Shown here: one piece after another, positions 1 through 64,000 of the stretch | How the letters are laid out: every line of letters begins with the position of its first letter | How positions within the stretch are numbered: the stretch's first letter is position 1 | Source: a virus | Lineage: Duplodnaviria; Heunggongvirae; Uroviricota; Caudoviricetes | Reading direction: 5' to 3' (one strand) | DNA length: 64,000 bases | Virus record (IMG/VR): IMGVR_UViG_651053022_000004 | Coordinates: 14,440-78,439 of that record | The notes under the pieces: model-generated | Databases searched by the model: none | Seen by the model: only the letters and a program-made list of their open reading frames with translations | What the model was told of the DNA's origin: nothing | Translations under genes and position numbers: made by a program

Positions 1-2
1 TA

Positions 3-308
3 CTTTTTCTGTTATCTGTCCTGGCAGTGGGATGCTCGCAGCAAAAAGCTGATGAGCCCCGGCAATTAGTGACGGTGTATCCACGATATCCGGAATATGC
101 TGCAGCAAATTATATCAAGGGGCTGGTTGAGGTTAAGTTCGATATTGGTGCTGATGGGACTGTGACACGGATCGTTTTTCTCCGCTCAGAGCCTCATAAT
201 TTGTTTCGTGATGAAGTGGTGAAGGCCATGGCGAAATGGCGATTTGAAAAGAATCGCCCCTGTCAGGGAGTGAAGAGACAATTTATCTTTACGCCGTCAC
301 GTCCTTGA
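3..308 (+). CDS. TonB C-terminal-domain lipoprotein, 5' end outside window
   Basis: Frame is open from the window edge; lipobox-like LAVGC precedes the annotated start; YPRYPEYAAANYIKGLVEVKFDIGADGTV...AMAKWRF resembles the TonB_C fold pattern. Confidence 0.45.
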   Translation, partial: LFLLSVLAVGCSQQKADEPRQLVTVYPRYPEYAAANYIKGLVEVKFDIGADGTVTRIVFLRSEPHNLFRDEVVKAMAKWRFEKNRPCQGVKRQFIFTPSRP

Positions 309-1039
309 TGCTTCCAGGTAGAGAGGGGCTGGAAGCAGGAGAAAAATGAAAGAGCCAGCGGTTATATTTTTGTCATGGCTGACGAGGAATGATGGAAGAA
401 GGCGTTGTATGCCACACAACGCCTCACTGTTCATTTCTTCTTTTTCTCTGGTGGAACCCGATGAATAAGAGTTGCACTGGTTTCCGATGAGATGGCGATA
501 TACTCGGGCAAAGTATGCTGGCAGTTTTCCAACTGGTCAAAAATACCTGCTCTCGTCTGTTGCAATGCCTGCAGCATGCGGCGGCAATGCGCCTTGCTTT
601 TACTAACCATCTTTCCTTCCTCTATCAGTCGCTGCGTGAACTCATCATGGAATACCAGGTAAATGCGGATGTTATCGGTTTTGGCTACGCAGCATAGTAC
701 AAAACGGACAGGTGCATCCCGGGACGGGGGAGGCGTCACATGTCCCTGTGATGGTTGTTCCGGGTAATGTACTGTGTGGGGCATAAAAATGTCCGATAAT
801 TTTACTTTCTACCGCAGTTAGTTGATTCGTTGGTCCTGGTAGCACATTGGGCGAGGATTTAAATGCCAGGCAACTGAAGGATGATGTCGCAAGGGAGATA
901 GCGAGAATATTTCTGATTTTCATTTGATGATGCCTCTGTGTGAAATGACGGTAAACGACGCACTTGTGCCGGCACATAATAGCAAGCACCATAATAGATC
1001 AGATTCGATTCTTGCTGTAAGTGATAATTATTCTCGTTT

Positions 1040-1260
1040 TCGGGTCCTTTCCGTCGATCCAACAGGTTACGGGGCGGCGACCTCGCGGGTTTTCGCTATT
1101 TATGAAAATTTTCCGGTTTAAGGCGTTTCCGTTCTTCTTCGCCGTAACTTAATGTTTTTATTTAAAACACTCCCTGAAAAGAAAGGAAACGACAGGTGCT
1201 GAAAACGGGCTTTTTGGCCTCTGTCGTTTCCTTTCTCTGTTTTTGTCCGTGGAATGAACA
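1040..1260. other. cos: cos region; cohesive-end sequence gggcggcgacct at 1072-1083, Nu1-binding side downstream
   Basis: Sequence ...caggttacg|gggcggcgacctcgcgggttttcgctatttatgaaaattttccgg matches the joined right and left ends of phage lambda as recalled; Nu1 starts at 1261. Confidence 0.85.
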
Positions 1261-1780
1261 ATGGAAGTCAACAAAAAGCAGCTGGCTGACATTTTCGGCG
1301 CGAGTATCCGTACTATTCAGAACTGGCAGGAGCAGGGAATGCCCGTTCTGCGAGGCGGTGGGAAGGGTAATGAGGTGCTTTATGACTCTGCCGACGTCAT
1401 AAAATGGTATGCCGAAAGGGATGCTGAAATTGAGAACGAAAAGCTGCGCCGGGAGGTTGAAGAACTGCGACAGGCCAGCGAGACAGATCTCCAGCCAGGG
1501 ACTATTGAGTACGAACGCCATCGACTTACGCGTGCGCAGGCCGACGCACAGGAGCTGAAAAATGCCAGAGACTCCGCTGAAGTGGTGGAAACCGCATTCT
1601 GTACTTTCGTGCTGTCGCGGATCGCAGGTGAAATTGCCAGTATTCTCGACGGGATCCCCCTGTCGGTGCAGCGGCGTTTTCCGGAACTGGAAAACCGACA
1701 TGTTGATTTCCTGAAACGGGATATCATCAAAGCCATGAACAAAGCAGCCGCGCTGGATGAACTGATACCGGGGTTGCTGA

Positions 1781-1806
<26 letters not shown>
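1261..1806 (+). CDS. nu1: terminase small subunit
   Basis: 181 aa; MEVNKKQLADIFGASIRTIQNWQEQGMPV... matches lambda gpNu1 almost residue for residue; first gene after cos. Confidence 0.97.
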
Positions 1807-5487
<3,681 letters not shown>

Positions 5488-5507
<20 letters not shown>

Positions 5508-6807
5508 TCTCCCGCATATTGCCAGTATGGCCTTTAATGAGCCGCTGATGCTTGAACCCGCCTATGCGCGGGTTTTCTTTTGTGCGCTTGCAGGCCAGCT
5601 TGGGATCAGCCGCCTGACGGATGCGGTATCCGGCGACAGCCTGACTGCCGGAGAGGCACCCGCGGCGCTGGCGTTATCCGTTGATGATGACGGACCACGA
5701 CAGGCCCGCAGTTATCAGGTCATGAACGGCATCGCCGTGCTGCCGGTGTCCGGCACGCTGGTCAGTCGGACGCGAGCGCTGCAGCCGTATTCGGGGATGA
5801 CCGGTTACAACGGCATTATCGCCCGTCTGCAACAGGCTGCCAGCGACCCGATGGTGGACGGCATTCTGCTCGATATGGATACGCCAGGCGGGATGGTGGC
5901 AGGGGCATTTGACTGCGCTGACATCATCGCCCGTGTGCGTGACATAAAGCCGGTATGGGCGCTGGCCAACGACATGAACTGCAGTGCAGGTCAGTTGCTT
6001 GCCAGCGCCGCCTCCCGACGTCTGGTCACGCAGACCGCCCGGACAGGCTCCATCGGCGTCATGATGGCTCACAGTAATTACGGTGCTGCGCTGGAGAAAC
6101 AGGGCGTGGAAATCACGCTGATTTACAGCGGCAGCCATAAGGTGGATGGCAACCCCTACAGCCATCTACCGGATGATGTCCGGGAAACACTGCAGTCCCG
6201 GATGGATGCAACCCGCCGGATGTTTGCACAGAAGGTGTCGGCATATACCGGCCTGTCCGTGCAGGCTGTGCTGGATACCGAGGCTGCAGTGTACAGCGGT
6301 CAGGAGGCCATTGATGCCGGACTGGCTGATGAACTTGTTAACAGTACCGATGCGATCACCGTCATGCGTGATGCACTGGATGCACGTAAATCCCGTCTCT
6401 CAGGAGGGCGAATGACCAAAGAGACTCAATCAACAACTGTTTCAGCCACTGCTTCGCAGGCTGACGTTACTGGCGTGGTGCCAGCGACGGAGGGCGAGAA
6501 CGCCAGCGCTGCGCAGCCGGACGTGAACGCGCAGATCACCGCAGCGGTTGCGGCAGAAAACAGTCGCATTATGGGGATCCTCAACTGTGAGGAAGCTCAC
6601 GGACGCGAAGAACAGGCACGCGTGCTGGCCGAAACCCCTGGTATGACCGTGGAAACGGCCCGCCGCATTCTGGCAGTTGCACCACAGAGTGCACAGGCGC
6701 GCAGTGACACTGCGCTGGATCGTCTGATGCAGGGGGCACCGGCACCGCTGGCTGCAGGTAACCTGGCATCTGATGCCGTTAACGATTTGCTGAACACACC
6801 AGTGTAA
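5488..6807 (+). CDS. C: head protease / scaffold protein C
   Basis: GTG start at 5488 gives 439 aa beginning (M)TAELRNLPHIASMAFNEPLM as in lambda gpC; the upstream extension in the ORF track overlaps B and is not used. Confidence 0.9.
6412..6807 (+). CDS. nu3: scaffolding protein Nu3, in-frame internal start within C
   Basis: ATG at 6412 is in the C frame and gives 131 aa MTKETQSTTVSATASQ..., the lambda Nu3 arrangement. Confidence 0.8.
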   Translation: MTKETQSTTVSATASQADVTGVVPATEGENASAAQPDVNAQITAAVAAENSRIMGILNCEEAHGREEQARVLAETPGMTVETARRILAVAPQSAQARSDTALDRLMQGAPAPLAAGNLASDAVNDLLNTPV

Positions 6808-6816
6808 GGGATGTTT

Positions 6817-7149
6817 ATGACGAGCAAAGAAACCTTTACCCATTCCCAGCCGCTGGGCAACAGTGACCCGGCTCATACCGCAACCGCGCCCGGCGGATTG
6901 AGTGCGAAAGCGCCTGCAATGACCCCGCTGATGCTGGACACCCCCAGCCGTAAGCTGGTTGCGTGGGATGGCACCACCGACGGTGCTGCCGTTGGCATTC
7001 TTGCGGTTGCTGCTGACCAGACCAGCACCACGCTGACGTTCTACAAGTCCGGCACGTTCCGTTATGAGGATGTGCTCTGGCCGGAGGCTGCCAGCGACGA
7101 GACGAAAAAACGGACCGCGTTTGCCGGAACGGCAATCAGCATCGTTTAA
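6817..7149 (+). CDS. D: head decoration protein D
   Basis: 110 aa from ATG 6817 (MTSKETFTH...), RBS AAGGG 6 nt upstream; matches lambda gpD. Confidence 0.93.
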
Positions 7150-7170
7150 CTTTACCCTTCATCACTAAAG

Positions 7171-7191
7171 GCCGCCTGTGCGGCTTTTTTT
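7171..7191 (+). terminator. stem-loop gccgc-ctgt-gcggc followed by T7 between D and E
   Basis: Perfect 5-bp stem, 4-nt loop and T-run read directly from the sequence. Confidence 0.5.
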
Positions 7192-7204
7192 ACGGGATTT
7201 TTTT

Positions 7205-8230
7205 ATGTCGATGTACACAACCGCCCAGCTGCTGGCGGCAAATGAGCAGAAATTTAAGTTTGATCCGCTGTTTCTGCGTCTCTTTTTCCGTGAGAGCTAT
7301 CCCTTCACCACGGAGAAAGTCTATCTCTCACAAATTCCGGGACTGGTAAACATGGCGCTGTACGTTTCGCCGATTGTTTCCGGTGAGGTTATCCGTTCCC
7401 GTGGCGGCTCCACCTCTGAATTTACGCCGGGATATGTCAAGCCGAAGCATGAAGTGAATCCGCAGATGACCCTGCGTCGCCTGCCGGATGAAGATCCGCA
7501 GAATCTGGTGGACCCGGCTTACCGCCGCCGTCGCATCATCATGCAGAACATGCGTGACGAAGAGCTGGCCATTGCTCAGGTCGAAGAGATGCAGGCAGTT
7601 TCTGCCGTGCTTAAGGGCAAATACACCATGACCGGTGAAGCCTTCGATCCGGTTGAGGTGGATATGGGCCGCAGTGAGGAGAATAACATCACGCAGTCCG
7701 GCGGCACGGAGTGGAGCAAGCGTGACAAGTCCACGTATGACCCGACCGACGATATCGAAGCCTACGCGCTGAACGCCAGCGGTGTGGTGAATATCATCGT
7801 GTTCGATCCGAAAGGCTGGGCGCTGTTCCGTTCCTTCAAAGCCGTCAAGGAGAAGCTGGATACCCGTCGTGGTTCTAATTCCGAGCTGGAGACAGCGGTG
7901 AAAGACCTGGGTAAAGCGGTGTCCTATAAGGGGATGTATGGCGATGTGGCCATCGTCGTGTATTCCGGACAGTACGTGGAAAACGGCGTCAAAAAGAACT
8001 TCCTGCCGGACAACACGATGGTGCTGGGGAACACTCAGGCACGCGGTCTGCGCACCTATGGCTGCATTCAGGATGCGGACGCACAGCTCGAAGGCATTAA
8101 CGCCTCTGCCCGTTACCCGAAAAACTGGGTGACCACCGGCGATCCGGCGCGTGAGTTCACCATGATTCAGTCAGCACCGCTGATGCTGCTGGCTGACCCT
8201 GATGAGTTCGTGTCCGTACAACTGGCGTAA
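7205..8230 (+). CDS. E: major capsid protein E
   Basis: 341 aa from ATG 7205, MSMYTTAQLLAANEQKFKFDPLFLRLFF matches lambda gpE. Confidence 0.97.
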   Translation: MSMYTTAQLLAANEQKFKFDPLFLRLFFRESYPFTTEKVYLSQIPGLVNMALYVSPIVSGEVIRSRGGSTSEFTPGYVKPKHEVNPQMTLRRLPDEDPQNLVDPAYRRRRIIMQNMRDEELAIAQVEEMQAVSAVLKGKYTMTGEAFDPVEVDMGRSEENNITQSGGTEWSKRDKSTYDPTDDIEAYALNASGVVNIIVFDPKGWALFRSFKAVKEKLDTRRGSNSELETAVKDLGKAVSYKGMYGDVAIVVYSGQYVENGVKKNFLPDNTMVLGNTQARGLRTYGCIQDADAQLEGINASARYPKNWVTTGDPAREFTMIQSAPLMLLADPDEFVSVQLA

Positions 8231-8271
8231 TCATGGCCCTTCGGGGCCATTGTTTCTCTGTGGAGGAGTCC

Positions 8272-8670
8272 ATGACGAAAGATGAACTGATTGCCCGTCT
8301 CCGCTCGCTGGGTGAACAACTGAACCGTGATGTCAGCCTGACGGGGACGAAAGAAGAACTGGCGCTCCGTGTGGCAGAGCTGGAAGAGGAGCTTGATGAC
8401 ACGGATGAAACTGCCGGTCAGGACACCCCTCTCAGCCGGGAAAATGTGCTGACCGGACATGAAAATGAGGTGGGATCAGCGCAGCCGGATACCGTGATTC
8501 TGGATACGTCTGAACTGGTCACGGTCGTGGCACTGGTGACGCTGCATACTGATGCACTTCACGCCACGCGGGATGAACCTGTGGCATTTGTGCTTCCGGG
8601 AACGGCGTTCCGTGTCTCTGCCGGTGTGGCAGCCGAAATGACAGAACGTGGCCTGGCCAGAATGCAATAA
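8272..8670 (+). CDS. FI: DNA packaging protein FI
   Basis: 132 aa from ATG 8272, MTKDELIARLRSLGEQLNRDVSL matches lambda gpFI. Confidence 0.93.
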   Translation: MTKDELIARLRSLGEQLNRDVSLTGTKEELALRVAELEEELDDTDETAGQDTPLSRENVLTGHENEVGSAQPDTVILDTSELVTVVALVTLHTDALHATRDEPVAFVLPGTAFRVSAGVAAEMTERGLARMQ

Positions 8671-8681
8671 CGGGAGGCGCT

Positions 8682-9035
8682 GTGGCTGATTTCGATAACC
8701 TGTTCGATGCTGCCATTGTCCGCGCCGATGAAACGATACGCGGGTACATGGGAACGTCAGCCACCATGACATCCGGTGAGCAGTCCGGCGCAGTAATACG
8801 TGGTGTTTTTGATGACCCTGAAAATATCAGCTATGCCGGACAGGGCGTGCGCGTTGAAGGCTCCAGCCCGTCCCTGTTTGTCCGGACTGATGATGTGCGG
8901 CAGCTGCGGCGCGGCGACACGCTGACCATCGGTGAGGAAAACTTCTGGATAGACCGGATTTCGACGGATGATGGCGGAAGCTGTCATCTCTGGCTTGGGC
9001 GTGGCGTGCCGCCTGCCGTTAACCGTCGTCGCTGA
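8682..9035 (+). CDS. FII: head-tail connector FII
   Basis: 117 aa, GTG start, MADFDNLFDAAI...; lambda gpFII. Confidence 0.94.
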   Translation: MADFDNLFDAAIVRADETIRGYMGTSATMTSGEQSGAVIRGVFDDPENISYAGQGVRVEGSSPSLFVRTDDVRQLRRGDTLTIGEENFWIDRISTDDGGSCHLWLGRGVPPAVNRRR

Positions 9036-9046
9036 AGGGGGGATGT

Positions 9047-9625
9047 ATGGCCATAAAAGGTCTTGAGCAGGCCGTTGAAAACCTCAGCCGTATCAGCAGA
9101 ACGGCGGTGCCCGGTGCCGCCGCAATGGCCATTAACCGCGTTGCTTCATCCGCGATATCGCAGTCGGCGTCACAGGTTGCCCGTGAGACAAAGGTACGCC
9201 GGAAACTGGTAAAGGAAAGGGCCAGGCTGAAAAGGGCCACGGTCAAAAATCCGCAGGCCAGAATCAAGGTTAACCGGGGGGATTTGCCCGTAATCAGGCT
9301 GGGTAACGCGCGGGTTGTCCTGTCCCGACGCAGGCGTCGTAAAAAGGGGCAGCGTTCATCCCTGAAAGGTGGCGACAGCGTGCTTGTGGTGGGAAACCGT
9401 CGTATTCCCGGCGCGTTTATTCAGCAACTGAAAAATGGCCGATGGCATGTCATGCAGCGTGTGGCCGGGAAAAACCGTTACCCCATTGATGTGGTGAAAA
9501 TCCCGATGGCAGTGCCGCTGACCACGGCGTTTAAACAGAATATTGAGCGGATACGGCGTGAACGTCTTCCGAAAGAGCTGGGCTATGCGCTGCAGCATCA
9601 ACTGAGGATGGTAATAAAGCGATGA
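9047..9625 (+). CDS. Z: tail terminator / minor tail protein Z
   Basis: 192 aa, MAIKGLEQAVENLSRIS...; lambda gpZ. Confidence 0.95.
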   Translation: MAIKGLEQAVENLSRISRTAVPGAAAMAINRVASSAISQSASQVARETKVRRKLVKERARLKRATVKNPQARIKVNRGDLPVIRLGNARVVLSRRRRRKKGQRSSLKGGDSVLVVGNRRIPGAFIQQLKNGRWHVMQRVAGKNRYPIDVVKIPMAVPLTTAFKQNIERIRRERLPKELGYALQHQLRMVIKR

Positions 9626-10017
9626 AACATACAGAACTCCGTGCAGCCGTACTGGATGCACTGGAAAAACATGACACCGGGGCGACGCTTTTTGATGGTC
9701 GCCCCGCTGTTTTTGATGAGGAGGATTTTCCGGCAGTTGCCGTTTATCTCACCGGCGCTGAATACACGGGCGAAGAGCTGGACAGCGATACCTGGCAGGC
9801 GGAGCTGCATATTGAAGTTTTCCTGCCTGCTCAGGTGCCGGATTCAGAGCTGGATTCGTGGATGGAGTCCCGGATTTATCCGGTGATGAGCGATGTCCCG
9901 GCACTGTCAGATTTGATCACCAGTATGGTGGCCAGTGGCTATGACTACCGGCGCGACGATGATGCGGGCCTGTGGAGTTCAGCCGATCTGACTTATGTCA
10001 TTACCTATGAAATGTGA
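9622..10017 (+). CDS. U: tail tube terminator U
   Basis: 131 aa, [22 protein letters not shown]...; lambda gpU. Confidence 0.95.
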
Positions 10018-10024
10018 GGACGAT

Positions 10025-10765
10025 ATGCCTGTACCAAATCCAGTAATGCCGGTGAAAGGGGCCGGGACCACCCTGTGGGTTTATAAGGGGAACGGTGACC
10101 CTTATGCGAACCCGCTTTCAGACGTTGACTGGTCGCGTCTGGCTAAAGTTAAAGACCTGACGCCCGGCGAACTGAGCGCTGAGTCCTATGACGACAGCTA
10201 TCTCGATGATGAAGATGCGGACTGGACTGCGACCGGGCAGGGGCAGAAATCTGCCGGAGATACCAGCTTCACGCTGGCGTGGATGCCCGGAGAGCAGGGG
10301 CAGCAGGCGCTGCTGGCGTGGTTTAATGAAGGGGATACCCGTGCCTATAAAATCCGCTTCCCGAACGGCACGGTCGATGTGTTCCGCGGCTGGGTCAGCA
10401 GTATCGGTAAGGCGGTGACGGCGAAGGAAGTGATCACCCGCACGGTGAAAGTCACCAACGTGGGACGTCCGTCGATGGCAGAAGATCGCAGCACGGTGAC
10501 GGCGACAACCGGCATGACGGTGACACCCGCCAGTGCTTCCGTAGTGAAAGGGCAGAGCACTACGCTGACCGTGGCATTCCAGCCGGAGGGCGCAACCGAC
10601 AAGAGCTTCCGTGCGGTGTCTGCGGATAAAACAAAAGCCACCGTGTCGGTCAGCGGTATGACCATCACCGTGAACGGCGTTGCTGCAGGCAAGGTCAACA
10701 TTCCGGTTGTATCCGGTAATGGTGAGTTTGCTGCGGTTGCAGAAATCACCGTCACCGCCAGTTAA
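10025..10765 (+). CDS. V: major tail protein V
   Basis: 246 aa from ATG 10025, [22 protein letters not shown]...; lambda gpV including the C-terminal Ig-like region. Confidence 0.95.
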
Positions 10766-10780
10766 TCCGGAGAGTCAGCG

Positions 10781-11203
10781 ATGTTCCTGAAAACCGAATC
10801 ATTTGAATATAACGGCGTGACCGTCACGCTTTCTGAACTGTCAGCCCTGCAGCGTATTGAGCATCTTGCCCTGATGAAACGGCAGGCAGAACCGGCGGGA
10901 TCCGACAGCAACCGGCAGGTTACTGTGGAAGACGTCATCAGAACCGGCGCGTTTCTGGTGGCGATGTCCCTGTGGCATAACCATCCGAAGAAGACGCAGA
11001 TGCCGTCCATGAATGAAGCCGTTAAACAGATTGAGCAGGAAGTGCTTACCACCTGGCCCACAGAGGCAATTTCTCATGCTGAAAACGTGGTGTACCGGCT
11101 GTCCGGTATGTATGAGTTTGTGGTGAATAATGCCCCCGAACAGGCAGAGGACGCCGGGCCTGCAGAGCCTGTTTCTGCGGGAAAGTGTTCGACGGTGAGC
11201 TGA
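10781..11203 (+). CDS. G: tail assembly chaperone G
   Basis: 140 aa, MFLKTESFEYNGVTVTLSELSALQRIEHL...; lambda gpG. Confidence 0.95.
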   Translation: MFLKTESFEYNGVTVTLSELSALQRIEHLALMKRQAEPAGSDSNRQVTVEDVIRTGAFLVAMSLWHNHPKKTQMPSMNEAVKQIEQEVLTTWPTEAISHAENVVYRLSGMYEFVVNNAPEQAEDAGPAEPVSAGKCSTVS

Positions 11204-11619
11204 GTTTTGCCCTGAAACTGGCGCGTGAGATGGGGCGACCCGACTGGCGTGCCATGCTTGCCGGGATGTCATCCACGGAGTATGCCGACTGGCACCGCTT
11301 TTACAGTACCCATTATTTTCATGATGTTCTGCTGGATATGCACTTTTCCGGGCTGACGTACACCGTGCTCAGCCTGTTTTTCAGCGATCCGGATATGCAT
11401 CCGCTGGATTTCAGTCTGCTGAACCGGCGCGAGGCTGACGAAGAGCCTGAAGATGATGTGCTGATGCAGAAAGCGGCAGGGCTTGCCGGAGGTGTCCGCT
11501 TTGGCCCGGACGGGAATGAAGTTATCCCCGCTTCCCCGGATGTGGCGGACATGACGGAGGATGACGTAATGCTGATGACAGTATCAGAAGGGATCGCAGG
11601 AGGAGTCCGGTATGGCTGA
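11185..11619 (+). CDS. T: tail assembly protein T segment, expressed as a G-T fusion by -1 frameshift
   Basis: Slippery heptamer GGGAAAG at 11179-11185 near the 3' end of G; the -1 frame continues ...LSFALKLAREMGRPDWRAMLAGMSSTEYADWHRFY as in lambda gpGT. Confidence 0.88.
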   Translation: MFDGELSFALKLAREMGRPDWRAMLAGMSSTEYADWHRFYSTHYFHDVLLDMHFSGLTYTVLSLFFSDPDMHPLDFSLLNRREADEEPEDDVLMQKAAGLAGGVRFGPDGNEVIPASPDVADMTEDDVMLMTVSEGIAGGVRYG

Positions 11620-14173
11620 ACCGGTAGGCGATCTGGTCGTTGATTTGAGTCTGGATGCGGCCAGATTTGACGAGCAGATGGCCAGAGTCAGGCGTCATTT
11701 TTCCGGTACGGAAAGTGATGCGAAAAAAACAGCGGCAGTCGTTGAACAGTCGCTGAGCCGACAGGCGCTGGCTGCACAGAAAGCGGGGATTTCCGTCGGG
11801 CAGTATAAAGCCGCCATGCGTATGCTGCCTGCACAGTTCACCGACGTGGCCACGCAGCTTGCAGGCGGGCAAAGTCCGTGGCTGATCCTGCTGCAACAGG
11901 GGGGGCAGGTGAAGGACTCCTTCGGCGGGATGATCCCCATGTTCAGGGGGCTTGCCGGTGCGATCACCCTGCCGATGGTGGGGGCCACCTCGCTGGCGGT
12001 GGCGACCGGTGCGCTGGCGTATGCCTGGTATCAGGGCAACTCAACCCTGTCCGATTTCAACAAAACGCTGGTCCTTTCCGGCAATCAGGCGGGTCTGACG
12101 GCAGATCGTATGCTGGTCCTGTCCAGAGCCGGGCAGGCGGCAGGGCTGACGTTTAACCAGACCAGCGAGTCACTCAGCGCACTGGTTAAGGCGGGGGTAA
12201 GCGGTGAGGCTCAGATTGCGTCCATCAGCCAGAGTGTGGCGCGTTTCTCCTCTGCATCCGGCGTGGAGGTGGACAAGGTCGCTGAAGCCTTCGGGAAGCT
12301 GACCACAGACCCGACGTCGGGGCTGACGGCGATGGCACGCCAGTTCCATAACGTGACGGCGGAGCAGATTGCGTATGTTGCTCAGTTGCAGCGTTCCGGC
12401 GATGAAGCCGGGGCATTGCAGGCGGCGAACGAGGCCGCAACGAAAGGGTTTGATGACCAGACCCGCCGCCTGAAAGAGAACATGGGCACGCTGGAGACCT
12501 GGGCAGACAGGACTGCGCGGGCATTCAAATCCATGTGGGATGCGGTGCTGGATATTGGTCGTCCTGATACCGCGCAGGAGATGCTGATTAAGGCAGAGGC
12601 TGCGTTTAAGAAAGCAGACGACATCTGGAATCTGCGCAAGGATGATTATTTTGTTAACGATGAAGCGCGGGCGCGTTACTGGGATGATCGTGAAAAGGCC
12701 CGTCTTGCGCTTGAAGCCGCCCGAAAGAAGGCTGAACAGCAGAGTCAACAGGACAAAAATGCGCAGCAGCAGAGCGATACCGAAGCGTCACGGCTGAAAT
12801 ATACCGAAGAGGCGCAGAAGGCTTACGAACGGCTGCAGACGCCGCTGGAGAAATATGCCGCCCGTCAGGAAGAACTGAATAAGGCCCTGAAAGACGGAAA
12901 AATCCTGCAGGCAGATTACAACACGCTGATGGCGGCAGCGAAAAAGGACTATGAAACGACACTGAAAAAGCCGAAGCAGTCCGGCGTGAAGGTGTCTGCG
13001 GGCGATCGTCAGGAAGACAGTGCTCATGCTGCCCTGCTGACGCTTCAGGCTGAACTCCGGACGCTGGAGAAGCATGCCGGAGCAAATGAGAAAATCAGCC
13101 AGCAGCGCCGGGATTTGTGGAAGGCGGAGAGTCAGTTCGCGGTACTGGAGGAGGCGGCGCAACGTCGCCAGCTGTCTGTACAGGAGAAATCCCTGCTGGC
13201 GCATAAAGATGAGACGCTGGAGTACAAACGCCAGCTGGCTGCACTTGGCGACAAGGTTACGTATCAGGAGCGCCTGAACGCGCTGGCGCAGCAGGCGGAT
13301 AAATTCGCACAGCAGCAACGGGCAAAACGGGCCGCCATTGATGCGAAAAGCCGGGGGCTGACTGACCGGCAGGCAGAACGGGAAGCCACGGAACAGCGCC
13401 TGAAGGAACAGTATGGCGATAATCCGCTGGCGCTGAATAACGTCATGTCAGAGCAGAAAAAGACCTGGGCGGCTGAAGACCAGCTTCGCGGGAACTGGAT
13501 GGCAGGCCTGAAGTCCGGCTGGAGTGAGTGGGAAGAGAGCGCCACGGACAGTATGTCGCAGGTAAAAAGTGCAGCCACGCAGACCTTTGATGGTATTGCA
13601 CAGAATATGGCGGCGATGCTGACCGGCAGTGAGCAGAACTGGCGCAGCTTCACCCGTTCCGTGCTGTCCATGATGACAGAAATTCTGCTTAAGCAGGCAA
13701 TGGTGGGGATTGTCGGGAGTATCGGCAGCGCCATTGGCGGGGCTGTTGGTGGCGGCGCATCCGCGTCAGGCGGTACAGCCATTCAGGCCGCTGCGGCGAA
13801 ATTCCATTTTGCAACCGGAGGATTTACGGGAACCGGCGGCAAATATGAGCCAGCGGGGATTGTTCACCGTGGTGAGTTTGTCTTCACGAAGGAGGCAACC
13901 AGCCGGATTGGCGTGGGGAATCTTTACCGGCTGATGCGCGGCTATGCCACCGGCGGTTATGTCGGTACACCGGGCAGCATGGCAGACAGCCGGTCGCAGG
14001 CGTCCGGGACGTTTGAGCAGAATAACCATGTGGTGATTAACAACGACGGCACGAACGGGCAGATAGGTCCGGCTGCTCTGAAGGCGGTGTATGACATGGC
14101 CCGCAAGGGTGCCCGTGATGAAATTCAGACACAGATGCGTGATGGTGGCCTGTTCTCCGGAGGTGGACGATGA
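11612..14173 (+). CDS. H: tail tape measure protein H
   Basis: 853 aa, same length and start (MAEPVGDLVVDLSLDAARFDEQMARV) as lambda gpH. Confidence 0.97.
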   Translation: MAEPVGDLVVDLSLDAARFDEQMARVRRHFSGTESDAKKTAAVVEQSLSRQALAAQKAGISVGQYKAAMRMLPAQFTDVATQLAGGQSPWLILLQQGGQVKDSFGGMIPMFRGLAGAITLPMVGATSLAVATGALAYAWYQGNSTLSDFNKTLVLSGNQAGLTADRMLVLSRAGQAAGLTFNQTSESLSALVKAGVSGEAQIASISQSVARFSSASGVEVDKVAEAFGKLTTDPTSGLTAMARQFHNVTAEQIAYVAQLQRSGDEAGALQAANEAATKGFDDQTRRLKENMGTLETWADRTARAFKSMWDAVLDIGRPDTAQEMLIKAEAAFKKADDIWNLRKDDYFVNDEARARYWDDREKARLALEAARKKAEQQSQQDKNAQQQSDTEASRLKYTEEAQKAYERLQTPLEKYAARQEELNKALKDGKILQADYNTLMAAAKKDYETTLKKPKQSGVKVSAGDRQEDSAHAALLTLQAELRTLEKHAGANEKISQQRRDLWKAESQFAVLEEAAQRRQLSVQEKSLLAHKDETLEYKRQLAALGDKVTYQERLNALAQQADKFAQQQRAKRAAIDAKSRGLTDRQAEREATEQRLKEQYGDNPLALNNVMSEQKKTWAAEDQLRGNWMAGLKSGWSEWEESATDSMSQVKSAATQTFDGIAQNMAAMLTGSEQNWRSFTRSVLSMMTEILLKQAMVGIVGSIGSAIGGAVGGGASASGGTAIQAAAAKFHFATGGFTGTGGKYEPAGIVHRGEFVFTKEATSRIGVGNLYRLMRGYATGGYVGTPGSMADSRSQASGTFEQNNHVVINNDGTNGQIGPAALKAVYDMARKGARDEIQTQMRDGGLFSGGGR

Positions 14174-14499
14174 AGACCTTCCGCTGGAAAGTGAAACCCG
14201 GTATGGATGTGGCTTCGGTCCCTTCTGTAAGAAAGGTGCGCTTTGGTGATGGCTATTCTCAGCGAGCGCCTGCCGGGCTGAATGCCAACCTGAAAACGTA
14301 CAGCGTGACGCTTTCTGTCCCCCGTGAGGAGGCCACGGTACTGGAGTCGTTTCTGGAAGAGCACGGGGGCTGGAAATCCTTTCTGTGGACGCCGCCTTAT
14401 GAGTGGCAGCAGATAAAGGTGACCTGCGCAAAATGGTCGTCGCGGGTCAGTATGCTGCGTGTTGAGTTCAGCGCAGAGTTTGAACAGGTGGTGAACTGA
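14170..14499 (+). CDS. M: minor tail protein M
   Basis: 109 aa, MKTFRWKVKPGMDVASVPSVRKVRFGDGY; lambda gpM. Confidence 0.95.
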   Translation: MKTFRWKVKPGMDVASVPSVRKVRFGDGYSQRAPAGLNANLKTYSVTLSVPREEATVLESFLEEHGGWKSFLWTPPYEWQQIKVTCAKWSSRVSMLRVEFSAEFEQVVN

Positions 14500-15197
14500 T
14501 GCAGGATATCCGGCAGGAAACACTGAATGAATGCACCCGTGCGGAGCAGTCGGCCAGCGTGGTGCTCTGGGAAATCGACCTGACAGAGGTCGGTGGAGAA
14601 CGTTATTTTTTCTGTAATGAGCAGAACGAAAAAGGTGAGCCGGTCACCTGGCAGGGGCGACAGTATCAGCCGTATCCCATTCAGGGGAGCGGTTTTGAAC
14701 TGAATGGCAAAGGCACCAGTACGCGCCCCACGCTGACGGTTTCTAACCTGTACGGTATGGTCACCGGGATGGCGGAAGATCTGCAGAGTCTGGTCGGCGG
14801 AACGGTGGTCCGGCGTAAGGTTTACGCCCGTTTTCTGGATGCGGTGAACTTCGTCAACGGAAACAGTTATGCCGATCCGGAGCAGGAGGTGATCAGCCGC
14901 TGGCGCATTGAGCAGTGCAGCGAACTGAGCGCGGTGAGTGCCTCCTTTGTACTGTCCACGCCGACGGAAACGGATGGCGCTGTTTTTCCGGGACGTATCA
15001 TGCTGGCCAACACCTGCACCTGGACCTATCGCGGTGACGAGTGCGGTTATAGCGGTCCGGCTGTCGCGGATGAATATGACCAGCCAACGTCCGATATCAC
15101 GAAGGATAAATGCAGCAAATGCCTGAGCGGTTGTAAGTTCCGCAATAACGTCGGCAACTTTGGCGGCTTCCTTTCCATTAACAAACTTTCGCAGTAA
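14499..15197 (+). CDS. L: minor tail protein L
   Basis: 232 aa; lambda gpL including the C-terminal cysteine cluster. Confidence 0.95.
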   Translation: MQDIRQETLNECTRAEQSASVVLWEIDLTEVGGERYFFCNEQNEKGEPVTWQGRQYQPYPIQGSGFELNGKGTSTRPTLTVSNLYGMVTGMAEDLQSLVGGTVVRRKVYARFLDAVNFVNGNSYADPEQEVISRWRIEQCSELSAVSASFVLSTPTETDGAVFPGRIMLANTCTWTYRGDECGYSGPAVADEYDQPTSDITKDKCSKCLSGCKFRNNVGNFGGFLSINKLSQ

Positions 15198-15201
15198 TCC
15201 C

Positions 15202-15630
15202 ATGACACAGACAGAATCAGCGATTCTGGCGCACGCCCGGCGATGTGCGCCAGCGGAGTCGTGTGGCTTCGTGGTGAGAACGCCGAAGGGGGAAAGATAT
15301 TTTCCCTGCGTGAATATCTCCGGTGAGCCGGAGGCGTATTTCCGGATGTCGCCGGAGGACTGGCTGCGGGCAGAGATGCAGGGTGAGATTGTGGCGCTGG
15401 TCCACAGCCACCCCGGTGGTCTGCCCTGGCTGAGTGAGGCTGACAGGCGGCTGCAGGTGCAGAGTGATTTGCCGTGGTGGCTGGTCTGCCGGGGGGCGAT
15501 TCATAAGTTCCGCTGTGTGCCGCATCTTACCGGGCGGCGCTTTGAGCACGGGGTGACGGACTGTTACACGCTGTTCCGGGATGCTTATCATCTGGCGGGG
15601 ATAAACCATAGAGCAGAATTATTTTTCTGA
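15202..15630 (+). pseudogene. K: tail tip protein K, truncated after about residue 134 by a sequence discontinuity
   Basis: MTQTESAILAHARRCAPAESCGFV... follows lambda gpK up to ...DCYTLFRDAYHLAGI (nt 15603), then reads NHRAELFF-stop into AT-rich unrelated sequence. Confidence 0.85.
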
Positions 15631-15798
15631 TGTTGTTTATTGTTTATTTAAATGCAGGGTGGTTTATATCTCGTCTTGTAGTTTATCCATGCATATCTGC
15701 TTGATAATCAGGTTTTTATTTAAGGTATGGTTTTGTGTTTTTTCTGTATTACATGTCAGGTATTTTAAAGAATCATTTTTCAGATGGTGGAAAGAACC

Positions 15799-15987
15799 AT
15801 GGCATTTAAACACTATGATGTTGTCAGGGCGGCGTCGCCGTCAGATCTTGCGGAAAAGCTGACACATAAACTGAAAGAGGGCTGGCAGCCGTTTGGTAGT
15901 CCGGTGGCCATAACCCCTTATACCCTGATGCAGGCGATTGCAGCAGAAGGTGATGTGGTGGTCAGTGGTGCAACTGAGCCGGAGTGA
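15799..15987 (+). CDS. small hypothetical protein upstream of the lysis cassette
   Basis: 62 aa from ATG 15799 (MAFKHYDVVRAASPSDLAEKL...), purine-rich stretch upstream; no family assignment. Confidence 0.4.
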   Translation: MAFKHYDVVRAASPSDLAEKLTHKLKEGWQPFGSPVAITPYTLMQAIAAEGDVVVSGATEPE

Positions 15988-16229
15988 TACTACGTCATCG
16001 TACTGGCCCGGCATTCTAGGCCATAAAGGACAGTCTGGCAGTGGGACTAAATGCACTGACGCTGACGGATATTACCAAAAATGCAACGTATGGCGTTGAG
16101 ATAGAAAGTCTGGTGCTGGAGATAAATGTACCGGCATCATCATAAAAAGTGAGCCAGTCAAATGGAAGGTATCGTTAAACTCACCGGTAGTGTCAGTGGG
16201 TCGTCTGAGATGCCTGCATGAGTTATCAG

Positions 16230-16262
16230 AGCCATCAGTACTTAACTGGTGGCTTTTTTTAT
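16230..16262 (+). terminator. intrinsic terminator upstream of the holin, tR'-like position
   Basis: Stem agccatcag / ctggtggct with one G-U pair, 7-nt loop, followed by T7. Confidence 0.5.
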
Positions 16263-16295
16263 TGTTGTCAGCTTCCGGATAACGGGAGACGGGGT

Positions 16296-16511
16296 ATGGA
16301 CCAGATGGAAAAAATCACAACAGGTGTGTCATACACCACGTCAGCGGTGGGAACGGGCTACTGGTTCCTGCAGTTGCTGGACAGGGTTTCCCCGTCTCAG
16401 TGGGCGGCAATAGGCGTGCTGGGGAGTCTGCTGTTTGGGCTGCTGACATATCTGACTAACCTGTATTTCAAAATCAGAGAGGACCGTCGTAAGGCGGCAC
16501 GGGGAGAGTAA
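16296..16511 (+). CDS. class II holin (pinholin), phage 21 S21 family
   Basis: 71 aa [71 protein letters not shown]; dual-start M1/M4 motif; close to S21 as recalled; RBS GGGAGACGGGG upstream. Confidence 0.85.
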
Positions 16512-16515
16512 TTCA

Positions 16516-16866
16516 ATGACTCAAAACTATGAACTGATTGTGAAAGGGATCCGCAATTTTGAGAATAAAGTTACGGTAACTTTAGCGTTACGGGACAAAA
16601 AACGCTTTGACGGTGAAATTTTTGACCTGGACATCTCGCTGGACCGTGTTGAAGGTGCCGCGCTGGAGTTTTATGAGGCAGCAGCCAGAAGGAGCATCAG
16701 ACAGGTCTTCCTGGATGTTGCTGCCGCGTTATGTGAAGGGGATGAGCAGTCGCCGGAAAAGCGCCCCGTAATTTTAGAGGCGCAGAATGTATGGATAACC
16801 TACAAAGGAAAGCTACCGGGAAGAATTACTGGTTCTCTGAAGACTCCTCCGGAATCACAACCTTAA
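16516..16866 (+). CDS. holin-adjacent protein, possibly YdfR/DUF1327-like, with an aberrant C-terminus read from repeat copy A
   Basis: 116 aa MTQNYELIVKGIRNFENKVTVTLALRDKKRFDGEIFDLDISLDRVEGAALEFYEAAARRS...; sits between holin and lysozyme as ydfR does in Qin; last ~38 codons are encoded by the 16748-16860 repeat. Confidence 0.55.
   Translation: MTQNYELIVKGIRNFENKVTVTLALRDKKRFDGEIFDLDISLDRVEGAALEFYEAAARRSIRQVFLDVAAALCEGDEQSPEKRPVILEAQNVWITYKGKLPGRITGSLKTPPESQP
16748..16860. repeat. copy A of a ~113-bp imperfect direct repeat (copy B at 17652-17765)
   Basis: agtcgccggaaaagcgccccgtaattttagaggcgcag...ctaccgggaa..aatta..ggttctctgaaga occurs twice, 904 bp apart, about 88% identical. Confidence 0.85.
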
Positions 16867-16895
16867 GTCACTGACCGGAACAGATAAACCTGTCC

Positions 16896-17428
16896 GTGGG
16901 GCAAAAATCAGATACGGCCTGTCGGCTGCCGTTCTGGCACTGATTGCCGTCGGTGCGCCCGCGCCTGATATTCTCGACCAGTTTCTGGATGAAAAAGAAG
17001 GTAACCACACAACGGCATACCGCGATGGGTCCGGCATCTGGACCATCTGTCGGGGGGCCACGATGGTGGATGGAAAACCCGTTTTTCCCGGTATGAAACT
17101 GTCGAAGGAAAAATGCGACCAGGTCAACGCCATTGAGCGTGATAAGGCGCTGGCATGGGTGGAGCGCAATATTAAAGTACCACTGACCGAACCACAAAAA
17201 GCGGGTATAGCGTCATTCTGTCCCTATAACATTGGCCCCGGTAAGTGTTTCCCGTCGACGTTTTATAAGCGGCTGAATGCCGGTGATCGTAAGGGCGCAT
17301 GCGAGGCGATTCGCTGGTGGATAAAAGATGGTGGGCGCGATTGCCGCATACGTTCAAATAACTGCTATGGACAGGTTATTCGTCGTGACCAGGAAAGCGC
17401 ATTAGCCTGTTGGGGGATAGAGCAGTGA
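16896..17428 (+). pseudogene. SAR endolysin (lysozyme), 5'-truncated copy without start codon
   Basis: Reads (..)KIRYGLSAAVLALIAVGAPAPDILDQFLDEKEGNHTTAYRDG... in frame but nothing precedes KIRYG; the first in-frame ATG (17063) would lack the conserved E-D-T N-terminal region; about 90% identical to the intact copy at 18108. Confidence 0.75.
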
Positions 17429-17829
17429 GCAGAGTCGCCGCGATTATTTATGCTTTGGTTATCTGCATCATCGTCTGCCTGTCGTGGGCGGTCAATCATT
17501 ACCGTGATAACGCCATCGCCTACAAAGAACAGCGTGATAAAAAAGTCAGTGAGCTGAAGCAGTCGATCGCCACCATCGCTGACATGCAGCAGCGTCAGCG
17601 TGATGTTGCTGCACTCGATGCAAAGTACTCGAGAGAATTAGCCAATGCGAAAGTCGCCGGAAAAGCGCCCCGTAATTTTAGAGGCGCAGGATGTGTTGAT
17701 AACCTACAGAGGAAAACTACCGGGAATAATTACGGGTTCTCTGAAGAGTCCGCCGAAATGGTAATTTTACCAGCATATTTTTCATCCAGTAATACAGCAA
17801 GCCGCCTGAAAGAGTCTTGTTGTTCCTGA
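17410..17829 (+). pseudogene. Rz i-spanin N-terminal fragment fused to repeat copy B
   Basis: ...[75 protein letters not shown] matches the first half of the intact Rz at 19284, then runs into the 17652-17765 repeat. Confidence 0.65.
17652..17765. repeat. copy B of the ~113-bp imperfect direct repeat
   Basis: See copy A at 16748-16860. Confidence 0.85.
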
Positions 17830-18002
17830 GACCATTTGGGATTGCATGATTCAAACTGGATTGATGCCAGCGTTGATTGCATCTGTTCCCTTGGAATTGA
17901 GAATGCCAGATATGAGAAGGCGACGGTAAGGGTATTCACGTCTTCCCGAAGCCTGGAAATGCTGTCGAGCAACTCCTGTAGAGAAATGGTGTTATTGTCC
18001 AT
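17730..18002 (-). CDS. hypothetical protein, antisense to the lysis genes
   Basis: 90 aa [29 protein letters not shown]...; strong RBS (GAGGA, 6-nt spacer) before the ATG at 18002; 3' end overlaps repeat copy B. Confidence 0.4.
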
Positions 18003-18107
18003 AAATAATCCTCATGATTGTATTGACCTGTTAGCAGCCTGAGGCAACAGGCTGGAACTGATAAACATATCCAGGGCTCAGAAACCGATAAATCCTGATA
18101 AATATCC

Positions 18108-18641
18108 ATGAACGCAAAAATCAGATACGGCCTGTCGGCTGCCGTTCTGGCGCTGATTGCCGCTGGTGCGCCTGCGCCTGACATTCTCGACCAGTTTCTG
18201 GATGAAAAGGAAGGTAACCACACCACGGCATACCGTGATGGCGCGGGTATCTGGACCATCTGCCGCGGTGCCATCCTGGTGGATGGCAAACCTGTCGTTC
18301 CGGGCATGAAGTTGTCGAAGGAAAAATGCGACCGGGTTAACGCCATTGAGCGTGATAAGGCGCTGGCATGGGTGGAGAAAAACATCAAAGTGCCATTGAC
18401 CGAACCCCAGAAAGCGGGGATCGCGTCATTCTGTCCGTACAACATTGGTCCCGGTAAGTGTTTCCCGTCGACGTTTTACAGACGAATTAATGCAGGTGAT
18501 CGCAGGGGAGCATGCGAAGCGATTCGCTGGTGGATTAAGGACGGTGGCAGAGACTGCCGTATTCGCTCAAATAACTGTTACGGTCAGGTATTCCGTCGTG
18601 ACCAGGAGAGCGCGCTGGCGTGCTGGGGAATCGACAGATAA
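18108..18641 (+). CDS. SAR endolysin (lysozyme), Qin RrrQ-like
   Basis: 177 aa MNAKIRYGLSAAVLALIAAGAPAPDILDQFLDEKEGNHTTAYRDGAGIWTICRG...; weakly hydrophobic Gly/Ala-rich N-terminal SAR segment; closely resembles E. coli Qin prophage lysozyme as recalled. Confidence 0.9.
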   Translation: MNAKIRYGLSAAVLALIAAGAPAPDILDQFLDEKEGNHTTAYRDGAGIWTICRGAILVDGKPVVPGMKLSKEKCDRVNAIERDKALAWVEKNIKVPLTEPQKAGIASFCPYNIGPGKCFPSTFYRRINAGDRRGACEAIRWWIKDGGRDCRIRSNNCYGQVFRRDQESALACWGIDR

Positions 18642-18835
18642 GCAGAATATTTTGCTGAAAAATGAGGTTGGCCAACGCGGGCGGATAACACGAAGTCCTG
18701 TGAACTGGCAAAACCTAAGTGAATAAAAGTAAAAACCCCGTTTGTTGGCAGCAAGCGGGGTTTTGTTTTTATGGCAGTAAGCTATGGGAGGCTGCCTTGA
18801 TTGATTTTAGCAAACTGATTAGGGAGTTGCGACTC

Positions 18836-18931
18836 ATGATTAGTCAATTACCAAACTGGAAATTTTTGCTGGTCTGGAGCATCCCTTTTTTATGGGTAGT
18901 ATCCCAGTTAATTGTGGCAATTAAGGGGTAG
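18836..18931 (+). CDS. small hydrophobic peptide P0 (31 aa)
   Basis: MISQLPNWKFLLVWSIPFLWVVSQLIVAIKG; RBS AGGGAG upstream; stop lies 2 nt before the next start. Confidence 0.35.
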   Translation: MISQLPNWKFLLVWSIPFLWVVSQLIVAIKG

Positions 18932-18933
18932 CT

Positions 18934-19065
18934 ATGTCAGACAAACTCATAACGCCGGCAAAGGTCCTGTGTGTGATTGTCGGTATTTCATTTTCACTAA
19001 TGCTGGTTGCTCTTTTTCTGTCCCTCGCCTGGGTGATGTTGTCTTCGTCGGGGCTGCTGGGGTGA
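18934..19065 (+). CDS. small hydrophobic peptide P1 (43 aa)
   Basis: MSDKLITPAKVLCVIVGISFSLMLVALFLSLAWVMLSSSGLLG; RBS AAGGGG 5 nt upstream; one predicted TM helix. Confidence 0.45.
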   Translation: MSDKLITPAKVLCVIVGISFSLMLVALFLSLAWVMLSSSGLLG

Positions 19066-19184
19066 CAGTGACTGATGACATCAGCAGAGCGCTGGCTTTT
19101 GCTATTAAGTGGGTGGCTGTTGGTATTGCTGTGTCTCCGATGCTGTATGGGCTGGCAAAACTGGTCATTGCGCTGAAATCGTGA
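19062..19184 (+). CDS. small hydrophobic peptide P2 (40 aa), GTG start overlapping P1 stop
   Basis: (M)[39 protein letters not shown]; GTGA start/stop overlap with P1. Confidence 0.4.
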   Translation: MTVTDDISRALAFAIKWVAVGIAVSPMLYGLAKLVIALKS

Positions 19185-19282
19185 ACTTTAAAAAGATGAG
19201 TGCTGAACTTATTCGGGCAATGGCATTTGCCATTCGTATTGTGGCCATTGCTGTTCTGGTCTGGGCAATCCGTTGGTGGTGA
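19181..19282 (+). CDS. small hydrophobic peptide P3 (33 aa), GTG start overlapping P2 stop
   Basis: (M)[32 protein letters not shown]; paralogous to P2 (ALAFAIKWVAVGIAV vs [15 protein letters not shown]); stop 1 nt before the Rz ATG. Confidence 0.4.
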
Positions 19283-19283
19283 T

Positions 19284-19778
19284 ATGAACCGTGTTCTGTG
19301 TGTGGTGATTATTGTCATGCTGGTAGCCTGTGGTGTGCTTAGTCTGGGGCTGAATCATTACCGCGATAACGCCATCACCTACAAAGCGCAGCGCGATAAA
19401 AAAGTCAGTGAGCTGAAACTGGCGAATGCCACTATTACTGACATGCAGCAGCGCCAGCGAGATGTCGCTGCGCTTGATGCCAGATACACGAAGGAATTAG
19501 CCGATGCGAGAGCTGAAAATGAAACTCTGCGCGCTGATGTTGCCGCTGGTCGTAAGCGCCTGCGGGTCAACGCCACCTGCCCCGGTACCGTGCGTGAAGC
19601 CACCGGCACCTCCAGCGTGGATAATGCAACCGGCCCCCGACTGGCAGACACCGCTGAACGGGATTATTTCATCCTCAGAGAACGGTTGATGACAATGCAG
19701 AAGCAGCTGGAAGGGGCGCAGGAATATATCCGCACTCAGTGCACTAAGCTGGCTTTTTATTATCCGGAGGATACATGA
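19284..19778 (+). CDS. i-spanin Rz
   Basis: 164 aa from ATG 19284, [45 protein letters not shown]...; N-terminal TM helix plus coiled coil, lambda Rz-like. Confidence 0.88.
19504..19689 (+). CDS. o-spanin Rz1 lipoprotein, embedded in Rz in the +1 frame
   Basis: [61 protein letters not shown]; lipobox VVSAC and proline-rich body as in lambda Rz1. Confidence 0.85.
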
Positions 19779-19990
19779 AGAAATTACGGGTAACCGTAGA
19801 ACCTTTTCAGGGAACAATTCCGTTCCGTATTTTGCAGCGTGGTCGTGTTCTTGTTGAAGGTTCGTTCAGTGGTAAATGTACGCAATTACACTCCCGGACC
19901 TTTCAGGTGAATGCCACGAATGAAGAGCTAACCGTGGAGTGTACGATGAATGCCGCTAAATGCCGCATGGTATTACAGCCAGTGTGTTGA
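19775..19990 (+). CDS. hypothetical protein, start overlapping the Rz stop
   Basis: 71 aa [31 protein letters not shown]...; ATGA overlap with the Rz stop; no family assignment. Confidence 0.4.
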
Positions 19991-20188
19991 GCGACCTTAT
20001 TATCCATGCGCGGTATTGTCGCCGTATTCCTGCATTAACAGAGACCGCAGCCCGACAGGGAGACTCCTCTGCGCGAGTGTGCGGGGATAATCAAAAACGA
20101 TACACACCGGGGTTTACCGCGTTAACGGAGCGCGGCGTTGTCCCCTCATAGTCGCCTGTCCGGTGCGATGGTGGAAGAAACCGAACGT

Positions 20189-20389
20189 TCATTTCTCGTT
20201 ATTTGTCATGCTGGCCGGGCGCAGATGCGTTGCATCTGTTGCCAGCCTTCTCCTGCAGGCTTCAATAACCCACGCTGAAAAGTTACCGGACCCTTTATGC
20301 TCAAGGGCGATGTTGATCTGTTCAATTATGTGATTGGGGAAACGGATATTGCGGGTTGTGGTTCTGCGGGTCCGGTTTTTCGATGACAT
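20189..20389 (-). CDS. small ribbon-helix-helix-like DNA-binding protein
   Basis: 66 aa from ATG 20389, MSSKNRTRRTTTRNIRFPNHIIEQINIALEHKGSGNFSAWVIEACRRRL; RBS AAGGAAA upstream; basic N-tail then beta-strand and helix pattern. Confidence 0.5.
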   Translation of the reverse strand: MSSKNRTRRTTTRNIRFPNHIIEQINIALEHKGSGNFSAWVIEACRRRLATDATHLRPASMTNNEK

Positions 20390-20430
20390 ATTTATTTCCT
20401 TTACTGATTGCCATATGACGGGGATTTTAC

Positions 20431-20796
20431 ATGGCTGAGCTTCGTACACTCCAGAGCAGAATCAAAACACTGAATACCCGACGGGTGAATATTCTGAAGG
20501 GGGAGCAGCGTCGTGTCAGTGGCAGTGCACGTGTTTCCCTCAAGCGTCATATCTGGCTGAGGGACGCCGGGCAGTGCTGTATCTGTGGTCGTGTGGTTGA
20601 CCTCTGTGACAGTGAACTCGATCACCGAATTGCACTTCAGTTCGGTGGTGGTAATGAGGAGACGAATCTTTGGACGCTCTGTGCCGAATGCCATCGACAA
20701 AAGTCTGCTCGTGAAGCGGCGAGTGGTATGCCGGACCCGACGCTGCCGGAGGTGTCCGGAGGTAGTGGCAGAGAGGACGACATCATCGGACTGTAA
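20431..20796 (+). CDS. HNH endonuclease (terminase-associated)
   Basis: 121 aa with CxxC...DHRIALQFGGGNEETNLWTLCAECHRQK HNH/zinc-finger motif, located just upstream of the terminase genes. Confidence 0.85.
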   Translation: MAELRTLQSRIKTLNTRRVNILKGEQRRVSGSARVSLKRHIWLRDAGQCCICGRVVDLCDSELDHRIALQFGGGNEETNLWTLCAECHRQKSAREAASGMPDPTLPEVSGGSGREDDIIGL

Positions 20797-20888
20797 CCCA
20801 ACCCGGGGGGGGTATCATCCGGCGTAAAAAACGATCGCTTTGGACACCGCGCCCCCTCTCACGCAGAGAAAAAATTCCCGTTTCAGGG

Positions 20889-21012
20889 CAGTTAACATGT
20901 TAACTGGCTGCCCGGGCATTTTTGCGGTTTTTATCTTTATTATTCAGTTTGTTGTGCGGAAAAAATGTTAACAGGCTTTTTCAGCAAATGTTAACCAGGC
21001 AGCAGTTAACAT
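20889..21012. repeat. cluster of gttaacat/atgttaac sites upstream of the terminase small subunit gene, including an 18-bp perfect palindrome
   Basis: cagttaacatgttaactg at 20889-20906; atgttaac at 20965 and 20988; gttaacat at 21005. Confidence 0.8.
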
Positions 21013-21086
21013 TTGCGGCATGAGACGCCGGGAAAAATGGGCTGAACCATACCCGGCTGAGTGCGTTCTGGACCCGGGAGGAGGCT

Positions 21087-21650
21087 GTGCTGACAACGCA
21101 AAAACGAAAATTTGCGCTGGCGCTCATGTCCGGGAAAAACAAAACAGCGTCAGCCATTGCCGCCGGTTATTCGGCGAAGACCGCCAGGGTTAAAGGCTCG
21201 CAGCTGGCAAAAGATCCTGAGGTGCTTGCGTTTATAGCCCGTAAACAATGCGAGACGGTGGAGGTGGATGAGGTTCCTGTTTACCGGCAGAAAAAATCAG
21301 AGCAGGAGGATAAACCCCGTCGCCGTGAGGCGGCTGCAATACCACAGCCGGACGAAAACAATCTGGAGATGCCACCGTCCGCGGTGATGTCTCCTGGTAT
21401 TGAATATATGGAGGATGGTCTTCCCGATCCGGTGAAAGCCATGGGGCGGATCCTGGTGGAAAACCTCTGCATTGATCCGAAACTGGCACTGGATGCGGCC
21501 TGGCGTCTGGCGCAGTTCACGCACCATAAAAAAGGGGATACCGGGAAAAAATCGGCAAAAGGTGATGCCGCGAAAAAAGCGGCTAACCGTTTTGCGGTGC
21601 CACCGCCCCCCCGACTGGTGGTGAATAACGATAATGAGGGCAACGGATGA
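21087..21650 (+). CDS. terminase small subunit
   Basis: 187 aa, GTG start after RBS GGGAGGAGG; N-terminal HTH-like KRKFALALMSGKNKTASAIAAGYSAKTARVKGSQL; sits immediately before the large subunit gene. Confidence 0.8.
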   Translation: MLTTQKRKFALALMSGKNKTASAIAAGYSAKTARVKGSQLAKDPEVLAFIARKQCETVEVDEVPVYRQKKSEQEDKPRRREAAAIPQPDENNLEMPPSAVMSPGIEYMEDGLPDPVKAMGRILVENLCIDPKLALDAAWRLAQFTHHKKGDTGKKSAKGDAAKKAANRFAVPPPPRLVVNNDNEGNG

Positions 21651-23308
21651 TACCTGTATGGAGCACAGCCTGCCCGGACTGGGCAGAGCGCCTGAAAAAG
21701 GGGCTGTCGATTATTCCGGATCCGATTTATCCGGACGAGGCCGCACATGCCCTGGCGATTTTTAAACAACTGCGGATTGTGGATGCACCTGGTAGCCCTA
21801 CGTTCGGGGAGTCCTGTGCACCGTGGGTGTTTGACCTGGTGGCGGCCCTGTTTGGCTCCTACGATGCGCAGACCGGTGTACGCCATATCAAGGAAGTTTT
21901 TATCCTTATCCCCAAGAAAAACTCGAAGTCCACGCTGGCCGCGGGGATCATGATGACTGCACTGTTACTGAACTGGCGGCAGGCGGCGGGTTACACGATT
22001 CTGGCCCCGACTGTGGAGGTGGCGGCCAACGCCTTCAACCCTGCCCGGGATATGGTACGACGTGACGATGATCTGGATGACCTCTGCCAGGTACAGACCC
22101 ATATCCGGACCATCACCCACCGAGTGACGGACACCACCCTGAAGGTGGTGGCAGCCGATCCGAATACGGTGTCCGGTATCAAGTCCGTGGGTACGCTGAT
22201 TGATGAGTTGTGGCTGTTTGGCAAGCAGTGCAAGGCGGAGGACATGTTACGTGAAGCCATAGGCGGCCTTGCCTCCCGCCCGGAAGGGTTTGTGGTGTAT
22301 ACGACCACCCAGTCGAATGAACCGCCCGCCGGGGTGTTCAGACAGAAACTGCAGTACGCCCGGGATGTGCGCGACGGCAAAATTCATGATCCGCACTTTC
22401 TGCCGGTGATATTTGAACACCCTCCTGAAATGGTGGAAAGCGGGACTAACCTGCTGATGGAAAACCTCGCCATGGTCAATCCGAATCTCGGCTATTCAGT
22501 GGATGAGGCCTTTCTGTACCGGGAGTACCGTAAAGCCCGGGAAGCCGGTGAAGAGACATTCCGGGGGTTCATGTCAAAACACGCCAATGTGGAAATTGGT
22601 CTTGCCCTGCGCTCTGACCGCTGGGCGGGGGCTGATTTCTGGGAAGAGCAGGGCCGTTGTATCAGCCTGGACGATATCCTGCGTCGTGCTGATGTGGTGA
22701 CGGTGGGGATTGACGGCGGAGGGCTGGATGATCTGCTGGGGATGTATGTGATTGGGCGTGACCGGGAGACCCGCGAATGGCTGGGCTGGGGCCATGCCTG
22801 GGCGCATGAAACCGCGGTGGTCCGACGGAAGAGCGAGGCGTCCCGGTTTCAGGATCTTGTTGCCTGTGGAGATATGACCATTGTCCGGCGTGTCGGGGAT
22901 GACACGGCGGAAGTGGCGGAATATGTGCGTCGCATTCATGAGGCTGAGTTACTGGACCATATCGGTATTGACCCGTCAGGGGTGGGGCAGATTCTGGATT
23001 CACTGGCGGAAGCCGGGATCCCCGACGGAATTGTGGTGGGGATAAGCCAGGGCTGGAAACTGGGCGGGGCCATTAAAACCACCGAGCGCAAACTGGCTGA
23101 AGGGGTGCTGGTGCATGGTGACCAGCCCCTGATGGCCTGGTGTGTCGGCAATGCCCGGGTGGAGCCTAAAGGTAACGCCATTCTTATCACCAAACAGGCC
23201 AGTGGACGGGGAAAAATTGACCCGCTGATGGCGCTGTTCAATGCGGTCTCCCTGATGTCCCTTAACCCGGAACCGAAAAAGAAAGAATATGCGGTTTTTT
23301 TCATATAA
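21647..23308 (+). CDS. terminase large subunit
   Basis: 553 aa with P-loop-like FILIPKKNSKST and nuclease-domain acidic motifs; overlaps the TerS stop. Confidence 0.88.
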   Translation: MIPVWSTACPDWAERLKKGLSIIPDPIYPDEAAHALAIFKQLRIVDAPGSPTFGESCAPWVFDLVAALFGSYDAQTGVRHIKEVFILIPKKNSKSTLAAGIMMTALLLNWRQAAGYTILAPTVEVAANAFNPARDMVRRDDDLDDLCQVQTHIRTITHRVTDTTLKVVAADPNTVSGIKSVGTLIDELWLFGKQCKAEDMLREAIGGLASRPEGFVVYTTTQSNEPPAGVFRQKLQYARDVRDGKIHDPHFLPVIFEHPPEMVESGTNLLMENLAMVNPNLGYSVDEAFLYREYRKAREAGEETFRGFMSKHANVEIGLALRSDRWAGADFWEEQGRCISLDDILRRADVVTVGIDGGGLDDLLGMYVIGRDRETREWLGWGHAWAHETAVVRRKSEASRFQDLVACGDMTIVRRVGDDTAEVAEYVRRIHEAELLDHIGIDPSGVGQILDSLAEAGIPDGIVVGISQGWKLGGAIKTTERKLAEGVLVHGDQPLMAWCVGNARVEPKGNAILITKQASGRGKIDPLMALFNAVSLMSLNPEPKKKEYAVFFI

Positions 23309-23371
23309 CCCTGTTCACACTGTAACCATCACGAACCGCTCCGGCGGTTTTTTTATTTTCAGGAGGCTGAT

Positions 23372-25309
23372 GTGACTCTTAAACGGGCCTGTTCCCTGCT
23401 GACGGTGAAATCCTTCAGTGAGGATGAACGGGTGATCACCGGGATTGCGTCAACGCCTTCTCCGGATCGGGATGGTGACATCCTGGAGCCGGAGGGCGCG
23501 GAGTTTGGCAGTGCGATCCCGTTTCTCTGGCAGCATGACCATTCCCGCCCGGTGGGGCAGTGTACGGTGCGCCGGGTCAGCGAAGGGCTGGAAATCACGG
23601 CAACACTGGTGAAGCCCGTACCGGATATGCCGTCGCAACTGGCTGCCCGGCTGGATGAGGTCTGGGCGGCCATTAAGACCGGGCTGGTCAGGGGGCTGTC
23701 CGTGGGCTTCCGTCCCCATGAATACACCTTTCTGGACGGAGGCGGACTGCATTTTCTGCGCTGGGAACTGATGGAGGTGTCTGCCGTCACCGTGCCCGCG
23801 AATGCGGAATGCACCATCCGGACCATTAAATCTTACGACCGCCCGTTTTCTGCCGCGTCCGGCAACCGGAAACCGGTGGTGAAAATCGCATCTTCTGCCG
23901 GCGCTGCGGCACAGTCAACAACCGTTTTTCATAAGGAAAAGACCATAATGAATATTGGCGAACAGATTAAAAGTTTTGAAAACAAGCGTGCAGCGCTGGC
24001 AGCCTCCCTTGAGGAGGTCATGACCAAAGCCGCAGAGGAAGGGCGCACGCTGGATGTGGAGGAGGAAGAGCATTACGACAACACCGCAGCGGAAATCCGT
24101 CAGGTGGATGCGCACCTGAAGCGCCTGCGTGAACTGGAAGCCGGTAAGGCCGCCACGGCGCAGCCGGTGAAACAGGCCGGTAACGGGAATGTGGCCGCGG
24201 TGGCTTCTGCGCCGGTGATCCGTGTGGAGCAGAAACTGGATAAGGGGATTGGCTTCGCCCGCTTTGCCAAATCGCTGGCTGCGGCTAAAGGCGTCCGATC
24301 TGAAGCCCTGGAAGTGGCCCGTCGTCAGTATCCGGATGACAGTCGTCTGCATCATGTCCTGAAATCGGCAGTGGGCGCGGGGACCACCACGGATCCGCAG
24401 TGGGCAGGCAGCCTGTCTGAATATCAGGAATACGCACAGGACTTTATTGATTACCTGCGTCCGCAGACCATTATCGGGCGATTTGGTCAGGGCGGGATCC
24501 CTGCACTTCGTCAGGTGCCATTCAATATCCGTGTGCACGCCCAGGTGTCCGGCGGTGCTGCCGGCTGGGTGGGTGAGGGTAAGGCAAAACCCCTGACGAA
24601 GTTTGATTTTGAATCCATCACCTTCAGTCATGCGAAGGTGTCGGCCATTGCGGTACTGACGGAAGAATTGATCCGTTTTTCCAGTCCGGCTGCTGATGCA
24701 CTGGTCCGTAATGCGCTGGCGGAAGCGGTGGTGGCGCGTCTGGATACAGACTTTGTGGACCCGAAAAAAGCCGCAGTGGCAGATGTCTCCCCGGCGTCCA
24801 TCACCCATGATGTGAAGGGCACGGCATCAACCGGTAACCCGGATGCGGATGCAGAGGCTGCGTTTGGACAGTTTGTGGCAGCAAACCTGCAGCCCACCGG
24901 TGCGGTCTGGCTGATGTCCAGCACCAATGCCCTGGCACTGTCCATGCGTAAAAATGCGCTGGGTCAGAAGGAATACCCGGACATGACCCTGCTGGGTGGC
25001 TCCTTCCAGGGGCTGCCGGTGATTGTCTCCCAGTACGTGGGTGACCAGCTGGTGCTGGTGAATGCCCCGGATATTTATCTGGCGGATGACGGCGGCGTGG
25101 CAGTGGATATGTCCCGCGAGGCATCACTGGAAATGCAGTCTGAGCCGACCGGCGACAGTACCACGCCGTCCCCGGTGGAGCTGGTTTCCATGTTCCAGAC
25201 AGGCAGCGTGGCCATCCGTGCGGAGCGCTGGATCAACTGGCGTCGTCGCCGTACTGCGGCGGTGGCGGTGATCACCGGAGTGAACTACGGCAGTGCGTCC
25301 GGCGGCTGA
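23372..25309 (+). CDS. prohead protease - scaffold (delta) - major capsid protein fusion, HK97 fold
   Basis: 645 aa; N-terminal S78-like protease region (ITGIASTPSPDRDGDILEP...LWQHD), central coiled-coil region, C-terminal HK97-type capsid region; GTG start after AGGAGG. Confidence 0.8.
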   Translation: MTLKRACSLLTVKSFSEDERVITGIASTPSPDRDGDILEPEGAEFGSAIPFLWQHDHSRPVGQCTVRRVSEGLEITATLVKPVPDMPSQLAARLDEVWAAIKTGLVRGLSVGFRPHEYTFLDGGGLHFLRWELMEVSAVTVPANAECTIRTIKSYDRPFSAASGNRKPVVKIASSAGAAAQSTTVFHKEKTIMNIGEQIKSFENKRAALAASLEEVMTKAAEEGRTLDVEEEEHYDNTAAEIRQVDAHLKRLRELEAGKAATAQPVKQAGNGNVAAVASAPVIRVEQKLDKGIGFARFAKSLAAAKGVRSEALEVARRQYPDDSRLHHVLKSAVGAGTTTDPQWAGSLSEYQEYAQDFIDYLRPQTIIGRFGQGGIPALRQVPFNIRVHAQVSGGAAGWVGEGKAKPLTKFDFESITFSHAKVSAIAVLTEELIRFSSPAADALVRNALAEAVVARLDTDFVDPKKAAVADVSPASITHDVKGTASTGNPDADAEAAFGQFVAANLQPTGAVWLMSSTNALALSMRKNALGQKEYPDMTLLGGSFQGLPVIVSQYVGDQLVLVNAPDIYLADDGGVAVDMSREASLEMQSEPTGDSTTPSPVELVSMFQTGSVAIRAERWINWRRRRTAAVAVITGVNYGSASGG

Positions 25310-25520
25310 GTCTGATAAGGAGGACGGGAGGCGTGCGCCTCCCGTAACAGGTTATGGCAAAGATCCGATATCTGCAGGGCACGCATGATGCCCGGGCCGG
25401 GGATATCCGTGATGTGGCACAGCCGTGTGCGGAGGTGCTGGTTCGCCTGGGAAAGGCGGAGTACATCACGGTGCGACGTCCGGCAGGTCAGAAAAAGAAA
25501 CGTGATGCGGAGCATGGCGA

Positions 25521-27197
25521 ATGTGGAACCTTTTACGGCGAACCCGAAAAAACCAGAAATCAGGACGTGACGTAAGAGAGGCGGGCTGGACCAGCCTGTT
25601 TCAGGCGGTGGCTGAGCCCTTTTCCGGCGCCTGGCAGCAGGGCGTGAAAGCCGATCCTGAAGCCGTCCTCTCCTTTCATGCGGTGTTTGCATGTATTTCG
25701 CTGATATCCCGGGATATCGCCAAAATGCGGCTGCGTCTTATGCAGACGGATGCGCATGGGATACGCAGGGAAACGCGCCGGGGGGATATTGCCCGCCTCT
25801 GTCGTCGTCCCAACGCCCAGCAGAACCGCATCCAGTTTTTTGAACTGTGGCTGAACGCCAAACTGCGTCATGGCAATACGGTGGTGCTGAAAATCCGTAA
25901 TGCCCGGGGGCAGATCAAAGAACTGCGTATTCTGGACTGGAGCCGGGTTGAACCTCTGGTGGCGGATGACGGCGAGGTGTTCTACCGCATCACGCCGGAC
26001 CGGAACTGCGGGATCACGGAGGCGGTGACGGTGCCTGCCCGGGAAGTGATCCACGACCGGTTTAACTGTTTTTTTCATCCGCTTATAGGATTGCCGCCGG
26101 TGTATGCCGCCGGGCTGGCGGCCACGCAGGGGCATCATATTCAGGAAAATTCGACGTCTTTTTTCAGAAATGGCGGCAGGCCGTCCGGGGTGATTGAGAT
26201 CCCCGGCAGTATTACGGAAGAAAATGCGAAAAAACTGAAGAGCAACTGGGACAGCGGGTATACAGGCGAAAATGCGGGGAAAACGGCCATTCTGAGCAAC
26301 GGGGCAAAATACAACCCCACGACGTTTTCACCTGTGGATGCGCAGACGGTGGAACAACTGAAGATGACCGCTGAAATTGTCTGTTCGGTGTTCCGTGTCC
26401 CGGCCTACAAGATTGGCGTGGGACAACCGCCTTCCAGTGACAACGTGGAGGCGCTGGAGCAGCAGTATTATTCCCAGTGCCTGCAGACGCTGATTGAGTC
26501 CATTGAACTGTTACTGGATGAGGCGCTGGAAACGGGGGAAAACGAGAGTACAGAATTTGATGTCACCACGCTGCTGAGAATGGACAGTGAGCGGCGCATG
26601 AAAACGCTGGGGGATGCGGTGAAAAATACGCTTCTCACGCCCAATGAGGCCCGTAAACGGGAGAACCTGCCGCCCCTGGCCGGCGGTGATGCACTGTATC
26701 TTCAGCAGCAGAACTACAGTCTGGAGGCGCTGTCCCGTCGTGATGCCCGTGAGGATCCGTTCGCGTCTGCCGGGAAAACAGTTTCATCACAGCTGCCTGA
26801 CGGCGCATCTGACGGTAATAAGGCAATCAGTGAAACAGAGCATGATGCGGTGAAAGCGATGTTCAGGGGGGATACTGAGAAAATGACGGAACGGGAACTG
26901 TCCATTATTCGTGCACTGGGAGAAGAATTCTCCACAGTGCTGGCGGATTTACAGCGCACATTTGAGGGGAAGATGGCCTCGCAGGCACAAGCGTTTGAAG
27001 AGAAACTGACTTCCCTGTCGGCGGTATTACAGAAGCATGTGACGGTGGATGAGGTGCGTCCGGTTCTGCAGGCGATGGTGGATGACGCTGTGGGGGCCAT
27101 TCCGGTACCGCGTGATGGTCGTGATTATGATCCGGATGTACTGCAGCATGGTGAAGGAGGCTGTAAGCCATATCCCTGTTCCGCGCGACGGTCGTGA
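25521..27197 (+). CDS. portal protein (HK97 family) with C-terminal repeat extension; frame breaks inside the repeat array
   Basis: 558 aa; core is alignable by eye to the module-3 portal (FRNGGRPSGVIEIPG vs FFNGNARPAGIISVKN, PVDAQ motif); the C-terminal IPVPRDGRDYDPDV repeats continue in another frame (27049 ORF). Confidence 0.75.
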   Translation: MWNLLRRTRKNQKSGRDVREAGWTSLFQAVAEPFSGAWQQGVKADPEAVLSFHAVFACISLISRDIAKMRLRLMQTDAHGIRRETRRGDIARLCRRPNAQQNRIQFFELWLNAKLRHGNTVVLKIRNARGQIKELRILDWSRVEPLVADDGEVFYRITPDRNCGITEAVTVPAREVIHDRFNCFFHPLIGLPPVYAAGLAATQGHHIQENSTSFFRNGGRPSGVIEIPGSITEENAKKLKSNWDSGYTGENAGKTAILSNGAKYNPTTFSPVDAQTVEQLKMTAEIVCSVFRVPAYKIGVGQPPSSDNVEALEQQYYSQCLQTLIESIELLLDEALETGENESTEFDVTTLLRMDSERRMKTLGDAVKNTLLTPNEARKRENLPPLAGGDALYLQQQNYSLEALSRRDAREDPFASAGKTVSSQLPDGASDGNKAISETEHDAVKAMFRGDTEKMTERELSIIRALGEEFSTVLADLQRTFEGKMASQAQAFEEKLTSLSAVLQKHVTVDEVRPVLQAMVDDAVGAIPVPRDGRDYDPDVLQHGEGGCKPYPCSARRS

Positions 27198-27480
27198 CTA
27201 TGATCCCGATGTTCTGCAGAAGGCGGTGAATGATGCGGTCGCAAATATTCCGCAGCCGGCGGACGGTAAAAGTCTCACCCCGGATGATGTGCGTCCGATG
27301 CTTGAACAGATGGTGAAGGAGGCTGTAAGCCATATCCCTGTTCCGCGTGATGGTCGTGACTACGATCCGGAAGTAGATGTGCGTCCGATGCTTGAACAGA
27401 TGGTGAAGGAGGCGGTAAGCCATATTCATGTTCCGCGTGATGGTCGTGACTACGATCCGGATGTTCTGCAGAAGGCGGTT
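27040..27480 (+). repeat. coding tandem repeat array (unit ~90 bp, motif IPVPRDGRDYDP[DE]V x4)
   Basis: gatgtgcgtccgatgcttgaacagatggtgaaggaggc...ccgcgtgatggtcgtgactacgatccgga repeated with period 90 bp (27286 and 27376) plus degenerate copies from 27049. Confidence 0.85.
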
Positions 27481-27945
27481 CTGGATGCGGTGAGTGCCCT
27501 GCCGGCTCCGCAGGACGGGCGTGATGCCACGGCTCTGGAAATACTCCCCGCCATTGACGATCAAAAATCCTTTCCCCGGGGCACGTATGCCACACACCAG
27601 GGCGGACTCTGGCGGGCGTATGAAAAAACGCACGGGATGCGGGGATGGGAATGCCTGGTTGACGGGGTGGCGGATATTGACGTCAGCATGACGGGTGAGC
27701 GGTTGTTCTCTGTGGTGGTCCGGCAGAGCAGTGGCCAGCGTACGGAAAAAACATTTTCCCTGCCGGTGATGCTCTACCGCGGTGTGTTCAGAGCCGGTGA
27801 AACCTACCACCCCGGCGATACGGTGACGTGGGGGGGCTCGCTGTGGCACTGCAACAGTATGACCGAAGATAAACCCGGAGAAGCTCATTCATCAGCCTGG
27901 ACCCTGGCTGCAAAACGTGGGCGGGATGCAGGAGGCGGAAAATGA
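27049..27945 (+). CDS. repeat-containing head protein; either a separate gene or the frameshifted continuation of the portal
   Basis: 298-aa ORF in the +1 frame relative to the portal; N-terminal third consists of the same repeats; C-terminal ~190 aa unique. Confidence 0.45.
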   Translation: MRCVRFCRRWWMTLWGPFRYRVMVVIMIRMYCSMVKEAVSHIPVPRDGRDYDPDVLQKAVNDAVANIPQPADGKSLTPDDVRPMLEQMVKEAVSHIPVPRDGRDYDPEVDVRPMLEQMVKEAVSHIHVPRDGRDYDPDVLQKAVLDAVSALPAPQDGRDATALEILPAIDDQKSFPRGTYATHQGGLWRAYEKTHGMRGWECLVDGVADIDVSMTGERLFSVVVRQSSGQRTEKTFSLPVMLYRGVFRAGETYHPGDTVTWGGSLWHCNSMTEDKPGEAHSSAWTLAAKRGRDAGGGK

Positions 27946-28268
27946 CGGCATTACTGACACTGGAAGAGATCAAGGCACATCTGCGTGTCGACCATGACGC
28001 GGATGATGACATGCTGATGGACAAGGTTCGTCAGGCTACCGCCGTGCTGCTGGCCTACATTCAGGGCAGCCGGGATAAAGTGATCCGTGAGGACGGTGAA
28101 CTGATCCCGGGCGAGGCATTAACCCGGATGAAGGGGGCTGCCATGCGACTGACCGGGATGCTGTACCGGAATCCGGATCTTGCGGAGCGGGAAGAACTGC
28201 TTCAGGGGGAGCTGCCGTTTTCTGTTTCCGTGCTGATTTACGATTTGCGTTGTCCGACGGTGTTATGA
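27942..28268 (+). CDS. head-tail connector protein (gp6-like)
   Basis: 108 aa; position after the head genes; weak similarity to the module-3 connector (45557). Confidence 0.65.
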   Translation: MTALLTLEEIKAHLRVDHDADDDMLMDKVRQATAVLLAYIQGSRDKVIREDGELIPGEALTRMKGAAMRLTGMLYRNPDLAEREELLQGELPFSVSVLIYDLRCPTVL

Positions 28269-28277
28269 GGAGGGGGA

Positions 28278-28628
28278 ATGGCAATATCTGCAGGTCGTCT
28301 GACACAGATGATAAGTGTTCTGAACCCGGTGTTAACCCGTAACGCTGCCGGAGAAATGACGGAAGAATGGGTGTCATGCGGGAAAATTCATGCGGATATC
28401 CGAGGCAGGAGCAGCCGGGAGCGGATGCAGTCCGGTGCGGAAATGGCGCAGGCGGAAATCCGCATCTGGGTGCGCGGTCAGTCCGGTCGGGAAATCACGG
28501 CAGCGTCACGACTTCATGTGCTGAGTGGTCCATGGCGTGACCGGATCCTGAACGTTGTCGGGCTGCCCGTGCCGGATGCGACCGGCGGGCGTCTGGAAAT
28601 TCTCTGTCGGCTGGGAGGGGAAAAATGA
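28278..28628 (+). CDS. head closure / head-tail adaptor protein
   Basis: 116 aa; paralogous to 45883..46221 (shared ...RLEILC.L.G C-terminus); RBS GAGGGGG. Confidence 0.7.
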   Translation: MAISAGRLTQMISVLNPVLTRNAAGEMTEEWVSCGKIHADIRGRSSRERMQSGAEMAQAEIRIWVRGQSGREITAASRLHVLSGPWRDRILNVVGLPVPDATGGRLEILCRLGGEK

Positions 28629-29071
28629 TCGAAACCCTGCTGGATTTTTCGGGGCTGGAGGACATCAGCCGCGATTTGCAGCTTCTGAGTGGTGCGGAAA
28701 ATAACCGGGTGCTGCGTGAGGCAACCCGTGCGGGTGCGAATGTGCTGAAAGAAGAAGTGGTGTCACGGGCACCGGTACGCAGGGGAAAACTGCGCCGCAA
28801 TGTGGTGGTCCTTTCCCGGCGCTCCCGCGATGGCGGGATGGAATCCGGTGTCCATATCCGTGGTGTTAATCCGGACACCGGTAACAGCGATAACACCATG
28901 AAGGCGGATAACCCGCGCAATGCTTTCTACTGGCGGTTTGTGGAAATGGGGACCGTGAATATGCCACCGCACCCGTTTGTGCGCCCGGCGTTTGATGTGC
29001 GCAGTGAACAGGCAGCTCAGGTGGCGATTGCGCGGATGAACCGGGCCATTGATGAGGTACTGAGACGATGA
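28625..29071 (+). CDS. HK97 gp10-family tail component
   Basis: 148 aa; about 70% identical to 46218..46667 (NRVLREATRAGANVLKEEVVSRAP vs NKVLRDATRAGAEVMRDAVVERAP). Confidence 0.72.
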   Translation: MIETLLDFSGLEDISRDLQLLSGAENNRVLREATRAGANVLKEEVVSRAPVRRGKLRRNVVVLSRRSRDGGMESGVHIRGVNPDTGNSDNTMKADNPRNAFYWRFVEMGTVNMPPHPFVRPAFDVRSEQAAQVAIARMNRAIDEVLRR

Positions 29072-29412
29072 CGGAGGCGGATTTGTATCCTCATCTGGCG
29101 CATCTTGCCGGCGGGCAGGTGTACCCGTATGTGGTCCCCCTGCTGGATGGCAGGCCGTCGGTGGCGCTTCCGTGGGTGGTTTTCAGCCTGATTTCATCGG
29201 TGTCTGCGGACGTGATGGGCGGGCAGGCGGAGTCCTCAGTGTCGGTGCAGATAGACGTTTATGCCGGGACTGTGACGCAGGCGCGTCAGATACGTCAGGA
29301 CGCCCGTGAAGCCATAATGCTGCTGGCCCCGGGATCCGTCAGTGAAATGCAGGACTATATTCCGGAAAACCGCTGTTACCGTGCAACCCTGGAGTTTCAG
29401 GTCACGGTGTGA
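29068..29412 (+). CDS. DUF3168-like tail completion protein
   Basis: 114 aa; paralogous to 46664..47008 (LAGGQVYPYVVPL...LEFQV). Confidence 0.7.
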   Translation: MTEADLYPHLAHLAGGQVYPYVVPLLDGRPSVALPWVVFSLISSVSADVMGGQAESSVSVQIDVYAGTVTQARQIRQDAREAIMLLAPGSVSEMQDYIPENRCYRATLEFQVTV

Positions 29413-29441
29413 CTTTTTCTTTTTTTCTACAAAACCCATAC

Positions 29442-29463
29442 CCCGCCGCGTGCGGGTTTTTTA
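29442..29463 (+). terminator. hairpin cccgc-cgcgt-gcggg plus T-run immediately upstream of the major tail gene
   Basis: Read directly from the sequence; the same structure sits at the equivalent position in module 3 (47040-47061). Confidence 0.5.
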
Positions 29464-29478
29464 TTATCAGGAGGCAGA

Positions 29479-30195
29479 ATGTCTGCTTTGTATGAACGCT
29501 CACAGCTGACGCAGGTGATGATTTCATCTGCCCCGGCGACTGCTGAAACTATGGATAAGGCGGAATATCTGCGCCTGGACTGCACCATCAAGGAAGTCCA
29601 GTTCACCGCTGGTCAGAAACAGGATATTGATGTGACCACGCTCTGCTCCACCGAGCAGGAGAACATCAACGGTCTGGGGGCGTCGTCTGAGATTTCCATG
29701 TCGGGTAATTTTTATCTGAATCAGGCCCAGAACGCCCTGCGTGATGCCTATGACAATGACGCGTTGTATGCGTTTAAGGTGCTGTTTCCGTCCGGTAAGG
29801 GCTTTAAGTTCCTGGCGGAAGTGCGTCAGCACACCTGGTCATCCGGTACCAACGGCGTGGTGGCAGCAACGTTTTCACTGCGTATGAAAGGCAAACCGGT
29901 GTCCTTTGTGGTACCGCTGGCGTTTGTGAAAAATCTGGATAAAACACTTACCGTGAATACAGGTGCGCTGCTGACAATGTCAGTCAGTGCCAACGGGGGA
30001 ACGCCGCCGTATAAATACGCCTGGAAGAAGGATGGTCAGCCGGTTGACGGGCAGACGACAGACACCTTCAGTAAGCCAGGTGCGCAGTCCGCTGATGCGG
30101 GGAAATATACCTGCGTGGTGACCGATTCGGCAGAGAAAGCACAGAGTGTGACGTCTGTTGAATGCACCGTGACAGTGAGCGCAGCCGCCGGATAA
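29479..30195 (+). CDS. major tail tube protein with C-terminal Ig-like domain
   Basis: 238 aa; about 85% identical to 47069..47773; C-terminal GGTPPYKYAWKKDGQPV Ig-like motif; RBS CAGGAGG. Confidence 0.8.
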   Translation: MSALYERSQLTQVMISSAPATAETMDKAEYLRLDCTIKEVQFTAGQKQDIDVTTLCSTEQENINGLGASSEISMSGNFYLNQAQNALRDAYDNDALYAFKVLFPSGKGFKFLAEVRQHTWSSGTNGVVAATFSLRMKGKPVSFVVPLAFVKNLDKTLTVNTGALLTMSVSANGGTPPYKYAWKKDGQPVDGQTTDTFSKPGAQSADAGKYTCVVTDSAEKAQSVTSVECTVTVSAAAG

Positions 30196-30209
30196 GGGGA
30201 TGGGTCATC

Positions 30210-30584
30210 ATGAAAAAGGATCTGAAAACGCTGGCGCTGGCCAGACTGTCAGGGTTTCGTCATAAAACGGTGAAGGTGCCGGAATGGGGTAATGTCAGCG
30301 TGGTGCTGCGGGAGCCTTCGGCAGAGGCCTGGTATCTGTGGCAGGAAGTGCTCAATGGTGATGGAGAGGATGACGATACCCTGTCGGTGGTGGCGAAAAC
30401 CCGCCGTAACCTAGAAGCGGATGTGACGCTGTTCTGCGATGTCCTGTGTGATACGGATCTGCAGCGGGTGTTCGCTCCGGACGACCGTGAGCAGGTGCTG
30501 GCCGTCTATGGTCCGGTACATGCCCGGTTGCTGCGTCAGGCACTGGAACTGATCGCTGATGCAGAGTCGGCCAGAAAAAAGTAG
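30210..30584 (+). CDS. tail assembly chaperone (G-like)
   Basis: 124 aa from ATG 30210; paralogous to 47788..48159; ends at slippery A AAA AAG. Confidence 0.75.
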   Translation: MKKDLKTLALARLSGFRHKTVKVPEWGNVSVVLREPSAEAWYLWQEVLNGDGEDDDTLSVVAKTRRNLEADVTLFCDVLCDTDLQRVFAPDDREQVLAVYGPVHARLLRQALELIADAESARKK

Positions 30585-30607
30585 CCCGCCCGGAAATTCG
30601 CTTTCTG

Positions 30608-30889
30608 ATGCGACTTGCGCTCCGTCTGGGGCGCACCTTATCCGAACTGCGGCACAGCCTGAGTGTGAGCGAGGCGATGATGTGGATGGAGTTCGACAGG
30701 GTATCCCCGCTGGGTGATGAGCGCGGGGATATCCGTAATGCACAGATCGTGAAAGCGGTTTTTGGGGCACAGGGGATGAATGTTGCACTGAAGGACGCCA
30801 TGCTCTGCTGGGGCGAGGATGAGGATAAGCCGGAGGTGGATCCGTTTGCGGCGCTGGAAGACGCGCTGAGCTTCGCAGCACAGTCATGA
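30608..30889 (+). CDS. tail assembly protein T-like segment, reached by -1 frameshift from the chaperone gene
   Basis: Slippery heptamer A AAA AAG at 30575-30581; the -1 frame continues VARPEIRFLMRLALRLGRTLSELRH...; paralog at 48171. Confidence 0.7.
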   Translation: MRLALRLGRTLSELRHSLSVSEAMMWMEFDRVSPLGDERGDIRNAQIVKAVFGAQGMNVALKDAMLCWGEDEDKPEVDPFAALEDALSFAAQS

Positions 30890-30936
30890 ATGATGAGAAC
30901 CGCTGAGGCGGTTTTTTTACGCCCGGAGAAAGGTGA

Positions 30937-33900
30937 ATGGCGACGTTACGTGAACTGATTATCAAAATTTCGGCAAATTCGCAGTCATTCCAGTCGGAGA
31001 TCCAGCGGGCTTCCCGCATGGGCAGTGAATATTACCGGACCCTGCAGAATGGCGGGCGTCAGGCTGCCGCAGTCGCCCGGGTGCAGCGACGCGCCCTGGC
31101 TGAGCTGAACAGCCAGTTGACGGAAATCCGCGCTTCAGCTGCCGGAACGGCGGGGGCATTTGCAGGTGCCTTTGCCACCGGACACCTGATTTCTCTGGCC
31201 GATGAATGGAGTTCCGTGAATGCCCGACTGAAACAGGCGTCGCAGTCATCCGATGAATTTTCGTCATCACAGAAAGTGCTGATGGATATCAGCCAGCGGA
31301 CGGGCACGGCATTTTCAGATAATGCGGCCCTGTTTGCCCGCTCGGCAGCCTCAATGCGTGAATATGGTTACAGTGCTGATGATGTGCTGAAGGTGACGGA
31401 GGCCATTTCCACGGGGCTGAAAATCTCCGGTGCCAGTACGGCAGAGGCGGGCTCGGTGATCACCCAGTTCAGCCAGGCGCTGGCACAGGGTGTGTTACGC
31501 GGTGAGGAATTTAATTCGGTCAATGAAAGCGGAGACCGGATCGTACGTGCACTGGCTGCGGGTATGGGCGTGGCCCGTAAAGACCTTAAGGCGATGGCGG
31601 ACGACGGCAAACTGACGGCGGATAAAGTCGTTCCTGCGTTAATCAGCCAGCTGGGGGTATTGCGTGATGAATATGCCGCCATGCCGGAAACGGTCTCTGA
31701 CGGGATCACAAAGGTGGAAAACGCCTTTATGGCCTGGGTGGGTGGCGCGAATGAAGCCAGCGGAGCGACGAAAACGCTCTCCGGCGTGCTGAACGGTGTT
31801 GCCGGTAATATTGATAATGTGGCAACAGCCGCGGGGGCGCTGGTTGCCGTCGGGGTTGCCCGGTACTTTGGCAATATGGCCTCCGGAGCGGTGTCTGCCA
31901 CGGCAGGACTTGTGACGGCAGCACGTAATGAAGTGGCACTGGCGGAAGCACAGCTCAGGGGGACGCAGATTGCCACGGCGCGGGCAAGGGCAGCCGTGTA
32001 CCGTGCACAGCAGGCTGTGGCGGCAGCCCGCGGGACGGAGATGCAGATTGCTGCAGAAGCCCGTCTGGCGGCCACACAGGAACGCCTGAACAGAAATATT
32101 GCTGCCAGAACCGCAGCCCAGAATGAGCTGAACAGTACAACGGCGGTGGGCTCACGTCTGATGACTGGTGCGTTGGGACTGGTTGGTGGCGTACCCGGAC
32201 TGGTGATGCTGGGGGCAGCAGCATGGTATACGCTGTACCAGAATCAGGAGCAGGCCAGGGAGTCAGCGCGCCAGTATGCACTGACGATAGATGAAATCGC
32301 GCATAAAACGCCGTCAATGTCTTTGCCTGAAGCCTCAGATAATGAAGGACGAACACGGGCGGCGCTGGCAGAGCAGAACCGGCTGATTGATGAACAGGCC
32401 AGCCGGGTGAAATCCCTGCAGGAAAAAATCGCTGGATATCAGTATGTTCTGGCTAACCCTGGCTGGACAACCGGTGACGGATTCATGATAAACCATCTGA
32501 CATCGGTGAAGACCGTGACGGAAGGGCTTTCTCAGGCAACAGAGCAGCTTGCCGTTGAGCAGTCCCGTCTGGCACAGATGCAGGAAAAAGCGCAGTCCAT
32601 TCAGGATGTGCTTGCCGGGCTGGAAGACCGTCGTGTGGCGTTAATTCGTCAGCAGGCGGCAGAGCAGAATAAGGTGTACCAGTCCATGCTGGTTATGAAC
32701 GGTCAGCATACGGAATTCAACCGTCTGCTGGGGCTGGGGAATGAACTGCTTCAGCAGCGTCAGGGACTGGTGAATGTACCGTTACGGCTGCCGCAGGCCA
32801 CCCTGGATGATAAACAGCAGAGCGCCCTGACAAAAACAGAACGTGAGCTGGCCCTGTCCCGACTGAAGGGGGAGGAAAAAGAGCGTGCCCGGCTGGGGTA
32901 TGCGGCGGATGACCTTGGTTTTGTGGGGGATTCGTATCAGGAGGCGAGACAGCGTTATATCAGTAATGCTCTGGAAGCCTGGCGTAATAACGAGGCGAAC
33001 AAACCTAAATCCCGGGGTGGAAAATCAGAGACGGAAAAAGCGGAAGACAGTTTTTCCCGGCTACTGAAGCAGCAGAAAGAGCAACTGGCACTGGCGGGTC
33101 AGAATACAGAGCTGGCGAAGCTGAAGTACCAGACTGCGCAGGGCGAACTGAAAACCCTGACGGAGATGCAGAAGCAGGAACTGCTGCGTAACGCGGCCCT
33201 GATTGACCAGCAAAAAATCCGGGAACAGTTGCGATCCCGGGAAGAGACCCTGAAGAATGATAATGTGGCTGCGCGTGCATCAAATGAAGCTGAACTGCTG
33301 GGATACGGGCAGGGAGAACGAGCCAGGGAACGCATGCGGGAGTTGCAGCAGATCCGTGACAGCTTCCGCCAGAAGGATGCGGACCTTCAGTCTCAGTATC
33401 AGACCGGGGATATCAGTGAGGATTTTTACAGACAGGCACGGGCACAGAACGCGCAGTATCTGAGCGAACGCCTTAAGGACCAGGCAGCCTTTTATGCCGA
33501 ATCGGATGCGCAGCGTGCGGACTGGCAGAAAGGCTTGCAGGAGGGGCTCAGTAACTGGGTGGACAATGCATCCGATTACGCCTCACAGGCAGCACAGCTT
33601 GCGACGGAGGGTATCTCAGGGATGGTGAATAACATCACGGAGATGCTGAACGGAAACAAAGTGGAATGGCGCAACTGGGCCTCATCCGTACTGCAGGAAA
33701 TCTCAAAAGTTCTTATGAATGCTGCGATTGTCAACGGAATTAAGACGGCGGCAAACGGTATGTCCGGTGCGGGAGGATTTATTGGCAGCATTGGTGACTG
33801 GCTGGGCGGTGCGGTGGCCAATGCAAAAGGCGGCGTGTATACCTCGGCAAACCTGAGTGCGTACAGCAACAGCATTGTGGACACGCCCACGTACTTTGCG

Positions 33901-34179
33901 TTTGCAAAAGGGGCCGGGCTGATGGGGGAAGCCGGACCTGAAGCCATTATGCCCCTGACCCGGGCGGCGGATGGCTCGCTGGGCGTACGCGCGGTGGGCA
34001 GTATGAACGGCAGTGCCGGTCTGGTGTATTCCCCGGTCTACCACATCGCCATTCAGAATGACGGGGCTAACGGACAGATAGGGGCGGAGGCGGCAGGCAG
34101 TCTTGTGCAGCTGATTGACCAGCGGGTGCAGGCGGTGATGCTGTCCATGCGACGTGACGGAGGAATGCTGAGTGGCTGA
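30937..34179 (+). CDS. tail tape measure protein
   Basis: 1080 aa, Ala/Gln-rich coiled-coil composition; about 85% identical to 48502..51735; C-terminus GPEAIMPLTRAADGSLGVRAVG. Confidence 0.9.
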   Translation: MATLRELIIKISANSQSFQSEIQRASRMGSEYYRTLQNGGRQAAAVARVQRRALAELNSQLTEIRASAAGTAGAFAGAFATGHLISLADEWSSVNARLKQASQSSDEFSSSQKVLMDISQRTGTAFSDNAALFARSAASMREYGYSADDVLKVTEAISTGLKISGASTAEAGSVITQFSQALAQGVLRGEEFNSVNESGDRIVRALAAGMGVARKDLKAMADDGKLTADKVVPALISQLGVLRDEYAAMPETVSDGITKVENAFMAWVGGANEASGATKTLSGVLNGVAGNIDNVATAAGALVAVGVARYFGNMASGAVSATAGLVTAARNEVALAEAQLRGTQIATARARAAVYRAQQAVAAARGTEMQIAAEARLAATQERLNRNIAARTAAQNELNSTTAVGSRLMTGALGLVGGVPGLVMLGAAAWYTLYQNQEQARESARQYALTIDEIAHKTPSMSLPEASDNEGRTRAALAEQNRLIDEQASRVKSLQEKIAGYQYVLANPGWTTGDGFMINHLTSVKTVTEGLSQATEQLAVEQSRLAQMQEKAQSIQDVLAGLEDRRVALIRQQAAEQNKVYQSMLVMNGQHTEFNRLLGLGNELLQQRQGLVNVPLRLPQATLDDKQQSALTKTERELALSRLKGEEKERARLGYAADDLGFVGDSYQEARQRYISNALEAWRNNEANKPKSRGGKSETEKAEDSFSRLLKQQKEQLALAGQNTELAKLKYQTAQGELKTLTEMQKQELLRNAALIDQQKIREQLRSREETLKNDNVAARASNEAELLGYGQGERARERMRELQQIRDSFRQKDADLQSQYQTGDISEDFYRQARAQNAQYLSERLKDQAAFYAESDAQRADWQKGLQEGLSNWVDNASDYASQAAQLATEGISGMVNNITEMLNGNKVEWRNWASSVLQEISKVLMNAAIVNGIKTAANGMSGAGGFIGSIGDWLGGAVANAKGGVYTSANLSAYSNSIVDTPTYFAFAKGAGLMGEAGPEAIMPLTRAADGSLGVRAVGSMNGSAGLVYSPVYHIAIQNDGANGQIGAEAAGSLVQLIDQRVQAVMLSMRRDGGMLSG

Positions 34180-34513
34180 GATAAAAACGCTGCATCTGGT
34201 CCCGCGTGAAGGGATGCAGGTGAGTGAGAAACCGTCGGTGGTGAGGGTTCGGTTTGGTGACGGTTATGAACAGCGCCGACCGACGGGACTTAATGCCAGA
34301 CTGAAGACGTTTCAGGCGGTGTTCCGGGTGACGGATGAACCAACCCGGCGCTGGCTGGATGAATTTTTATCGTGGCATGGTGGTTACCGTGCCTTTTTGT
34401 GGCGACCGCCGAAACATAACCTGACGGTGAGGGTGGTGTGCCGGGAGTGGAGCGTCACAGATAACGCCAGGCACAGTGATTTCAGTTGTACGATTGAGCA
34501 GGTGGTGAACTGA
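34172..34513 (+). CDS. minor tail protein M-like
   Basis: 113 aa; VRFGDGYEQRRP...FLWRPP motif as in lambda gpM; GTG start overlapping the TMP stop. Confidence 0.88.
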   Translation: MAEIKTLHLVPREGMQVSEKPSVVRVRFGDGYEQRRPTGLNARLKTFQAVFRVTDEPTRRWLDEFLSWHGGYRAFLWRPPKHNLTVRVVCREWSVTDNARHSDFSCTIEQVVN

Positions 34514-35211
34514 TGCAGGATATTCGCGAAGAAAGTCTGAACGAGTCGGTTAAGTCAGAGCAGTCACCGCGGGTGGTACTCTGGGAAATCGACCTGACGG
34601 TACAGGGCGGTGAGCGGTATTTTTTCTGTAATGAGCTGAATGAAAAAGGGGAGCCGGTCACCTGGCAGGGGCGGCAATATCAGGCATACCCGATTGACGG
34701 CAGCGGTTTTGAGATGAGCGGGAAGGGCAGCAGTGCCAGACCGTCGCTGACGGTGTCCAATCTGTTCGGTCTGGTCACCGGGATGGCGGAAGACCTGCAG
34801 AGTCTGGTGGGGGCCACGGTGGTCCGCCGCCGGGTGTATGCCCGTTTTCTGGATGCGGTGAATTTCGTTGCGGGCAATCCGGAGGCGGACCCGGAGCAGG
34901 AGCTGAGTGACCGCTGGGTGGTGGAGCAGATGTCGCAGCTGACAGCCATGACGGCCTCGTTTGTGCTGGCTACACCGACCGAGACGGATGGGGCGCTGTT
35001 TCCCGGTCGCATCATGCTGGCGAACACCTGTATGTGGGATTACCGGGGAGATGAATGCGGGTATAACGGTCCTGCGGTGGCGGATGAGTTCGACAACCCC
35101 ACCACGGATATCCGTAAGGACAGATGCAGCAAGTGCATGCGCGGGTGTGAACTGCGCAGGAATGTCGGCAATTTTGGCGGTTTCCTTTCCATTAATAAAC
35201 TTTCGCAGTAA
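34513..35211 (+). CDS. minor tail protein L-like
   Basis: 232 aa; about 85% identical to the lambda-like L at 14499. Confidence 0.9.
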   Translation: MQDIREESLNESVKSEQSPRVVLWEIDLTVQGGERYFFCNELNEKGEPVTWQGRQYQAYPIDGSGFEMSGKGSSARPSLTVSNLFGLVTGMAEDLQSLVGATVVRRRVYARFLDAVNFVAGNPEADPEQELSDRWVVEQMSQLTAMTASFVLATPTETDGALFPGRIMLANTCMWDYRGDECGYNGPAVADEFDNPTTDIRKDRCSKCMRGCELRRNVGNFGGFLSINKLSQ

Positions 35212-35221
35212 ATCCCGGTTT

Positions 35222-35965
35222 ATGACACAGACTGAATCAGCGATTCTGGCGCATGCCCGGCGGTGTGCGCCTGCGGAGTCGTGCGGCTTCGTGATAAGCA
35301 CGTCGGAGGGGGAGTGGTATATCCCTTGTGTGAATATTTCTGCAGAGCCGGAGGCGTATTTTCGTATCGCACCGGAAGACTGGCTGCGGGCAGAGATGCA
35401 GGGGGAGATTGTGGCACTGGTCCACAGTCATCCCGGTGGGCTGCCCTGGCTGAGCGAGGCTGACCGGCGGCTGCAGATAAAAAGCGCACTGCCCTGGTGG
35501 CTGGTCTGCCGGGGTGACATTCACAAATTCCGCTGTGTGCCACATCTGACAGGACGGCGCTTTGAGCACGGGGTGACGGACTGTTACACGCTGTTCCGGG
35601 ATGCTTATCATCTGGCGGGGACTGAAATGCCGGATTTTCATCGCGAGGATGACTGGTGGCGCAACGGTCAGAACCTTTACCTGGACAATATGGCGGTCAC
35701 CGGCTTTTACCGGGTGCCCCTGTCCTCTGCACAGGCGGGCGATATTCTGCTGTGCTGCTTTGGTGCTTCGGTACCGAACCATGCCGCCATTTACTGCGGC
35801 AACGGTGAGCTGCTTCACCATCTGCCTGAACAACTGAGTAAACGGGAGAGGTATTCCGAAAAATGGCAACGACGAACGCATTCTGTCTGGCGTCACCGCC
35901 ACTGGCACGCATCTGCCTTCACGGGGATTTACAACGATTTGGCCGCCGCCTCAGCCTGTATGTGA
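35222..35965 (+). CDS. tail tip protein K-like (JAB/MPN + NlpC/P60)
   Basis: 247 aa from ATG 35222, intact through ...YNDLAAASACM; HSHPGG JAB motif and C-terminal Cys/His region. Confidence 0.9.
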   Translation: MTQTESAILAHARRCAPAESCGFVISTSEGEWYIPCVNISAEPEAYFRIAPEDWLRAEMQGEIVALVHSHPGGLPWLSEADRRLQIKSALPWWLVCRGDIHKFRCVPHLTGRRFEHGVTDCYTLFRDAYHLAGTEMPDFHREDDWWRNGQNLYLDNMAVTGFYRVPLSSAQAGDILLCCFGASVPNHAAIYCGNGELLHHLPEQLSKRERYSEKWQRRTHSVWRHRHWHASAFTGIYNDLAAASACM

Positions 35966-36543
35966 ACACGGCAGCGGAAGCCATCCGGGCGCTGTCGTTA
36001 CAGGTGCCGGGCTTTCGCCGTCAGATGAACGAAGGCTGGTACCAGATACGTATTGCCGGTTATGACACGGCACCGGAGGCGGTGTACGCCCGTCTTCACG
36101 AACAGCTGGGTGAGGGAACGGTCATCCATATTGTGCCGCGACTGGCCGGGGCCGGAAAGGGTGGACTGCAGATTGTGCTGGGGGCGGCAGCCATCGTGGG
36201 CTCTTTCTTCACTGCCGGGGCATCAATGGCGTTATGGGGTTCAGCCCTGGCAGCCGGTGGTTTTTCTGCCACCACGATGCTGTTTTCACTTGGAGCCAGC
36301 ATGATTCTGGGCGGTGTGGCCCAGATGCTGGCCCCGAAGGCAAAAACACCGGATTACCGCGCAACGGATAACGGCAGACAGAACACGTACTTTTCCTCGC
36401 TGGATAACATGATTGCCCAGGGGAACCCGATGCCGGTGCCTTACGGGGAAATGCTGGTTGGCTCCCGCCGTATATCCCAGGACATCAGCACCCGTGATGA
36501 AGGCGGGGGCGGAACGGTCGTGGTTATCGGGCGACAGGGATAA
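35863..36543 (+). CDS. tail assembly protein I-like
   Basis: 226 aa; ARICLHGDLQRFGRRL...GGVAQMLAPKAKTP...NTYFSSLDNM as in lambda gpI. Confidence 0.85.
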   Translation: MATTNAFCLASPPLARICLHGDLQRFGRRLSLYVNTAAEAIRALSLQVPGFRRQMNEGWYQIRIAGYDTAPEAVYARLHEQLGEGTVIHIVPRLAGAGKGGLQIVLGAAAIVGSFFTAGASMALWGSALAAGGFSATTMLFSLGASMILGGVAQMLAPKAKTPDYRATDNGRQNTYFSSLDNMIAQGNPMPVPYGEMLVGSRRISQDISTRDEGGGGTVVVIGRQG

Positions 36544-36885
36544 AACATAAAAAAATCCCGCAGTGATCGCGGAGCTGCGGGGACAGACAAATGAAGATCA
36601 ATGTTAAGGAGTTGTTTTTGTTACTCGGGCAAAAAAACACTAACGCAGCGAAATTATAAGCGCCACAGTCAGTGTGTGAAAATGTGAAGATATTCAGAAT
36701 TTTTATGCCATTACCGGTTTTAACCAACAGGATTATCGGTGGGCATGAAAGAAAACCCCGGTATCTGCTGATACCGGGGTTTCTCTTTAGCATGGCAGAA
36801 ATGTGTTTCATGCTTTTCGGGCGAAGGATATCCGACTTCTGTACGGAATGGCAAGTGGCGGTTAATTTATTCAGGGGAAGGCTGT

Positions 36886-39078
36886 ATGGGAAAAGGTGGC
36901 GGTAAGGCACACACGCCTCGTGAGGCGAAGGATAATCTCAAATCCACGCAGATGATGAGCGTGATTGATGCGATTGGTGAGGGACCGATAGAAGGTCCGG
37001 TGAAGGGACTGCAGAGTATTCTGGTGAACAAAACCCCACTGACGGACACGGACGGCAATCCCGTGATACACGGTGTGACGGCGGTCTGGCGCGCCGGGGA
37101 GCAGGAGCAGACACCACCGGAAGGCTTTGAGTCCTCCGGAGCTGAAACCGGACTGGGCGTGGAAGTGACGAAGGCAAAACCGGTGACGCGCACCATTACG
37201 TCCGCGAACATTGACCGCCTGCGGGTTACCTTCGGGGTGCAGTCACTGGTGGAGACCACCTCAAAGGGTGACCGTAACCCGGCATCCGTCCGCCTGCTGA
37301 TTCAGTTACAGCGTAACGGTAACTGGGTGACAGAAAAGGACGTCACCATTAACGGCAAGACCACCTCACAGTTCCTGGCCTCGGTGATTCTGGATAATCT
37401 GCCTCCCCGGCCCTTTAACATCCGGATGGTCAGGGAGACGGCGGACAGCACCACGGACCAGCTGCAGAATAAGACGCTGTGGTCGTCATACACCGAAATC
37501 ATCGATGTGAAACAGTGCTACCCGAACACGGCCATTGTGGGGCTGCAGGTGGATGCGGAGCAGTTCGGCGGCCAGCAGATGACGGTGAACTACCATATCC
37601 GCGGTCGCATCATCCAGGTGCCGTCAAACTATGACCCGGAAAAACGCACGTATAGTGGTATCTGGGACGGCAGTCTGAAACCGGCATACAGCAACAACCC
37701 GGCCTGGTGTCTGTGGGACATGCTGACTCACCCGCGCTACGGCATGGGAAAACGTCTGGGGGCGGCGGATGTGGACAAGTGGGCGCTGTATGCCATCGGG
37801 CAGTACTGCGACCAGACGGTCCCGGATGGTTTCGGGGGGACCGAGCCGCGGATGACCTTTAATGCGTACCTGGCACAACAGCGTAAGGCGTGGGACGTTC
37901 TCAGTGATTTCTGCTCTGCGATGCGCTGTATGCCGGTATGGAACGGTCAGACGCTGACGTTCGTTCAGGACCGCCCGTCGGATGTGGTGTGGCCGTACAC
38001 CAACAGCGATGTGGTGGTGGATGATAACGGCGTGGGATTCCGCTACAGCTTCAGTGCCCTGAAGGACCGGCACACGGCGGTGGAGGTGAATTACACCGAC
38101 CCGCAGAACGGCTGGCAGACCTCCACGGAACTGGTGGAAGACCCGGAAGCCATACTGCGCTACGGACGCAACCTGCTGAAGATGGACGCGTTCGGCTGTA
38201 CCAGCCGCGGTCAGGCCCACCGTGCCGGACTGTGGGTGATAAAGACCGAACTGCTGGAAACGCAGACGGTGGATTTCACGCTCGGGTCTCAGGGGCTGCG
38301 GCACACACCCGGTGACATTATTGAAATCTGTGATAATGACTATGCCGGGACCCTGACCGGCGGACGTGTCCTGTCCATTGATGCTGCCACCCGCACCCTG
38401 ACGCTGGACCGTGAGGTTACCCTGCCGGAGACAGGTACATCGGCGGTGAACCTGATTAACGGCAGCGGTAAGCCGGTGAGTGTGGACATCACCGCACACC
38501 CCGCGCCGGACCGGATACAGGTCAGTACCCTGCCTGATGGTGTGGAGACATACGGGGTGTGGGGACTCTCCCTGCCGTCACTGCGCCGTCGCCTGTTCCG
38601 CTGTGTCTCCATCCGGGAAAACACGGACGGCACCTTTGCCATCACGGCGGTGCAGCACGTACCGGAAAAAGAAGCCATCGTGGATAACGGTGCCCGCTTT
38701 GAGCCGCAGTCAGGTTCCCTGAACAGCGTCATCCCACCGGCAGTGCAGCACCTGACGGTGGAGGTGAGCGCAGCTGACGGCCAGTATCTGGCGCAGGCGA
38801 AATGGGACACGCCGCGGGTGGTGAAGGGTGTGCGCTTCAGTCTGCGCCTGACCAGTGGTAAGGGAACGGATGCCAGACTGGTGACCACCGCCATCACCGC
38901 AGACACGGAGCACCGTTTCAGCGGCCTGCCGCTCGGGGAATACACCCTGACGGTGCGGGCGATAAACAGCTATGGCCAGCAGGGTGAACCTGCCACCACC
39001 ACCTTCCGGATTGCCGCACCGGCAGCACCGTCGCGGATTGAGCTGACGCCGGGCTATTTTCAGATAACTAAACGATAG
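36886..39078 (+). pseudogene. host specificity protein J, C-terminally truncated (730 aa, no receptor-binding domain)
   Basis: MGKGGGKAHTPREAKDNLKSTQMMSVIDAIGEGPIEGP... is colinear with lambda gpJ to ...[18 protein letters not shown], then KR-stop; the last ~400 aa of J are absent. Confidence 0.85.
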
Positions 39079-39401
39079 TTAAATGGATTGATGAAAATTA
39101 AAACTATATAGGTGGATGCTCAGCCTATCGGAGGTAGTCAGGATTTGAATGTCAGTCTGTTGTCGGCATTCTGGCAATGCAATTTGGATAAAGCGGGGAT
39201 TAAAAAGATAGAGGCGAGCCGGTCAGGTAGAAATGAATCAGGCTCAAAGTGAAGCGGAAAAGGTCTGTGGCACAAGCTGATGCAGCCATAATTACAGCCT
39301 GATGATTTGTGGAATGAAACATGTTGAACCTCCTTAATTGATGTTATTCGAGTGATGAAGGCATTCTGTCCTTCTATAGTGTCCAGTAAATCAAACAGGA
39401 A

Positions 39402-39423
39402 ACTTGTCCAACGTGTTGGACAA
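39402..39423. promoter_or_regulatory. 22-bp palindrome cttgtccaac-gt-gttggacaag upstream of the module-3 HNH/terminase genes
   Basis: Perfect 10-bp inverted arms with 2-bp spacer, in a 460-bp non-coding spacer. Confidence 0.4.
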
Positions 39424-39544
39424 GCCTCTCCATTAGTGAGTTGTATTGATCACAACTCTACAAAGAATTCATTACTGGGTAGATGAAAATAGTTTCACTA
39501 TGAATGGAGGAGGCTATGTCGGTGGCTTCTTCATTGGAGTACAT

Positions 39545-39895
39545 ATGCCCCCACGAATCCCACGCGCCTGCCGTAAGCGTGGATGTGCAGGTACAACCAC
39601 AGACAGTTCTGGTTACTGCGATAAACATCGTGGCGAAGGATGGGTACAGCATCAACGCGGACTGAGCCGCCACCAGCGTGGCTATGGCTCGAAATGGGAT
39701 GCCATACGTGCGCGCATACTGAAGCGTGATAATCATCTGTGTCAGAACTGCCTGCGCAATGGGAGAGCCGTTGAAGCCAGAACTGTGGACCACATCATTC
39801 CGAAAGCTCATGGTGGCACGGATGCAGACAGTAACCTGCAGAGTCTGTGCTGGCCCTGTCATAAAGCAAAAACAGCGCGCGAACGCATCAATTGA
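39545..39895 (+). CDS. HNH endonuclease (terminase-associated)
   Basis: 116 aa from ATG 39545 after GGAG; CxxC...HxxxxH...CWPCH motifs (CRKRGCAG...DHIIPKAHGGTDADSNLQSLCWPCH). Confidence 0.8.
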   Translation: MPPRIPRACRKRGCAGTTTDSSGYCDKHRGEGWVQHQRGLSRHQRGYGSKWDAIRARILKRDNHLCQNCLRNGRAVEARTVDHIIPKAHGGTDADSNLQSLCWPCHKAKTARERIN

Positions 39896-40042
39896 TAACA
39901 GTTCCCATCTGTAGGGGAGGGGCAGGCCAAATCTCTGCAACCCTGGCTGCTCAGTACCGCCGCCTGACCTTTCCTCGCATCGCCGCAGGTTCGAAAACTT
40001 TTTTTTGGAATGTGATTAAATGATTGATAGGTAAAACCGATT

Positions 40043-40525
40043 ATGTCTGGACCCCCGAAAACCCCGCCACGCCTGCATTTGATACGAGGCAACCCCTCAA
40101 AGCGGCCAGTTAAAGACCTCAAAAAAACCGCTAAAAAGGATGAAAAAGGTCTCCCTAAAATTCCGCAACATTTAGGGGCGCAGGGGAAGTACTGGTTCAG
40201 GCGAATGGCGGAAGAGCTGAATGCGGAAGGGATCATTTCTCAGCTTGATGCGCGTGCGCTTGAGCTACTGGTGGAAGCCTATACCGAATACCGGCATCAC
40301 TGCGAAACACTCGATGTTGAGGGGTACACCTACCGCTCGAAAACGCAGAACGGTGATGTGCTGATTAAGGCACACCCGGCTGCTGCGATGAAAGCGGATG
40401 CCTGGAAGCGGATCCGGGCGATGCTTGCAGAATTTGGTATGTCACCGGCAAGCCGGGCAAAAGTAAATACCGCCGGACCGGATAATGTTGATCCGCTGGC
40501 AGAGCTTTTAAAAGCGAGAGACTGA
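40043..40525 (+). CDS. terminase small subunit (P27 family)
   Basis: 160 aa; basic N-terminus, position directly before the large subunit gene. Confidence 0.8.
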   Translation: MSGPPKTPPRLHLIRGNPSKRPVKDLKKTAKKDEKGLPKIPQHLGAQGKYWFRRMAEELNAEGIISQLDARALELLVEAYTEYRHHCETLDVEGYTYRSKTQNGDVLIKAHPAAAMKADAWKRIRAMLAEFGMSPASRAKVNTAGPDNVDPLAELLKARD

Positions 40526-42282
40526 TGGCAAAAGTGGCTGACGGGATCCGCTACGCCGAACGTGTTGTTGCAGGAGAAATTGTTGCTGGCGAATTTGTCC
40601 GCCTGGCCTGCCAGCGTTTTCTTGATGATCTGAAGTACGGCGAAAAGCGGGGGATTTATTTCAGTGAACCCCGTGCGCAGCACATCCTGAATTTCTACAA
40701 ATTTGTGCCTCATGTAAAAGGGGCACTGGCAGGCCAGCCCATTGAGTTGATGGACTGGCATGTATTTATCCTCATTAATATTTTTGGTTTTGTCATTCCG
40801 CTGGTCAATGAAGAAACCGGGGAAGTTGTCATGCGCAGCGATGGCAGCGGACGTCCGGTGATGGTGCGCCGGTTCCGGACGGCGTACAACGAAGTCGCCC
40901 GTAAAAACGCAAAATCAACCCTGTCATCGGGTATCGGCCTGTATATGACGGGGGCAGATAGTGAAGGCGGAGCTGAGGTGTATTCAGCCGCAACCACGCG
41001 TGACCAGGCCAGAATCGTGTTTGAAGACGCCAAAAATATGGTCAGAAAAGCCCGGTCGACACTCGGGCGGTTGTTTGATTTCAACAAGCTGGCGATTTAC
41101 CAGGAGCAGAGCGCATCAAAATTTGAACCGCTTTCCTCGGATGCAAACAACCTGGACGGTCTGAACATCCACTGCGCCATTATTGATGAGCTGCATGCAC
41201 ATAAAACCCGCGACGTGTGGGACGTTCTGGAAACGGCAACCGGTGCCCGTCTGCAGTCCCTGTTATTTGGTATCACCACGGCTGGCTTTAACAAGGAAGG
41301 GATTTGTTACGAGCAGCGTGATTACGCCATCAAGGTATTGCGAGGCTATAACAGCGACGTGGAGGGCGCTGTAAAAGACGACTCTTACTTTGCGATCATT
41401 TACACGCTTGATGAGGGAGATGATCCGTTTGATGAAACGGTCTGGCAGAAAGCGAATCCTGGCCTGGGCATCTGTAAACGCTGGGATGATCTGCGTCGTC
41501 TGGCGAAAAAAGCGAAGGAGCAGGTCTCTGCGCGGGTGAATTTTTTTACCAAACACATGAATGTGTGGGTCACTGCCGAATCTGCCTGGATGGATATGAT
41601 TAAGTGGGAGAAGTGCGAATACATTGCTCCACAACATGAGCTGAAAACATATCCCATGTGGGTCGGCGTCGACCTTGCTCATAAGATTGATATCTGTGCG
41701 GCGGCAAAACTCTGGCGAACCGATAACGGACATGTTCATGCTGATTTTAAATTCTGGCTTCCGGAAGGACGGCTGGAACGATGCTCGCGGCAGCAGGCAG
41801 AACTTTACCGGAAGTGGGCGGAGATGGATAAGCTCATCCTGACGGATGGTGATGTTATCGATCATGCTCAGATAAAAAGTGACTTACTGGAATGGATTGG
41901 CGGTGAAAACCTCAGGGAACTGGGATTTGACCCGTGGAGCGCAATGCAGTTCAGTCTGGCACTGGCTGAAGAAGGGATACCGCTGGTGGAGGTTCCGCAG
42001 ACGGTCCGCAATCTGTCAGAGGCCATGAAGGAAACGGAATCACTGGTTTATGCCGGGCGTTTCCATCACAGCAATCATCCGGTCATGAACTGGATGATGT
42101 CTAACGTTACTGTAAAACCGGACAAAAACGACAACATCTTCCCGAATAAATCCACGCCGGAAGCCAAAATCGACGGCCCTGTTGCGCTTTTTACAGCCAT
42201 GAGCCGCTTTCTGGTAAATGGCGGGGGCGTGAATGACTTTCTGTCCACGCTTGATCCTGATGAGGACCTGTTAATTCTGTGA
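40525..42282 (+). CDS. terminase large subunit
   Basis: 585 aa; ATPase Walker-like and RNaseH-like nuclease motifs; ATGA overlap with the TerS stop. Confidence 0.9.
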   Translation: MAKVADGIRYAERVVAGEIVAGEFVRLACQRFLDDLKYGEKRGIYFSEPRAQHILNFYKFVPHVKGALAGQPIELMDWHVFILINIFGFVIPLVNEETGEVVMRSDGSGRPVMVRRFRTAYNEVARKNAKSTLSSGIGLYMTGADSEGGAEVYSAATTRDQARIVFEDAKNMVRKARSTLGRLFDFNKLAIYQEQSASKFEPLSSDANNLDGLNIHCAIIDELHAHKTRDVWDVLETATGARLQSLLFGITTAGFNKEGICYEQRDYAIKVLRGYNSDVEGAVKDDSYFAIIYTLDEGDDPFDETVWQKANPGLGICKRWDDLRRLAKKAKEQVSARVNFFTKHMNVWVTAESAWMDMIKWEKCEYIAPQHELKTYPMWVGVDLAHKIDICAAAKLWRTDNGHVHADFKFWLPEGRLERCSRQQAELYRKWAEMDKLILTDGDVIDHAQIKSDLLEWIGGENLRELGFDPWSAMQFSLALAEEGIPLVEVPQTVRNLSEAMKETESLVYAGRFHHSNHPVMNWMMSNVTVKPDKNDNIFPNKSTPEAKIDGPVALFTAMSRFLVNGGGVNDFLSTLDPDEDLLIL

Positions 42283-42429
42283 AACAGCTTATTACTGATA
42301 TGACCGGGCTGATCGGTTTCGGTCTGCTCACTGCTGGCGTTTATCTGTATGCAGGTCTGCCAGCGTCTCTGATGCTGTCTGGCTGTTTGTTGCTGCTTTA
42401 TGCACTGGTGGTGTCCATGAGGAGAAAAC

Positions 42430-43656
42430 ATGCTTCTTGATGCTCTGTTTCGCAGTGAGCCTCTGGAAAATCCCTCGGTTCCGGTAACCGGAGAGGCCGC
42501 AGAGACGGATAATATTTTTGCCCGGGATGTGTATGTCAGTCCGGAAACGTCCATGAGGCTGGCTGCTGTCTATGCCTGTATTTATGTTATTTCATCCAGT
42601 GTGGCTCAGATGCCCCTGCATGTGATGCGAAAAACGAATGAGCATGTTCAGCCGGCACGCGATCACCCGTTGTTCTGGCTCGTTCATGATGAACCGAATG
42701 CCTGGCAGACCAGCTATAAGTGGCGGGAACTGAAGCAGCGTCATGTGCTGGGGTGGGGCAATGGTTATACGTGGGTGAAACGTAATCGTCGTGGCGAGGT
42801 TACCAGTCTTGAATGCTGTATGCCATGGGAAACCACGTTACTTAACACCGGAGGGCGTCATACCTACGGTGTGTATAACGAAGAGGGTGCATTTGCGGTA
42901 AGTCCGGACGACATGATCCATATCAGGGCGCTGGGAAACAATCAGAAAATGGGACTGAGTCCGATCATGCAGCATGCTGAAACCATTGGTATGGGAATGA
43001 GTGGTCAGCAGTATACCAGTGCTTTTTTTAACGGTAATGCCCGTCCTGCCGGGATTATTTCTGTGAAAAATGAACTGAACGAACAGAGTTGGAGCAGGCT
43101 CAAGAATATGTGGCAGCGGGCGGTGACAGCGCTTCGCAGCCAGGAAAATAAAACCATGTTGCTGCCTGCGCAACTGGATTACCGCGCTCTGACAGTTTCT
43201 CCGGTGGATGCTCAGATCATTGATATGACCAAGCTGAACCGGTCGATGATTGCCGGGATTTTTAATGTCCCGGCGCACATGATTAATGACCTGGAAAAAG
43301 CCACATTTTCGAATATTACGCAGCAGGCGATTCAGTTTGTTCGCTACACGATGATGCCCTGGGTTGCGAACTGGGAGCAGGAGCTTAACCGTCGCCTGTT
43401 TACCCGTACAGAACGGGCTGCCGGGTATTACGTTCGTTTCAACCTCACGGGGTTGCTCCGTGGGACCCCACAGGAGCGTGCGCAGTTCTATCACTTTGCC
43501 ATTACAGATGGCTGGATGAGTCGGAATGAAGCCAGGGCATTTGAGGATATGAACCCGGTTGACGGTCTGGATGAAATGCTGGTCAGCGTAAATGCAGCAA
43601 ATCCGTTGAATAACTTTAAAGATACGAAAGGCAAAGAGGAAAAGAACGATGAATGA
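42430..43656 (+). CDS. portal protein (HK97 family)
   Basis: 408 aa; typical HK97-family portal length and position. Confidence 0.88.
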   Translation: MLLDALFRSEPLENPSVPVTGEAAETDNIFARDVYVSPETSMRLAAVYACIYVISSSVAQMPLHVMRKTNEHVQPARDHPLFWLVHDEPNAWQTSYKWRELKQRHVLGWGNGYTWVKRNRRGEVTSLECCMPWETTLLNTGGRHTYGVYNEEGAFAVSPDDMIHIRALGNNQKMGLSPIMQHAETIGMGMSGQQYTSAFFNGNARPAGIISVKNELNEQSWSRLKNMWQRAVTALRSQENKTMLLPAQLDYRALTVSPVDAQIIDMTKLNRSMIAGIFNVPAHMINDLEKATFSNITQQAIQFVRYTMMPWVANWEQELNRRLFTRTERAAGYYVRFNLTGLLRGTPQERAQFYHFAITDGWMSRNEARAFEDMNPVDGLDEMLVSVNAANPLNNFKDTKGKEEKNDE

Positions 43657-44248
43657 CCGTGAAACGCGCTGTTACAGCGGGGAGGTGCGGGCGGAACAAT
43701 ATGATAATGCCCCGACCCACATTCTGGGCTATGGCTCGGTATTTAACAGTCGTTCAGAACCTCTGTGGGGATTTCGTGAAATCATCAAGCCGGGGGCTTT
43801 TGATGATGTACTGAATGATGATGTACGTGGCTTGTTTAATCATGATCCTAATTTCATTCTCGGACGAAGTTCTGCCGGCACGTTGTCATTGTCGGTGGAT
43901 GAACGCGGTTTACGTTATGACATTGTTGCACCGGATACTCCGACTATTTGTGACCTGGTGCTATCTCCAATGTTGCGTGGTGACATTAATCAGTCCTCGT
44001 TCGCGTTTCGTGTCGCCCGTGACGGAGAGAGCTGGTATGAAGACGACGAGGGGATTGTTATCCGGGAAATCACGCGCATTTCTCGTCTGTATGACGTCAG
44101 CCCGGTGACATATCCGGCCTATCAGGACGCAGACTCTGGTGTCCGCTCAATGAAAGCCTGGCAGGAAGCGCGGGCGAGTGGTGCGCTGAAGAAAGCTGTT
44201 AACGAACGAATGGCGCGTGAGCGTCTTTTGACCCTTCTTAATGCATAA
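43649..44248 (+). CDS. prohead protease (HK97 S78 family)
   Basis: 199 aa; position between portal and capsid; conserved His/Ser-containing blocks. Confidence 0.82.
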   Translation: MNDRETRCYSGEVRAEQYDNAPTHILGYGSVFNSRSEPLWGFREIIKPGAFDDVLNDDVRGLFNHDPNFILGRSSAGTLSLSVDERGLRYDIVAPDTPTICDLVLSPMLRGDINQSSFAFRVARDGESWYEDDEGIVIREITRISRLYDVSPVTYPAYQDADSGVRSMKAWQEARASGALKKAVNERMARERLLTLLNA

Positions 44249-44262
44249 GGATACTACTGACG

Positions 44263-45480
44263 ATGAAACTTCATGAGATGAAGCAAAAACGAAACACCAT
44301 TGCAAAGGATATGCGTGCACTGCATGAAAAAATTGGTGATAACGCATGGACTGATGAGCAACGGGCAGAGTGGAACAGGGCGAAAGCTGAGCTGGATGCG
44401 CTGGATGAGCAAATCGCCCGTGAAGAAGAGTTGCGCCGTCAGGATCAGGCATATGTGGATGAGTCCGGGCCGGAAGAGCGCCAGAATAATGAGGCGGAGA
44501 ACGGGAAAAAGGCGGTGGAAGAGAAGCGCGCTGCGGCATTTAACCGTTTTCTGCGTGCCGGATTTGCAGAACTGAATGCTGAAGAGCGTAATCTGATGCG
44601 TGAACTGCGGGCTCAGAGTGTAACAACGGATTCTCAGGGCGGATATACGGTGCCCACGCAGATGCGTAACAAAATCATTGACACCATGAAGGCTTATGGC
44701 GGGATTGCCAGTGTGGCGCAACTTCTGACCACATCAACCGGGCAGGATATCACCTGGTCAACGTCTGATGGCACGACTGAAGAGGGCGAACTGCTGGCGG
44801 AAAATACAGCCGCAACGGAACAGGATGTGACGTTCGGGACCGCTATTCTGGGGGCTAAAAAGCTGTCATCAAAAATAATTCGTGTGTCCAATGAGCTGCT
44901 CCAGGACAGTGGGGTGGATATTGAATCTTATCTGGCAAACCGTATTGCCCAGCGTATTGGTCGTGGAGAGGCAAAATATCTGGTTCAGGGGACCGGAACG
45001 GGATCACCGTTACAGCCAAAAGGGCTGGCAGCGTCGGTGACGGGAACCATCCAGACTGTAGCCTCTGCCGCTTTCACCTGGAAAGAAATGAATGCCCTGA
45101 AACATGCCATTGATCCGGCATATCGTGGTGGGCCGAAATACCGCTGGGCATTCAATGATGCCACATTGCAGACTATTGAAGAGATGGAGGATGGACAGAA
45201 ACGCCCGTTATGGCTGCCGGATATTGCAGGCGGTACGCCGGCTACTGTGCTGGGGATCCCTTATGTTATTGATCAGGCTATTGACGGGATTGGTACCGGA
45301 AAAAAATTCATTTTCCTGGGGGATTTCAACCGCTTTATCATTCGCCGCGTTACTTATATGGAACTGAAACGTCTGGTTGAGCGTTATGCTGAGTTTGATC
45401 AGGTGGCATTTCTGGCTTTCCATCGTTTTGACTGTGTGCTGGAAGATGTGGCAGCCATCAAGGCGCTCACTGGCAAATAA
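44263..45480 (+). CDS. major capsid protein (HK97 family)
   Basis: 405 aa; N-terminal coiled-coil delta region then capsid body. Confidence 0.9.
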   Translation: MKLHEMKQKRNTIAKDMRALHEKIGDNAWTDEQRAEWNRAKAELDALDEQIAREEELRRQDQAYVDESGPEERQNNEAENGKKAVEEKRAAAFNRFLRAGFAELNAEERNLMRELRAQSVTTDSQGGYTVPTQMRNKIIDTMKAYGGIASVAQLLTTSTGQDITWSTSDGTTEEGELLAENTAATEQDVTFGTAILGAKKLSSKIIRVSNELLQDSGVDIESYLANRIAQRIGRGEAKYLVQGTGTGSPLQPKGLAASVTGTIQTVASAAFTWKEMNALKHAIDPAYRGGPKYRWAFNDATLQTIEEMEDGQKRPLWLPDIAGGTPATVLGIPYVIDQAIDGIGTGKKFIFLGDFNRFIIRRVTYMELKRLVERYAEFDQVAFLAFHRFDCVLEDVAAIKALTGK

Positions 45481-45501
45481 CCACTCGTTGTTCAGTTACA
45501 G

Positions 45502-45524
45502 ACCGCGCCGACGCGGTTTTTTTA
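45502..45524 (+). terminator. hairpin accgcg-ccga-cgcggt plus T7 after the capsid gene
   Basis: Read directly from the sequence. Confidence 0.55.
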
Positions 45525-45556
45525 TGCCCGCACAGTGTTGCGGGCAGGAGTTTCTG

Positions 45557-45874
45557 ATGGCAGCAATAGTGGAAAAACTCAGGGCGCAGTGCCGTATTGA
45601 TACAGATGATGCAACTGATGATGAGTTACTGATGCTGTATTTCCGGGCTGCCTGCCGCAAGGCAGAAAATTTTATCAACCGTAAGCTTTATGAGGAGACG
45701 GTGCCGGAAGGTGATCCTGAAGGGGTGCTTATAGCTGATGATGTTTTGCTGGCGCTCATGTTGCTGGTCGGGCACTGGTACGAAAACCGGGAAAATTCCT
45801 CAGATGTCAGCAAGGCACCAGTCCCGTTTGGTTTTTCTTCTCTGCTGGAGCCTTATCGTTTTATTCCTTTGTAG
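45557..45874 (+). CDS. head-tail connector protein (gp6-like)
   Basis: 105 aa from ATG 45557, RBS CAGGAG. Confidence 0.7.
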   Translation: MAAIVEKLRAQCRIDTDDATDDELLMLYFRAACRKAENFINRKLYEETVPEGDPEGVLIADDVLLALMLLVGHWYENRENSSDVSKAPVPFGFSSLLEPYRFIPL

Positions 45875-45882
45875 GAGGAGAC

Positions 45883-46221
45883 ATGCAGGCGGGCAGATTA
45901 CGTGATCGCGTAATTATTCTGAATGTCACCACCGCCCGCTCTCCGTCAGGGCATCCGGTGGAGACGGTGACGGAGGGAGCTACCGTATGGGCAGAAGTTA
46001 AGGGTATCAGCGGGAGGGAGATAATCTCAGGCGGAGCAGAAACCGCTCAGGCTACGGTCAGAGTCTGGATGAGATTCCGGCGCGATGTGACAGCGACTTC
46101 ACGTCTGAAAGTGCTGACCGGTGCATTTAAAGGGGCCATTCTGGGTATAGAAGGTCCACCAATACCGGATGCACGCGCTACCCGGCTTGAAATACTCTGC
46201 AGCCTGAAGGGGAATGTGTGA
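45883..46221 (+). CDS. head closure / head-tail adaptor protein
   Basis: 112 aa; paralogous to 28278..28628. Confidence 0.72.
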   Translation: MQAGRLRDRVIILNVTTARSPSGHPVETVTEGATVWAEVKGISGREIISGGAETAQATVRVWMRFRRDVTATSRLKVLTGAFKGAILGIEGPPIPDARATRLEILCSLKGNV

Positions 46222-46667
46222 TGGATTTCAGTCTTGATTTTTCCGGCCTGGCGGATATTGCACGGGATTTGGAGACGCTCAGCAGGGCAGAAAACAATAA
46301 GGTTCTGCGCGATGCCACCCGTGCCGGTGCTGAAGTTATGCGGGATGCAGTTGTTGAACGTGCGCCGGAGCGAACCGGGAAACTGAAGAAAAATGTGGTT
46401 GTTCTCACTCAGCGTTCAAAGCGTCGGGGGGAAATTATCTCGGGTGTCCACATTCGCGGACGGAACCTGCGAACCGGAAACAGTGATAACAGCATGAAAG
46501 CCAGCGATCCCCGAAATGCATTTTACTGGCGCTTTGTGGAGCTGGGAACGATAAACATGCCCGCGCATCCATTCATTCGCCCGGCTTTCGATACGACAGA
46601 GGAACTGGCAGCACGGATTGCCATACAGCGAATGAATCAGGCTATTGATGAGGTCTTAAGTAAATGA
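46218..46667 (+). CDS. HK97 gp10-family tail component
   Basis: 149 aa; paralogous to 28625..29071. Confidence 0.72.
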   Translation: MMDFSLDFSGLADIARDLETLSRAENNKVLRDATRAGAEVMRDAVVERAPERTGKLKKNVVVLTQRSKRRGEIISGVHIRGRNLRTGNSDNSMKASDPRNAFYWRFVELGTINMPAHPFIRPAFDTTEELAARIAIQRMNQAIDEVLSK

Positions 46668-47008
46668 GAGAGGCCACACTGTATTCCCTGTTGTCTCAGC
46701 TGGCCGGAGGACAGGTTTATCCTTATGTGGTCCCACTGACGGAGGGAAAGCCTGCGGTATCTCCGCCGTGGCTGGTGTTTTCTGTGGTGTCTGACACGGC
46801 ATCTGATGTGCTTGATGGGCAGGCTGAATCCAGAATTACCGTGCAGATCGATGTCTGGGCGACAGTACCTGATGACGCAGATAATATTCGTGAGCAGGCG
46901 CTTGATGCGGTAAGAAAACTGGCACCCTCCGTTATTTCTAAAACGCAGGGTTATGATCCTGACTCCCGTCTGAGCAGAGCCACGCTTGAATTTCAGGTAA
47001 TAGCCTGA
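46664..47008 (+). CDS. DUF3168-like tail completion protein
   Basis: 114 aa; paralogous to 29068..29412. Confidence 0.7.
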   Translation: MREATLYSLLSQLAGGQVYPYVVPLTEGKPAVSPPWLVFSVVSDTASDVLDGQAESRITVQIDVWATVPDDADNIREQALDAVRKLAPSVISKTQGYDPDSRLSRATLEFQVIA

Positions 47009-47039
47009 GGTCATTAATGATTTTACCCACCCGCCGCTG

Positions 47040-47061
47040 GCGGGTTTTTTTATTTTCAGGA
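47040..47061 (+). terminator. hairpin cccgcc-gct-ggcggg plus T7 upstream of the major tail gene
   Basis: Read directly from the sequence; equivalent to 29442-29463. Confidence 0.5.
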
Positions 47062-47068
47062 GACGAGT

Positions 47069-47773
47069 ATGTCCTCTAATTTTGAGCGTTCGCAACTGAC
47101 GAAAATTATGATTTCGTCTGCACCGGTAACAGCAGAAACCCTGGATTCTGCCAGCTATCTTGGCCTGAGCTGTACAATCAAAGAGGTGCAGTTTACCGCA
47201 GGACAAAAGCAGGATATTGATGTCACCACGCTGTGTTCTGTTGAGCAGGAAAATATTAACGGTCTTGGTGCCGCGTCAGAGATTTCCATGTCAGGCAACT
47301 TTTATCTGAATGCTGCCCAGAACGCGTTGCGCAGTGCCTATGACAATGACACCACGTATGGCTTTAAAGTTATTTTTCCGTCAGGCAACGGATTTACCTT
47401 TATGGCAGAGGTGCGTCAGCATACCTGGTCTGCAGGAACCAATGGTGTTGTGGCTGCAACGTTTTCCTTGCGCCTGAAAGGTAAACCTGTGCTGACGACA
47501 GAGCCGCTGAAAGTGAAGGCCGATTTAAAAAGCACGCTGCGGGTTGCTTCCGGAGCGAAACTTGAAATGGCGGTTGAGGCTGCGGGTGGTGTGCCGCCTT
47601 ATTCTTATGTCTGGAAGAAAGGTGGTTCTCCTGTTTCCGGACAGACGGCGGCAACGTTCAGTAAGGCATCGGCAGTATCCGGTGATGCGGGTGCATATAC
47701 CTGCGAGATTTCTGATTCAGCAAGCCCGGTTAACAAAGTGACCTCCACTTCCTGCACTGTAACCGTCAGTTAA
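47069..47773 (+). CDS. major tail tube protein with C-terminal Ig-like domain
   Basis: 234 aa; paralogous to 29479..30195. Confidence 0.8.
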   Translation: MSSNFERSQLTKIMISSAPVTAETLDSASYLGLSCTIKEVQFTAGQKQDIDVTTLCSVEQENINGLGAASEISMSGNFYLNAAQNALRSAYDNDTTYGFKVIFPSGNGFTFMAEVRQHTWSAGTNGVVAATFSLRLKGKPVLTTEPLKVKADLKSTLRVASGAKLEMAVEAAGGVPPYSYVWKKGGSPVSGQTAATFSKASAVSGDAGAYTCEISDSASPVNKVTSTSCTVTVS

Positions 47774-47787
47774 TGAGGATGGATGTG

Positions 47788-48159
47788 ATGACTAAAAATA
47801 TCCGTAATCTGGCACTGGCAACGATGTCGGGGTTTCGCCATAAAACCGTTGATGTGCCTGAATGGGAGGGAGCAACGGTTGTGTTACGGGAACCTTCTGC
47901 AGAAGCCTGGTTGCGCTGGCAGGAGATCGTTAAAGCAAAAGATGATGAGACACCGTTATCCGTTGCGGAGCGCGCCCGCCGAAATCTGGAGGCAGATGTT
48001 GAACTGTTCATTGATGTTCTGTGTGATACCGGACTGCAACCCGTATTTTCAGAGGATGATCGTGAACAGGTGATTGCCGTGTATGGCCCGGTGCATGCGC
48101 GGCTTCTTCGGCAGTCTCTGGAACTGATCAGTGATGCCGGCGAGGTTAAAAAAAAGTAG
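47788..48159 (+). CDS. tail assembly chaperone (G-like)
   Basis: 123 aa from ATG 47788; ends at slippery A AAA AAG. Confidence 0.75.
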   Translation: MTKNIRNLALATMSGFRHKTVDVPEWEGATVVLREPSAEAWLRWQEIVKAKDDETPLSVAERARRNLEADVELFIDVLCDTGLQPVFSEDDREQVIAVYGPVHARLLRQSLELISDAGEVKKK

Positions 48160-48170
48160 CGCTTCCGGGG

Positions 48171-48461
48171 ATGCGTTTTCTGATGATGCTGGCGCTCAGG
48201 ATGGGGCGCACATTGTCAGAGTTACGCCGGGAAATGTCCGCATCAGAAATCATGATGTGGGCAGAATTTGACAGGTTCAGCCCGCTGGGGGACGAACGGG
48301 CTGATATCCGGGCTGCCCAGATTGTTTCAGCTGTTTACGGTGCGCAGGGGGTCAAAGTGCCACTGAATGATGCGCTTCTTCAGTGGGAGAAGGAGCAGAC
48401 AGAAGGCGTATCAGATCCATTTGCCGGACTGGAAAACGCGCTTTTAATAGTGTCTCAGTGA
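48171..48461 (+). CDS. tail assembly protein T-like segment, reached by -1 frameshift
   Basis: Slippery A AAA AAG at 48150-48156; the -1 frame continues into MRFLMMLALRMGRTLSELRR... Confidence 0.7.
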   Translation: MRFLMMLALRMGRTLSELRREMSASEIMMWAEFDRFSPLGDERADIRAAQIVSAVYGAQGVKVPLNDALLQWEKEQTEGVSDPFAGLENALLIVSQ

Positions 48462-48501
48462 GTCAACATAACCGCTTCGGCGGTTTTTTTTCGTCCGGAG
48501 A

Positions 48502-51500
48502 ATGAGTGTGGCGACATTACGTGAACTGATTATTAAAATCTCGGCAAATTCCCGGTCATTCCAGTCAGAGATCTCCCGGGCTTCGCGTATGGGGCAGGAT
48601 TACTACCGTACCATGCAGAACGGAGGCCGGCAGTCCGCTGCTGCATCCCGTGAAATGCGGCGTGCACTGGCAGAAGTGACGGATCAGATAAATACAGCTA
48701 AATCTTCGGCACTGAATATGGCGGGGGCATTTGCCGGGGCTTTTGCTACCGGTCATCTTATTTCTTTCGCCGATGAGTGGAATTCAGTAAATGCCCGTCT
48801 GAAGCAGGCCTCACAGTCCAGTGATGATTTTCAGGCATCACAGCGTGAATTAATGGCGATCAGCCAGAGAACGGGGACGGCGTTTTCTGATAACGCCAGC
48901 CTTTTTGCCCGTTCTGCAGCTTCCATGCGGGAGTATGGTTACAGTTCTGAGGAGGTACTGAAAGTCACCGAGGCGATCTCCACGGGCCTGAAATTATCCG
49001 GTGCCAGTACAGCAGAAGCCAGTTCGGTGATCACGCAGTTCAGTCAGGCACTGGCGCAGGGAGTGCTGCGCGGTGAAGAGTTTAACTCGGTGAATGAGAA
49101 CGGCGATCGTGTTATTCGTGCGCTGGCTGCGGGAGTGGGGGTTGCCCGTAAGGATCTGAAGGCCATGGCGGATAACGGAAAGTTGACCGCCGATAAGGTT
49201 GTTCCTGCACTGATTAGTCAGCTTGGGGCATTACGTGATGAATATGCGGCAATGCCTGATACGGTTTCATCCTCTGCAACCAAAGTTGAAAACGCCTTTA
49301 TGGCCTGGGTTGGTGGTGCGAACGAGGCAAGCGGAGTGACGAAGACGCTCTCCGGTGTGCTGAATGGTATTGCAGGCAATATTGACACTGTGGCAACCGC
49401 TGCCGGTGCTCTGGTTGCCGTCGGGGTAGCCCGATATTTTGGCAATATGGCGTCTTCTGCTGGATCTGCAACTGCCGGATTAATTACTGCAGCCAGAAAC
49501 GAAGTGGCTCTTGCGGAAGCGCAGCTCCGGGGGACACAGATAGCAACAGCCAGGGCGCGTGCGGCGGTTTATCGTGCGCAACAGGCGGTTGTTGCTGCTC
49601 GCGGTACCGAAAGGCAGGCAGCCGCAGAAGCGAAACTGGCTGCTGCCCAGGCATCACTTACCCGTAATATTGCGGCCAGAACAGCAGCACAGACAACGCT
49701 GAATACTGTCACGTCAGTGGGAAGTCGTCTGTTAAGTGGAGCACTGGGACTGGTTGGTGGGGTGCCGGGGCTTGTCATGCTGGGGGCCGCGGCCTGGTAC
49801 ACGATGTATCAGAATCAGGAGCAGGCCAGAGAATCTGCACGCCAGTATGCCGCAAAAATCGACGAAATTCGCCAGAAAACGTCGGCAATGTCGCTTCCTG
49901 AAGCGTCAGATAATGAGGAAAAGACGCGGCAGGCACTTGATGAGCAAAACAGGTTAATTGACGAGCAGAAAAGTAAGATTAAATCCTTACAGGAAAAAAT
50001 TGCTGGCTATCAGTATGTGCTGGCAAACCCGGGCTGGACAACCGATAACGGTTTTATGATTAACCACATGACGTCGGTAAAAACAGTCACAGAAGGGCTT
50101 GCAGAAGCAACAAATCAACTGGCAGTTGAACAGTCCCGTCTCACACAAATGCAGGGCAAAGCGCAATCCATTCAGGATGTGCTTGCCGGGCTGGAGGAGC
50201 GGCGGGTTGCGTTGATCCGTCAACAGGCGGCGGAACAAAACAAAGCGTATCAGTCCCTGTTGATCATGAATGGGCAGCATACCGAGTTTAATCGCCTTCT
50301 TGGGCTTGGTAATGAATTACTTCAGCAGCGACAGGGGCTGGTGAATGTACCGTTACGGCTACCACAGGCAACCCTGGATGATAAACAGCAGACCGCACTG
50401 AATAACAGCAAGCGCGAACTGGCTCTGTCCCGCCTTAAGGGGGAAGCGCGTGAGCGTGCCCGACTGGGCTATGCTGCGGATGATCTCGGCTTTGTGGGAG
50501 AGGCGTATCAGACAGCCAGACAGAATTATATCAATAACTCACTGGATGCCTGGCGAAATAACCAGGCAAATAAACCCAAAGCGCATAAAAAGACCGAAGC
50601 GGAAAAAACAGAAGATATTTATAAACGGCTGATTAAACAGCAAAAAGAACAGATAGCACTGGCAGGGCAGAATACTGAACTGGCTAAGATGAAATATCAG
50701 GTCAGTCAGGGCGAATTATCAACCCTGTCAGAAGCGCAGAAAAAAACGCTTTTGCAGAATGCAGCACTCATCGACCAGAAAAAGATTCGTGAGCAGCTTG
50801 CTGCGTATGAAAGCAGCCTGGCGGACAGTAATGCCAGTACCCGGGCGTCTAACGACGCGCAGTTACTGGGATATGGTGAAGGCTCACGGATGCGTGAACG
50901 ACTCCAGGAAATGTGGAGTATCCGGCATGAGTTTGAGCAGAAAAATAACGAGCTGCTGAGACAGTATCAGGCCGGAGAAATTGAAGAAGCCCTGTGGAAA
51001 CAGGAGAAAGAACTGAATAAAAAATATCTGGAAGAGCGTCTCAGCGATCAGCAGGATTATTATGCAAAGGCCGATGCTTTACGTAATAACTGGAATGCAG
51101 GACTCCAGGAGGGGCTGACCAACTGGGCAGACAGTGCCACCGATTATGCTTCGCAGGCGGCAGATGCTGTCGTTTCCACTATGGACGGGCTGGTATCAAA
51201 TATTTCCGATGCGCTGGCCGGAAATGTTGTGGACTGGAGAAACTGGGGGAGTTCAATTCTCCAGGAAGTTTCAAAAATTCTGATGAATGCGGCCATTGTT
51301 AACGGACTGAAGTCACTCTCCGGTGCCGGAGGGTGGCTTGGTACGGTCGGCGGATGGATTTCGGGGGCGGTGGCAAACGCAAAAGGTGGTGTTTACACAT
51401 CGGCAAATCTGAGTGCTTACAGTAACACTATTGTGGATACACCGACGTATTTTGCTTTTGCGAAAGGTGCCGGGCTGATGGGCGAGGCCGGGCCTGAAGC

Positions 51501-51735
51501 TATCATGCCACTGACACGGGCAGCGGACGGCTCTCTTGGGGTCAGAGCCATTGGCAATGTGAATAGTGGCGGGGGGGTTGTTTATTCTCCCGTGTATCAC
51601 ATCAGCATTCAGAATCAAGGGAGCAATGGCGAGATAGATGCGCGCTCAGCCAGGGGACTGGTGGATCTGATCGACAGCAGGGTTGTGTCAATTATGCAGT
51701 CATCGCGTCGGGATGGAGGATTGTACAGTGCCTGA
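48502..51735 (+). CDS. tail tape measure protein
   Basis: 1077 aa; paralogous to 30937..34179. Confidence 0.9.
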   Translation: MSVATLRELIIKISANSRSFQSEISRASRMGQDYYRTMQNGGRQSAAASREMRRALAEVTDQINTAKSSALNMAGAFAGAFATGHLISFADEWNSVNARLKQASQSSDDFQASQRELMAISQRTGTAFSDNASLFARSAASMREYGYSSEEVLKVTEAISTGLKLSGASTAEASSVITQFSQALAQGVLRGEEFNSVNENGDRVIRALAAGVGVARKDLKAMADNGKLTADKVVPALISQLGALRDEYAAMPDTVSSSATKVENAFMAWVGGANEASGVTKTLSGVLNGIAGNIDTVATAAGALVAVGVARYFGNMASSAGSATAGLITAARNEVALAEAQLRGTQIATARARAAVYRAQQAVVAARGTERQAAAEAKLAAAQASLTRNIAARTAAQTTLNTVTSVGSRLLSGALGLVGGVPGLVMLGAAAWYTMYQNQEQARESARQYAAKIDEIRQKTSAMSLPEASDNEEKTRQALDEQNRLIDEQKSKIKSLQEKIAGYQYVLANPGWTTDNGFMINHMTSVKTVTEGLAEATNQLAVEQSRLTQMQGKAQSIQDVLAGLEERRVALIRQQAAEQNKAYQSLLIMNGQHTEFNRLLGLGNELLQQRQGLVNVPLRLPQATLDDKQQTALNNSKRELALSRLKGEARERARLGYAADDLGFVGEAYQTARQNYINNSLDAWRNNQANKPKAHKKTEAEKTEDIYKRLIKQQKEQIALAGQNTELAKMKYQVSQGELSTLSEAQKKTLLQNAALIDQKKIREQLAAYESSLADSNASTRASNDAQLLGYGEGSRMRERLQEMWSIRHEFEQKNNELLRQYQAGEIEEALWKQEKELNKKYLEERLSDQQDYYAKADALRNNWNAGLQEGLTNWADSATDYASQAADAVVSTMDGLVSNISDALAGNVVDWRNWGSSILQEVSKILMNAAIVNGLKSLSGAGGWLGTVGGWISGAVANAKGGVYTSANLSAYSNTIVDTPTYFAFAKGAGLMGEAGPEAIMPLTRAADGSLGVRAIGNVNSGGGVVYSPVYHISIQNQGSNGEIDARSARGLVDLIDSRVVSIMQSSRRDGGLYSA

Positions 51736-52069
51736 GCCTGAAGTTTTTAACTGGATCCCCCGTGAGGGGATGGAGACGACACGAAAGCCATCAGTTATTA
51801 CGGTAAAGTTTGGTGACGGATATGAACAGAGACGGGCTGGTGGTCTGAATGCGGATCTGAAAACGTTTAAACCGGTATTTCGTGTCACAGATGAATATTC
51901 CCGTGCCGCGCTGGACAGTTTTTTATCCCGTCATGCCGGGATTCGTGCTTTTTTGTGGCGTCCGCCAAAACACAACAGGACTGTCCGGGTTGTCTGCAGG
52001 GAGTGGAGCATTTCGGATAATGCCATGTATACCGATTTTAACTGTACCTTTGAAGAGGTCACTCACTGA
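51728..52069 (+). CDS. minor tail protein M-like
   Basis: 113 aa from GTG 51728 overlapping the TMP stop, by analogy with 34172. Confidence 0.85.
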   Translation: MPEPEVFNWIPREGMETTRKPSVITVKFGDGYEQRRAGGLNADLKTFKPVFRVTDEYSRAALDSFLSRHAGIRAFLWRPPKHNRTVRVVCREWSISDNAMYTDFNCTFEEVTH

Positions 52070-52758
52070 TGCAGGATATACAGCAGGAAACACTCAATGA
52101 GTGCACTAAAACGGAGCAATCCGCGCTGATCGTGCTCTGGGAAATTGATCTGACAGAGGTCGGCGGAGATCGTTATTTCTTCTGTAATGAGCAGAACGAA
52201 AAAGGTGAACCGGTCACCTGGCAGGGGCGGCAGTATCAGGCATACCCCATTCAGGGGACGGGATTTGAACTGAACGGTAAGGGCAGTGCTGCCCGTCCGA
52301 CACTGACGGTCTCTAACCTGCACGGCATGGTCACCGGGATGGCGGAAGACCTGCAGAGTCTGGTCGGCGGAACGGTGGTCAGGCGTAAGGTTTACGCCCG
52401 TTTTCTGGATGCGGTGAACTTCGTCAACGGAAACAGTGACGCCGACCCGGAGCAGGAGGTGATCAGCCGCTGGCGCATCGAGCAGTGCAGCGAACTGAGT
52501 GCGGTCAGTGCTTCTTTTGTACTGTCCACGCCGACGGAAACGGATGGTGCGGTTTTTCCGGGGCGCATCATGCTGGCCAACACCTGTACCTGGACCTATC
52601 GCGGTGATGAGTGCGGTTATAGCGGTCCGGCTGTCGCGGATGAATAGACGTCCGATATCACGAAAGATAAATGCAGCAAATGCCTGAGTGGCTGTAAGTT
52701 TCGCAATAACGTCGGCAACTTTGGCGGCTACCTTTCCATCAACAAACTTTCGCAGTAA
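52069..52758 (+). pseudogene. minor tail protein L-like, frameshifted near codon 191
   Basis: Lambda-L-like to ...GYSGPAVADE then stop; compared with 15061-15090 an 11-bp stretch (tgaccagccaa) is missing; the remaining L C-terminus (TSDITKDKCSKCLSGCKFRNNVGNFGG) is in another frame. Confidence 0.8.
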
Positions 52759-52763
52759 ATCCC

Positions 52764-53482
52764 ATGACAGAGACAGAATCAGCGATTCTGGCGCACGCCC
52801 GGCGATGTGCGCCAGCGGAGTCGTGCGGCTTCGTGGTGAGAACGCCGGAGGGGGAAAGATATTTCCCCTGCGTGAATATCTCCGGTGAGCCGGAAGATTA
52901 TTTCCGGATGTCGCCGGAGGACTGGCTGCAGGCCAAAATGCAGGGTGAGATTGTGGCGCTGGTCCACAGTCACCCCGGTGGTCTGCCCTGGCTGAGTGAG
53001 GCTGACAGGCGGCTGCAGGTGCAGAGCGATTTGCCGTGGTGGCTGGTCTGCCGGGGTGAGATTCATAAATTCCGCTGTGTGCCGCATCTTACCGGGCGGT
53101 GCTTTGAGCACGGGGTGACGGACTGTTACACGCTGTTCTTGAGATGCCGGATTTTCATCGCGGGGATGACTGGTGGCGTCACGGTCAGAATCTCTATCTG
53201 GATAATCTGGAGGCCACAGGGCTGTATCAGGTGCCGTTGTCATCAGCACAACCGGGCGATGTGCTGCTGTGCTGCTTTGGTTCATCGGTGCCGAATCATG
53301 CCGCCATTTACTGCGGCGACGGCGAGCTGCTGCACCATATTCCTGAACAACTGAGCAAACGAGAGAGGTATACCGACAAATGGCAGCGACGCACACACTC
53401 CCTCTGGCGTCACCGGGCATGGCACGCATCTGCCTTTACGGGGATTTGCAACGATTTGGCCACCGCATCGACCTTCGTGTGA
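52764..53482 (+). pseudogene. tail tip protein K-like, frameshifted by a small deletion at the position where the first K copy is truncated
   Basis: N-part reads to ...DCYTLF (53137), then cttgag joins directly to atgccggattttcatcg; the C-part (53144..53482, MPDFHRGDDWW...TGICNDLATASTFV) is lambda-K-like in another frame. Confidence 0.8.
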
Positions 53483-54027
53483 AAACGGGAGCCGAAGCTA
53501 TCCGGGCGCTGGCCACGCAGCTCCCGGCGTTTCGTCAGAAACTGAATGAGGGCTGGTATCAGGTGCGCATTGCCGGGCGTGATGCAGGCGAAAACGAATT
53601 ATCTGCCCGTCTTAATGAGCCGCTGGCAAATGGTGCCGTGATCCACATCGTGCCGCGTCTGGCGGGAGCTAAAAGTGGCGGTGTGTTTCAGGTGGTGCTG
53701 GGGGCGGCGCTGATTGCGGTGGCATGGTGGAACCCTGTGGGCTGGCTGGGTGCCGCGGCTGTATCGGGCATGTATGCGGCAGGGGCCAGTATGATCCTGG
53801 GTGGTGTGGCCCAGATGCTGGCACCGAAAGCCCGGACGCCCACAGCGACCAGCACGGATAACGGTAAGCAGAACACCTATTTCTCATCACTGGATAACAT
53901 GGTTGCCCAGGGCAATGTTCTGCCTGTTCTGTACGGTGAAATGCGCGTGGGGTCTCGTGTGGTTTCTCAGGAGATCAGCACGGCAGATGAAGGGGACGGT
54001 GGTCAGGTTGTGGTGATTGGCCGCTGA
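53380..54027 (+). CDS. I: tail assembly protein I
   Basis: 215 aa MAATHTLPLASPGMARICLYGDLQRFG...; matches lambda gpI start and C-terminus. Confidence 0.85.
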   Translation: MAATHTLPLASPGMARICLYGDLQRFGHRIDLRVKTGAEAIRALATQLPAFRQKLNEGWYQVRIAGRDAGENELSARLNEPLANGAVIHIVPRLAGAKSGGVFQVVLGAALIAVAWWNPVGWLGAAAVSGMYAAGASMILGGVAQMLAPKARTPTATSTDNGKQNTYFSSLDNMVAQGNVLPVLYGEMRVGSRVVSQEISTADEGDGGQVVVIGR

Positions 54028-54087
54028 TGCAAAATATTTCATGTGAAACCGCCTCCGGGCGGTTTTGTCGTTTATGGAGCATGACGA

Positions 54088-54232
54088 ATGGGCAAAGGAA
54101 GCAGTAAGGGGCATACCCCGCGCGAAGCGAAGGACAACCTGAAATCCACGCAATTACTGAGTGTGATCGATGCCATCAGCGAAGGGCCGATTGAAGGTCC
54201 GGTGGATGGATTAAAAAGCGTGCTGCTGGCGC
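54088..54232 (+). pseudogene. J 5' fragment (first ~48 codons), left copy of a 799-bp tandem duplication
   Basis: MGKGSSKGHTPREAKDNLKSTQLLSVIDAISEGPIEGPVDGLKSVLL then runs into a second copy of the K-end/I-start sequence. Confidence 0.7.
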
Positions 54233-54826
54233 ATCTGCCTTTACGGGGATTTACAACGATTTGGCCGCCGCATCGACCTTCGTGTGAAAACGGGGGCTGA
54301 AGCCATCCGGGCGCTGGCCACACAGCTCCCGGCGTTTCGTCAGAAACTGAGCGACGGCTGGTATCAGGTACGGATTGCCGGGCGTGATACAGGTGAAACG
54401 GAATTATCAGCCCGTCTTAATGAACCGCTGGCAAATGGTGCTGTGATCCATATCGTGCCGCGTCTGGCAGGAGCCAAAAGTGGCGGTGTGTTTCAGGCTG
54501 TGCTGGGGGCGGCTGTTATGGCGGTTGCTATATGGATGCCGGGGGTAGGAATTATGGCGAGTAATCTGCTGTTTTCTCTCGGTGCCAGTATGACGCTTGG
54601 CGGTGTTGCACAGATGCTGGCCCCTAAACCCAGAACCCCCCGCACACAGACAACGGATAACGGCAAACAGAACACCTATTTTTCTTCACTGGATAATATG
54701 GTTGCCCAGGGCAATGTTCTGCCCGTTCTGTACGGTGAAATGCGCGTGGGATCACGTGTGGTATCTCAGGAGATCAGCACAGCAGATGAAGGTGATGGTG
54801 GTCAGGTTGTGGTGATTGGTCGCTGA
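54233..54826 (+). pseudogene. I, 5'-truncated second copy
   Basis: Begins with the duplicated K 3' end (YNDLAAAS...), then an I sequence lacking its first ~17 codons; diverges from the 53380 copy in the hydrophobic middle. Confidence 0.7.
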
Positions 54827-54886
54827 TGAAAAACGTTTTATGTGAAACCGCCTCCGGGCGGTTTTATCGTTTATGGAGCATGACGA

Positions 54887-57800
54887 ATGGGTAAAGGCAG
54901 CAGTAAGGGGCATACCCCGCGCGAAGCGAAGGACAACCTGAAGTCCACGCAGCTGCTGAGTGTGATCGATGCCATCAGCGAAGGGCCGGTTGAAGGTCCG
55001 GTGGATGGATTAAAAAGCGTGCTGCTGAACAGTACACCGGTGCTGGACAGTGAGGGGAATACCAACATCTCCGGTGTTACGGTGGTGTTCCGGGCAGGTG
55101 AGCAGGAGCAGACACCGCCGGAGGGATTTGAATCCTCCGGTTCCGAGACGGTGCTGGGTACGGAAGTGAAATACGACACGCCGATCACCCGCACCATCAC
55201 GTCGGCAAACATCGACCGTCTGCGCTTTACGCCGGTGCTGGACAGTGAGGGGAATACCAATATATCCGGCGTCACGGTGGTGTTCCGGGCCGGTGAGCAG
55301 GAGCAGTCACCGCCGGAGGGATTTGAATCCTCCGGCTCCGAGACGGTGCTGGGTACGGAAGTGAAATATGACACGCCGATCACCCGGACCATCACGTCGG
55401 CAAACATCGACCGTCTGCGCTTTACCTTCGGTGTACAGGCACTGGTGGAAACCACCTCAAAGGGAGACAGGAATCCGTCGGAAGTTCGCCTGCTGGTTCA
55501 GATACAGCGTAACGGTGGCTGGGTGACGGAAAAAGACATCACCATTAAGGGCAAAACCACCTCGCAGTATCTGGCCTCGGTGGTGGTGGATAACCTGCCG
55601 CCGCGCCCGTTTAATATCCGGATGCGCAGGATGACGCCGGACAGCACCACAGACCAGCTGCTGAACAAAACGCTCTGGTCGTCATACACCGAAATCATCG
55701 ATGTGAAACAGTGCTACCCGAACACGGCACTGGTTGGCGTGCAGGTGGACTCGGAGCAGTTCGGCAGCCAGCAGGTGAGTCGTAATTATCATCTTCGCGG
55801 GCGCATTCTGCAGGTGCCGTCGAACTATAACCCGCAGACGCGGCAATACAGCGGTATCTGGGACGGAACGTTAAAACCGGCATACAGCAACAACATGGCC
55901 TGGTGTCTGTGGGATATGCTGACCCATCCGCGCTACGGCATGGGAAAACGTCTTGGTGCGGCAGATGTGGATAAATGGGCGCTGTATGTCATCGGCCAGT
56001 ACTGCGACCAGTCGGTGCCGGACGGCTTTGGCGGCACGGAGCCGCGCATTACCTGTAATGCGTACCTGACCACACAGCGCAAGGCGTGGGATGTGCTCAG
56101 TGATTTCTGCTCGGCGATGCGCTGTATGCCGGTATGGAACGGGCAGACGCTGACGTTCGTGCAGGACCGACCATCAGATAAGGTGTGGACCTATAACCGC
56201 AGTAATGTGGTGATGCCGGAGCCGTCGGATAATGTGTGGACCTATAACCGCAGTAATGTGGTGATGCCGGATGATGGCGCGCCGTTCCGCTACAGCTTCA
56301 GCGCCCTGAAGGACCGCCATAATGCCGTTGAGGTGAACTGGATTGACCCGGATAACGGCTGGGAGACGGCGACAGAGCTCGTGGAGGATACGCAGGCCAT
56401 TGCCCGTTACGGCCGTAACGTCACGAAGATGGATGCCTTTGGCTGTACCAGCCGGGGCTGACCCGGATAACGGCTGGGAAACGGCAACAGAGCTTGTGGA
56501 GGACACGCAGGCCATTGCCCGTTATGGTCGTAATGTCACGAAGATGGATGCCTTTGGCTGTACCAGCCGGGGGCAGGCACACCGCGCCGGGCTGTGGCTG
56601 ATTAAAACGGAGCTGCTGGAAACGCAGACCGTGGACTTCAGCGTGGGCGGTGGTCGTGTGCTGGCGGTGAGCAGCCAGACCCGGACGCTGACGCTCGACC
56701 GTGAAATCACGCTGCCATCCTCCGGCACCACGCTGATAAGCCTGGTTGACGGAAGTGGCAATCCGGTCAGCGTGCAGGTCCAGTCCGTCACCGACGGCGT
56801 GAAGGTGAAAGTGAGCCGGGTTCCTGACGGCGTTGCAGAATACAGCGTGTGGGGGCTGAAGTTGCCGACGTTGCGCCAGCGCCTGTTCCGCTGTGTGAGT
56901 ATCCGTGAGAACGACGACGGCACGTATGCCATCACCGCCGTGCAGCATGTTCCTGACGGTGTTGCTGAATACAGCGTATGGGGGCTGAAGCTGCCGACGC
57001 TGCGCCAGCGACTGTTCCGCTGCGTGAGTATCCGTGAAAACGACGACGGCACGTATGCCATCACCGCCGTGCAGCATGTACCGGAAAAAGAAGCCATCGT
57101 GGATAACGGGGCGCACTTTGACGGCGACCAGAGCGGCACGGTGAATGGTGTCACGCCGCCAGCGGTGCAGCACCTGGCCGCAGAAGTCACTGCAGACAGC
57201 GGGGAATATCAGGTGCTGGCGCGATGGGACACACCGAAGGTGGTGAAGGGCGTGAGCTTCCTGCTCCGTCTGACCGTAACAGCGGACGACGGCAGTGAGC
57301 GGCTGGTCAGCACGGCCCGGACGACGCCGGAAAAAGAGACCATCGTGGATAACGGGGCGCACTTTGACGGCGAACAGAGTGGCACGGTGAATGGTGTCAC
57401 GCCGCCCGCGGTGCAGCACCTGACCGCAGAAGTCACCGCAGACAGCGGGGAATATCAGGTGCTGGCGCGATGGGACACACCGAAGGTGGTGAAGGGGGTG
57501 AGCTTTATGCTTCGCCTGACCGTGGCAGCGGATGACGGCAGTGAGCGGCTGGTCAGCACGGCCAGGACGACGGAAACCACATACCGCTTCAGGCAACTGG
57601 CGCTGGGGAACTACAGGCTGACAGTCCGGGCGGTAAATGCGTGGGGGCAGCAGGGGGATCCGGCGTCGGTATCGTTCCGGATTGCCGCACCGGCAGCGCC
57701 ATCGCGGATTGAGCTGACGCCGGGCTATTTTCAGATAACCGCAACGCCACATCTTGCCGTTTATGACCCGACGGTACAGTTTGAGTTCTGGTTCTCGGAA

Positions 57801-58847
57801 AAGCGGATTGCGGATATCAGGCAGGTTGAAACCGCAGCCCGCTATCTTGGCTCGGCGCTGTACTGGATAGCTGCCAGTATCAATATCAAACCGGGCCATG
57901 ATTATTATTTTATCCGCAGTGTGAATACTGTTGGCAAATCGGCATTCGTGGAGGCTGTCGGTCGGGCGAGCGATGATGCGGAAGGTTACCTGGATTTTTT
58001 CAAAGGAGAAATCGGGAAAACACATCTGGCCCAGGAGCTGTGGACGCAGATTGATAACGGTCAGCTTGCGCCGGACCTGGCTGAAATCAGGACGTCCATT
58101 ACGAATGTCAGCAATGAAATCACGCAGACCGTCAATAAAAAACTGGAAAATCAGAGTGCGGCAATCCAGCAGATACAGAAAGTTCAGGTTGATACAAATA
58201 ATAACCTGAACAGCATGTGGGCCGTGAAACTGCAGCAGATGCAGGACGGACGCCTTTATATTGCGGGTATCGGTGCCGGTATTGAGAATACGCCAGCAGG
58301 AATGCAGAGTCAGGTGCTGCTGGCGGCAGACAGGATTGCGATGATTAATCCTGCGAATGGCAACACAAAGCCGATGTTTGTTGGTCAGGGCGATCAGATA
58401 TTTATGAATGAAGTGTTCCTGAAATATCTGACGGCTCCCACCATTACCAGCGGCGGTAATCCTCCGGCATTTTCCCTGACACCGGACGGGCGGCTGACGG
58501 CGAAAAATGCCGATATCAGCGGTAACGTGAATGCGAACTCCGGGACGCTCAACAACGTCACGATTAACGAGAACTGCCGGGTTCTGGGAAAACTGTCCGC
58601 GAACCAGATTGAAGGCGATCTCGTTAAAACAGTGGGCAAAGCTTTCCCCCGTGACTCCCGGGCACCGGAGCGGTGGCCATCAGGGACCATTACCGTCAGG
58701 GTTTATGACGATCAGCCGTTTGACCGGCAAATTGTTATTCCGGCTGTGGCATTCAGTGGCGCTAAGCATGAGAGAGAGCATACTGATATTTACTCCTCAT
58801 GCCGTCTGATAGTGTTATTGATATGCCTGCCGGTCACGGTCACATGA
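54887..58847 (+). pseudogene. J: host specificity protein J, disrupted by several imperfect tandem duplications and a frameshift
   Basis: Lambda-J-like throughout; in-frame duplications of 198, 51, 129 and 246 bp and an out-of-frame 116-bp duplication (56344-56575) that creates a stop at 56459-56461; the frame resumes in ORF 56343..58847. Confidence 0.8.
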
Positions 58848-59239
58848 CACTGGAGTTTTCGGTGTCAGCATGGCTGGTAAATAACTGGTATCCCACAGCA
58901 AGTATCAGCGATTTGCTGGTTGCGTTATTGATATGCCTGCCGGTCACGGTCACATGACGCTGGAGTTTTCGGTGTCAGCATGGCTGGTAAATGGCTGGTA
59001 TCCCACAGCAAGTATCAGCGATTTGCTGGTTGGATTGTTATTCCGGCGGTGGCATTCAGCGGCGCTAAACATGAGAAAGAGCATACTGATATTTACTCCT
59101 CATGCCGTCTGATAGTGCGGAAAAACGGTGCTGAAATTTATAACCGTACCGCGCTGGATAATACGCTGATTTACAGTGGTGGTGATGAAGAAAGCCACTG
59201 CAGGCATCACGATTAGCTGAATTTTATAACCCAGATACG

Positions 59240-59263
59240 GGCACCAGAAATGGTGCCTTTTTT
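59240..59263 (+). terminator. hairpin ggcacc-agaaat-ggtgcc plus T-run after the J 3' fragments
   Basis: Read directly from the sequence; identical structure at 61110-61133. Confidence 0.55.
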
Positions 59264-59287
59264 ATTGCAGAAAAGCGAGAGGTAATT

Positions 59288-59887
59288 ATGCGTAAATTAT
59301 GTGCTGTTATTCTATCCGCAGTAGTCTGGCTGGTTGCCGCTGGTACGCCAGCGAGCGCAGCAGAGCATCAGTCCACACTAAGCGCCGGGTATCTTCAGAC
59401 CCATACTGATATGCCAGGCAGTGATGACCTGAAGGGCATTAACGTGAAATACCGTTATGAATTTACGGACACGCTGGGGCTGGTGACGTCATTCAGTTAT
59501 GCCAATGCCAAAGATGAGCAAAAAACGCATTACAGCGATACCCGCTGGCATGAAGATTCAGTGCGTAACCGCTGGTTCAGCATGATGGCGGGGCCATCTG
59601 TACGCGTGAATGAATGGTTCAGTGCTTATGCGATGGCAGGTGTGGCTTACAGCCGTGTTTCGACGTTCTCCGGGGATTATCTCCGCGTAACTGACAACAA
59701 GGGGAAAACGCACGATGTGCTGACCGGAAGTGATGACGATCGCCACAGCAACACGTCTCTGGCGTGGGGAGCTGGCGTGCAGTTTAACCCGACCGAATCC
59801 GTGGCCATTGATATTGCTTATGAAGGCTCCGGCAGTGGCGACTGGCGCACTGACGGTTTCATCGTGGGTGTCGGTTATAAGTTCTGA
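59288..59887 (+). CDS. lom: outer membrane protein Lom (Ail/Lom family)
   Basis: 199 aa; signal peptide MRKLCAVILSAVVWLVAAGTPASA; C-terminus DIAYEGSGSGDWRTDGFIVGVGYKF as in lambda Lom; RBS GAGAGG. Confidence 0.9.
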   Translation: MRKLCAVILSAVVWLVAAGTPASAAEHQSTLSAGYLQTHTDMPGSDDLKGINVKYRYEFTDTLGLVTSFSYANAKDEQKTHYSDTRWHEDSVRNRWFSMMAGPSVRVNEWFSAYAMAGVAYSRVSTFSGDYLRVTDNKGKTHDVLTGSDDDRHSNTSLAWGAGVQFNPTESVAIDIAYEGSGSGDWRTDGFIVGVGYKF

Positions 59888-59913
59888 TTAGCCAGGTAAC
59901 ACAGTGTTATGAC

Positions 59914-59941
59914 AGCCCGCCGGTTCAGGCGGGCTTTTTTG
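59914..59941 (+). terminator. hairpin agcccgcc-ggttca-ggcgggct plus T6 after lom
   Basis: Perfect 8-bp stem read directly from the sequence. Confidence 0.6.
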
Positions 59942-59974
59942 TGCACAGAAAACCCCCAGCTAGGCTGGGGGTTC

Positions 59975-61090
59975 CGCATTCGCAGTGTGAACACCGTTGG
60001 CAAATCGGCATTTGTGGAGGCTGTTGGCCAGCCGAGTGATGATGCATCCGGCTATCTGGATTTTTTCAAAGGAGAGATAGGGAAAACCCATCTGGCTCAG
60101 GAGTTGTGGACGCAGATTGATAACGGTCAGCTTGCGCCTGACCTGGCTGAAATCAGGACGTCCATTACGGATGTCAGCAATGAAATCACGCAGACCGTCA
60201 ATAAGAAACTGGAAGACCAGAGTGCAGCGATCCAGCAGATACAGAAGGTTCAGGTTGATACAAATAATAACCTGAACAGCATGTGGGCTGTGAAGCTGCA
60301 GCAGATGCAGGACGGACGCCTTTATATCGCGGGTATTGGTGCCGGTATTGAGAATACCCCTGACGGTATGCAGAGTCAGGTGCTGCTGGCGGCGGACAGG
60401 ATTGCGATGATTAATCCTGCGAATGGCAATACAAAGCCGATGTTTGTTGGGCAGGGCGATCAGATATTCATGAACGAAGTGTTCCTGAAATATCTGACGG
60501 CTCCCACCATTACTGGCAATCCCCCAACGTTTTCACTGACACCTGATGGTCGACTTTCTGCGAGAAATGCGGATATCAGCGGTAACGTGAATGCGAACTC
60601 CGGGACGCTCAATAATGTCACGATTAACCAGAACTGTCGGATTCTGGGAAAACTGTCAGCTAACCAGATTGAAGGTGATATTGTCAAAACGGTGGGAAAA
60701 GCCTTTCCGAGAAATGGCAGTTATGCCAGCGGTACAATAACGGTCACTGTGTACGATGACCAGGCTTTTGACCGTCAGATAGTCGTCCCCCCCGTTCTGT
60801 TTCGCGGTGGTAAGCATGAAAACTTCAACAGCAACAACCAACAGTCATACTGGTATTCAACCTGTAAGCTGCAGGTGCTGAAGAACGGACAGGAAATCTT
60901 TCAGCAACCCGCGACGGATGTCAGCAGGGTATTTTCATCAGTCATTGATATGCCTGCCGGACACGGCCATGTCACCCTGACTTTCAATGTTTCTTCATAT
61001 GGTGCAAATAACTGGACGCCAACGACCAGTATCAGCGACCTTCTTGTTGTCGTGATGAAGAAATCAACAGCCGGCATCAGTATCAGTTGA
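59975..61090 (+). other. orphan J C-terminal (receptor-binding) cassette without its own start or RBS
   Basis: From ~59980 the sequence is about 95% identical to J nt ~57905-58640 ([16 protein letters not shown]...[20 protein letters not shown]), then has a distinct, complete C-terminus ending ...[11 protein letters not shown]-stop; preceded by two hairpins. Confidence 0.75.
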
Positions 61091-61109
61091 ATTTTAAAAC
61101 CCAAATTCG

Positions 61110-61133
61110 GGCACCAGAAATGGTGCCTTTTTT
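61110..61133 (+). terminator. hairpin ggcacc-agaaat-ggtgcc plus T-run after the J cassette
   Basis: Same element as 59240-59263. Confidence 0.55.
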
Positions 61134-61148
61134 ATTTGTGGAGTGAAT

Positions 61149-63419
61149 ATGGCAGTACAGATTTCAGGTGTGCTGAAAGACGGTGCAGGAAAACCGATAC
61201 AGAACTGCACCATTCAGCTCAAAGCAAAACGTAACAGCACCACAGTTGTGGTGAACACGGTGGCCTCAGAAAATCCGGATGAAGCCGGACGTTACAGCAT
61301 GGATGTCACCGTGTATGAGGATTCTAAGCCGGGGACATTGAATGATTTTCTGGGCGCTGCAACAGAAGATGATGTTTGTCCGGAGGCACTGTATCGTTTT
61401 GAAAAGATGGTGGAAGAGGCGGCACGCAACGCTGAAGCCGCCTCTCAGAGCGCAGCGGCGGCAAAGAAATCCGAAACTGCAGCGGCATCATCGAAGAACG
61501 CGGCGAAAACCTCAGAAACGAATGCAGCTAACAGCGCACAGGCGGCAGCGACCTCAAAGACTGCATCGGCAAACTCCGCGACAGCAGCCAAAAAATCAGA
61601 AACCAACGCGAAAAATAGCGAGACAGCCGCAAAGACGAGCGAAACCAACGCAAAGTCCAGCCAGACGGCAGCGAAAACCAGCGAAACGAATGCCAAAGCC
61701 AGTGAAACTGCGGCAAAAAACAGCCAGGTTGCAGCAGCCCAAAGCGAGAGCGCGGCAGCCGGTTCTGCGACTTCAGCAGCTGGATCAGCAACTGCTGCGG
61801 CTAACAGCCGGAAAGCTGCGAAGACGAGTGAAACTAACGCAAAGTCCAGCCAGACGGCAGCGAAGACCAGCGAAACGAATGCCAAAGCCAGCGAAACTGC
61901 GGCGAAAAACAGTCAGGATGCAGCAGCCCAAAGCGAGAGTGCTGCAGCTGGTTCTGCAAGCGCGGCGGCTGCTTCTGCCACTGCATCAGCCAACAGTCAA
62001 AAAGCAGCAAAAACCAGTGAAACCAATGCAAAGACAAGCGAGACTGCAGCGGCGAACTCGGCGAAAGCATCCGCTGCAAGCCAGACCGCTGCAAAAGCAA
62101 GTGAAGACGCAGCCAGAGAGTATGCAAGCCAGGCAGCAGATCCGTATAAATATGTCTTACAGCCGCTGCCTGATGTGTGGATACCGTTTAACGATTCACT
62201 GGATATGATTACGGGTTTTTCGCCATCTTATAAAAAGATAGTTATTGGTGACGATGAAATAACAATGCCAGGCGACAAGATTGTTAAGTTTAAACGTGCT
62301 TCAACAGCAACGTATATTAATAAGTCCGGCCAACTCAAGCTTGCTGAAGTTGACGAACCGCGATTTGAGCGCGATGGCTTATTGATTGAAGGACAGAGGA
62401 CAAATTATCTGAGGAACTCAAATAAACCAGACTCATGGACTGTTCATTCCGCACTGAATAAAACATTTGGCACTGATAAACAGGGGTTCAATTATGCCAC
62501 GGTGACACCCACGGAAAGTATAGTGGGAACAACAGGTGGCTATACTGTGCATGGTGTGGTTGCAGCAGACAGATTCCCGCTGGCAAGTGGTGAATGTTTC
62601 ACTTTTTCGTGCCGGGTTAAAGGCGCTAAAGCACGATGCAGGTTAAGAGTTTCAGTTATTATTGGTGGAACAGATACCTTCTCTGCTGACTCTTATCTTG
62701 ATCTGGATACCCGGATCGCAACAGTAAGCGGTAATACATCCCTTATAACAGCCAAAGCTGAACAACAGGGCGAGTGGACCTACTATGAGGCCACTTATAC
62801 AGCTAATACGGACATTGATACCGTTAACTGTGCTTTTTATATGACAAATAAAATAAGTAATGAGACATTCTATGATGACTCAACATTAACCATGACGACG
62901 CCGCAAATTGAACTGGGCAATACGGCATCGTCATTTATTGTAACTACAATGCCAACAACACGCGCAAGTGATGTAGTTACTATCCCATCGCAGAATAACC
63001 TGTCAACACGGCCTTTTACGGTATTGTGCGAAGTAAGCAGGAACTGGAGTACACCGCCCAATGTTGCGCCAAGGATATTTGATGTTGGAGGGCACAGTAT
63101 TGATGATAATTATTTATCGCTGGGGTTTGTTGCAACAGGAAAGATAAGCGCCAACGTAGGAATGGTTCAGCCACAAATTGCCTCAGATGGAGAAAGGTTC
63201 ATTGTGGGTGTGAGAGCTAAATCTGATTTATCAGTAAATGCAATATGCAATGGTAATTATACAACAAACCTTAATGGTAAAATATTTGGAGTTACAGCAA
63301 CATCGTACCGGTTTGGTGGGCAGACCGCAGCAGGAACGCGTCATTTGTTTGGACACATCAGAAATTTCAGAGTCTGGTTTAAAGAATTAAATGACAGGCA
63401 AATCAAGGAGGCAGTATGA
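61149..63419 (+). CDS. stf: side tail fiber protein with Ala/Ser/Thr-rich internal repeats and a distinct C-terminal domain
   Basis: ATG 61149 after GGAG; N-terminus MAVQISGVLKDGAGKPIQNCTIQLKAKRNSTTVVVNTV is lambda Stf-like; 63-aa imperfect repeat AAKTSETNAKSSQTAAKTSETNAKASETAAKNSQ x2; C-terminal ~420 aa unlike lambda Stf. Confidence 0.85.
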   Translation: MAVQISGVLKDGAGKPIQNCTIQLKAKRNSTTVVVNTVASENPDEAGRYSMDVTVYEDSKPGTLNDFLGAATEDDVCPEALYRFEKMVEEAARNAEAASQSAAAAKKSETAAASSKNAAKTSETNAANSAQAAATSKTASANSATAAKKSETNAKNSETAAKTSETNAKSSQTAAKTSETNAKASETAAKNSQVAAAQSESAAAGSATSAAGSATAAANSRKAAKTSETNAKSSQTAAKTSETNAKASETAAKNSQDAAAQSESAAAGSASAAAASATASANSQKAAKTSETNAKTSETAAANSAKASAASQTAAKASEDAAREYASQAADPYKYVLQPLPDVWIPFNDSLDMITGFSPSYKKIVIGDDEITMPGDKIVKFKRASTATYINKSGQLKLAEVDEPRFERDGLLIEGQRTNYLRNSNKPDSWTVHSALNKTFGTDKQGFNYATVTPTESIVGTTGGYTVHGVVAADRFPLASGECFTFSCRVKGAKARCRLRVSVIIGGTDTFSADSYLDLDTRIATVSGNTSLITAKAEQQGEWTYYEATYTANTDIDTVNCAFYMTNKISNETFYDDSTLTMTTPQIELGNTASSFIVTTMPTTRASDVVTIPSQNNLSTRPFTVLCEVSRNWSTPPNVAPRIFDVGGHSIDDNYLSLGFVATGKISANVGMVQPQIASDGERFIVGVRAKSDLSVNAICNGNYTTNLNGKIFGVTATSYRFGGQTAAGTRHLFGHIRNFRVWFKELNDRQIKEAV

Positions 63420-63694
63420 AAGATTTAACTTTGAAATTTCCTGGTAACAGAGAGTTTAAATCCTTCCTGTCATCTCTTGACTGGGAGGAGGATGAAGACC
63501 TCCAGAATAAACTGTTAGTCGATGAAATTGGTTTCACCTACACAGAAACAGGGGTAACAGAAGAGGGAGAACCTGTCTGTGTCCGGAATGACGGTTATTT
63601 TGTCAACATTCGCATTCTTGATGACTTGTTTGATGTTTCTGTATTCTCTGATTATGTCGTGGAGCTGGAAACACCGCTTCGGGAATGGAGCTGA
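63416..63694 (+). CDS. hypothetical acidic protein downstream of stf, in the place of tfa
   Basis: 92 aa MKDLTLKFPGNREFKSFLSSLDWEEDEDLQNKLLVDEIGF...; start overlaps the stf stop; no Tfa-like motifs. Confidence 0.4.
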   Translation: MKDLTLKFPGNREFKSFLSSLDWEEDEDLQNKLLVDEIGFTYTETGVTEEGEPVCVRNDGYFVNIRILDDLFDVSVFSDYVVELETPLREWS

Positions 63695-63706
63695 AAGGAG
63701 GAAATA

Positions 63707-64000
63707 ATGGATATAAGCCCCTTACTTCATGCACTTTGTGCTGTGGCTGCGCAAACACTGGTTGGTCTTTTTACCGGAAACTGGGCTTACGGAGCGATAG
63801 CCGGTTGTACGTTCTTCATTGCGCGTGAACATACCCAGGCAGAATATCGCTGGATTGAAATGTTCGGGCATGGCAAGCGAATGAATATGCCGTGGTGGGG
63901 CGGTTTTGATCCGCGAGCTTGGGATGTGGCAAGCCTGATGGATTTTGCTGTGCCGGTGGTGGCGTGTCTGCTGGTCTGGCTGTTGGTTAATCGTGGGTGA
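63707..64000 (+). CDS. hypothetical membrane protein
   Basis: 97 aa with two hydrophobic segments (LHALCAVAAQTLVGLF and FAVPVVACLLVWLLV); RBS AGGAGG upstream; stop at the window end. Confidence 0.4.
   Translation: MDISPLLHALCAVAAQTLVGLFTGNWAYGAIAGCTFFIAREHTQAEYRWIEMFGHGKRMNMPWWGGFDPRAWDVASLMDFAVPVVACLLVWLLVNRG

Follow-up and report, generated by a model that had tools for sequence, protein, structure and literature searches.

The DNA stretch analysed in this study (64,000 nt of the Caudoviricetes record IMGVR_UViG_651053022_000004; hereafter the window) begins with a lambda-like gene series that runs from Nu1 into a K gene (K1). Lysis and virion genes fill about 37.5 kb between the break in K1 and a deletion in a further K gene, K3 (Table 1). 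Pieces were assigned by exact-match painting and BLAST painting against real prophage loci. The window is a patchwork to which three prophages (P1, P2 and P3) supply exact pieces. In finished genomes of Escherichia coli ST131 these occupy three different chromosomal sites: P1 adjoins sitABCD (strain 4/1-1, 1.27 Mb), P2 is found at 1.06 Mb in AR_451, and P3 at 2.15 Mb in strain 4/0. The blocks are 99.7-100% identical to intact, separately located ST131 prophages and are nested in the order P1[P3[P2]P3]P1; as both the first piece and the last derive from P1, the window starts and ends in this prophage. The ISEc52 copy of AR_451 is absent here, and its target site is intact.

Table 1. Pieces of the window and features discussed in the text, with the matching reference prophage loci.
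Feature	Coordinates	Strand	Content	Reference locus and identity
P1 contig	1..15601	+	lambda-like Nu1-A-W-B-C-D-E...H-M-L, then K to codon 134	L004 14001-29602, 99.96%, single piece
K1', truncated K frame, 142 aa	15202..15630	+	JAB domain only (translation, Pfam)	
P3-type SNPs in K1 (n=5)	15465..15538	+	P1-type counterparts in K3 at 53027-53100	
P3/P2 late-region contig	15602..16900	+	nanS-p remnant, class II holin, YdfR	L006rc 9897-11206, 99.1%
P3 contig	16901..17653	+	lysozyme and N-terminal part of Rz	L006rc 11230-11982, 100%
P2 block, lysis end	17652..39068	+	3' end of ydfR, lysozyme, Rz, HNH	L007 18446-41276, 99.99-100%, without ISEc52 (whole block)
P2 block, virion genes	17652..39068	+	terS, terL, capsid, broken portal, tail genes	
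P2 block, 3' part	17652..39068	+	intact K2 (35222-35965), I, J cut at codon 730	
P3 block, 5' part	39069..54228	+	HNH, P27-type terS, terL, portal, protease, capsid	L006rc 12590-27783, exact save two gaps and a swapped patch (whole block)
P3 block, 3' part	39069..54228	+	tail genes, tape measure, M, L3, K3, I, J start	
L3 break	52609..52647	+	9 nt (TGACCAGCC) gone after 52646, giving a TAG stop at 52645-52647	
K3 break	53101..53139	+	25 nt gone after 53138, frame shifted	
Patchwork	54229..62161	+	about 20 exact fragments of 110-1330 nt each, P1/P2/P3 alternating	
Right end of P1 tail-fibre region	62162..64000	+		L004 34850-36688, 99.9%

A self dot-plot of the window made three paralogous blocks visible and, as the earlier note had stated, no integrase, repressor or replication gene was found between the two K breaks (by transfer of annotation from the matching RefSeq prophages). 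Other contents that the note had ascribed to this region have to be corrected. Instead of a single lysis cassette there are two partial ones, of P3 type (15602-17653) and of P2 type (17652-20000). Neither of the two virion modules, described as full, is complete: that of P2 has a portal gene interrupted at a collapsed 90-nt repeat (27148-27376) and a J gene truncated at 39068, and in P3 both L and K are broken. Moreover, the region after K, which had been read as a K C-terminus followed by a plain I-J-lom-stf series, is a patchwork that includes a second copy of I. Its fragments are sorted by their place along I-J-lom-stf, with start coordinates that climb steadily through J-lom-stf. It contains five two-copy duplications (55033-55425, 56344-56572, 56820-57079, 57081-57572 and 58814-59032; TRF, 2.0 copies), which represent both prophage alleles placed in series (P1/P3 in four, P2/P3 in the fifth), and the best complete genome covers the patchwork in 19 pieces.

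The two K breaks define the apparent insertion. K1 starts with the ATG at 15202 and is identical to a real prophage K gene up to 15601/15602, which confirms the loss of K-likeness previously noticed after codon 134; beyond this point the frame continues into unrelated, AT-rich DNA and reaches a stop codon at 15628-15630. Strains 4/1-1 and B36 carry an intact P1 K gene, and the exact K1' protein has no match in public protein collections. In K3 (from 52764 onwards) CGGGATGCTTATCATCTGGCGGGGA is missing between 53138 and 53139. The small deletion reported earlier for K3 is thus present, but the motifs DCYTLF and MPDFHR, said to be joined by it, lie in different frames, as the deletion is frame-shifting. 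The 38 nt preceding this break are identical to 15539-15576 in K1 and to 35559-35596 in K2. When 15202-15601 and 53139-53482 are joined in silico, they encode an intact protein of 247 aa that has both a JAB and an NlpC/P60 domain. K1, K2 and K3 are 80-90% identical to one another across about 1.1 kb, and the patch of SNPs swapped between K1 and K3 was entered via a 56-nt run common to both genes. The last 25 nt of the P1 contig (15577-15601) constitute the unique part of a graph node common to the three K genes; this 25-k-mer node accounts for the apparent agreement between the break in K1 and the deletion in K3.

The other breakpoints have a similar structure. Position 15602 coincides exactly with the start of a run shared by P2 and P3, i.e. 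with a node boundary. Just before 16901, 35 nt are absent, and the first 38 nt of the piece starting there recur at 18114-18151. The P2 block begins with 38 nt that are also found at 16748-16785 and ends with 38 nt also found at 57702-57739, the point where P2 J resumes. The P3 block, from which two short shared nodes were left out, ends 38 nt past the last P3-specific base, and these 38 nt equal 54990-55027. The 38 nt before the L3 break are those of 15039-15076 in L1.

Three signatures of a de Bruijn graph with k=39 were looked for: a spike of repeats of length k-1, depletion of longer repeats, and gaps equal in size to shared nodes. Maximal exact repeats of 38 nt form 14 pairs in the window versus a single pair at each of the lengths 37, 39 and 40 nt (Poisson P about 3e-10), and the real-prophage control contains 3 maximal repeats of this length. 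All of the 38-nt repeats lie at breakpoints (16901, 17652, 27148-27376, 39068, 52646, 53138, 54228, 55230, 56220, 56457, 58922 and 59032). No 38-nt partner was found inside the window for six further breakpoints (15602, 56649, 57326, 59181, 59976 and 61306), whose graph neighbours presumably lie outside it. Contigs appear to carry the overlap at one end only, or to have been joined inside scaffolds, a pattern explained only qualitatively. Exact repeats of at least 39 nt number 12 in the window versus 72 in the concatenated real P1, P2 and P3 prophages, which is the collapse of repeats expected at k=39. The 39-mers common to the real prophages predict shared nodes of 9, 25 and 35 k-mers, and these fall exactly where the P3 copy has gaps of 9, 25 and 35 nt. 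The 9-k-mer node is common to P1 and P3 (the L3 gap) and the 25-k-mer node to all three prophages (the K3 gap); the bases missing from the P3 copy occur once, in the P1 or the P2 copy.

Two kinds of join can be distinguished. Switches of prophage type that keep the register are confined to exact runs of 41-140 nt that the prophages share, none of them shorter than k. Out-of-register joins are blunt (0-2 nt shared), and those at 15602, 17653, 39068 and 54228 connect non-homologous positions; at 15602, the left junction of the insertion, K is joined, with 0-1 nt in common, to an intergenic, non-homologous position in a different prophage.

The junctions were not found elsewhere. Among 5,426 complete genomes of E. 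coli, none contains any of 13 junction 60-mers. A 28-mer across the left junction had no match in viral, genome or metagenome contig collections, nor had one across the K3 deletion in the viral contig collection. The products of eight junction ORFs are lacking among about 15 billion proteins, which include those of two control ORFs taken from inside the pieces, and four junction ORFs had no record in the gene-position index.

The 37.5-kb "insertion" in K is an assembly artefact and not a biological structure. We consider it highly probable (about 0.94) that the window consists of contigs from a short-read de Bruijn-graph assembly (k=39) of an ST131-type genome, which were ordered on a reference and concatenated without spacers. 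The analysis shows from which prophages the pieces come, that 38-nt overlaps exist and repeats are collapsed, that the gaps have the predicted node sizes, and that the junctions are absent from the collections searched; the k value, the assembler and the ordering tool are deduced from the sequence alone. The source genome would have contained three or more lambdoid prophages, located at three different sites of the chromosome, with many exact runs longer than k common to their L, K, I, J, lom, stf and lysis genes. Because of these runs, the assembler would have broken the prophages wherever paths merge or split and kept each shared node once; at times it would have left a shared run by the wrong path, which would explain the five-SNP swap between K1 and K3. 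In the ordering step, P3 and P2 contigs would then have been set beside similar P1 contigs. As the P1 contig ends with the 25-k-mer K node, and the P3 scaffold, devoid of this node, resumes at the very next base, the illusion arises of 37.5 kb inserted precisely into K. The assembly chimera that the earlier note had named as one of two options is thus strongly supported, and its remark on packaging is moot, because no such prophage exists.

The other option, a composite prophage formed by homologous recombination between the K genes of lambdoid prophages, has a negligible probability. Lambdoid prophages are known to recombine, the three K genes share 80-90% identity over about 1.1 kb, and the reciprocal SNP patches in K1 and K3 could resemble a crossover or gene conversion. 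However, the left junction connects codon 134 of K with a non-homologous intergenic site (about 1 nt shared), the junctions at 17653 and 39068 are likewise non-homologous, the joins destroy the genes in which they fall (K1, J2, L3 and K3 are truncated), and the junctions occur in no related genome. Recombination of this type is also unable to yield fourteen overlaps of exactly 38 nt and, judging from the non-homologous sequences of the junctions, it is already refuted. A real complex rearrangement of three prophages in an unusual isolate, by nested illegitimate insertions or by template switching during replication, seems extremely improbable. The blunt or microhomologous joins and the nested block order do resemble products of template switching in outline, but about 20 switches would be required, some of them just 110 nt apart, all following the homologous coordinate, duplicating both alleles and ending exactly 38 nt past the last paralogue-specific base. 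Moreover, exact repeats of at least 39 nt would have to have vanished genome-wide and the tail genes of all three prophages to have been inactivated, for which there is no parallel in the 5,426 genomes. It is very unlikely that some of the in-register switches (e.g. gene conversion between K1 and K3), or a triply defective, rearranged prophage cluster, represent real biology.

A different computational origin, such as the linearisation of a unitig or pangenome graph, mis-bridging in a hybrid assembly or a deliberate concatenation, also appears very improbable, and it would likewise leave the feature non-biological. The k=39 overlaps and the collapse of repeats prove only that the pieces come from a k-mer graph, and a sorted graph could also give an order by homologous coordinate. 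Against this, the large resolved contigs (15.6 kb, about 11.7 kb and 15.2 kb), like the chimeric paths that keep the register, resemble repeat resolution by an assembler rather than raw unitigs, and the reference-ordered route has a documented precedent in ST131 (PMC4134206). Several other explanations were rejected. A single contig, comprising K1 and the K C-terminus, split by an insertion is countered by the missing 25 nt, which form a node common to three K genes, and by the behaviour of 39069-54228, which is that of a single scaffold whose outer ends carry overlaps. In a noisy long-read assembly scattered indels are expected, and the pieces have none, being 99.99-100% identical to the references. 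The flanks of the insertion (GGGGAT/AAACC and CTGTTC/TTGAG) have neither the target-site duplication nor the inverted repeats of an IS or transposon. As for nested site-specific integration, no integrase was found in the matching annotated segments, and the ends of the 37.5-kb segment share no repeats.

The precedent for assembly from contigs ordered on a reference is the "complete genome" of the ST131 strain NA114, for which Velvet contigs of 54-bp reads were ordered with Mauve on SE15 and concatenated, and whose prophage differences were concluded to be misassemblies (Forde et al. 2014, PLoS One 9:e104400, PMC4134206). The window resembles NA114 in its ST131-type prophage content, in the adjoining of prophage fragments from different loci, in the lack of N spacers, in breakpoints located at repeats, and in the non-biological nature of what sets it apart from finished ST131 genomes. 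Its k value of 39 is compatible with the 54-bp reads of NA114; this is a likeness only, and NA114 as the source of the window is a plausible lead.

Genuine mosaics of lambdoid prophages in E. coli (e.g. the prophage pool of O157) demonstrate that hybrids are biologically possible. Like the window, they involve several prophages per genome that have stretches of L, K, I, J, lom and stf in common. In real mosaics, however, the joins are in register within homology and the genes are intact, whereas those of the window are out of register, blunt and gene-destroying, with a fixed 38-nt overlap. The prophage of E. coli Z1323CEC0003 (NZ_CP148493.1), in which deletions have placed lysis remnants beside FI, Z, L and K, is superficially similar to the window, where K adjoins lysis genes. 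We rejected it as a match for this architecture: it is a single, genuinely decayed prophage with other junctions, an integrase and an att context, and it carries neither duplicated modules nor the 38-nt signature.

The feature described here is therefore without biological significance and uninformative on the biology of prophages; its practical value is that of a warning. Similar records in databases carry finished-genome labels. Such records can give rise to false novel prophage architectures, false tandem duplications and false pseudogenes (here K, L, J and portal). Tests that need no reads, i.e. the spike of repeats of length k-1, the depletion of longer repeats and gaps of the size of nodes, could flag such records automatically.

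Three head-tail modules, all in the same orientation, were recognized in the window by ORF listing and self-BLAST (see table), and the interruption of K described in the earlier note was found where it had been placed, some details aside. In K1 (ATG at 15202) the match to a real K ends at 15601/15602 (codon 134; junction A) and AT-rich sequence follows. In K3 the halves are not joined in frame: 25 nt (CGGGATGCTTATCATCTGGCGGGGA) are missing between 53138 and 53139, which causes a frameshift. Pfam searches detected JAB and NlpC/P60 domains in the intact K2 (35222-35965), as well as in K1 (to 15601) joined to the sequence from 53139 onward, and the JAB domain only in K1' and K3'. Self-BLAST also revealed a second, partial lysis cassette and, beyond 53.4 kb, a chain of near-tandem duplications (87-95% identity), neither of which should occur in a real phage region.

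When the window was traced by BLAST in 5,426 complete E. coli genomes and then painted with exact matches, it proved to consist entirely of 99.7-100% copies of three lambdoid prophages (P1, P2 and P3), which occupy three different chromosomal sites in finished ST131 genomes. P1 adjoins sitABCD (strain 4/1-1, locus L004), and its K gene is intact in strains 4/1-1 and B36; P2 is represented in strain AR_451 (L007) and P3 in strain 4/0 (L006). The pieces are nested, and the order of the small fragments near the end of the window follows their I-J-lom-stf coordinates. The J gene of P2 is cut at 39068 and resumes at 57702. In each of five exact 2.0-copy duplications (periods of 195, 115, 129, 246 and 110 nt), the two prophage alleles of a single segment stand one after the other. 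Even the best complete genome accounts for 53000-64000 only as 19 separate pieces.

Coordinates of features in the window
Feature	Position	Remark
L-K copy 1	14479-15602	self-BLAST; 80-90% identity among three copies
L-K copy 2	34494-35621	self-BLAST; 80-90% identity among three copies
L-K copy 3	52049-53167	self-BLAST; 80-90% identity among three copies
P1	1-15601	
P3	15602-17653	late genes
P2	17652-39068	ydfR to J codon 730
P3	39069-54228	HNH to start of J
P1/P2/P3 alternating	54229-62161	about 20 exact fragments, 110-1330 nt
P1	62162-64000	
38-mers ending at a breakpoint	39068, 52646, 53138, 54228, 55230, 56220, 56457, 58922, 59032	
38-mers starting at a breakpoint	16901, 17652	
38-mers inside portal repeat	27148-27376	
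HNH-small terminase sites	39446-39895, 20431-20796	

Several neighbouring features were noted in passing. An HNH endonuclease gene immediately precedes the gene for the small terminase subunit in the HK97-like modules of P2 and P3, the usual position in this phage type. ISEc52, which interrupts the P2 lysis region in AR_451 and in numerous ST131 genomes, is missing from the window at 18029-18032, where the two sides meet cleanly and the 4-nt overlap resembles a target site that has not been duplicated; its absence seems to reflect true polymorphism between strains and not an artefact. The exact 121-aa lysozyme fragment (17063-17425) carries the label "lysozyme, partial" in 13 public contigs, and partial lysozymes of draft-assembly origin abound in its 90% cluster; this repeat is evidently a frequent breakpoint of short-read assemblies. 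A genuinely decayed lambda-like prophage of E. coli Z1323CEC0003 (NZ_CP148493.1, 20070-22436), with a holin gene and fragments of lysozyme, FI and head-tail joining genes directly before L and K, is a real case of a deletion bringing lysis genes to tail genes. The 42- and 189-nt repeats of the tail-fibre gene (61580-62051; 72-83% matches) look like natural repeats of coding sequence, unlike the two-copy duplications of J (93-97% matches).

The earlier note left two readings, inter-prophage recombination or an assembly chimera. The out-of-register joins are blunt (0-2 nt in common) and link non-homologous positions: K codon 134 with the iraM/nanS-p intergenic region, Rz with ydfR, and J with sequence upstream of HNH. 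Integrase genes, att repeats, inverted repeats and target duplications are all lacking. The complete E. coli genomes contained none of the 13 junction 60-mers, the junction A 28-mer was not found in viral, genome or metagenome collections, and that of the K3 deletion was not found in viral_contigs, the sole collection scanned for it. Eight junction or chimeric ORF products were not found among approximately 15 billion proteins; both control ORFs located inside pieces were. Homologous recombination through K did not survive its defining test, and neither did nested site-specific integration, transposition or a complex template-switching event.

Maximal exact direct repeats in the window peak sharply at 38 nt, with 14 pairs of exactly this length as compared with a single pair at each of 37, 39 and 40 nt (Poisson P ~3e-10), and every 38-mer is located at a breakpoint. 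Concatenated real P1+P2+P3 has only 3 such repeats and 72 exact repeats of at least 39 nt, versus 12 in the window. Overlaps of constant length k-1 at the ends of pieces, combined with the collapse of all repeats of at least k, are the decisive signature and match the appearance of de Bruijn-graph contigs built at k=39. The P2 portal gene, a single 2,586-nt CDS in AR_451, is split at 27047-27491 into two ORFs (25521-27197 and 27049-27945). Compared with AR_451, ~161 nt are missing from a region of ~90-nt tandem repeats, and the gap is bordered by overlaps of 38 nt (27148/27310 and 27286/27376); this pattern resembles tandem-repeat collapse, a further assembly artefact.

Counting the 39-mers common to the real prophages predicted shared nodes of 9 k-mers (L genes of P1 and P3), 25 k-mers (all three K genes) and 35 k-mers (lysozyme start of P2 and P3). 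The P3 copy in the window lacks exactly 9 nt at 52646 (creating a TAG in L3), 25 nt at 53138 and 35 nt at 16900, each of which is found once elsewhere (15077-15085, 15577-15601 and 18080-18114, respectively). The P1 contig thus terminates with the 25-k-mer node, since a branch of the graph follows, and the P3 scaffold skips this node and restarts at the following base, so that K1 (to 15601) and the sequence from 53139 onward read as a perfect K. In-register switches of prophage type occur only within common exact runs (41-140 nt). Scored against real ST131 genomes (strains 4/0, 4/1-1 and B36), five SNPs are swapped, K1 being P3-type at 15465-15538 and K3 P1-type at 53027-53100 (reciprocal patches, 15465-15538 and 53027-53163). 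A 56-nt run common to K1 and K3 gives entry to the swap, which is explained by one such in-register switch; its most likely cause is a wrong turn in the assembly graph, with a slight probability left to real gene conversion between the two genes.

We consider the feature an artefact of assembly or concatenation (probability approximately 0.94), a related computational artefact of another kind being very improbable. The observation itself is confirmed, but the 37.5 kb "insertion" is not real. A precedent is the ST131 "complete genome" of NA114, assembled with Velvet from 54-bp Illumina reads, whose contigs were ordered with Mauve on strain SE15 and then concatenated (Forde et al. 2014, PMC4134206). 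The only use of the window is as a clean example for recognizing such records from sequence alone.

Follow-up and report, generated by a model that had tools for sequence, protein, structure and literature searches.

Which genes, if any, separate the endolysin gene from the spanin genes in a phage lysis cassette? The lysis cassettes of lambdoid and Stx phages are treated as S, R and Rz/Rz1, for example in a survey of Stx phages (PMC8136144). In the 64,000-nucleotide stretch of Caudoviricetes DNA studied here (the window), a first-pass annotation had placed four tightly coupled open reading frames (ORFs) between R and Rz: P0 (ATG 18836 to TAG 18931, 31 aa), P1 (ATG 18934 to TGA 19065, 43 aa), P2 (GTG 19062 to TGA 19184, 40 aa) and P3 (GTG 19181 to TGA 19282, 33 aa). 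All four were reproduced, together with their stop-to-start distances of +2, -4 (GTGA), -4 (GTGA) and +1 nt. The array is outside the standard S/R/Rz/Rz1 set, as had been noted: in K-12 Qin, R overlaps Rz with nothing between, and in the truncated second cassette of the window R' (17063-17428) overlaps Rz' (17410-) with no insert. The features of the region are as follows.

18108..18641, + strand: R, SAR-type endolysin, 177-aa ORF (Pfam PF00959 Phage_lysozyme, E=9e-24)
18732..18770, + strand: intrinsic terminator hairpin from a terminator scan, with an A-tract, a 9-bp GC-rich stem and a T-tract
18797..18931, + strand: P0, predicted 44-aa single-pass membrane peptide, most likely with a TTG start; the 31-aa ORF from ATG 18836 is its C-terminal part
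18934..19065, + strand: P1, strongly hydrophobic, predicted single-pass 43-aa peptide (ATG; Shine-Dalgarno (SD) sequence AAGGGG, dG -8.4)
19062..19184, + strand: P2', copy from the 60-aa P2 family with a truncated N-terminus (GTG 19062 or 19068, overlapping the P1 stop)
19181..19282, + strand: P3, short P2 paralogue (GTG 19181, 33 aa; or ATG 19196, 28 aa)
19284..19778, + strand: Rz, i-spanin (PF03245, E=4e-51), with its ATG (19284) 1 nt past the P3 stop
19504-19689, embedded in Rz: Rz1, 61-aa ORF with the lipobox LVVSAC

Each peptide has a single hydrophobic segment, in agreement with the first-pass annotation. The Kyte-Doolittle mean over a 19-residue window was 1.9-2.9 (2.87 for P1), compared with 2.97 for the transmembrane domain (TMD) of Rz and 1.74 for the SAR domain of R, whose N-terminus (MNAKIRYGLSAAVLALIAAGA) is weakly hydrophobic. 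Only 2-13 residues follow the TMDs of P0-P3. Single-pass inner-membrane peptides are our best inference for the products from these sequences. A coupled four-ORF chain appeared by chance in 27 of 3000 dinucleotide shuffles.

Conservation of the reading frames in related prophages, on which the first-pass annotation had made its proposal depend, was found together with an excess of synonymous changes. The 80 loci from our first IMG/VR scan were nearly identical, which left too little variation to test for selection; all 78 window-type arrays were 97-100% identical, implying recent spread. No relatives were found in GTDB species representatives scanned with the P2 alignment, and an exhaustive HMM search gave 20 representative clusters only. 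For P0, P1 and P2, the annotated frame had the lowest pN/pS among all six frames, while the other + strand frames had pooled dN/dS of at least 0.65. The pooled pN/pS of P0 was 0.12-0.14 (single pairs, P=6e-8 to 1e-4). For P1, dN/dS was about 0.33, against 0.83 and 1.56 in the other frames (divergent single pair, P=0.004). The P2 core had a dN/dS of 0.18, with 14:3:27 variable sites at the three codon positions (divergent pair, window versus Salmonella, P=5e-7), and P3 had a dN/dS of 0.36 (divergent pair, window versus locus L135, P=0.018). The frames were intact nearly everywhere, with 1-2 disrupted among about 82-84 instances per peptide. Minus-strand frames were frequently open across the array, and a 123-aa antisense ORF (18947-19318) was considered as a true gene and rejected; in no test did the signal of the best minus frame reach that of the + frame, which fits a third-position shadow of the + frame. 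Very probably, therefore, the interval 18797-19282 contains four genuine mini-genes.

The start of P0 is most likely TTG 18797, 39 nt 5' of ATG 18836. This TTG has the SD sequence GGGAGG 5 nt upstream (dG -10.2 kcal/mol, in the top 1.2% of start triplets of the window), and the 44-aa ORF begins with ATG or GTG in other phages. Differences within the N-terminal extension were 8 synonymous versus 2 non-synonymous. The stretch upstream of ATG 18836 was also considered as a remnant of the 3' end of ant; it has just about 12-15 nt in common with 933W ant and makes better sense as conserved coding sequence for the N-terminus of P0. In existing annotations P0 is mostly missing or has a wrong start.

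The four peptides derive from two or three small families, namely P0, P1 and P2/P3. P0 matched the HMM of phrog_6632 (E=6e-5), P1 that of phrog_4906 (E=4.5e-21) and P3 that of phrog_4493 (E=4.4e-7). The C-terminal 38 residues of P2' matched phrog_1115 (E=6.4e-25), which a full-length 60-aa relative covered over the entire profile (2.9e-42). All PHROG families matched by P0-P3 are labelled 'unknown function', and Pfam and NCBIfam searches with the peptides, toxin families included, gave zero matches. The paralogy of P2 and P3 asserted in the first-pass annotation was upheld by BLASTP (E=6e-4), by matches of both to phrog_4493 and phrog_3246, and by natural intermediates such as MKNGLKLEAP...AFAIRLISIAIFIWAIRWW. 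The C-terminus said to be common to P0 and P2 could be recovered (PFLWVVSQLIVAIK versus PMLYGLAKLIIALK, E=0.002), lending the claim weak support.

P2 and P3 both come from a single 38-60-aa family, of which they are copies with a shortened N-terminus. For P2 the norm is 60 aa with a strong SD; P2' is without the N-terminal 20-22 residues and has a moderate SD only (-5 to -6 kcal/mol). For the 60-aa form, AF2 gave a basic N-terminal helix (3-15) followed by a single 35-residue helix (25-59), two helices alone that make the fold uninformative. The existing annotation of P2 uses a CTG start with no ribosome-binding site there. For P3, the start may be ATG 19196 (28 aa), as in PGAP (WP_032140280.1). 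Its last codons double as the Rz ribosome-binding site; the Rz SD, GGTGGTGA, is of moderate strength. Given the N-terminal truncation and the weak or moderate SDs, P2' and P3 could be decaying copies.

P1 (PGAP accession WP_001280935.1) has a homologue in 933W-type phages that is XECs191, which differs from the 933W ORF preceding Rz in the start residue alone. In E. coli O157:H7 Sakai grown in LB, Ribo-seq gave XECs191 a translatome RPKM of 12.6 and a coverage of 0.55, and its product was predicted to be in the inner membrane with one TM helix (PMC5597208). This signal was low and came from uninduced cultures. As a candidate duplicate of the N-terminal TMD of Rz, P1 was rejected (BLASTP E=0.28).

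The terminator upstream of P0 is conserved as well. The same hairpin lies 5' of P0 or P2 in SAR-lysozyme, GH108, M15 and Providencia cassettes. Among 13 variants, 92% of the cells pair, with compensatory changes at 3 pairs, and the covariation score was 0.291 versus 0.125 in shuffles, a value that 0 of 500 shuffles reached. A simple consensus scan found no + strand promoter-like site in 18000-20300, and Rfam had no match at E<=1 in the R-P0 spacer and the array. The cassette of the window, whose holin matched PF04971 (E=9e-33), is a chimera with tail genes, not Q, in front of it, so its expression in this window is uncertain.

Together, P0-P3 make up a mobile module that is accessory to enterobacterial lysis cassettes. 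More than 250 loci have the module between the endolysin gene and the next envelope gene, whose start is -7 to +11 nt from the final stop of the module; in all cases the conserved hairpin terminator that follows the endolysin gene is directly upstream of the module. The composition of the module varies (P0-P1, P2-P1, P2, P1 alone and others): PhiR5_1 (PV340545), a plaque-forming relative, has the order ant-P0-P1-P2'-P3-Rz, and PhiR12 phages have P2-P1. Beside it are at least three unrelated holin families (PF04971, PF16080 and PF16931+PF05449) and five endolysin types (PF00959, GH108, M15_4, GH19 and, weakly, CHAP). The gene after it is usually the i-spanin gene Rz (PF03245), otherwise a non-PF03245 i-spanin-like gene or a small, 60-aa lipoprotein gene. 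Hosts are Escherichia, Salmonella and Providencia, and 1862 of 5426 complete E. coli genomes (34%) matched part of the module. The module is dispensable, judging from its absence in Qin and from a frameshifted P1 in 8 IMG/VR loci. The independence of the module from the holin, endolysin and spanin families speaks against an antiholin or releasin specific to one partner and requires a mechanism that is generic. A specific spanin-modulating role, one of the first-pass suggestions, is weakened because two unrelated i-spanin types and a small lipoprotein follow the same peptides.

The module probably belongs to the late lysis unit. We detected no promoter from the terminator to P0, which leads us to propose that it would be transcribed solely on the Q-antiterminated late transcript, with the holin, endolysin and spanin genes. 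P0 and P1 would be translated from their own SD sites, and P2', P3 and Rz mostly by termination-reinitiation over the 1-4-nt junctions. The peptides would then enter the inner membrane and most likely modulate a membrane step of lysis, either the triggering of the holin or pinholin, or the membrane energisation that leads to release of the SAR endolysin. As a putative class, antiholin-like or otherwise lysis-modulating membrane peptides are the most plausible assignment. We hold the whole model, late-expressed single-pass inner-membrane accessory lysis peptides that tune lysis timing, tentatively, at slightly under an even chance, and a lysis-modulating function taken by itself is a possibility to which we give a little less weight.

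A bolder version, which we consider unlikely, is that the peptides are a new plug-in class of single-TMD lysis micro-proteins that is independent of partner family. They might set the lysis clock by disturbing the energisation of the membrane or a host membrane target that is conserved, and the upstream terminator would confine their synthesis to Q antitermination. In phiP27-like phages, P1 might act from the inner membrane as the partner of a minimal system of outer-membrane disruption based on a lipoprotein.

Among the alternatives to lysis tuning, the peptides might be 'moron' membrane proteins that benefit the lysogen through superinfection exclusion or a change of the host membrane, separately from lysis. 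The R-Rz site is a known insertion spot and carries an antirepressor gene in Stx phages and PhiR5_1. The GC content of the array (0.46; P0, 0.385) is below that of R (0.55) and Rz (0.54), and its presence varies, with R overlapping Rz in Qin and in the second cassette of the window. Transcripts and footprints of XECs191 in uninduced cultures also fit this explanation, but they could come from spontaneous induction. The consensus scan gave no promoter-like site in the terminator-to-P0 interval, and the terminator is 5' rather than 3' of the genes, the last of which runs into Rz; a terminator at this position would block lysogenic expression rather than allow it. Moreover, the genes are on the late strand and tightly chained to Rz. 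We regard the moron explanation as improbable.

About equally improbable is that the array is recombination debris, a recent composite of a P0-P1 unit and truncated P2/P3 pieces, in which at least P2' and P3 are non-functional here. P2' begins right at a junction past the P1 stop (GGGGTGA|CAGTGACTGATGAC); compared with the 60-aa norm, its basic N-terminus of 20-22 residues is gone. P3 has no MKNGLxLxAP N-terminus as in full-length relatives, the 78 nearly uniform window-type arrays point to recent spread, and the window contains both a second, truncated cassette and a junction of chimeric origin. Against debris stand the intact frames in nearly all copies, the full length of P0 and P1, and short forms with their own ATG (MSAELIR..., MNAELLR..., MSADFIR...) in many contigs.

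The ORFs could instead serve as a translational relay that carries ribosomes past the terminator-interrupted R to Rz, the peptides being incidental. Such a relay would restore the R-Rz coupling of lambda and Qin, where R overlaps Rz in Qin as in the truncated cassette. The last peptide stop is close to the next start in every architecture (-7 to +11 nt), and the 'RWW*' C-terminus of P3 and of one P0 variant is the Rz ribosome-binding site TGGTGGTGA read as codons. Yet the purifying selection on amino acids far exceeds what the upkeep of starts and stops would need, and family-specific motifs persist across genera in the three families. A single short ORF would be enough, but arrays of 2-4 are kept, and Rz has a moderate SD of its own. 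We therefore give the relay somewhat less credence than the two preceding explanations.

A role in the outer-membrane step, with a P1-type peptide as the inner-membrane partner of Rz or of the phiP27-like 60-aa lipoprotein in spanin-like disruption, appears quite unlikely. P1 is the commonest neighbour of the downstream gene and has a 7-nt overlap with the lipoprotein start in more than 40 loci; cassettes such as that of locus L086 have no Rz call, phiP27 has no annotated Rz, and the phiP27 lipoprotein is catalogued among the o-spanins, its periplasmic domains being the shortest known (PMC6139136). The roughly 8-11 residues of P1 past its TMD and the roughly 30 of the mature lipoprotein nevertheless seem too few to bridge the periplasm, phiP27 itself carries the lipoprotein without any P peptide, P1 is unlike the Rz N-terminus, and the window already has a complete Rz/Rz1.

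Another first-pass suggestion, type I toxin-like peptides, taken here to be silenced by an antisense RNA, is very improbable. The peptides are short and hydrophobic, and P2 and P3 each have a basic residue embedded in the segment, but their genes are part of a coupled operon and do not stand alone. A crude consensus scan gave no + strand promoter-like site for them, neither Rfam nor the NCBIfam/Pfam toxin families matched, and the sole antisense promoter-like site (minus strand, 18940-18911) is weak, 1 being found versus a shuffle mean of 2.2.

Lysis tuning remains the preferred reading. Whatever their role, these are conserved, selected membrane micro-proteins inside well-studied lambdoid and Stx cassettes, 933W included, and they reveal annotation errors in the starts or omission of P0 and in the CTG start of P2. 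If the peptides do tune lysis, they would influence when cells burst and, through this, Shiga-toxin release and phage spread, and they would offer a compact, genetically tractable model for the control of holin triggering by a single TM helix.

Known antiholins include lambda S107, S21-71, phage P2 LysA and T4 RI; LysA is much larger than the array peptides. The array has the lysis-cassette location of this class, in the endolysin-spanin interval in all architectures. Searches with Pfam, NCBIfam, lambda S and S21-like hhalign revealed no kinship, in sequence or in domains, with a characterised antiholin or the cognate holin. The first-pass idea of relics of duplicated holin TM segments gained no support: P2 and P3 as relics of lambda S TM1 gave E=1.9, and the weak likeness of the P2 TMD to TMD2 of pinholin S21 (pairwise E=0.005) was not significant between family profiles (hhalign E=0.15, probability 0.4%), so P2 as a TMD2 copy is not supported. 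Class II holins have two TMDs, whereas the array peptides have one hydrophobic segment and no match to PF04971 or PF16080.

The i-spanin Rz (PF03245) has a long periplasmic, mostly coiled-coil domain; the array peptides have a TMD without such a domain and are not i-spanins in a two-component system like that of phiP27. The phiP27 o-spanin of Kongari et al. 2018 is the 60-aa lipoprotein that replaces Rz after P2-P1 or P0-P1 arrays, and the listed phiP27 i-spanin ORF (20348-20542) is antisense to a 90-aa ORF and missing in relatives. XECs191 was described by Hücker et al. 2017 as a 'novel small gene' of E. coli O157:H7 Sakai, transcribed and ribosome-covered (PMC5597208). It is one entry in a genome-wide list there; the lysis-cassette context, paralogues and modular arrays are absent, and the main text does not use the word 'prophage'.

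The Mu releasin gp25 (DUF2730) is small and membrane-anchored, is encoded a few genes past the SAR endolysin and is required for SAR release (PMC9239132). The window likewise has a SAR-type endolysin. However, gp25 has 99 aa, an N-out/C-in topology and a 73-aa acidic cytoplasmic domain, whereas the array peptides have nearly no extramembrane domain, no Pfam match to DUF2730 and, in AF2, a 13-residue N-helix plus one long helix. Unlike gp25, they also occur beside GH108, M15 and GH19 endolysin genes.

Phage P2 lysA, an antiholin gene, lies between the endolysin gene K and the Rz-like lysB (PMC3091744). LysA resembles the array in its cassette position and as a non-essential late-lysis membrane protein, but it has four predicted TMDs (PMC3091744), while the array peptides have 28-60 aa and one TMD, occur in variable arrays and bear no sequence relation to it. 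Phage P1 has the gene for LydD in the operon of its SAR endolysin, and LydC and LydD are small membrane proteins that cooperate with one SAR endolysin, with an effect that depends on host and conditions (PMC9025707). The array peptides may likewise be dispensable factors for the timing or robustness of lysis, akin in role and position to phage P2 LysA or phage P1 LydC/LydD.

Between the endolysin gene R and the i-spanin gene Rz, the four small ORFs of the first-pass annotation were found in the sequence with exactly the extents and spacings described there:

18836-18931, plus strand, P0 as first annotated, 31 aa
18934-19065, plus strand, P1, 43 aa
19062-19184, plus strand, P2 (the window's copy, P2′), 40 aa, GTG start
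19181-19282, plus strand, P3, 33 aa, GTG start
19284, plus strand, ATG of Rz

The junctions P0/P1, P1/P2, P2/P3 and P3/Rz were +2, -4, -4 and +1 nt. When the region was shuffled 3000 times with dinucleotides preserved, 27 of the shuffles contained a chain of four ORFs of 25 aa or more spaced by -4 to +5 nt. The GC content of the array was 0.46 versus 0.54-0.55 in the flanks. Each peptide has one hydrophobic helix, detected as a single hydrophobic 19-residue window. On the Kyte-Doolittle scale P1 (2.87) was as hydrophobic as the Rz anchor (2.97), to which it is not related; P0, P2 and P3 scored 1.9-2.2, and K or R is embedded in the hydrophobic segment of P2 and P3.

IMG/VR, phage records and public assemblies supplied 258 related loci for an analysis of selection. 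For each peptide, pooled Nei-Gojobori dN/dS was calculated in the annotated frame and in the two other plus-strand frames:

P0 (three 44-aa variants), annotated 0.12; others 0.93 and 1.78
P1 (32 unique sequences), annotated 0.33; others 0.83 and 1.56
P2 core, annotated 0.18; others 0.65 and 14.8
P3, annotated 0.36; others 0.68 and 1.7

Pooled pN/pS for P0 was 0.14 over six variants, and the variable sites of the P2 core were distributed 14:3:27 over the codon positions. In single divergent pairs, which avoid pseudo-replication, the binomial P for synonymous excess was 6e-8 and 1e-6 for P0, 5e-7 for P2 (window versus Salmonella), 0.004-0.04 for P1 and 0.018 for P3 (one pair). In a six-frame comparison the annotated plus frame ranked first for P0, P1 and P2, and the minus-strand frame with which it shares third positions gave a weaker signal, as expected for a shadow. 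Frame conservation with synonymous excess in related prophages, the check proposed at first pass, was thus present for all four peptides. These substitution patterns indicate purifying selection, and the four ORFs are almost certainly real genes. XECs191 (MMGWLMISDKLITLVKSLCVLVGISFLVMLVAIFFSTAWRVLTLSGLVG), the 933W-type P1 homologue upstream of Rz, was listed in a ribosome-profiling study of O157:H7 Sakai, with a transcriptome RPKM of 30.0, a translatome RPKM of 12.6 and a coverage of 0.55 in LB, and was predicted to be an inner-membrane peptide having a single TM helix (PMC5597208). Its signal was modest, and the cultures were uninduced.

Comparison of relatives argues that P0 covers 18797-18931 (44 aa), not the 31 aa first annotated, because the residues upstream of the earlier ATG (IDFSKLIRELRLMI...) are common to all E. 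coli, Salmonella, Providencia and Cronobacter relatives, a Shine-Dalgarno site precedes the start in each form (ATG in locus L177, GTG in L181-L184, TTG at 18797 in the window), and codons 2-13 show 8 synonymous versus 2 non-synonymous differences. The window's site is GGGAGG; its dG with the anti-SD, -10.2 kcal/mol, ranks within the top 1.2% for all ATG/GTG/TTG triplets of the window. The norm of the P2 family is a 60-aa protein (MEKYKRILLRLTMKNGLELKAPVTDDISRAVAFAIKWVAVGIAVSPMLYGLAKLIIALKS) with a strong SD, matching phrog_1115 end to end (E=2.9e-42); its AF2 model has a helix at 3-15, a loop and one 35-residue helix (mean pLDDT 73.7). The window's P2 starts directly after the P1 stop and is without the family's basic N-terminus. 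PGAP annotates P1, gives P3 as 28 aa from ATG 19196 and omits P0; its P2, shared with RefSeq, has 51 aa (19029-19184) from a CTG start without an SD (+1.5 kcal/mol). Both this CTG start and the missing P0 are probably mistakes of annotation that have spread to about 1000 contigs.

The proposed paralogy of P2 and P3 holds: they form one family, in which P3 is a short paralogue bridged to P2 by intermediate database sequences such as MKNGLKLEAPENPEITQAAAFAIRLISIAIFIWAIRWW. The C-terminal likeness of P0 and P2, a common motif P-x-L-[WY]-x3-[QK]-L-I-x-A-[IL]-K, gave E=0.002 in one pairwise test and is suggestive only. Pfam and NCBIfam searches with the peptides gave no matches. The idea of a holin TM relic was not supported: P2 is unrelated to lambda S, and a pairwise likeness of P2 to pinholin TMD2 was lost at the profile level.

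A T5 run in P1 (19004-19008) is the point of divergence of frameshifted P1 variants (MSDKLITLAKILCVIVGISFSLMLVALRLDDVVFVG...), present in 8 IMG/VR loci. In the window the alternative frame is open into P2 (90-aa ORF, 18912-19184, the same length as phrog_3246), so that a slip there would join the P1 N-terminus to P2. At the other end, a 71-aa ORF at 19775-19990 (WP_000736382.1 in PGAP, hypothetical; no match in a Pfam search) starts within the Rz stop (ATGA overlap), so the translationally chained unit may extend beyond Rz.

The peptides behave as modules in lysis cassettes, in these architectures (ant, antirepressor gene):

P0-P1-P2′-P3-Rz, window type, 78 IMG/VR loci
ant-P0-P1-P2′-P3-Rz, PhiR5_1
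P0-P1-Rz
P0-P1-lipoprotein
P2-P1-Rz or P2-P1-lipoprotein, 81 loci
P2-Rz, Salmonella
ant-P1-Rz, 933W and many Stx phages
P2-P3-Rz
P0-P1-P2-P1b-Rz
P0-variant-Rz
P0 alone, then an Rz-like gene, Providencia

In the 78 window-type loci the array DNA was 97-100% identical, while identity of the flanking Rz dropped to 61%. Accompanying holins were PF04971, PF16080, and PF16931 with PF05449; endolysins were PF00959 (SAR lysozyme), GH108, peptidase M15_4, GH19 and CHAP (weak match). The gene 3′ of the module was PF03245 Rz, a 60-aa lipoprotein gene, or an i-spanin-like gene that falls outside PF03245 and has a lipoprotein ORF embedded in it. Fixed position, tight junctions and an upstream terminator characterize the module: the final peptide stop at -7 to +11 nt from the next gene's start and the hairpin just upstream (18732-18770 in the window) were invariant across architectures. 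The hairpin has equivalents directly after the endolysin gene in L086, L092, L177, L178 and L181, and its structure is kept across cassettes of different endolysins and genera. Stem pairing is kept by compensatory changes (92% of cells pair; pair 11-25 is seen as U-G, A-U, G-C, G-U and U-A), with a covariation of 0.291 versus 0.125 in shuffles, none of 500 reaching 0.291. Its A-tract and T-tract flanks suggest that this strong terminator, kept in mid-cassette, could act in both directions.

Part of the array was matched in 1862 of 5426 complete E. coli genomes and the whole in 589. Beyond Enterobacterales prophages the families are all but absent: 1.84 billion representatives, searched exhaustively by HMM, gave 20 clusters, and GTDB, scanned with a single genome for each species, gave no relative.

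Upstream of the array, a run of lambda-like tail genes (11612-15630; H, M, L and a truncated K) is followed by:

start near 16290, end 16511, plus strand, S21-type holin
16516-16866, plus strand, YdfR-family gene
17063-17428, plus strand, R′, an N-truncated endolysin gene
17410 to near 17650, plus strand, truncated Rz′, joined to a second YdfR 3′ end (17645-17764)
17730-18002, minus strand, 90-aa ORF between the YdfR-family gene and R

As first described, this truncated cassette has no insert between its endolysin and Rz genes: R′ overlaps Rz′, much as rrrQ overlaps rzpQ in K-12 Qin. The 90-aa ORF, unusual in an otherwise plus-strand cassette, is labelled 'DUF1823 containing protein' in PhiR5_1 and hypothetical in JJ1887, and phiP27 also has a 90-aa minus-strand ORF just 3′ of its endolysin gene. 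In GH108 and M15 cassettes, a 60-aa lipoprotein (phrog_7528, MKRKHWTHRMPRTAAKWALVAILVPFFLVGC...) stands in Rz's place after P2-P1 or P0-P1 (L086, 3301-3486; phiP27 NC_003356, 20679-20858); neither the L086 gene calls nor the phiP27 annotation includes an Rz. Kongari et al. listed it as the phiP27 o-spanin, with a partner i-spanin ORF at 20348-20542, which is antisense to a 90-aa ORF and not conserved in relatives.

From about 15602 the match is to a JJ1887 prophage at 2.166 Mb, that of the array region is to another JJ1887 prophage, at 1.456 Mb, and none of the complete E. coli genomes spans 14800-16600. The locus is therefore either a product of inter-prophage recombination or an assembly chimera. 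Since, in addition, no Q was seen upstream of the window's cassette, expression in this genome is not to be assumed.

A scan between the terminator and the peptide genes found no promoter-like site, so, as established lambdoid biology leads one to expect, the genes would be transcribed solely by Q-modified polymerase, sharing the late mRNA with S, R and Rz. P2′, P3 and Rz would be translated largely by reinitiation, and the peptides would be small inner-membrane proteins produced simultaneously with the holin. They are probably members of the late lysis unit. Co-timing with the holin, a position like that of lysA and the LydD parallel make tuning of the membrane step of lysis their most plausible role, although a function as lysis modulators is proposed only tentatively. 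Because the holins, endolysins and spanins that partner them are unrelated, any effect should be generic, on membrane energisation or a host target, and not partner-specific. Rival explanations are a moron that benefits the lysogen, a translational relay to Rz, recombination debris in the case of the truncated P2′ and P3, a partner in the outer-membrane step and a type I toxin.

The ORFs were already known as hypothetical proteins and PHROGs, all peptide forms being in public databases as 'hypothetical protein' and one in a Ribo-seq list. The literature examined did not describe them as a selected, modular part of lysis cassettes: a survey of Stx-phage lysis cassettes names only S, R and Rz/Rz1 (PMC8136144), and the prophage context of XECs191 is not mentioned in the main text of the Ribo-seq paper (PMC5597208). 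The peptides occupy the same cassette place as lysA, the antiholin gene of phage P2 (PMC3091744), and LydD of phage P1 is a comparable accessory protein, encoded in the endolysin (Lyz) operon (PMC9025707). The peptides, whose effect is expected to be generic, are in this way set apart from Mu releasin, a DUF2730 protein of 99 aa that has a cytoplasmic domain (PMC9239132). By these comparisons, the peptides would belong among the accessory membrane proteins of lysis cassettes.

Follow-up and report, generated by a model that had tools for sequence, protein, structure and literature searches.

A half-site array beside the cos cut of an HNH-assisted cos-packaging prophage, probably the recognition element of its small terminase

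The window analysed here, a 64-kb stretch (64,000 nt) of a tailed-phage record, contains a packaging module on the plus strand. The module includes an HNH endonuclease gene lying directly upstream of cos (20431-20796; Pfam HNH PF01844, E=2.7e-7), a spacer of 290 bp (20797-21086), as an earlier note on this DNA had stated, the small terminase gene terS (21087-21650, 187 aa, GTG start; Pfam Terminase_2, E=1.3e-8, residues 2-57), the large terminase gene terL (21647-23308, 553 aa; Pfam TerL_ATPase and TerL_nuclease), and, next after terL, a protease-capsid fusion gene. No NCBIfam family matched TerS or TerL of the window. The start of terS was assigned to the GTG at 21087 based on the homology of the resulting MLT... 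terminus to relatives and on the Shine-Dalgarno sequence GGAGGAGG (21077-21084, plus strand), which stands 2 nt before the GTG. In the record of the Stx1 phage Lys8385Vzw (MT225100, L275:185-793), the annotated terS begins at position 185 and thus 45 nt ahead of this GTG. Codons 52-54 of terS (21241-21249) read GTAAACAAT, one base off the half-site GTAAACAT of relatives, and this sequence seems recurrent among window-type loci. More large ORFs are present in the window outside the module (1781-3706, 3906-5507, 40525-42282, and 42430-43656); these may be part of other phage modules.

The spacer contains all copies of the 8-mer GTTAACAT found in the 64-kb window: five copies, both strands counted, lie within 122 bp (20891-21012), and none was found in the rest of the window on either strand. 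The copies start at 20891, 20897 (minus strand), 20965 (minus), 20988 (minus), and 21005 (plus). With the whole window shuffled, 1.27 copies are expected, and the Poisson estimate for at least five copies in any 122-bp stretch of the window is about 4e-11. Two head-to-head copies form element P (CAGTTAACATGTTAACTG, 20889-20906), which is indeed the perfect 18-bp palindrome described in the earlier note. A lone half-site on the minus strand (AAATGTTAAC, 20963-20972, with the 8-mer at 20965-20972) forms a direct repeat with the left arm of element I, which follows 23 bp downstream. Element I (GCAAATGTTAAC-N9-GTTAACATTTGC, 20984-21016, with the 8-mers at 20988-21012) consists of inverted half-sites with 12-nt arms that are 100% complementary and a 9-nt gap. 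The three extra half-sites that had been noticed beside the palindrome are thus present; however, their distances are 23 and 15 bp rather than about 20 bp, and the first of them lies 63 bp past the second hexamer of the palindrome (hexamer starts 20899 and 20967). The label "HpaI-type" given to the repeats describes the hexamer only, and nothing ties the sites to restriction-modification. The hexamer spacings (8, 68, 23, and 15 bp) are without helical phasing, which counts against reading the sites as a TerS-recognition array.

Between elements P and I, the spacer is rich in T-tracts (ATTTTTGCGGTTTTTATCTTTATTATT, 20919-20950, plus strand), which are partly conserved among the diverged E. coli variants discussed below and may give the DNA an intrinsic bend. 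No match to the IHF consensus WATCAANNNNTTR was found in 20797-21086 at up to one mismatch, and a scan of the HNH-terS spacer for promoters and terminators gave nothing convincing.

The position of the array relative to the virion end follows from phages with sequenced termini. The genome of Lys8385Vzw, which carries the same module as the window, was ordered by PhageTerm after induction and sequencing, and according to its authors the ends are 3' cohesive and the cos sequence is CGCCCCCCCT (PMC7946995). The right terminus of the record reads ...GGACAC CGCCCCCCCT (excerpts ...GGACACCGCCCCCCCT and ...GATCGCTCCGGACACCGCCCCCCCT), and the left terminus CTCACGCAGAG... (excerpts CTCACGCAGAGAAAAAATTCCCGTTTCAGGGCAGTTAACATGTTAAC and CTCACGCAGAGAAAAAATTCCCGTTTCAGGGCAGTTAACATGTTAACTGG...). 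The left virion end corresponds to window position 20858, 31 bp before the palindrome; this places the array at +34 to +155, the palindrome at +32 to +49, and terS from +230. In the distantly related Acinetobacter phage fEg-Aba01, a 10-nt 3' cohesive end, CGCCCCCCAT, was established by PhageTerm and by gels of heated and cooled DNA (PMC7354433). This end aligns without gaps to window 20848-20857, and the joined ends align to 20842-20879; an HNH gene lies upstream in fEg-Aba01 as well, and the N-terminus of its TerS is 51% identical to that of the window. From the Lys8385Vzw termini and the fEg-Aba01 alignment, the 10-nt 3' cohesive-end segment cosN of the window is predicted to be CGCGCCCCCT (20848-20857, plus strand), the assignment of 10-nt 3' ends being based on record termini and published data for phages with the same or a homologous module. 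Virion ends mapping elsewhere had been named in the earlier note as an argument against packaging recognition; the ends of both phages correspond to positions beside the array of the window.

The cohesive-end segment is the middle part of a conserved cos core, GGACAC / CGCGCCCCCT / CTCACGCAGAGAAAAAATTCCC (20842-20879, plus strand), which is near-invariant from E. coli to Acinetobacter and Burkholderia relatives; in the 64-kb window, the core of the type studied has a single occurrence. Its right-hand box, CTCACGCAGAGAAAAAATTCCC at +1 to +22, is nearly invariant and includes an A-tract. To the left of the cut by 36-52 bp lies a G8 run within the CCGGGGGGGGTATCA box (20805-20812, plus strand), common to relatives and HK97; the TerL or HNH part of the packaging machinery may use it as a site. 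The G8-9 run is followed by (T)ATCA both in the window (20805-20817) and in HK97 (L110:585-600), the TerS proteins of the two being unrelated. In PPompW prophages (L084:1546-3004, PPompW_699, LC567826.1), an ISEc20 element of the IS110 family ends in the G-run left of cos, at the equivalent of window ~20809-20812, and the junction is the same in six records; in PPompW_699, the late-regulator Q and tRNA genes stand directly upstream of ISEc20, and no lysis or HNH genes are annotated from there to cos.

Residues 1-57 of TerS form a helix-turn-helix domain of the G1P type, with the recognition helix at about residues 30-41. The AlphaFold model of this N-terminal domain contains four helices (pLDDT 85-91). 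Its best Foldseek match is the DNA-binding domain of SF6 G1P (4zc3, TM 0.84, rmsd 1.6 A), followed by PaP3/NV1, and HMMER also aligned the window TerS with the SF6 G1P-type domain. No match of the Nu1 type was obtained, Terminase_2 being the only Pfam assignment. In SPP1, the sites bound by G1P lie on both sides of the cut, and they overlap the ribosome-binding site as well as the 5' end of the G1P gene (PMC6316719).

Homologous loci in other genera were missed when the genome collection was scanned with a single TerS protein, whereas a query made of a two-sequence alignment found them. Salmonella phage FSL SP-016, with TerL 83% and TerS 49% identical to those of the window and with a nearly identical TerS N-terminus, has a homologue of window 20798-20904, and its terS starts inside the homologue of the palindrome. 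The same arrangement was found in about 75 distinct Enterobacterales relatives, in which the palindrome stands at the same distance from the cut as in the window and contains the terS start codon in the sequence GTAAAC ATG TTA ACA, encoding Met-Leu-Thr. The layout, which comprises the G-run, GGACAC-CGCGCCCCCT-CTCACGCACAGAAAAAATTCCC, and a near-palindrome 38 nt after TCACGC with terS starting within it, is shared by Salmonella, Atlantibacter, Kluyvera, Serratia, Kosakonia, Enterobacter, Citrobacter, Phytobacter, Rouxiella, Erwinia, Pantoea, and Buttiauxella, as well as by IMG/VR contigs. Comparison with the cos regions of phages carrying homologous TerS, proposed in the earlier note as a check, thus finds the motif equally far from the cut in different genera.

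The ATG at 20897-20899 (plus strand) is homologous to the start codon of terS in these relatives and is not the terS start in the window. As it lies at exactly the distance of the relatives' start codon, it represents the start codon of the ancestral terS. In the window, about 190 bp of additional DNA lie between it and terS, which restarts with GTG CTG ACA; the half-sites are located 75-196 bp upstream of the present start, apart from its Shine-Dalgarno sequence. A blastn-short search for the origin of the 190-bp spacer, run against the relatives as well as the remainder of the window, gave no significant match. The small ORF opened by ATG 20897 (20897-20971; 24 codons, hydrophobic, MLTGCPGIFAVFIFIIQFVVRKKC) was rejected as a gene, since it is not conserved between the window and E. 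coli strain 48, where it has only 5 codons.

The relatives also have a counterpart of element I. An inverted half-site pair, AATGTT(T/A)A(T/C)-ACCCCAGCR-GTAAACA (AATGTTTAT-ACCCCAGCR-GTAAACA), with a 9-nt gap, is embedded in the otherwise variable linker of their terS, and its geometry is the same as that of element I (20988-21012). Without gaps, 19-21 of 26 bases are identical between the two, and when the sites were held fixed, 5 of 1000 shuffles reached the observed collinearity score. The aligned sequences suggest that the region around element I may be descended from the ancestral linker element; if so, it would follow that this lineage kept the DNA sites after the old 5' half of terS stopped coding. 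The canonical relatives have an extra half-site, GTAAACAT, across the cut, the copy of which has degenerated to GTAAAAAACG in the window lineage. The linker site is absent from four relatives (L165, L166, L172, and L180), so not every site is essential.

Where the sites lie inside terS, the codons that spell them are frozen. Among 74 distinct terS genes, Leu2 is always TTA (74/74) and Thr3 always ACA (74/74); in the linker, V70 is GTT in 59/59, T72 is ACC in 58/58, V75 is GTA in 57/61, and N76 is AAC in 56/58 of the genes. At a Val-Asn pair near the C-terminus of terS, which served as a control, all four Val codons and both Asn codons are used freely. The frozen codons at the start and in the linker therefore reflect a constraint on DNA and not on the protein alone. 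Almost no synonymous variation was seen also in codons 12-15 (GCG CTG ATG TCC; e.g., L083:2634-2645) and 43-49 (GAC CCG .. GTC ATC .. TTT; L083:2727-2747) of the 74 distinct genes. A rare TTA codon in a Burkholderia phage was considered as a sign of DNA constraint and dropped, as the sample was too small (TTA in 2/16 Leu codons).

In the lineages where terS has been displaced from the motif, namely Pantoea, Proteus, and fEg-Aba01, the motif is kept in place and often multiplied. Pantoea has two copies of GTTAACCC and one of GTAAACCC, Proteus a single GTTAAC at the place of the motif, and fEg-Aba01 three repeats of AAGTTAAA in the stretch from the cos end to terS. The Proteus prophage (Proteus mirabilis ATCC 29906) also contains about 12 tandem 12-bp units with (G/A)TTAA(C/T) inside terS (L101:2168-2326); to judge from its sequence, the repeat looks like the half-site of the family amplified in coding sequence. 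In the protein, the tandem units give the TerS linker a repeated xVNx peptide (KVNSKVNFDVNTEVN...).

Within E. coli, the cos region is present in 1277 of 5426 complete genomes, in up to 7 copies per genome. Matches to the 290-bp spacer were found at 2999 places in E. coli genomes, 6 of them on plasmids. The module occurs at 93-100% identity in 94 phage records, including BP-4795, 2851, 1717, YYZ-2008, and many Stx1a/Stx2 phages. All members of this close family (80 IMG/VR loci and the 94 phage records) keep the sites; this invariance carries little weight, since the family is 95-99% identical overall. Most of the 94 records list no feature under the spacer, the records of BP-4795, phage 2851, PPompW_699, and Lys8385Vzw contain no annotation of cos or of a TerS site, and the site sequences were not found in a literature search. 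The array is thus most likely an element of an ordinary kind, previously undescribed for this very common phage family, and its probable function would be no surprise to a specialist, given the position.

Four E. coli chromosomes (strain 48, 2012C-4221, A34, and O158:H23) carry a diverged version of the locus, in which all five half-sites are found at the same positions as RTAAACAT instead of GTTAACAT. The diverged palindrome, TATAAACATGTTTATA, is still perfect because both arms have changed symmetrically, and the lone half-site is AAATGTTTAT in all variants. Among the spacer columns of the diverged clade, 95 of 155 are invariant, compared with all 38 of the site columns (Fisher 1e-7). When all six versions are taken, 30/38 site columns and 47/155 spacer columns are invariant (5.5e-8).

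Sliding identity between the window and strain 48 is 94-100% up to position 20880. It falls to 36-94% per 50-nt bin in 20881-21417, with most bins at 36-86% and the bin 21230-21279 at 94%, and from 21418 it is mostly 90-98% again (two bins at 86%, one at 78%). At the protein level, HNH (96.7%), the N-terminal part of TerL (97.6%), and the C-terminus of TerS (96.2%) are nearly identical between the two, and the N-terminal 57 residues of TerS are 87.7% identical; cosN, too, belongs to the well-conserved parts (96-98%). The only block diverging from strain 48 (20881-21417, plus strand) comprises the array, the spacer, and the TerS DNA-binding domain with its linker; since divergence is confined to this block, the array and the DNA-binding domain travel together as one cassette. 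The TerS differences between the window and the diverged variants include A30E, T32S, and V35C in the predicted recognition helix, so that one version of the cassette combines GTTAACAT with the helix AKTARV, and the other RTAAACAT with EKSARC. Across subfamilies, Thr32 accompanies TTAA cores almost exclusively, and Ser32 mixed or TAAA cores; this trend is suggestive of a link between residue 32 and the third base of the half-site, as far as crude counting over few non-independent lineages allows. It is possible, if rather doubtful, that the block is an exchangeable packaging-specificity cassette, the versions of which would set packaging compatibility groups among co-resident lambdoid and Stx prophages and decide which defective prophages or satellites a helper mobilises.

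Taken together, the comparisons suggest, with a probability of about 75%, that the cluster is the TerS-recognition part of cos, functionally a cosB, in a cos-packaging prophage of the Shiga-toxin type with HK97-style assistance by an HNH protein. The TerS DNA-binding domain is pointed to as the partner of the sites by their fixed distance from the cut, the frozen synonymous positions, the concerted change of the five half-sites, and the co-inheritance of both parts in the cassette. The proposal of the earlier note that the repeats form a TerS recognition array is in this way supported by end mapping and comparative evidence, TerS being the putative binder. From its alternatives of a cosB- or pac-like site, the defined cohesive ends favour cos and not pac, and the suggested operator set is left only as a possible secondary function of these TerS-DNA contacts.

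The mechanism could be as follows. TerL together with the HNH protein would nick the concatemer at 20847/20848 and 20857/20858, producing the 10-nt 3' cohesive ends. The half-sites, of the general form RTWAACAT, would sit just inside the first-packaged end, at +34 to +155, where they could be bound by the N-terminal helix-turn-helix domains of a TerS oligomer, with domains in pairs on the head-to-head half-sites of P and on the inverted half-sites of I, which are spaced by N9; TerS as the binding protein, this stoichiometry, and any bending of the DNA are what we infer. Bound TerS would then anchor TerL at the adjoining cut site and set the direction of packaging. The ancestral state was probably that of most relatives, with P over the ribosome site and start codon of terS and I in the terS linker. 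The E. coli lineage would have kept the same DNA sites, now non-coding, while the 190-bp spacer parts them from terS, presumably restarted at 21087 with its own Shine-Dalgarno sequence.

Several other explanations of the array were considered. The half-sites could be bound by a protein other than TerS, such as HNH, TerL, a host nucleoid protein, or a phage regulator, in which case they would be an operator or would have an accessory or architectural role in cos. The conserved box at +1 to +22 could then play the role of TerS site, as in HK97, whose TerS binds +15 to +29 (PMC11331095); by this analogy, TerS could bind mainly to the box, leaving the GTTAAC sites to another factor. A weak promoter-like match on the minus strand also overlaps the sites, but such a match is trivial, as TTAACA and TAACAT resemble promoter hexamers. 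The window and strain 48 share 97% identity in HNH and TerL, and yet all five sites have changed, along with the DNA-binding domain of TerS; the IHF consensus was not found in 20797-21086 at up to one mismatch, and the motif has no further copies in 64 kb, unlike operators near early promoters. We therefore regard a binder other than TerS as unlikely. Quite improbable, too, is that the sites serve mainly as an autoregulatory operator of terS and not for packaging recognition, although a precedent exists: the SPP1 terminase represses its own synthesis, with pac overlapping the ribosome-binding site and 5' end of gene 1 (PMC6316719), and the palindrome of about 75 relatives extends over the terS start codon and the region of ribosome binding. 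In the window lineage, however, the sites are detached from the terS start and are nevertheless conserved in 1277/5426 complete E. coli genomes, and the linker element, about 210 nt inside the gene, is poorly placed for an operator; moreover, both roles coexist in SPP1.

The repeats might also be non-functional relics, that is, the decayed 5' end and linker of an older terS left by duplication or recombination. The homology of ATG 20897 to the relatives' terS start and the collinearity of the element I region with the relatives' linker element (19-21/26 bases) agree with such an origin, which would itself be compatible with a present function. Decay alone is very doubtful, because in the diverged clade the 38 site columns are invariant while spacers are down to 36-68% identity, and because the arms of the palindrome have changed symmetrically. 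Finally, the inverted repeats could act as an RNA structure in the late transcript and control terS translation. The predicted fold of 20880-21095 has a z-score of -2.25, but the strain 48 variant reaches only -1.36 with a different predicted fold, a loopless palindrome with AU-rich arms makes a poor hairpin, and the direct-repeat arrays of Pantoea, Acinetobacter, and Proteus are unable to form the structure, so that this explanation is hardly credible.

If TerS recognition is the function of the array, it has practical and mechanistic consequences. A recognition array defines which DNA is packageable, and thereby which co-resident prophages or engineered cos plasmids move. The short symmetric half-sites, with natural variants that change together with the recognition helix, offer a tractable model for the reading of DNA by TerS, and the palindrome embedded in the start codon, the concerted change of five sites, and the cassette of array and TerS domain make the system directly testable. 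How small terminases read DNA was described as still elusive in a 2022 review (PMC9611059); were the cassette reading true, the natural pairing of half-sites with recognition helices could help settle how these ring-shaped proteins do so.

Among known packaging systems, the array resembles cosB of phage lambda (R3-I1-R2-R1, bound by gpNu1) in having several short repeats in mixed orientation, here putative TerS sites, located between the nicking site and the small-terminase gene on the first-packaged side. The spans are also similar, the window array occupying +34 to +155 with terS at +230, and lambda cosB roughly +50 to +170 with Nu1 at +191. On the other hand, the window TerS is of the Terminase_2/G1P type and not a Nu1 winged helix, its family uses an HNH partner and has 10-nt 3' overhangs, those of lambda being 5', no IHF site corresponding to I1 was found in the window spacer, and the dyad-symmetric half-sites of 8 bp differ from the 16-bp R boxes of lambda. 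Due to the different TerS fold, the opposite overhang polarity, and the lack of an IHF site, the array does not belong to the lambda cosB family. In lambda, cosB is needed together with cosN for the start of packaging (PMC6739421).

The pac regions of SPP1 and SF6 (pacL-pacC-pacR, bound by gp1/G1P) are recognized by a TerS with the same DNA-binding fold, and, at the sequence level, the sites of the canonical relatives of the window overlap the terS ribosome-binding site and 5' coding part and flank the cut as in SPP1. The sites of the window itself differ in lying all to the right of the cut, outside and upstream of terS, and the defined cohesive ends of the family (PMC7946995, PMC7354433) set it apart from the headful (pac) packaging of SPP1 and SF6. 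With HK97, the window shares the HNH gene directly upstream, the 10-nt 3' ends, a G-run about 45-50 bp left of the cut (GGGGGGGGGATCAA in HK97, ending about 46 nt before the right end), and the location of terS immediately to the right of the cut. The HNH protein of HK97, gp74, stimulates cos cleavage (PMC9410871). HK97 gp1 belongs to another sequence family, with no Terminase_2 match, and is absent from the PDB matches of the window TerS. The HK97 TerS binds a single 15-bp site at +15 to +29, with DNA passing through the central channel (PMC11331095), whereas the window combines five dyad or repeated half-sites with a helix-turn-helix domain.

What the first reader, a model, noticed from the sequence alone, without database searches (positions are those of the whole stretch)
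25521..27945. Portal gene C-terminal extension made of 90-bp coding tandem repeats with a frame break
The motif IPVPRDGRDYDP[DE]V recurs four times. The portal frame ends at 27197 inside the array while the +1 frame carries the repeats on for another ~200 aa of unique sequence. This is either a repeat-mediated frameshift (pseudogene), a slippage-prone contingency locus, or a mis-assembled repeat.
Basis: seen in the sequence. Interest (0 to 1): 0.5.

Follow-up and report, generated by a model that had tools for sequence, protein, structure and literature searches.

The report
Broken copy of portal–fibre fusion gene
The "portal extension" is a normally separate, repeat-containing fibre-like phage gene that a one-base insertion fused to the portal gene in a common E. 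coli prophage lineage. The frame break is a loss of 89 bases found only in this sequence, most likely an assembly defect or a private inactivating deletion, not a programmed signal.

Summary
The repeats and the frame break are real in this sequence, but the true repeat period is 162 bp: a 72-bp A half-unit plus a 90-bp B half-unit.

The window is an ST131/phage-2851-type lambdoid prophage. It shows 1 SNP and no indel in 6.4 kb outside the array. That lineage carries one intact 861-aa ORF annotated "phage portal protein".

That ORF is a derived fusion. In Klebsiella, Salmonella, Serratia, Pantoea and many Stx phages such as BP-4795, a 451-454-aa portal ends ...RG(I/L)L.K*. A separate 245-520-aa gene ("X") follows with an ATGA overlap. 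A G5-to-G6 change (window 26866-26871) fuses them.

X has an N-terminal helix, a stalk of variable repeat number and a C-terminal tandem CBM5/12-like domain. It belongs to a very large, uncharacterised phage family.

The window's array has two blunt joins, with 89 nt and 72 nt missing. Neither join occurs in 5,426 complete E. coli genomes or three public contig collections. No slippery site exists at the break.

The window also holds other blunt joins typical of abutted draft contigs. My estimates are assembly artefact about 0.55, private pseudogenising deletion about 0.38, and programmed or phase-variable under 0.05. This is an ordinary finding.

The parts
25521..26882 (+). Portal protein proper (HK97 family), equivalent to the 451-454-aa stand-alone portals of relatives
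   Evidence: PF04860 matches aa 54-382 at E=1.7e-81. TIGR01537 portal_HK97 matches at 349 bits on the intact relative. The portal end ...AM[FLI]RG[ILF]L.K* is conserved in two-gene relatives.
26866..26871 (+). G6 run. Relatives with G5 terminate the portal at AAAATGA and start gene X at that ATG. G6 reads through and fuses the two.
   Evidence: Alignment and junction comparison. The G6 39-mer is exact in 752 E. coli records and the G5 (TTCA) form in 367.
26883..26885 (+). ATG that is the start codon of gene X (MTERELSII...) in the two-gene form. Here it is in frame with the portal.
26883..27050 (+). N-terminal conserved helix of X (MTERELSIIRALGEEF...)
   Evidence: Alignment A1. The AF2 model predicts a long helix at residues 3-50 with low to moderate confidence.
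27051..27140 (+). Degenerate first B unit (B0)
27141..27148 (+). First 8 nt of the A1 unit (CTGCAGCA), followed by blunt join 1 at 27148|27149. Here 89 nt are missing relative to the intact 2586-nt allele, which shifts the frame by +1.
27149..27213 (+). Last 65 nt of a B unit, identical to B2 of the ST131 allele
   Evidence: Exact-match walk: window 27149-27260 = reference 1880-1991.
27195..27197 (+). TGA that ends the portal reading frame after 16 out-of-frame codons (HGEGGCKPYPCSARRS*)
27214..27285 (+). A unit (A2 type)
27286..27375 (+). B unit identical to B1 of the ST131 allele, followed by blunt join 2 at 27375|27376. Here a whole 72-nt A unit is missing, which is an in-frame loss.
27376..27465 (+). 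B unit identical to B3 (IHVP variant)
27466..27537 (+). Terminal degenerate A' unit (VLQKAVLDAVSALPAPQDGRDATAL)
27505..27942 (+). Conserved C-terminal beta domain of X: tandem CBM5/12-like modules
   Evidence: AF2 pLDDT 93.9. Foldseek matches chitin-binding modules and phage tail fibres. Pfam CBM_5_12 scores 22.1 bits here and passes the cut-off in relatives P0128 and P0249. 5505 representative clusters match.
27942..28268 (+). Head-tail connector gene, overlapping the end of X by ATGA

Best explanation
The locus is the portal gene of an ST131/phage-2851-type lambdoid prophage. In this E. coli lineage an extra G in a G-run (G5 to G6) has fused the portal to the next gene, X. X is a fibre-like virion protein with three parts: an N-terminal helix, a stalk of alternating 72-nt and 90-nt coding half-units whose number varies among relatives (0 to 6 pairs seen), and a C-terminal tandem CBM5/12-like domain. 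The intact fused gene is one 2586-nt ORF. In the window, the array has two blunt internal joins. One lacks 89 nt and causes the +1 frame break. The other lacks exactly one 72-nt A unit. The remaining units stand in an order (B2-tail, A2, B1, B3) that the intact allele does not have. I think the most likely cause is a defect of the sequence record, such as a repeat that was collapsed, mis-threaded or abutted during assembly of a draft genome. It is not a biological frameshift signal. Shown: the gene's identity, the fusion mechanism, the exact anatomy of the joins and their uniqueness. Inferred: that the joins are an artefact, and that X is a fibre.
For: Outside the array, the window differs from the ST131 prophage by 1 SNP and 0 indels over 6.4 kb, and is 99.99% identical over 9.5 kb. 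All structural change is confined to about 230 nt. The three array pieces are exact substrings of the intact allele joined bluntly with at most 1 nt of microhomology. The B2-A2-B1 order is a valid de Bruijn walk of the intact allele only for k of 48 or less (inference). Neither join occurs as one piece in 5,426 complete E. coli genomes. Neither occurs in the genome-contig collection; the frame-breaking join is also absent from viral contigs and metagenome contigs. The resulting proteins are not on record. In 50 of 52 related arrays, motif spacing is strictly in register. The window has further blunt joins at about 15602 (inside tail gene K) and about 39068 (inside tail gene J). These are absent from every complete genome, and the ST131 prophage continues past them. 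This is the pattern of abutted draft contigs. Many database copies of this protein are 'partial' on 1-2 kb contigs, so the array routinely breaks short-read assemblies. The missing lengths sum to 161 nt, one short of a repeat period.
Against: A pure de Bruijn assembler cannot invent the junction k-mers CTGCAGCATGGTG and GGAAGTAGATGTG, so an extra step is required, such as contig abutting, gap removal or polishing. I cannot see the reads. Another draft-derived locus (L049) also has out-of-register joins with 2-4 nt of microhomology, so real microhomology-mediated deletions in this array are possible. Neighbouring genes show no sign of general base-level error.
Confidence: 0.55

Rival explanations
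1. The joins are real. A private, complex rearrangement (two deletions, or one template-switching event) in the repeat array of a resident prophage truncated the portal-X fusion after 89 residues of X. It left the stalk and carbohydrate-binding domain untranslatable, which makes this a pseudogene of the X part. The portal part may still work.
For: Junction k-mers must come from some molecule unless contigs were abutted (reasoning). Other frame-broken alleles exist in relatives: a 1-nt deletion in L026, out-of-register deletions in L049, and 'pseudogene' portal records in Stx2a_WGPS4 and WGPS8. E. coli prophages are often defective; for example, gpJ is frameshifted in the ST131 copy.
Against: Two independent non-homologous events plus a unit-order change fall within 230 nt, while 6.4 kb of flank shows only 1 SNP. 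Neither junction is seen in any other public sequence searched. The window shows other signs of being pieced together.
Confidence: 0.38
2. This is a programmed +1 ribosomal frameshift, or reinitiation at ATG 27148, that joins or co-expresses the two frames.
For: The two frames overlap by 149 nt. An AAGGAGG sequence lies at 27154, and an ATG at 27148 opens the +1 frame at the junction.
Against: Close relatives read straight through in one frame, so the two-frame arrangement is not conserved. There is no X_XXY_YYZ heptamer and no CUU_UGA-type +1 motif in the overlap. AAGGAGG is simply the codons K-E-A of every B unit. The junction is unique to this sequence.
Confidence: 0.02
3. This is a contingency (phase-variable) locus in which repeat slippage switches the extension on and off.
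For: Repeat number varies widely among relatives, from 0 to 6 AB units. A separate G5/G6 polymorphism 280 nt upstream toggles between fused and separate genes, and both states are common.
Against: Unit length is 162 nt, a multiple of 3, so copy-number change never shifts the frame. The frame break here comes from a blunt 89-nt loss, not from slippage. G6 is short for a high-rate switch. The G-run state travels with flanking haplotypes (TTCA-G6, TTCA-G5, TTGA-G5) rather than varying freely.
Confidence: 0.04

Closest known systems
861-aa 'phage portal protein' WP_000267294.1 of E. coli ST131-type prophages, and gp59 (YP_009909244.1, 859 aa) of Stx2c phage 2851
   Same: The gene and the G6 fusion are the same, and the flanks are identical or nearly so (1-5 mismatches in about 2200 nt). 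Unit sequences are the same.
   Different: Those alleles are one uninterrupted ORF with the array B0-A-B-A-B-A-B-A'. The window lacks 89 + 72 nt at blunt joins and is out of frame.
Two-gene arrangement: BP-4795 ORF58 (portal, 454 aa) + ORF59 (461 aa); Salmonella phage FSL SP-016 SP016_00160/00155; Klebsiella prophage 452-aa portal + 402-aa protein
   Same: The gene order is the same: TerL, protease-capsid fusion, small ORF, portal, X, head-tail connector. X has the same architecture and the same conserved N- and C-termini.
   Different: There the portal stops at ...RG(I/L)L.K* and X starts at the overlapping ATGA. In the window's lineage an extra G removes that stop.
MuF / SPP1 gp7 minor head proteins
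   Same: The gene lies immediately downstream of the portal gene and carries a variable C-terminal part. SPP1 gp7 binds the portal (PMC5576092). This is a positional and possibly functional analogy.
   Different: X has no PF04233 or PF06152 match. X has a repeat or collagen-like stalk and CBM5/12 modules rather than a MuF domain.
CBM5/12-tipped and collagen-stalk phage fibres (e.g. Agrobacterium phage 7-7-1 tail fibres 9rkv, Milano receptor-binding complex 8fqc)
   Same: The C-terminal domain is built of CBM5/12-like beta modules. Some X-family members replace the helical repeats with collagen triple-helix repeats.
   Different: Global superpositions are poor (TM 0.25-0.3), and only the small modules match. 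X is encoded in the head/neck module, not the tail-tip module.

Membership tests
HK97-family phage portal protein (PF04860 / TIGR01537) | Portal domain matched above the curated cut-off | tested here: met
   PF04860 scores 274 bits against a cut-off of 39.1 at aa 54-382. TIGR01537 scores 349 bits on the intact relative.
HK97-family phage portal protein (PF04860 / TIGR01537) | Position in a head-morphogenesis module next to terminase, protease/capsid and head-tail adaptors | tested here: met
Protein X family (phrog_1289 / phrog_16748; no Pfam or NCBIfam model) | Conserved C-terminal ~140-aa domain | tested here: met
   phrog_16748 matches at E=2e-97. 5505 representative clusters match. In the window the domain is intact but sits in the +1 frame.
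Protein X family (phrog_1289 / phrog_16748; no Pfam or NCBIfam model) | Own start codon (M[NT]ERELS...) overlapping the portal stop (ATGA), giving a stand-alone product | tested here: not met
   The G6 run removes the portal stop, so the ATG at 26883 is internal. Among IMG/VR loci, 60 of 67 are separate, almost all with the 4-nt overlap, and 5 are fused.
Protein X family (phrog_1289 / phrog_16748; no Pfam or NCBIfam model) | Continuous reading frame from N-terminal helix through stalk to C-terminal domain | tested here: not met
   An 89-nt loss at 27148|27149 breaks the frame.
CBM5/12 carbohydrate-binding module | Sequence match above the Pfam gathering score | tested here: inconclusive
   The window scores 22.1 bits against a cut-off of 26.2. 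Relatives P0128 (28.6 bits) and P0249 (29.5 bits) pass.
CBM5/12 carbohydrate-binding module | Fold of the small three-stranded chitin-binding module | tested here: met
   Foldseek local matches reach rmsd 1.6-3 A over 47-50 residues to ChBDs 2rts, 2d49 and 1wvv, and match tandem CBM deacetylases.
CBM5/12 carbohydrate-binding module | Actual glycan binding | not testable with these tools
   This needs binding assays.
Programmed ribosomal frameshift site | Slippery motif at the frame junction | tested here: not met
   No heptamer or +1 motif lies in 27049-27197.
Programmed ribosomal frameshift site | Two-frame arrangement conserved among relatives | tested here: not met
   Relatives are in one frame at this position, and the junction is unique.
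Phase-variable contingency locus | Short repeat tract whose length changes shift the frame | tested here: not met
   The array unit is 162 nt, a multiple of 3. For the separate G5/G6 run the test is inconclusive.
MuF / SPP1 gp7 minor head protein | MuF domain (PF04233 / PF06152) | tested here: not met
   No such hit at E <= 0.1 or E <= 0.01.

The most novel reading that the evidence does not exclude
Protein X may be an uncharacterised, very widespread virion component: more than 5,500 clusters at 50% identity, no curated family and no solved structure. It is translationally coupled to the portal and repeatedly found fused to it: in E. coli G6 alleles, including isolated phage 2851, and in a distant 1237-aa fusion, P0144. 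If the fused forms are functional, up to twelve length-variable, carbohydrate-binding stalks are tethered to the portal C-terminus. That end is expected to face the capsid interior, which would imply either an internal portal-anchored glycan- or peptidoglycan-binding device or an unsuspected topology at the portal vertex. A single G-run would then switch between tethered and free forms.
Probability: 0.25. Interest if true: 0.55.

Novelty: already known. Interest (0 to 1): 0.2.

Why it matters
For the finding itself, little. It is a damaged or mis-assembled copy of a gene present and annotated in hundreds of E. coli genomes.

Three side results have practical value.

- **Annotation.** The label "phage portal protein" has spread from fused alleles to thousands of stand-alone X proteins. 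PGAP flags the ancestral two-gene form as "frameshifted" or "incomplete" pseudogenes.
- **Assembly.** The 162-bp array breaks short-read assemblies of lambdoid prophages, so frame calls here should not be trusted without long reads.
- **Biology.** X is a large, unstudied family with the architecture of a glycan-binding fibre, carried by Stx-converting phages. It could bear on phage adsorption or retention in the gut.

Tried and rejected
- **Programmed frameshift.** I scanned the overlap for -1 heptamers and +1 motifs and found none. The AAGGAGG is ordinary coding sequence of each B unit.
- **Array as contingency locus.** Rejected, because the unit length is a multiple of 3.
- **Same junctions elsewhere.** None found in E. 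coli genomes, viral contigs (24), genome contigs (25, 59) or metagenome contigs (58). Exact-protein look-ups for the 558-, 298- and 265-aa products also found nothing.
- **Simple derivation from the intact allele by two deletions.** This does not fit the ST131 unit order, since B2-tail precedes B1. It needs a different parental order or a chimeric path.
- **Window array as a 2-unit allele off by one base.** Rejected, because it has 65 nt too much B and 64 nt too little A sequence.
- **My first estimate that the fused G6 form is rare.** That estimate came from 'best place per record' samples and was wrong. Exact 39-mer counts show G6 in 752 records against G5 (TTCA) in 367.
- **Spurious weak hits ignored.** TetR_C_35, iPGM_N, DUF4244 and QatB (faint).
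- **Full-length X model.** It was too poor to use (pLDDT 53.5), so only the C-terminal domain model was used.
- **Solved structures.** Sequence searches found no homologue.
- **Literature.** Searches found no study of this protein. The phage 2851 paper (PMC2583581) is not held.
Full report
**Observation.** The window has an ORF at 25521-27197 (558 aa). A second ORF lies in the +1 frame at 27049-27945 (298 aa). It ends with an ATGA overlap onto a head-tail connector gene. TRF finds a 90-nt period at 27286-27461 with 2.0 copies at 96% match. The repeat finder finds four related copies with spacings of 73, 162 and 90 nt. The PRDGRDYDP motif occurs four times across the two frames, one copy as IHVP. 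The description is therefore correct and far from chance.

**What the locus is.** The surrounding genes form an HK97-like head module. The order is terminase, a 645-aa protease-capsid fusion, a small ORF, the portal, the head-tail connector, the head closure protein, gp10 and gp17.
- Megablast finds the region in 1,251 records of complete E. coli genomes and 93 phage records, mostly long-tailed Stx-converting phages.
- Outside the array the window is almost identical to an ST131 prophage. It shows 1 SNP and no indel in 6.4 kb, and 99.99% identity over 9.5 kb.
- In that prophage, and in many others, the gene is one intact 2586-nt ORF. Its product is the 861-aa 'phage portal protein' WP_000267294.1.
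- Isolated phage 2851 has the same fused gene. From memory, phage 2851 is an inducible, infectious Stx2c phage (Strauch et al. 2008). I could not read that paper here.

**The 'extension' is a fused neighbouring gene.** The portal domain covers only aa 54-382.
- In Klebsiella, Pantoea, Raoultella and Serratia prophages, in Salmonella phage FSL SP-016 and in Stx1 phage BP-4795, a 451-454-aa portal is followed by a separate gene, here called X.
- X starts M(N/T)ERELS... and overlaps the portal stop by ATGA.
- In 67 IMG/VR loci with enough upstream sequence, 60 have the two-gene form, almost all with the 4-nt overlap. Five are fused, all of them E. coli-like.
- The portal C-terminus ...AM[FLI]RG[ILF]L.K* is conserved at the protein level across genera in the two-gene form. 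That form is therefore ancestral.
- The fused form differs by one extra G: TTCAGGGGGGAT at window 26866-26871, against G5 in the two-gene form.
- Both states are common in E. coli. The exact G6 39-mer occurs in 752 records and the G5 (TTCA) form in 367, with a further TTGA-G5 allele not counted.
- PGAP annotates the two-gene form as 'frameshifted' or 'incomplete' portal pseudogenes. Stand-alone X proteins are widely named 'phage portal protein' or 'gp6-like head-tail connector'.

**What X looks like.** Alignment of 16 homologues shows three parts: a conserved N-terminal segment, a variable middle and a strongly conserved C-terminal region of about 140 aa.
- The middle of the E. coli type alternates two half-units. 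A is 24 aa and contains IP.PADGKS; B is 30 aa and contains IP.PRDGRDYDP. Each is predicted as one helix plus a proline-rich loop.
- The number of AB pairs varies from 0 to 6 among relatives. Gene lengths run 2099/2100, 2261/2262, 2423/2424, 2585/2586, 2747/2748 and 3072 nt.
- The C-terminal domain alone matches 5,505 representative clusters (50% identity level) at E <= 1e-3. Nearly all are 200-500-aa proteins with the domain at the very end.
- Some members carry collagen triple-helix repeats instead of the helical units (P0128). One distant member is a 1237-aa portal fusion with about 25 repeats (P0144).
- A deep-alignment AlphaFold model of the domain is confident, at pLDDT 93.9. Foldseek matches tandem CBM5/12 chitin-binding modules, phage tail fibres and collagen-repeat phage proteins.
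- Pfam CBM_5_12 is just under threshold in the window and above it in two relatives.
- No NCBIfam model, no MuF domain and no solved homologue exist.
- Inference: X is an oligomeric, fibre-like virion protein with a length-variable stalk and a glycan-binding tip. It is functionally tied to the portal through translational coupling and recurrent fusion. Its location on or in the virion is unknown.

**Anatomy of the frame break.** Compared with the intact ST131 allele, the window is made of exact pieces.
- The gene up to window 27148 equals reference 1-1628.
- Window 27149-27260 equals reference 1880-1991.
- Window 27261-27375 equals reference 1668-1782.
- Window 27376-27945 equals reference 2017-2586.

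In units, this reads B0, the first 8 nt of A1, | the last 65 nt of B2, A2, B1, | B3, A'.
- Join 1 lacks 89 nt, which puts everything downstream in the +1 frame. The portal frame then runs 16 junk codons to the TGA at 27195.
- Join 2 lacks exactly one 72-nt A unit and is in frame.
- Both joins are blunt, with at most 1 nt of microhomology.
- B2-tail precedes B1, unlike the reference order.
- In 50 of 52 related arrays the motif spacing is strictly 78/84/162 nt. The exceptions are the window and one draft-derived locus, L049.

**Is it biology?** Neither join is found as a single piece in 5,426 complete E. coli genomes, where matches always split with +89 and +72 nt. Exact join sequences are also absent from the contig collections. 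Both joins are missing from GTDB genome contigs, and the frame-breaking join is also missing from IMG/VR and JGI metagenomes. The truncated proteins are not on record. The overlap has no -1 heptamer and no +1 motif. The AAGGAGG at 27154 is the K-E-A codons of every B unit. Relatives read through in one frame. A programmed frameshift and a phase-variable array are therefore rejected.

**Artefact or real lesion?** The following points favour an artefact.
- Two structural changes and a unit-order change fall within 230 nt, against 1 SNP in 6.4 kb of flank.
- The window contains other blunt joins. One is at about 15602, inside tail gene K. Another is at about 39068, inside tail gene J.
- No complete genome has those joins, and the ST131 prophage continues past both of them.
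- The window strings together three phage late modules, as abutted draft contigs would.
- Many database copies of this protein are 'partial' on 1-2 kb contigs.
- The missing lengths sum to 161 nt, one short of a period.

The following points count against an artefact.
- A pure de Bruijn assembler cannot create novel junction k-mers.
- L049 shows that out-of-register deletions with short microhomology exist at least in other draft data.
- Base-level accuracy around the array is high.

I put the artefact at about 0.55 and a real private pseudogenising rearrangement at about 0.38. If the lesion is real, the product would be a portal carrying 89 residues of X plus 16 junk residues. The stalk and the CBM domain would be lost.

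**Comparison and novelty.** The gene, its repeats and its fused form are already in the databases, though they are functionally unstudied and mislabelled. The frame break is either not real or an ordinary private lesion. The closest positional analogue of X is the MuF/SPP1 gp7 class, whose genes lie immediately downstream of portals and whose product binds the portal (PMC5576092). X is not a member of that family.

**Verdict.** Interest is low. The somewhat more interesting by-product is the portal-X fusion/fission polymorphism and the large uncharacterised X family.

Noticed in passing
window ~15602 and ~39066-39068 (also 1781-3706, 21647-23308, 40525-42282): The window strings together three phage late modules in the same orientation, with large-terminase genes at 1781, 21647 and 40525. 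They are separated by blunt joins inside tail gene K (15602) and tail gene J (about 39068). Neither join exists in any of 5,426 complete E. coli genomes, and the ST131 prophage that matches 17652-39068 continues past both. The source looks like abutted or chimeric draft contigs.
   Followed up: yes
window 26866-26871: A G5/G6 polymorphism decides whether the portal and the next gene are separate (ATGA-coupled) or fused. Both states are common in E. coli: 752 records for G6 against at least 367 for G5. Isolated phages carry either state: 2851 is fused, while BP-4795 and FSL SP-016 are separate.
   Followed up: yes
L003, L006, L007 (PGAP records); P0032-P0066: NCBI's pipeline marks the ancestral two-gene form as 'frameshifted/incomplete' portal pseudogenes. 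Stand-alone X proteins are named 'phage portal protein', 'gp6-like head-tail connector' or 'Carbohydrate binding domain'. This looks like systematic mis-annotation spread from the fused alleles.
   Followed up: partly
P0144 (1237 aa), P0128 (426 aa), L018 (3072-nt gene): The X family shows extreme stalk plasticity. One distant portal fusion has about 25 'helix-PEPEPLPDI' repeats. One member has collagen triple-helix repeats in place of the helical units. One E. coli allele has 6 AB units (1023 aa).
   Followed up: partly
L049 3757|3758 and 3879|3880; L026 gene position ~1572: Other damaged alleles occur in IMG/VR isolate-derived contigs. L049 has an 18-nt in-frame loss and a 50-nt out-of-frame loss with 2-4 nt of microhomology. 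L026 has a 1-nt deletion in B0.
   Followed up: partly
window 23372-25309: The capsid gene is a 645-aa fusion of a prohead protease (Peptidase_S78) and an HK97-type major capsid domain. It lies upstream of the portal rather than downstream, and the same order is seen in Klebsiella and Salmonella relatives.
   Followed up: no
window 15602-17652: The lysis/nanS-p region at the left end of the ST131-like fragment is rearranged relative to the ST131 prophage. About 1.5 kb is absent and one segment is only 85% identical.
   Followed up: no

Follow-up and report, generated by a model that had tools for sequence, protein, structure and literature searches.

The locus lies in the window (the whole 64-kb stretch of DNA that was analysed) and carries the tail genes K, I and J; all features are described on the plus strand. 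The K gene (52764 to 53354), which encodes a JAB/NlpC-P60 peptidase, is frameshifted at 53138|53139, where 25 nt of the prophage that we call X are absent; a single copy of these 25 nt was found at 15578 to 15602. K is followed by an intact I gene (I_X), the ORF at 53380 to 54027, encoding 215 aa. It is the I annotated on strain 4/0 (WP_000741570.1), and the exact protein was present in 2062 blocks of the collection searched. The start of J_X follows as a stub from 54088 to 54228, with a reading frame that runs on to 54300. A second I (I_Y) is located at 54229 to 54826 without its first 5 nt, and 53419 to 53423 joined to 54229 to 54826 translates to the annotated 200-aa I of a second prophage, Y. 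A second J start is found at 54887, and J is split into two ORFs, 54887 to 56461 and 56343 to 58847. The region codes for host-range proteins. The sequence-only reading had described an intact I, a J stub, a truncated I and a J start, and this gene-level account was correct; it overlooked the K frameshift, the chain of duplications in J and the patchwork of three prophages.

Self-BLAST of the window revealed a collinear direct repeat at K-I-J, in which 53425 to 54228 aligns with 54230 to 55027. Copy A (53424 to 54228, 805 nt) contains the K end, I_X, an intergenic region carrying a terminator-like hairpin, and the initial 141 nt of J_X, and corresponds to positions 20750 to 21554 of prophage X. 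Copy B (54229 to 55027, 799 nt) contains the K end, I_Y without its first 5 nt, the intergenic region and the initial 141 nt of J_Y, and is 100% identical to prophage Y. The difference in length is caused by indels in I. Global alignment of the two copies gave 86.9% identity over 810 columns, including 16 gap columns, which is far above chance expectation. The collinear repeat of 799 bp spanning the K end, I and the J start that had been reported from the sequence is thus real, and the alignment of the copies that was called for as a check showed no departure from collinearity; copy A, however, begins at 53424 rather than 53430 and is 805 nt long.

The flanks of the two copies are 86–98% identical, while the patch at 53723 to 53868 inside I is only 52–74% identical, which agreed with the earlier description of near-identical flanks around a strongly diverged patch. 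The two peptide strings quoted for the middle of I were also exact. Both I copies match the Lambda_tail_I domain (PF06805) with scores above the gathering threshold (E = 1.9e-24 and 1.6e-24), and, judged from their sequences, both are full members of the lambda gpI family. Alleles of this family are conserved in the N-terminal Lambda_tail_I domain and in the C-terminal third, and vary in their hydrophobic, Gly/Ala-rich middle. The same is seen in both copies, and there is nothing unusual in it. The divergent patch was visible in all five alleles compared and is already there in the native prophages. It reflects ordinary variation among natural gpI alleles in their hydrophobic middle. The order L-K-I-J, with I between K and J, is kept in X, in Y, in a third prophage (Z) and in strain SE15.

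Each copy was traced to a different prophage of E. coli ST131. Copy B is identical over 799 of 799 nt (100%) to positions 1288116 to 1288914 of strain 4/0, and the same sequence occurs in many other ST131 genomes. Copy A is 100% identical to prophage X of these same genomes. In closed ST131 genomes, prophage Y adjoins sitABCD and prophage X adjoins zinT, and the two are about 855 kb apart on opposite strands. Since each copy is 100% identical to its own prophage locus and the copies are only 86.9% identical to each other, they were not derived from one another. The tail genes of X, Y and Z are 85–100% alike.

The two copies leave one common sequence and come together again in another. The source sequence at 53321 to 53423, made up of the 3' portion of K and the opening 5 nt of the Y-type I, is the same in X and Y and occurs once in the window; over these last 103 nt before copy A, prophage Y and the window show no difference. 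Its terminal 38-mer, 53386 to 53423, equals X20712-20749 and Y19963-20000 and forms the k-1 overlap at which the two copies part. In native Y, copy B is preceded by this 38-mer, which in the window ends at 53423, directly before copy A. At the other end, the last 38 nt of copy A (54191 to 54228) are identical to the last 38 nt of copy B (54990 to 55027), base 39 differs, and both paths continue in common from 55028. The X path, consisting of the 38-mer, copy A and 55028 to 55230, reproduces X20712-21757 over 1046 of 1046 nt. The Y path, consisting of source sequence and copy B, reproduces Y with 1 mismatch in 875 nt and restores the 200-aa I_Y. Taken as alternatives, copies A and B give back both native loci.

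The junction between the copies, 54228|54229, has 0 nt of homology. A query of 140 nt over this junction found no match of at least 80% coverage in 5,426 complete E. coli genomes, while each half alone was matched there at 100%. The duplication was absent from these 5,426 genomes and from 50,697 phage records, and a 3001-nt query across it always mapped to about 2031 nt. The 40-mer at the junction had no match in genome, viral and metagenome contig collections, and six chimeric or truncated ORFs specific to this assembly had no exact protein on record.

Greedy tiling indicated that essentially the whole 64 kb consists of about 35 pieces of X, Y or Z with 0–3 mismatches each, and the pieces from each prophage keep their native order. 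The left block, from Nu1 to K (1 to 15602), is prophage Y (Y4115-19716; 99.96% to strain 4/0). It is followed at 15603 to 17653 by lysis-region pieces of X (X3669-5753) with one Z-type stretch, and at 17654 to 39068 by a Z block from the lysis genes to mid-J (Z8655-29906; 99.98% to IPCEC48). The J of the Z block is cut at 39068 and abuts X6361 without homology. The block at 39069 to 53423 tiles on prophage X from HNH/terminase to K and runs on into copy A; what appear to be 34 gaps in it are skipped shared nodes. There are about 20 homology-free junctions in the window, the flanking genome is not collinear with relatives, and shared segments are missing from it. The window contains no N, at the junctions or elsewhere. 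Its right end coincides with the native right end of Y, beside sitD in the reference genomes.

Similar structures continue through J. The segment at 55028 to 55230 is the J continuation of prophage X (X21555-21757); a next duplication, which we also regard as false, has the final ~195 nt of this segment as its first copy. The second copy is the first 195 nt of a Y segment of J at 55231 to 56220 (Y20808-21797), and the shared suffix is again 38 nt. According to tiling and self-alignment, a chain of blocks from X, Y and Z, with alleles in series, occupies 56171 to 59181. Its pairs are 56171-56220/56221-56271, 56343-56457/56458-56572, 56822-56950/56951-57079, 57080-57326/57327-57572 and 58815-58922/58923-59032, and shared nodes are skipped in between, such as 72 nt at 56649|56650. 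Prophage Y contributes the C-terminal portion of J together with the N-terminus of stf (59977 to 61306; Y23022-24357); these are placed behind the J end and lom of X (59182 to 59976), which generates a repeat with 57912 to 58647 at an offset of 2066 nt. The further apparent duplications in J thus have periods of 195, 51, 115, 129, 246 and 110 nt in addition to the 2066-nt offset.

The boundaries of these pieces follow a numerical rule. In five of the seven tandem pairs, an exact suffix of precisely 38 nt is common to both copies, and the second copy opens with the first base that varies. The longest repeated suffix was exactly 38 nt at 10 of 20 hard junctions, for which the chance probability is about 5e-19, and 14 of the 27 maximal exact repeats of at least 36 nt in the window are exactly 38 nt long. 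The longest exact repeat in the window is 67 nt, compared with common stretches of up to 427 nt in the native prophages. Among the 14 native shared stretches of at least 68 nt, 13 are single-copy in the window and one was not found, while those of 38 nt or less mostly occur twice. Shared sequence longer than about 67 nt is absent from one of the two loci, which breaks K, J and the portal gene. A k=39 de Bruijn graph leaves this characteristic pattern when its bubble arms are written out in series. Some hard junctions, for example 15602, 17653 and 59976, do not show the 38-nt rule, and 136 distinct 39-mers are still repeated in the window. A pure k=39 unitig dump is excluded by these 136 repeated 39-mers and by exact repeats of up to 67 nt. 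The repeated 39-mers call for some repeat resolution or a pipeline of several steps, and an assembler with partial repeat resolution fits better than a pure unitig dump.

Taken together, the data suggest, with a probability of roughly 0.93, that the 799-bp tandem duplication is a false duplication that arose during genome assembly, in which the K-I-J junctions of two prophages were laid in series. The source strain would be an E. coli ST131 clade C-like isolate with at least three lambdoid prophages, X, Y and Z. In a short-read assembly on a de Bruijn graph, with k probably 39, long identical stretches of these prophages would have collapsed to one node each, and diverged stretches would have stayed as separate bubble arms. 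The pieces would then have been joined end to end by homology order, each without its leading 38-nt overlap, instead of being allotted to separate loci. Copies A and B would be the X arm and the Y arm of one bubble that covers the K end, all of I and the J start. On this account, neither the J stub nor the truncated I would exist if the two arms had not been printed in series. Long-read or polishing noise was considered as another technical source and rejected, as the pieces are 99.7–100% identical to the references and show no indel noise.

As for the software, the best fit appears to be a Velvet-style concatenation of nodes with subsequent ordering guided by SE15 as the reference. SE15 has a single Y-like prophage, and the blocks of the window stand in the order of their SE15 anchors; the blocks of the J region are monotonic on SE15 with one exception. 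The collinearity within J is consistent with this ordering, but real duplications inside the gene would be expected to show it as well. The comparison has discriminating power only over large distances, where the order Y, X/Z, X, Y carries more weight.

The sequence-only reading had explained the locus as a tandem duplication that arose by recombination between different lambdoid phages. Such an event, with two resident lambdoid prophages recombining unequally or illegitimately or with template switching between them, would account for adjacent and collinear copies that bear the alleles of two different lambdoid phages, and it is in keeping with the fact that lambdoid prophages recombine and that I alleles are patchwise mosaics. 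However, homologous recombination yields in-register hybrids and no duplications, and about 20 homology-free junctions occur in 64 kb, half of them following an exact rule of 38 nt for which there is no biological sense. The donor prophages are also far apart and inverted in the closed genomes, the junction is without homology and was seen in none of the complete genomes, and the longer common sequence is lost at one locus at the expense of K, J and the portal gene. We consider a genuine duplication very unlikely. The claim of recombination is not supported, since each copy belongs to a different prophage, the 38-nt boundary recurs at about ten other junctions, and the native loci are restored when the copies are read as alternatives; of the proposed mosaic, the part that stands is that the alleles come from two phages, and their juxtaposition is not a recombination product. 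That the arrangement is physically real in some isolate, as a composite degenerate prophage formed by serial illegitimate recombination or template switching among three lambdoid prophages, with allele pairs in tandem throughout K-I-J, is hardly credible. Programmed variation, in which tandem alternative K-I-J cassettes switch the tail tip like invertible tail-fibre segments, finds a precedent in the invertase-driven tail-fibre switching of ST131 prophages (PMC4134206) and would suit the host-range function of the encoded proteins. The copies are direct and not inverted repeats, though, the junction sequences have no common crossover-site motif, and no invertase was seen among the ORF lists and reference annotations of the region. 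The frames of K, J and the I of copy B are destroyed, there are no in-frame alternative joins, and each cassette is simply the resident allele of another prophage. Invertible or cassette switching is effectively refuted.

A further explanation keeps the artefact but changes its origin, namely that the window is another non-biological construct such as a pangenome or sequence graph built from several prophages and then linearised, or a concatenate of sequences deduplicated by k-mer. Shared nodes that appear once, variant arms in series and trimmed leading k-1 overlaps would be produced by any serialised compacted de Bruijn graph, and no source record matching the window was found. On the other hand, the persistence of repeated 39-mers shows that it is not a strict spectrum-preserving string, and all pieces fit one strain background, the prophage set of ST131 clade C. 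The SE15 anchor order and the end at the native right end of Y by sitD match a pseudomolecule of the NA114 type. This origin is unlikely, and it has the same consequence that the duplication is not real.

Under the preferred reading of an assembly artefact, there is no new duplication, recombinant I or truncated J in nature; two known ST131 prophages simply carry their ordinary K-I-J loci. The value of the finding is that of a quality flag, as the 64-kb window is a serialised mixture of three prophages and probably comes from a reference-ordered short-read pseudomolecule. The artefact extends to the other apparent duplications, deletions and frameshifts, which affect J, K, the lysis region and the portal gene, and other findings on the window that are based on gene order, repeats, truncations or frameshifts are to be discounted. 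The 38-nt rule can be reused as a simple test for such artefacts, whose copies agree exactly over their last k-1 nt, with the second copy opening at the first base that varies.

Forde et al. (2014, PMC4134206) reported that the genome of the ST131 strain NA114 was misassembled; 54-bp reads were assembled with Velvet, and Mauve was used to order the contigs on SE15, after which they were concatenated. NA114 and the window agree in strain background and prophage set (ST131 clade C). From the NA114 recipe one expects k to be below 54 and the contigs of several prophages to be arranged along the single lambda-like prophage of SE15, as found here. The published NA114 pseudomolecule (CP002797) may be the source of the window, a suggestion that draws on circumstantial agreement in strain background, k below 54 and SE15-anchored order. 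Their paper stresses a junk region of ~160 kb upstream of dnaJ, whereas the window ends at the right end of Y by sitD.

False "heterotype" duplications have been documented in assemblies (Kelley & Salzberg 2010, PMC2864568; Ko et al. 2022, PMC9516828). In these, two diverged versions lie side by side on one scaffold and mimic a recent tandem or segmental duplication; the copies contain version-specific k-mers and the surrounding identical sequence is collapsed, and the window is alike in all these respects. The versions in those reports are the two haplotypes of a diploid, whereas here they are paralogous prophage alleles in a haploid bacterium, and no N-run gap separates the copies of the window. 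The draft scaffold KK736514.1 (GCA_000692795.1, L007) consists at this place of a Y contig, 235 N, an X contig (L'-K-I-J'), 100 N and another Y contig. It differs from the window in that its junctions are marked by Ns, its period is ~1840 nt as against 799–805 nt, and its contigs overlap more. An X contig between two Y contigs at the same place nevertheless gives K-I-J' and then K'-I-J, as in the window.

The interval 53424-55027 of the window consists of two collinear and directly abutting copies, copy A (53424-54228, 805 nt) and copy B (54229-55027, 799 nt), each spanning the end of K, I and the start of J. Global alignment indicated 86.9% identity between them, with 86-98% in the flanks and only 52-74% in a patch at 53723-53868, where the indels are located. 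The repeat is confirmed as a sequence feature, and this alignment bore out the sequence-only reading of collinear adjacent copies with a sharp divergence inside I. The peptides quoted there for the divergent middle of I were exact, while the start of copy A had been placed at 53430, 6 nt too late, because of the indels in the patch. Its account of the genes also agreed with the ORFs, in which I is intact at 53380-54027 (215 aa), a J stub follows from 54088, the second I, within copy B (to 54826), lacks its first 5 nt, and J starts again at 54887. The proposal that the alleles come from two different lambdoid phages was right, but recombination leading to a 799-bp tandem duplication was not; we put the probability that this duplication is non-biological, and not a real feature of a genome, at about 0.97.

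The pieces could be traced to three prophages of E. coli ST131. Window 39066-54228 was 99.7% identical to prophage X, which adjoins zinT in ST131 genomes, and copy B showed 100% identity across 799/799 nt to prophage Y, which adjoins sitABCD in genomes that also carry X. In strain 4/0, X and Y lie on opposite strands with about 855 kb between them. The third prophage, Z, accounts for window 17654-39068 at 99.98% identity. By greedy tiling, essentially all 64 kb resolved into some 35 segments, each assigned to X, Y or Z with 0-3 mismatches, and the order of the segments was kept within every prophage; therefore, three homologous sequences are interleaved collinearly. A Y block (1-15602) is followed by lysis pieces of X (15603-17653), a Z block (17654-39068), an X block (39069-54228) and, from 54229 on, interleaved X/Y/Z as far as 64000, where Y has its native right end. 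The DNA of copy B had matches of at least 99% in 496 records, and the X allele of I occurs as an exact protein in 2062 blocks of the protein collection.

Both I copies encode ordinary gpI (PF06805, E ~1e-24). In an alignment of five independent gpI alleles (X, Y, Z, strain TF5 and SE15), the N-terminal domain and the C-terminal third were conserved, and the hydrophobic Gly/Ala-rich middle varied in sequence and length in all five, with the short motifs TPTATS and TPRTQT recurring in varying combinations. The I patch is natural allelic, mosaic variation already present in prophages X and Y, and it is uninformative on any duplication event.

The copies have the structure of a de Bruijn-graph bubble at k = 39, in which a source node (the shared sequence ending at 53423) opens into two arms, copy A from X and copy B from Y, and one sink (the 38-mer closing both copies). 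The arms stand in series, every node without its leading k-1 overlap. Velvet keeps nodes without their first k-1 bases, from which such trimmed overlaps would follow. We regard an assembly artefact as the very probable specific reading of copies A and B, and a k of 39 as probable. The source plus copy A plus 55028-55230 reproduced X20712-21757 over 1046/1046 nt, the source plus copy B reproduced Y19963-20837 with one mismatch, and translation of 53419-53423 joined to 54229-54826 gave the 200-aa I protein annotated for prophage Y. The 38-mer preceding copy B in native Y (Y19963-20000) is found at 53386-53423, immediately before copy A, and one and the same 38-mer closes both copies (54191-54228 and 54990-55027). 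Several short apparent deletions, among them 9 nt at 52646, 25 nt at 53138 and 72 nt at 56649, correspond to shared nodes that are present once at another place in the window.

This length recurred throughout the window, which contains about 20 'hard' junctions, at which the overlap is 0-3 nt and the sequence jumps within a reference or from one to another. In five of the seven tandem pairs, the copies agree exactly over their last 38 nt and no further, and the second copy starts at the first base differing between the alleles. The longest suffix recurring elsewhere in the window was exactly 38 nt at 10/20 hard junctions (chance of at least this number ~5e-19, assuming 7% divergence) and 40 and 41 nt at two further ones; a few junctions do not follow the 38-nt rule. 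Among maximal exact repeats of at least 36 nt, 14/27 were exactly 38 nt and the longest did not exceed 67 nt, whereas the native prophages have common stretches of up to 427 nt. Native shared stretches of at least 68 nt were single in the window in 13 of 14 cases (one was not found), and those of 38 nt or less mostly occurred twice. Because 136 distinct 39-mers are still repeated in the window, the assembly must be assumed to have involved a degree of repeat resolution or a pipeline of several steps.

The 799-805-nt repeat is the first in a chain of local 'duplications' running through J (periods of 195, 51, 115, 129, 246 and 110 nt and a 2066-nt offset, each 90-97% identical), and like repeats were found in the lysis region (16.7-19.5 kb) and the portal gene (~27.2 kb). 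J is broken into ORFs 54887-56461 and 56343-58847, K carries a frameshift, and three lambdoid head-tail modules stand head to tail with the early regions absent between them.

In the lysis region (15603-19512), the repeats with offsets of 904, 1213 and 1859 nt represent holin, YdfR and lysozyme alleles of X and Z in series. The Z portal gene (ORFs 25521-27197 and 27049-27945) is interrupted by 227 nt at 27149-27375 in place of 64 reference nt; this insert is an ~89% allele of the adjacent sequence, and TRF calls a 90-nt 'tandem repeat' there. This disruption resembles the other allele-in-series artefacts, and a fourth related prophage may be involved. The K of the first module is severed at 15602 and meets, with an overlap of 1 nt, the part of X on the IraM side. 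At 39068|39069, J of prophage Z ends at 730 aa and is fused without homology to the intergenic region between iss and HNH in X, and the final 38 nt before this junction occur again at 57702-57739. Relative to strain 4/0, the K alleles are exchanged: the end of the 'Y' block is X-type (15495-15602), the 'X' block holds a Y-type stretch (53057-53138), and both switches fall within 86-nt exact overlaps. This swap reflects either gene conversion that occurred naturally in the source strain or a change of copies at a shared node during the graph walk. The tandem repeats of 42 nt and 189 nt in the N-terminal region of stf (61580-62051), 72-83% identical, match the native prophages and look like ordinary Ala/Lys/Thr/Ser-rich fibre repeats, not an artefact.

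A genuine biological tandem duplication fails on every testable point, as neither copy is the closest relative of the other, the novel junction 54228|54229 is without support and the flanks of the repeat are not intact. A 140-nt query centred on this junction reached at least 80% coverage in 0/5,426 complete E. coli genomes, while its halves singly matched at 100%; the duplication was found in none of the complete genomes or phage records searched. The three marks of an artefact that are fully testable from the nucleotides alone were all present, namely restored native loci, boundaries locked to the k-mer length and collapsed shared sequence; a fourth testable mark, N gaps between the copies, was absent from the window. 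All structural oddities of the window are thereby suspect, and this warning is the main use of the result; other findings in the window based on gene order, truncation or repeats are likely artefacts.

Forde et al. (2014, PMC4134206) reported that the 'complete' NA114 genome (an ST131 strain) had been built from Illumina reads of 54 bp by Velvet assembly, Mauve ordering of contigs on SE15 and concatenation, and judged its prophage differences 'not biologically relevant'. A k of 39 is compatible with such reads. SE15 has only one Y-like prophage, between icd and sitABCD, and the window blocks stand in the order of their best SE15 anchors with one exception. We lean towards NA114 as the source of the window sequence; exact-protein look-ups of six assembly-specific ORF products gave no match. 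The J of the SE15 prophage is split by the IS21-family ISEc12 (SE15 record L011, 7016-13000 = SE15 1177015-1182999), which also divides lom of prophage Z in IPCEC48 (record L005, 31265-34450).

The public draft scaffold KK736514.1 (GCA_000692795.1) has the same construction as the window, with the gaps marked as such: a first Y contig is followed by 235 N, then by an X contig with L'-K-I-J' and, after a further 100 N, by another Y contig. Its gaps at 8596-8830 and 11547-11646 flank the X-prophage contig set between the two Y-prophage contigs, and the resulting false K-I-J'/K'-I-J duplication was annotated by gene callers as separate genes. Of known kinds, copies A and B come closest to the false 'heterotype' duplications described from eukaryotic assemblies, where a single region is represented by two diverged versions set side by side (PMC2864568; PMC9516828); unlike that case, the versions here are paralogous prophage alleles of a haploid genome.
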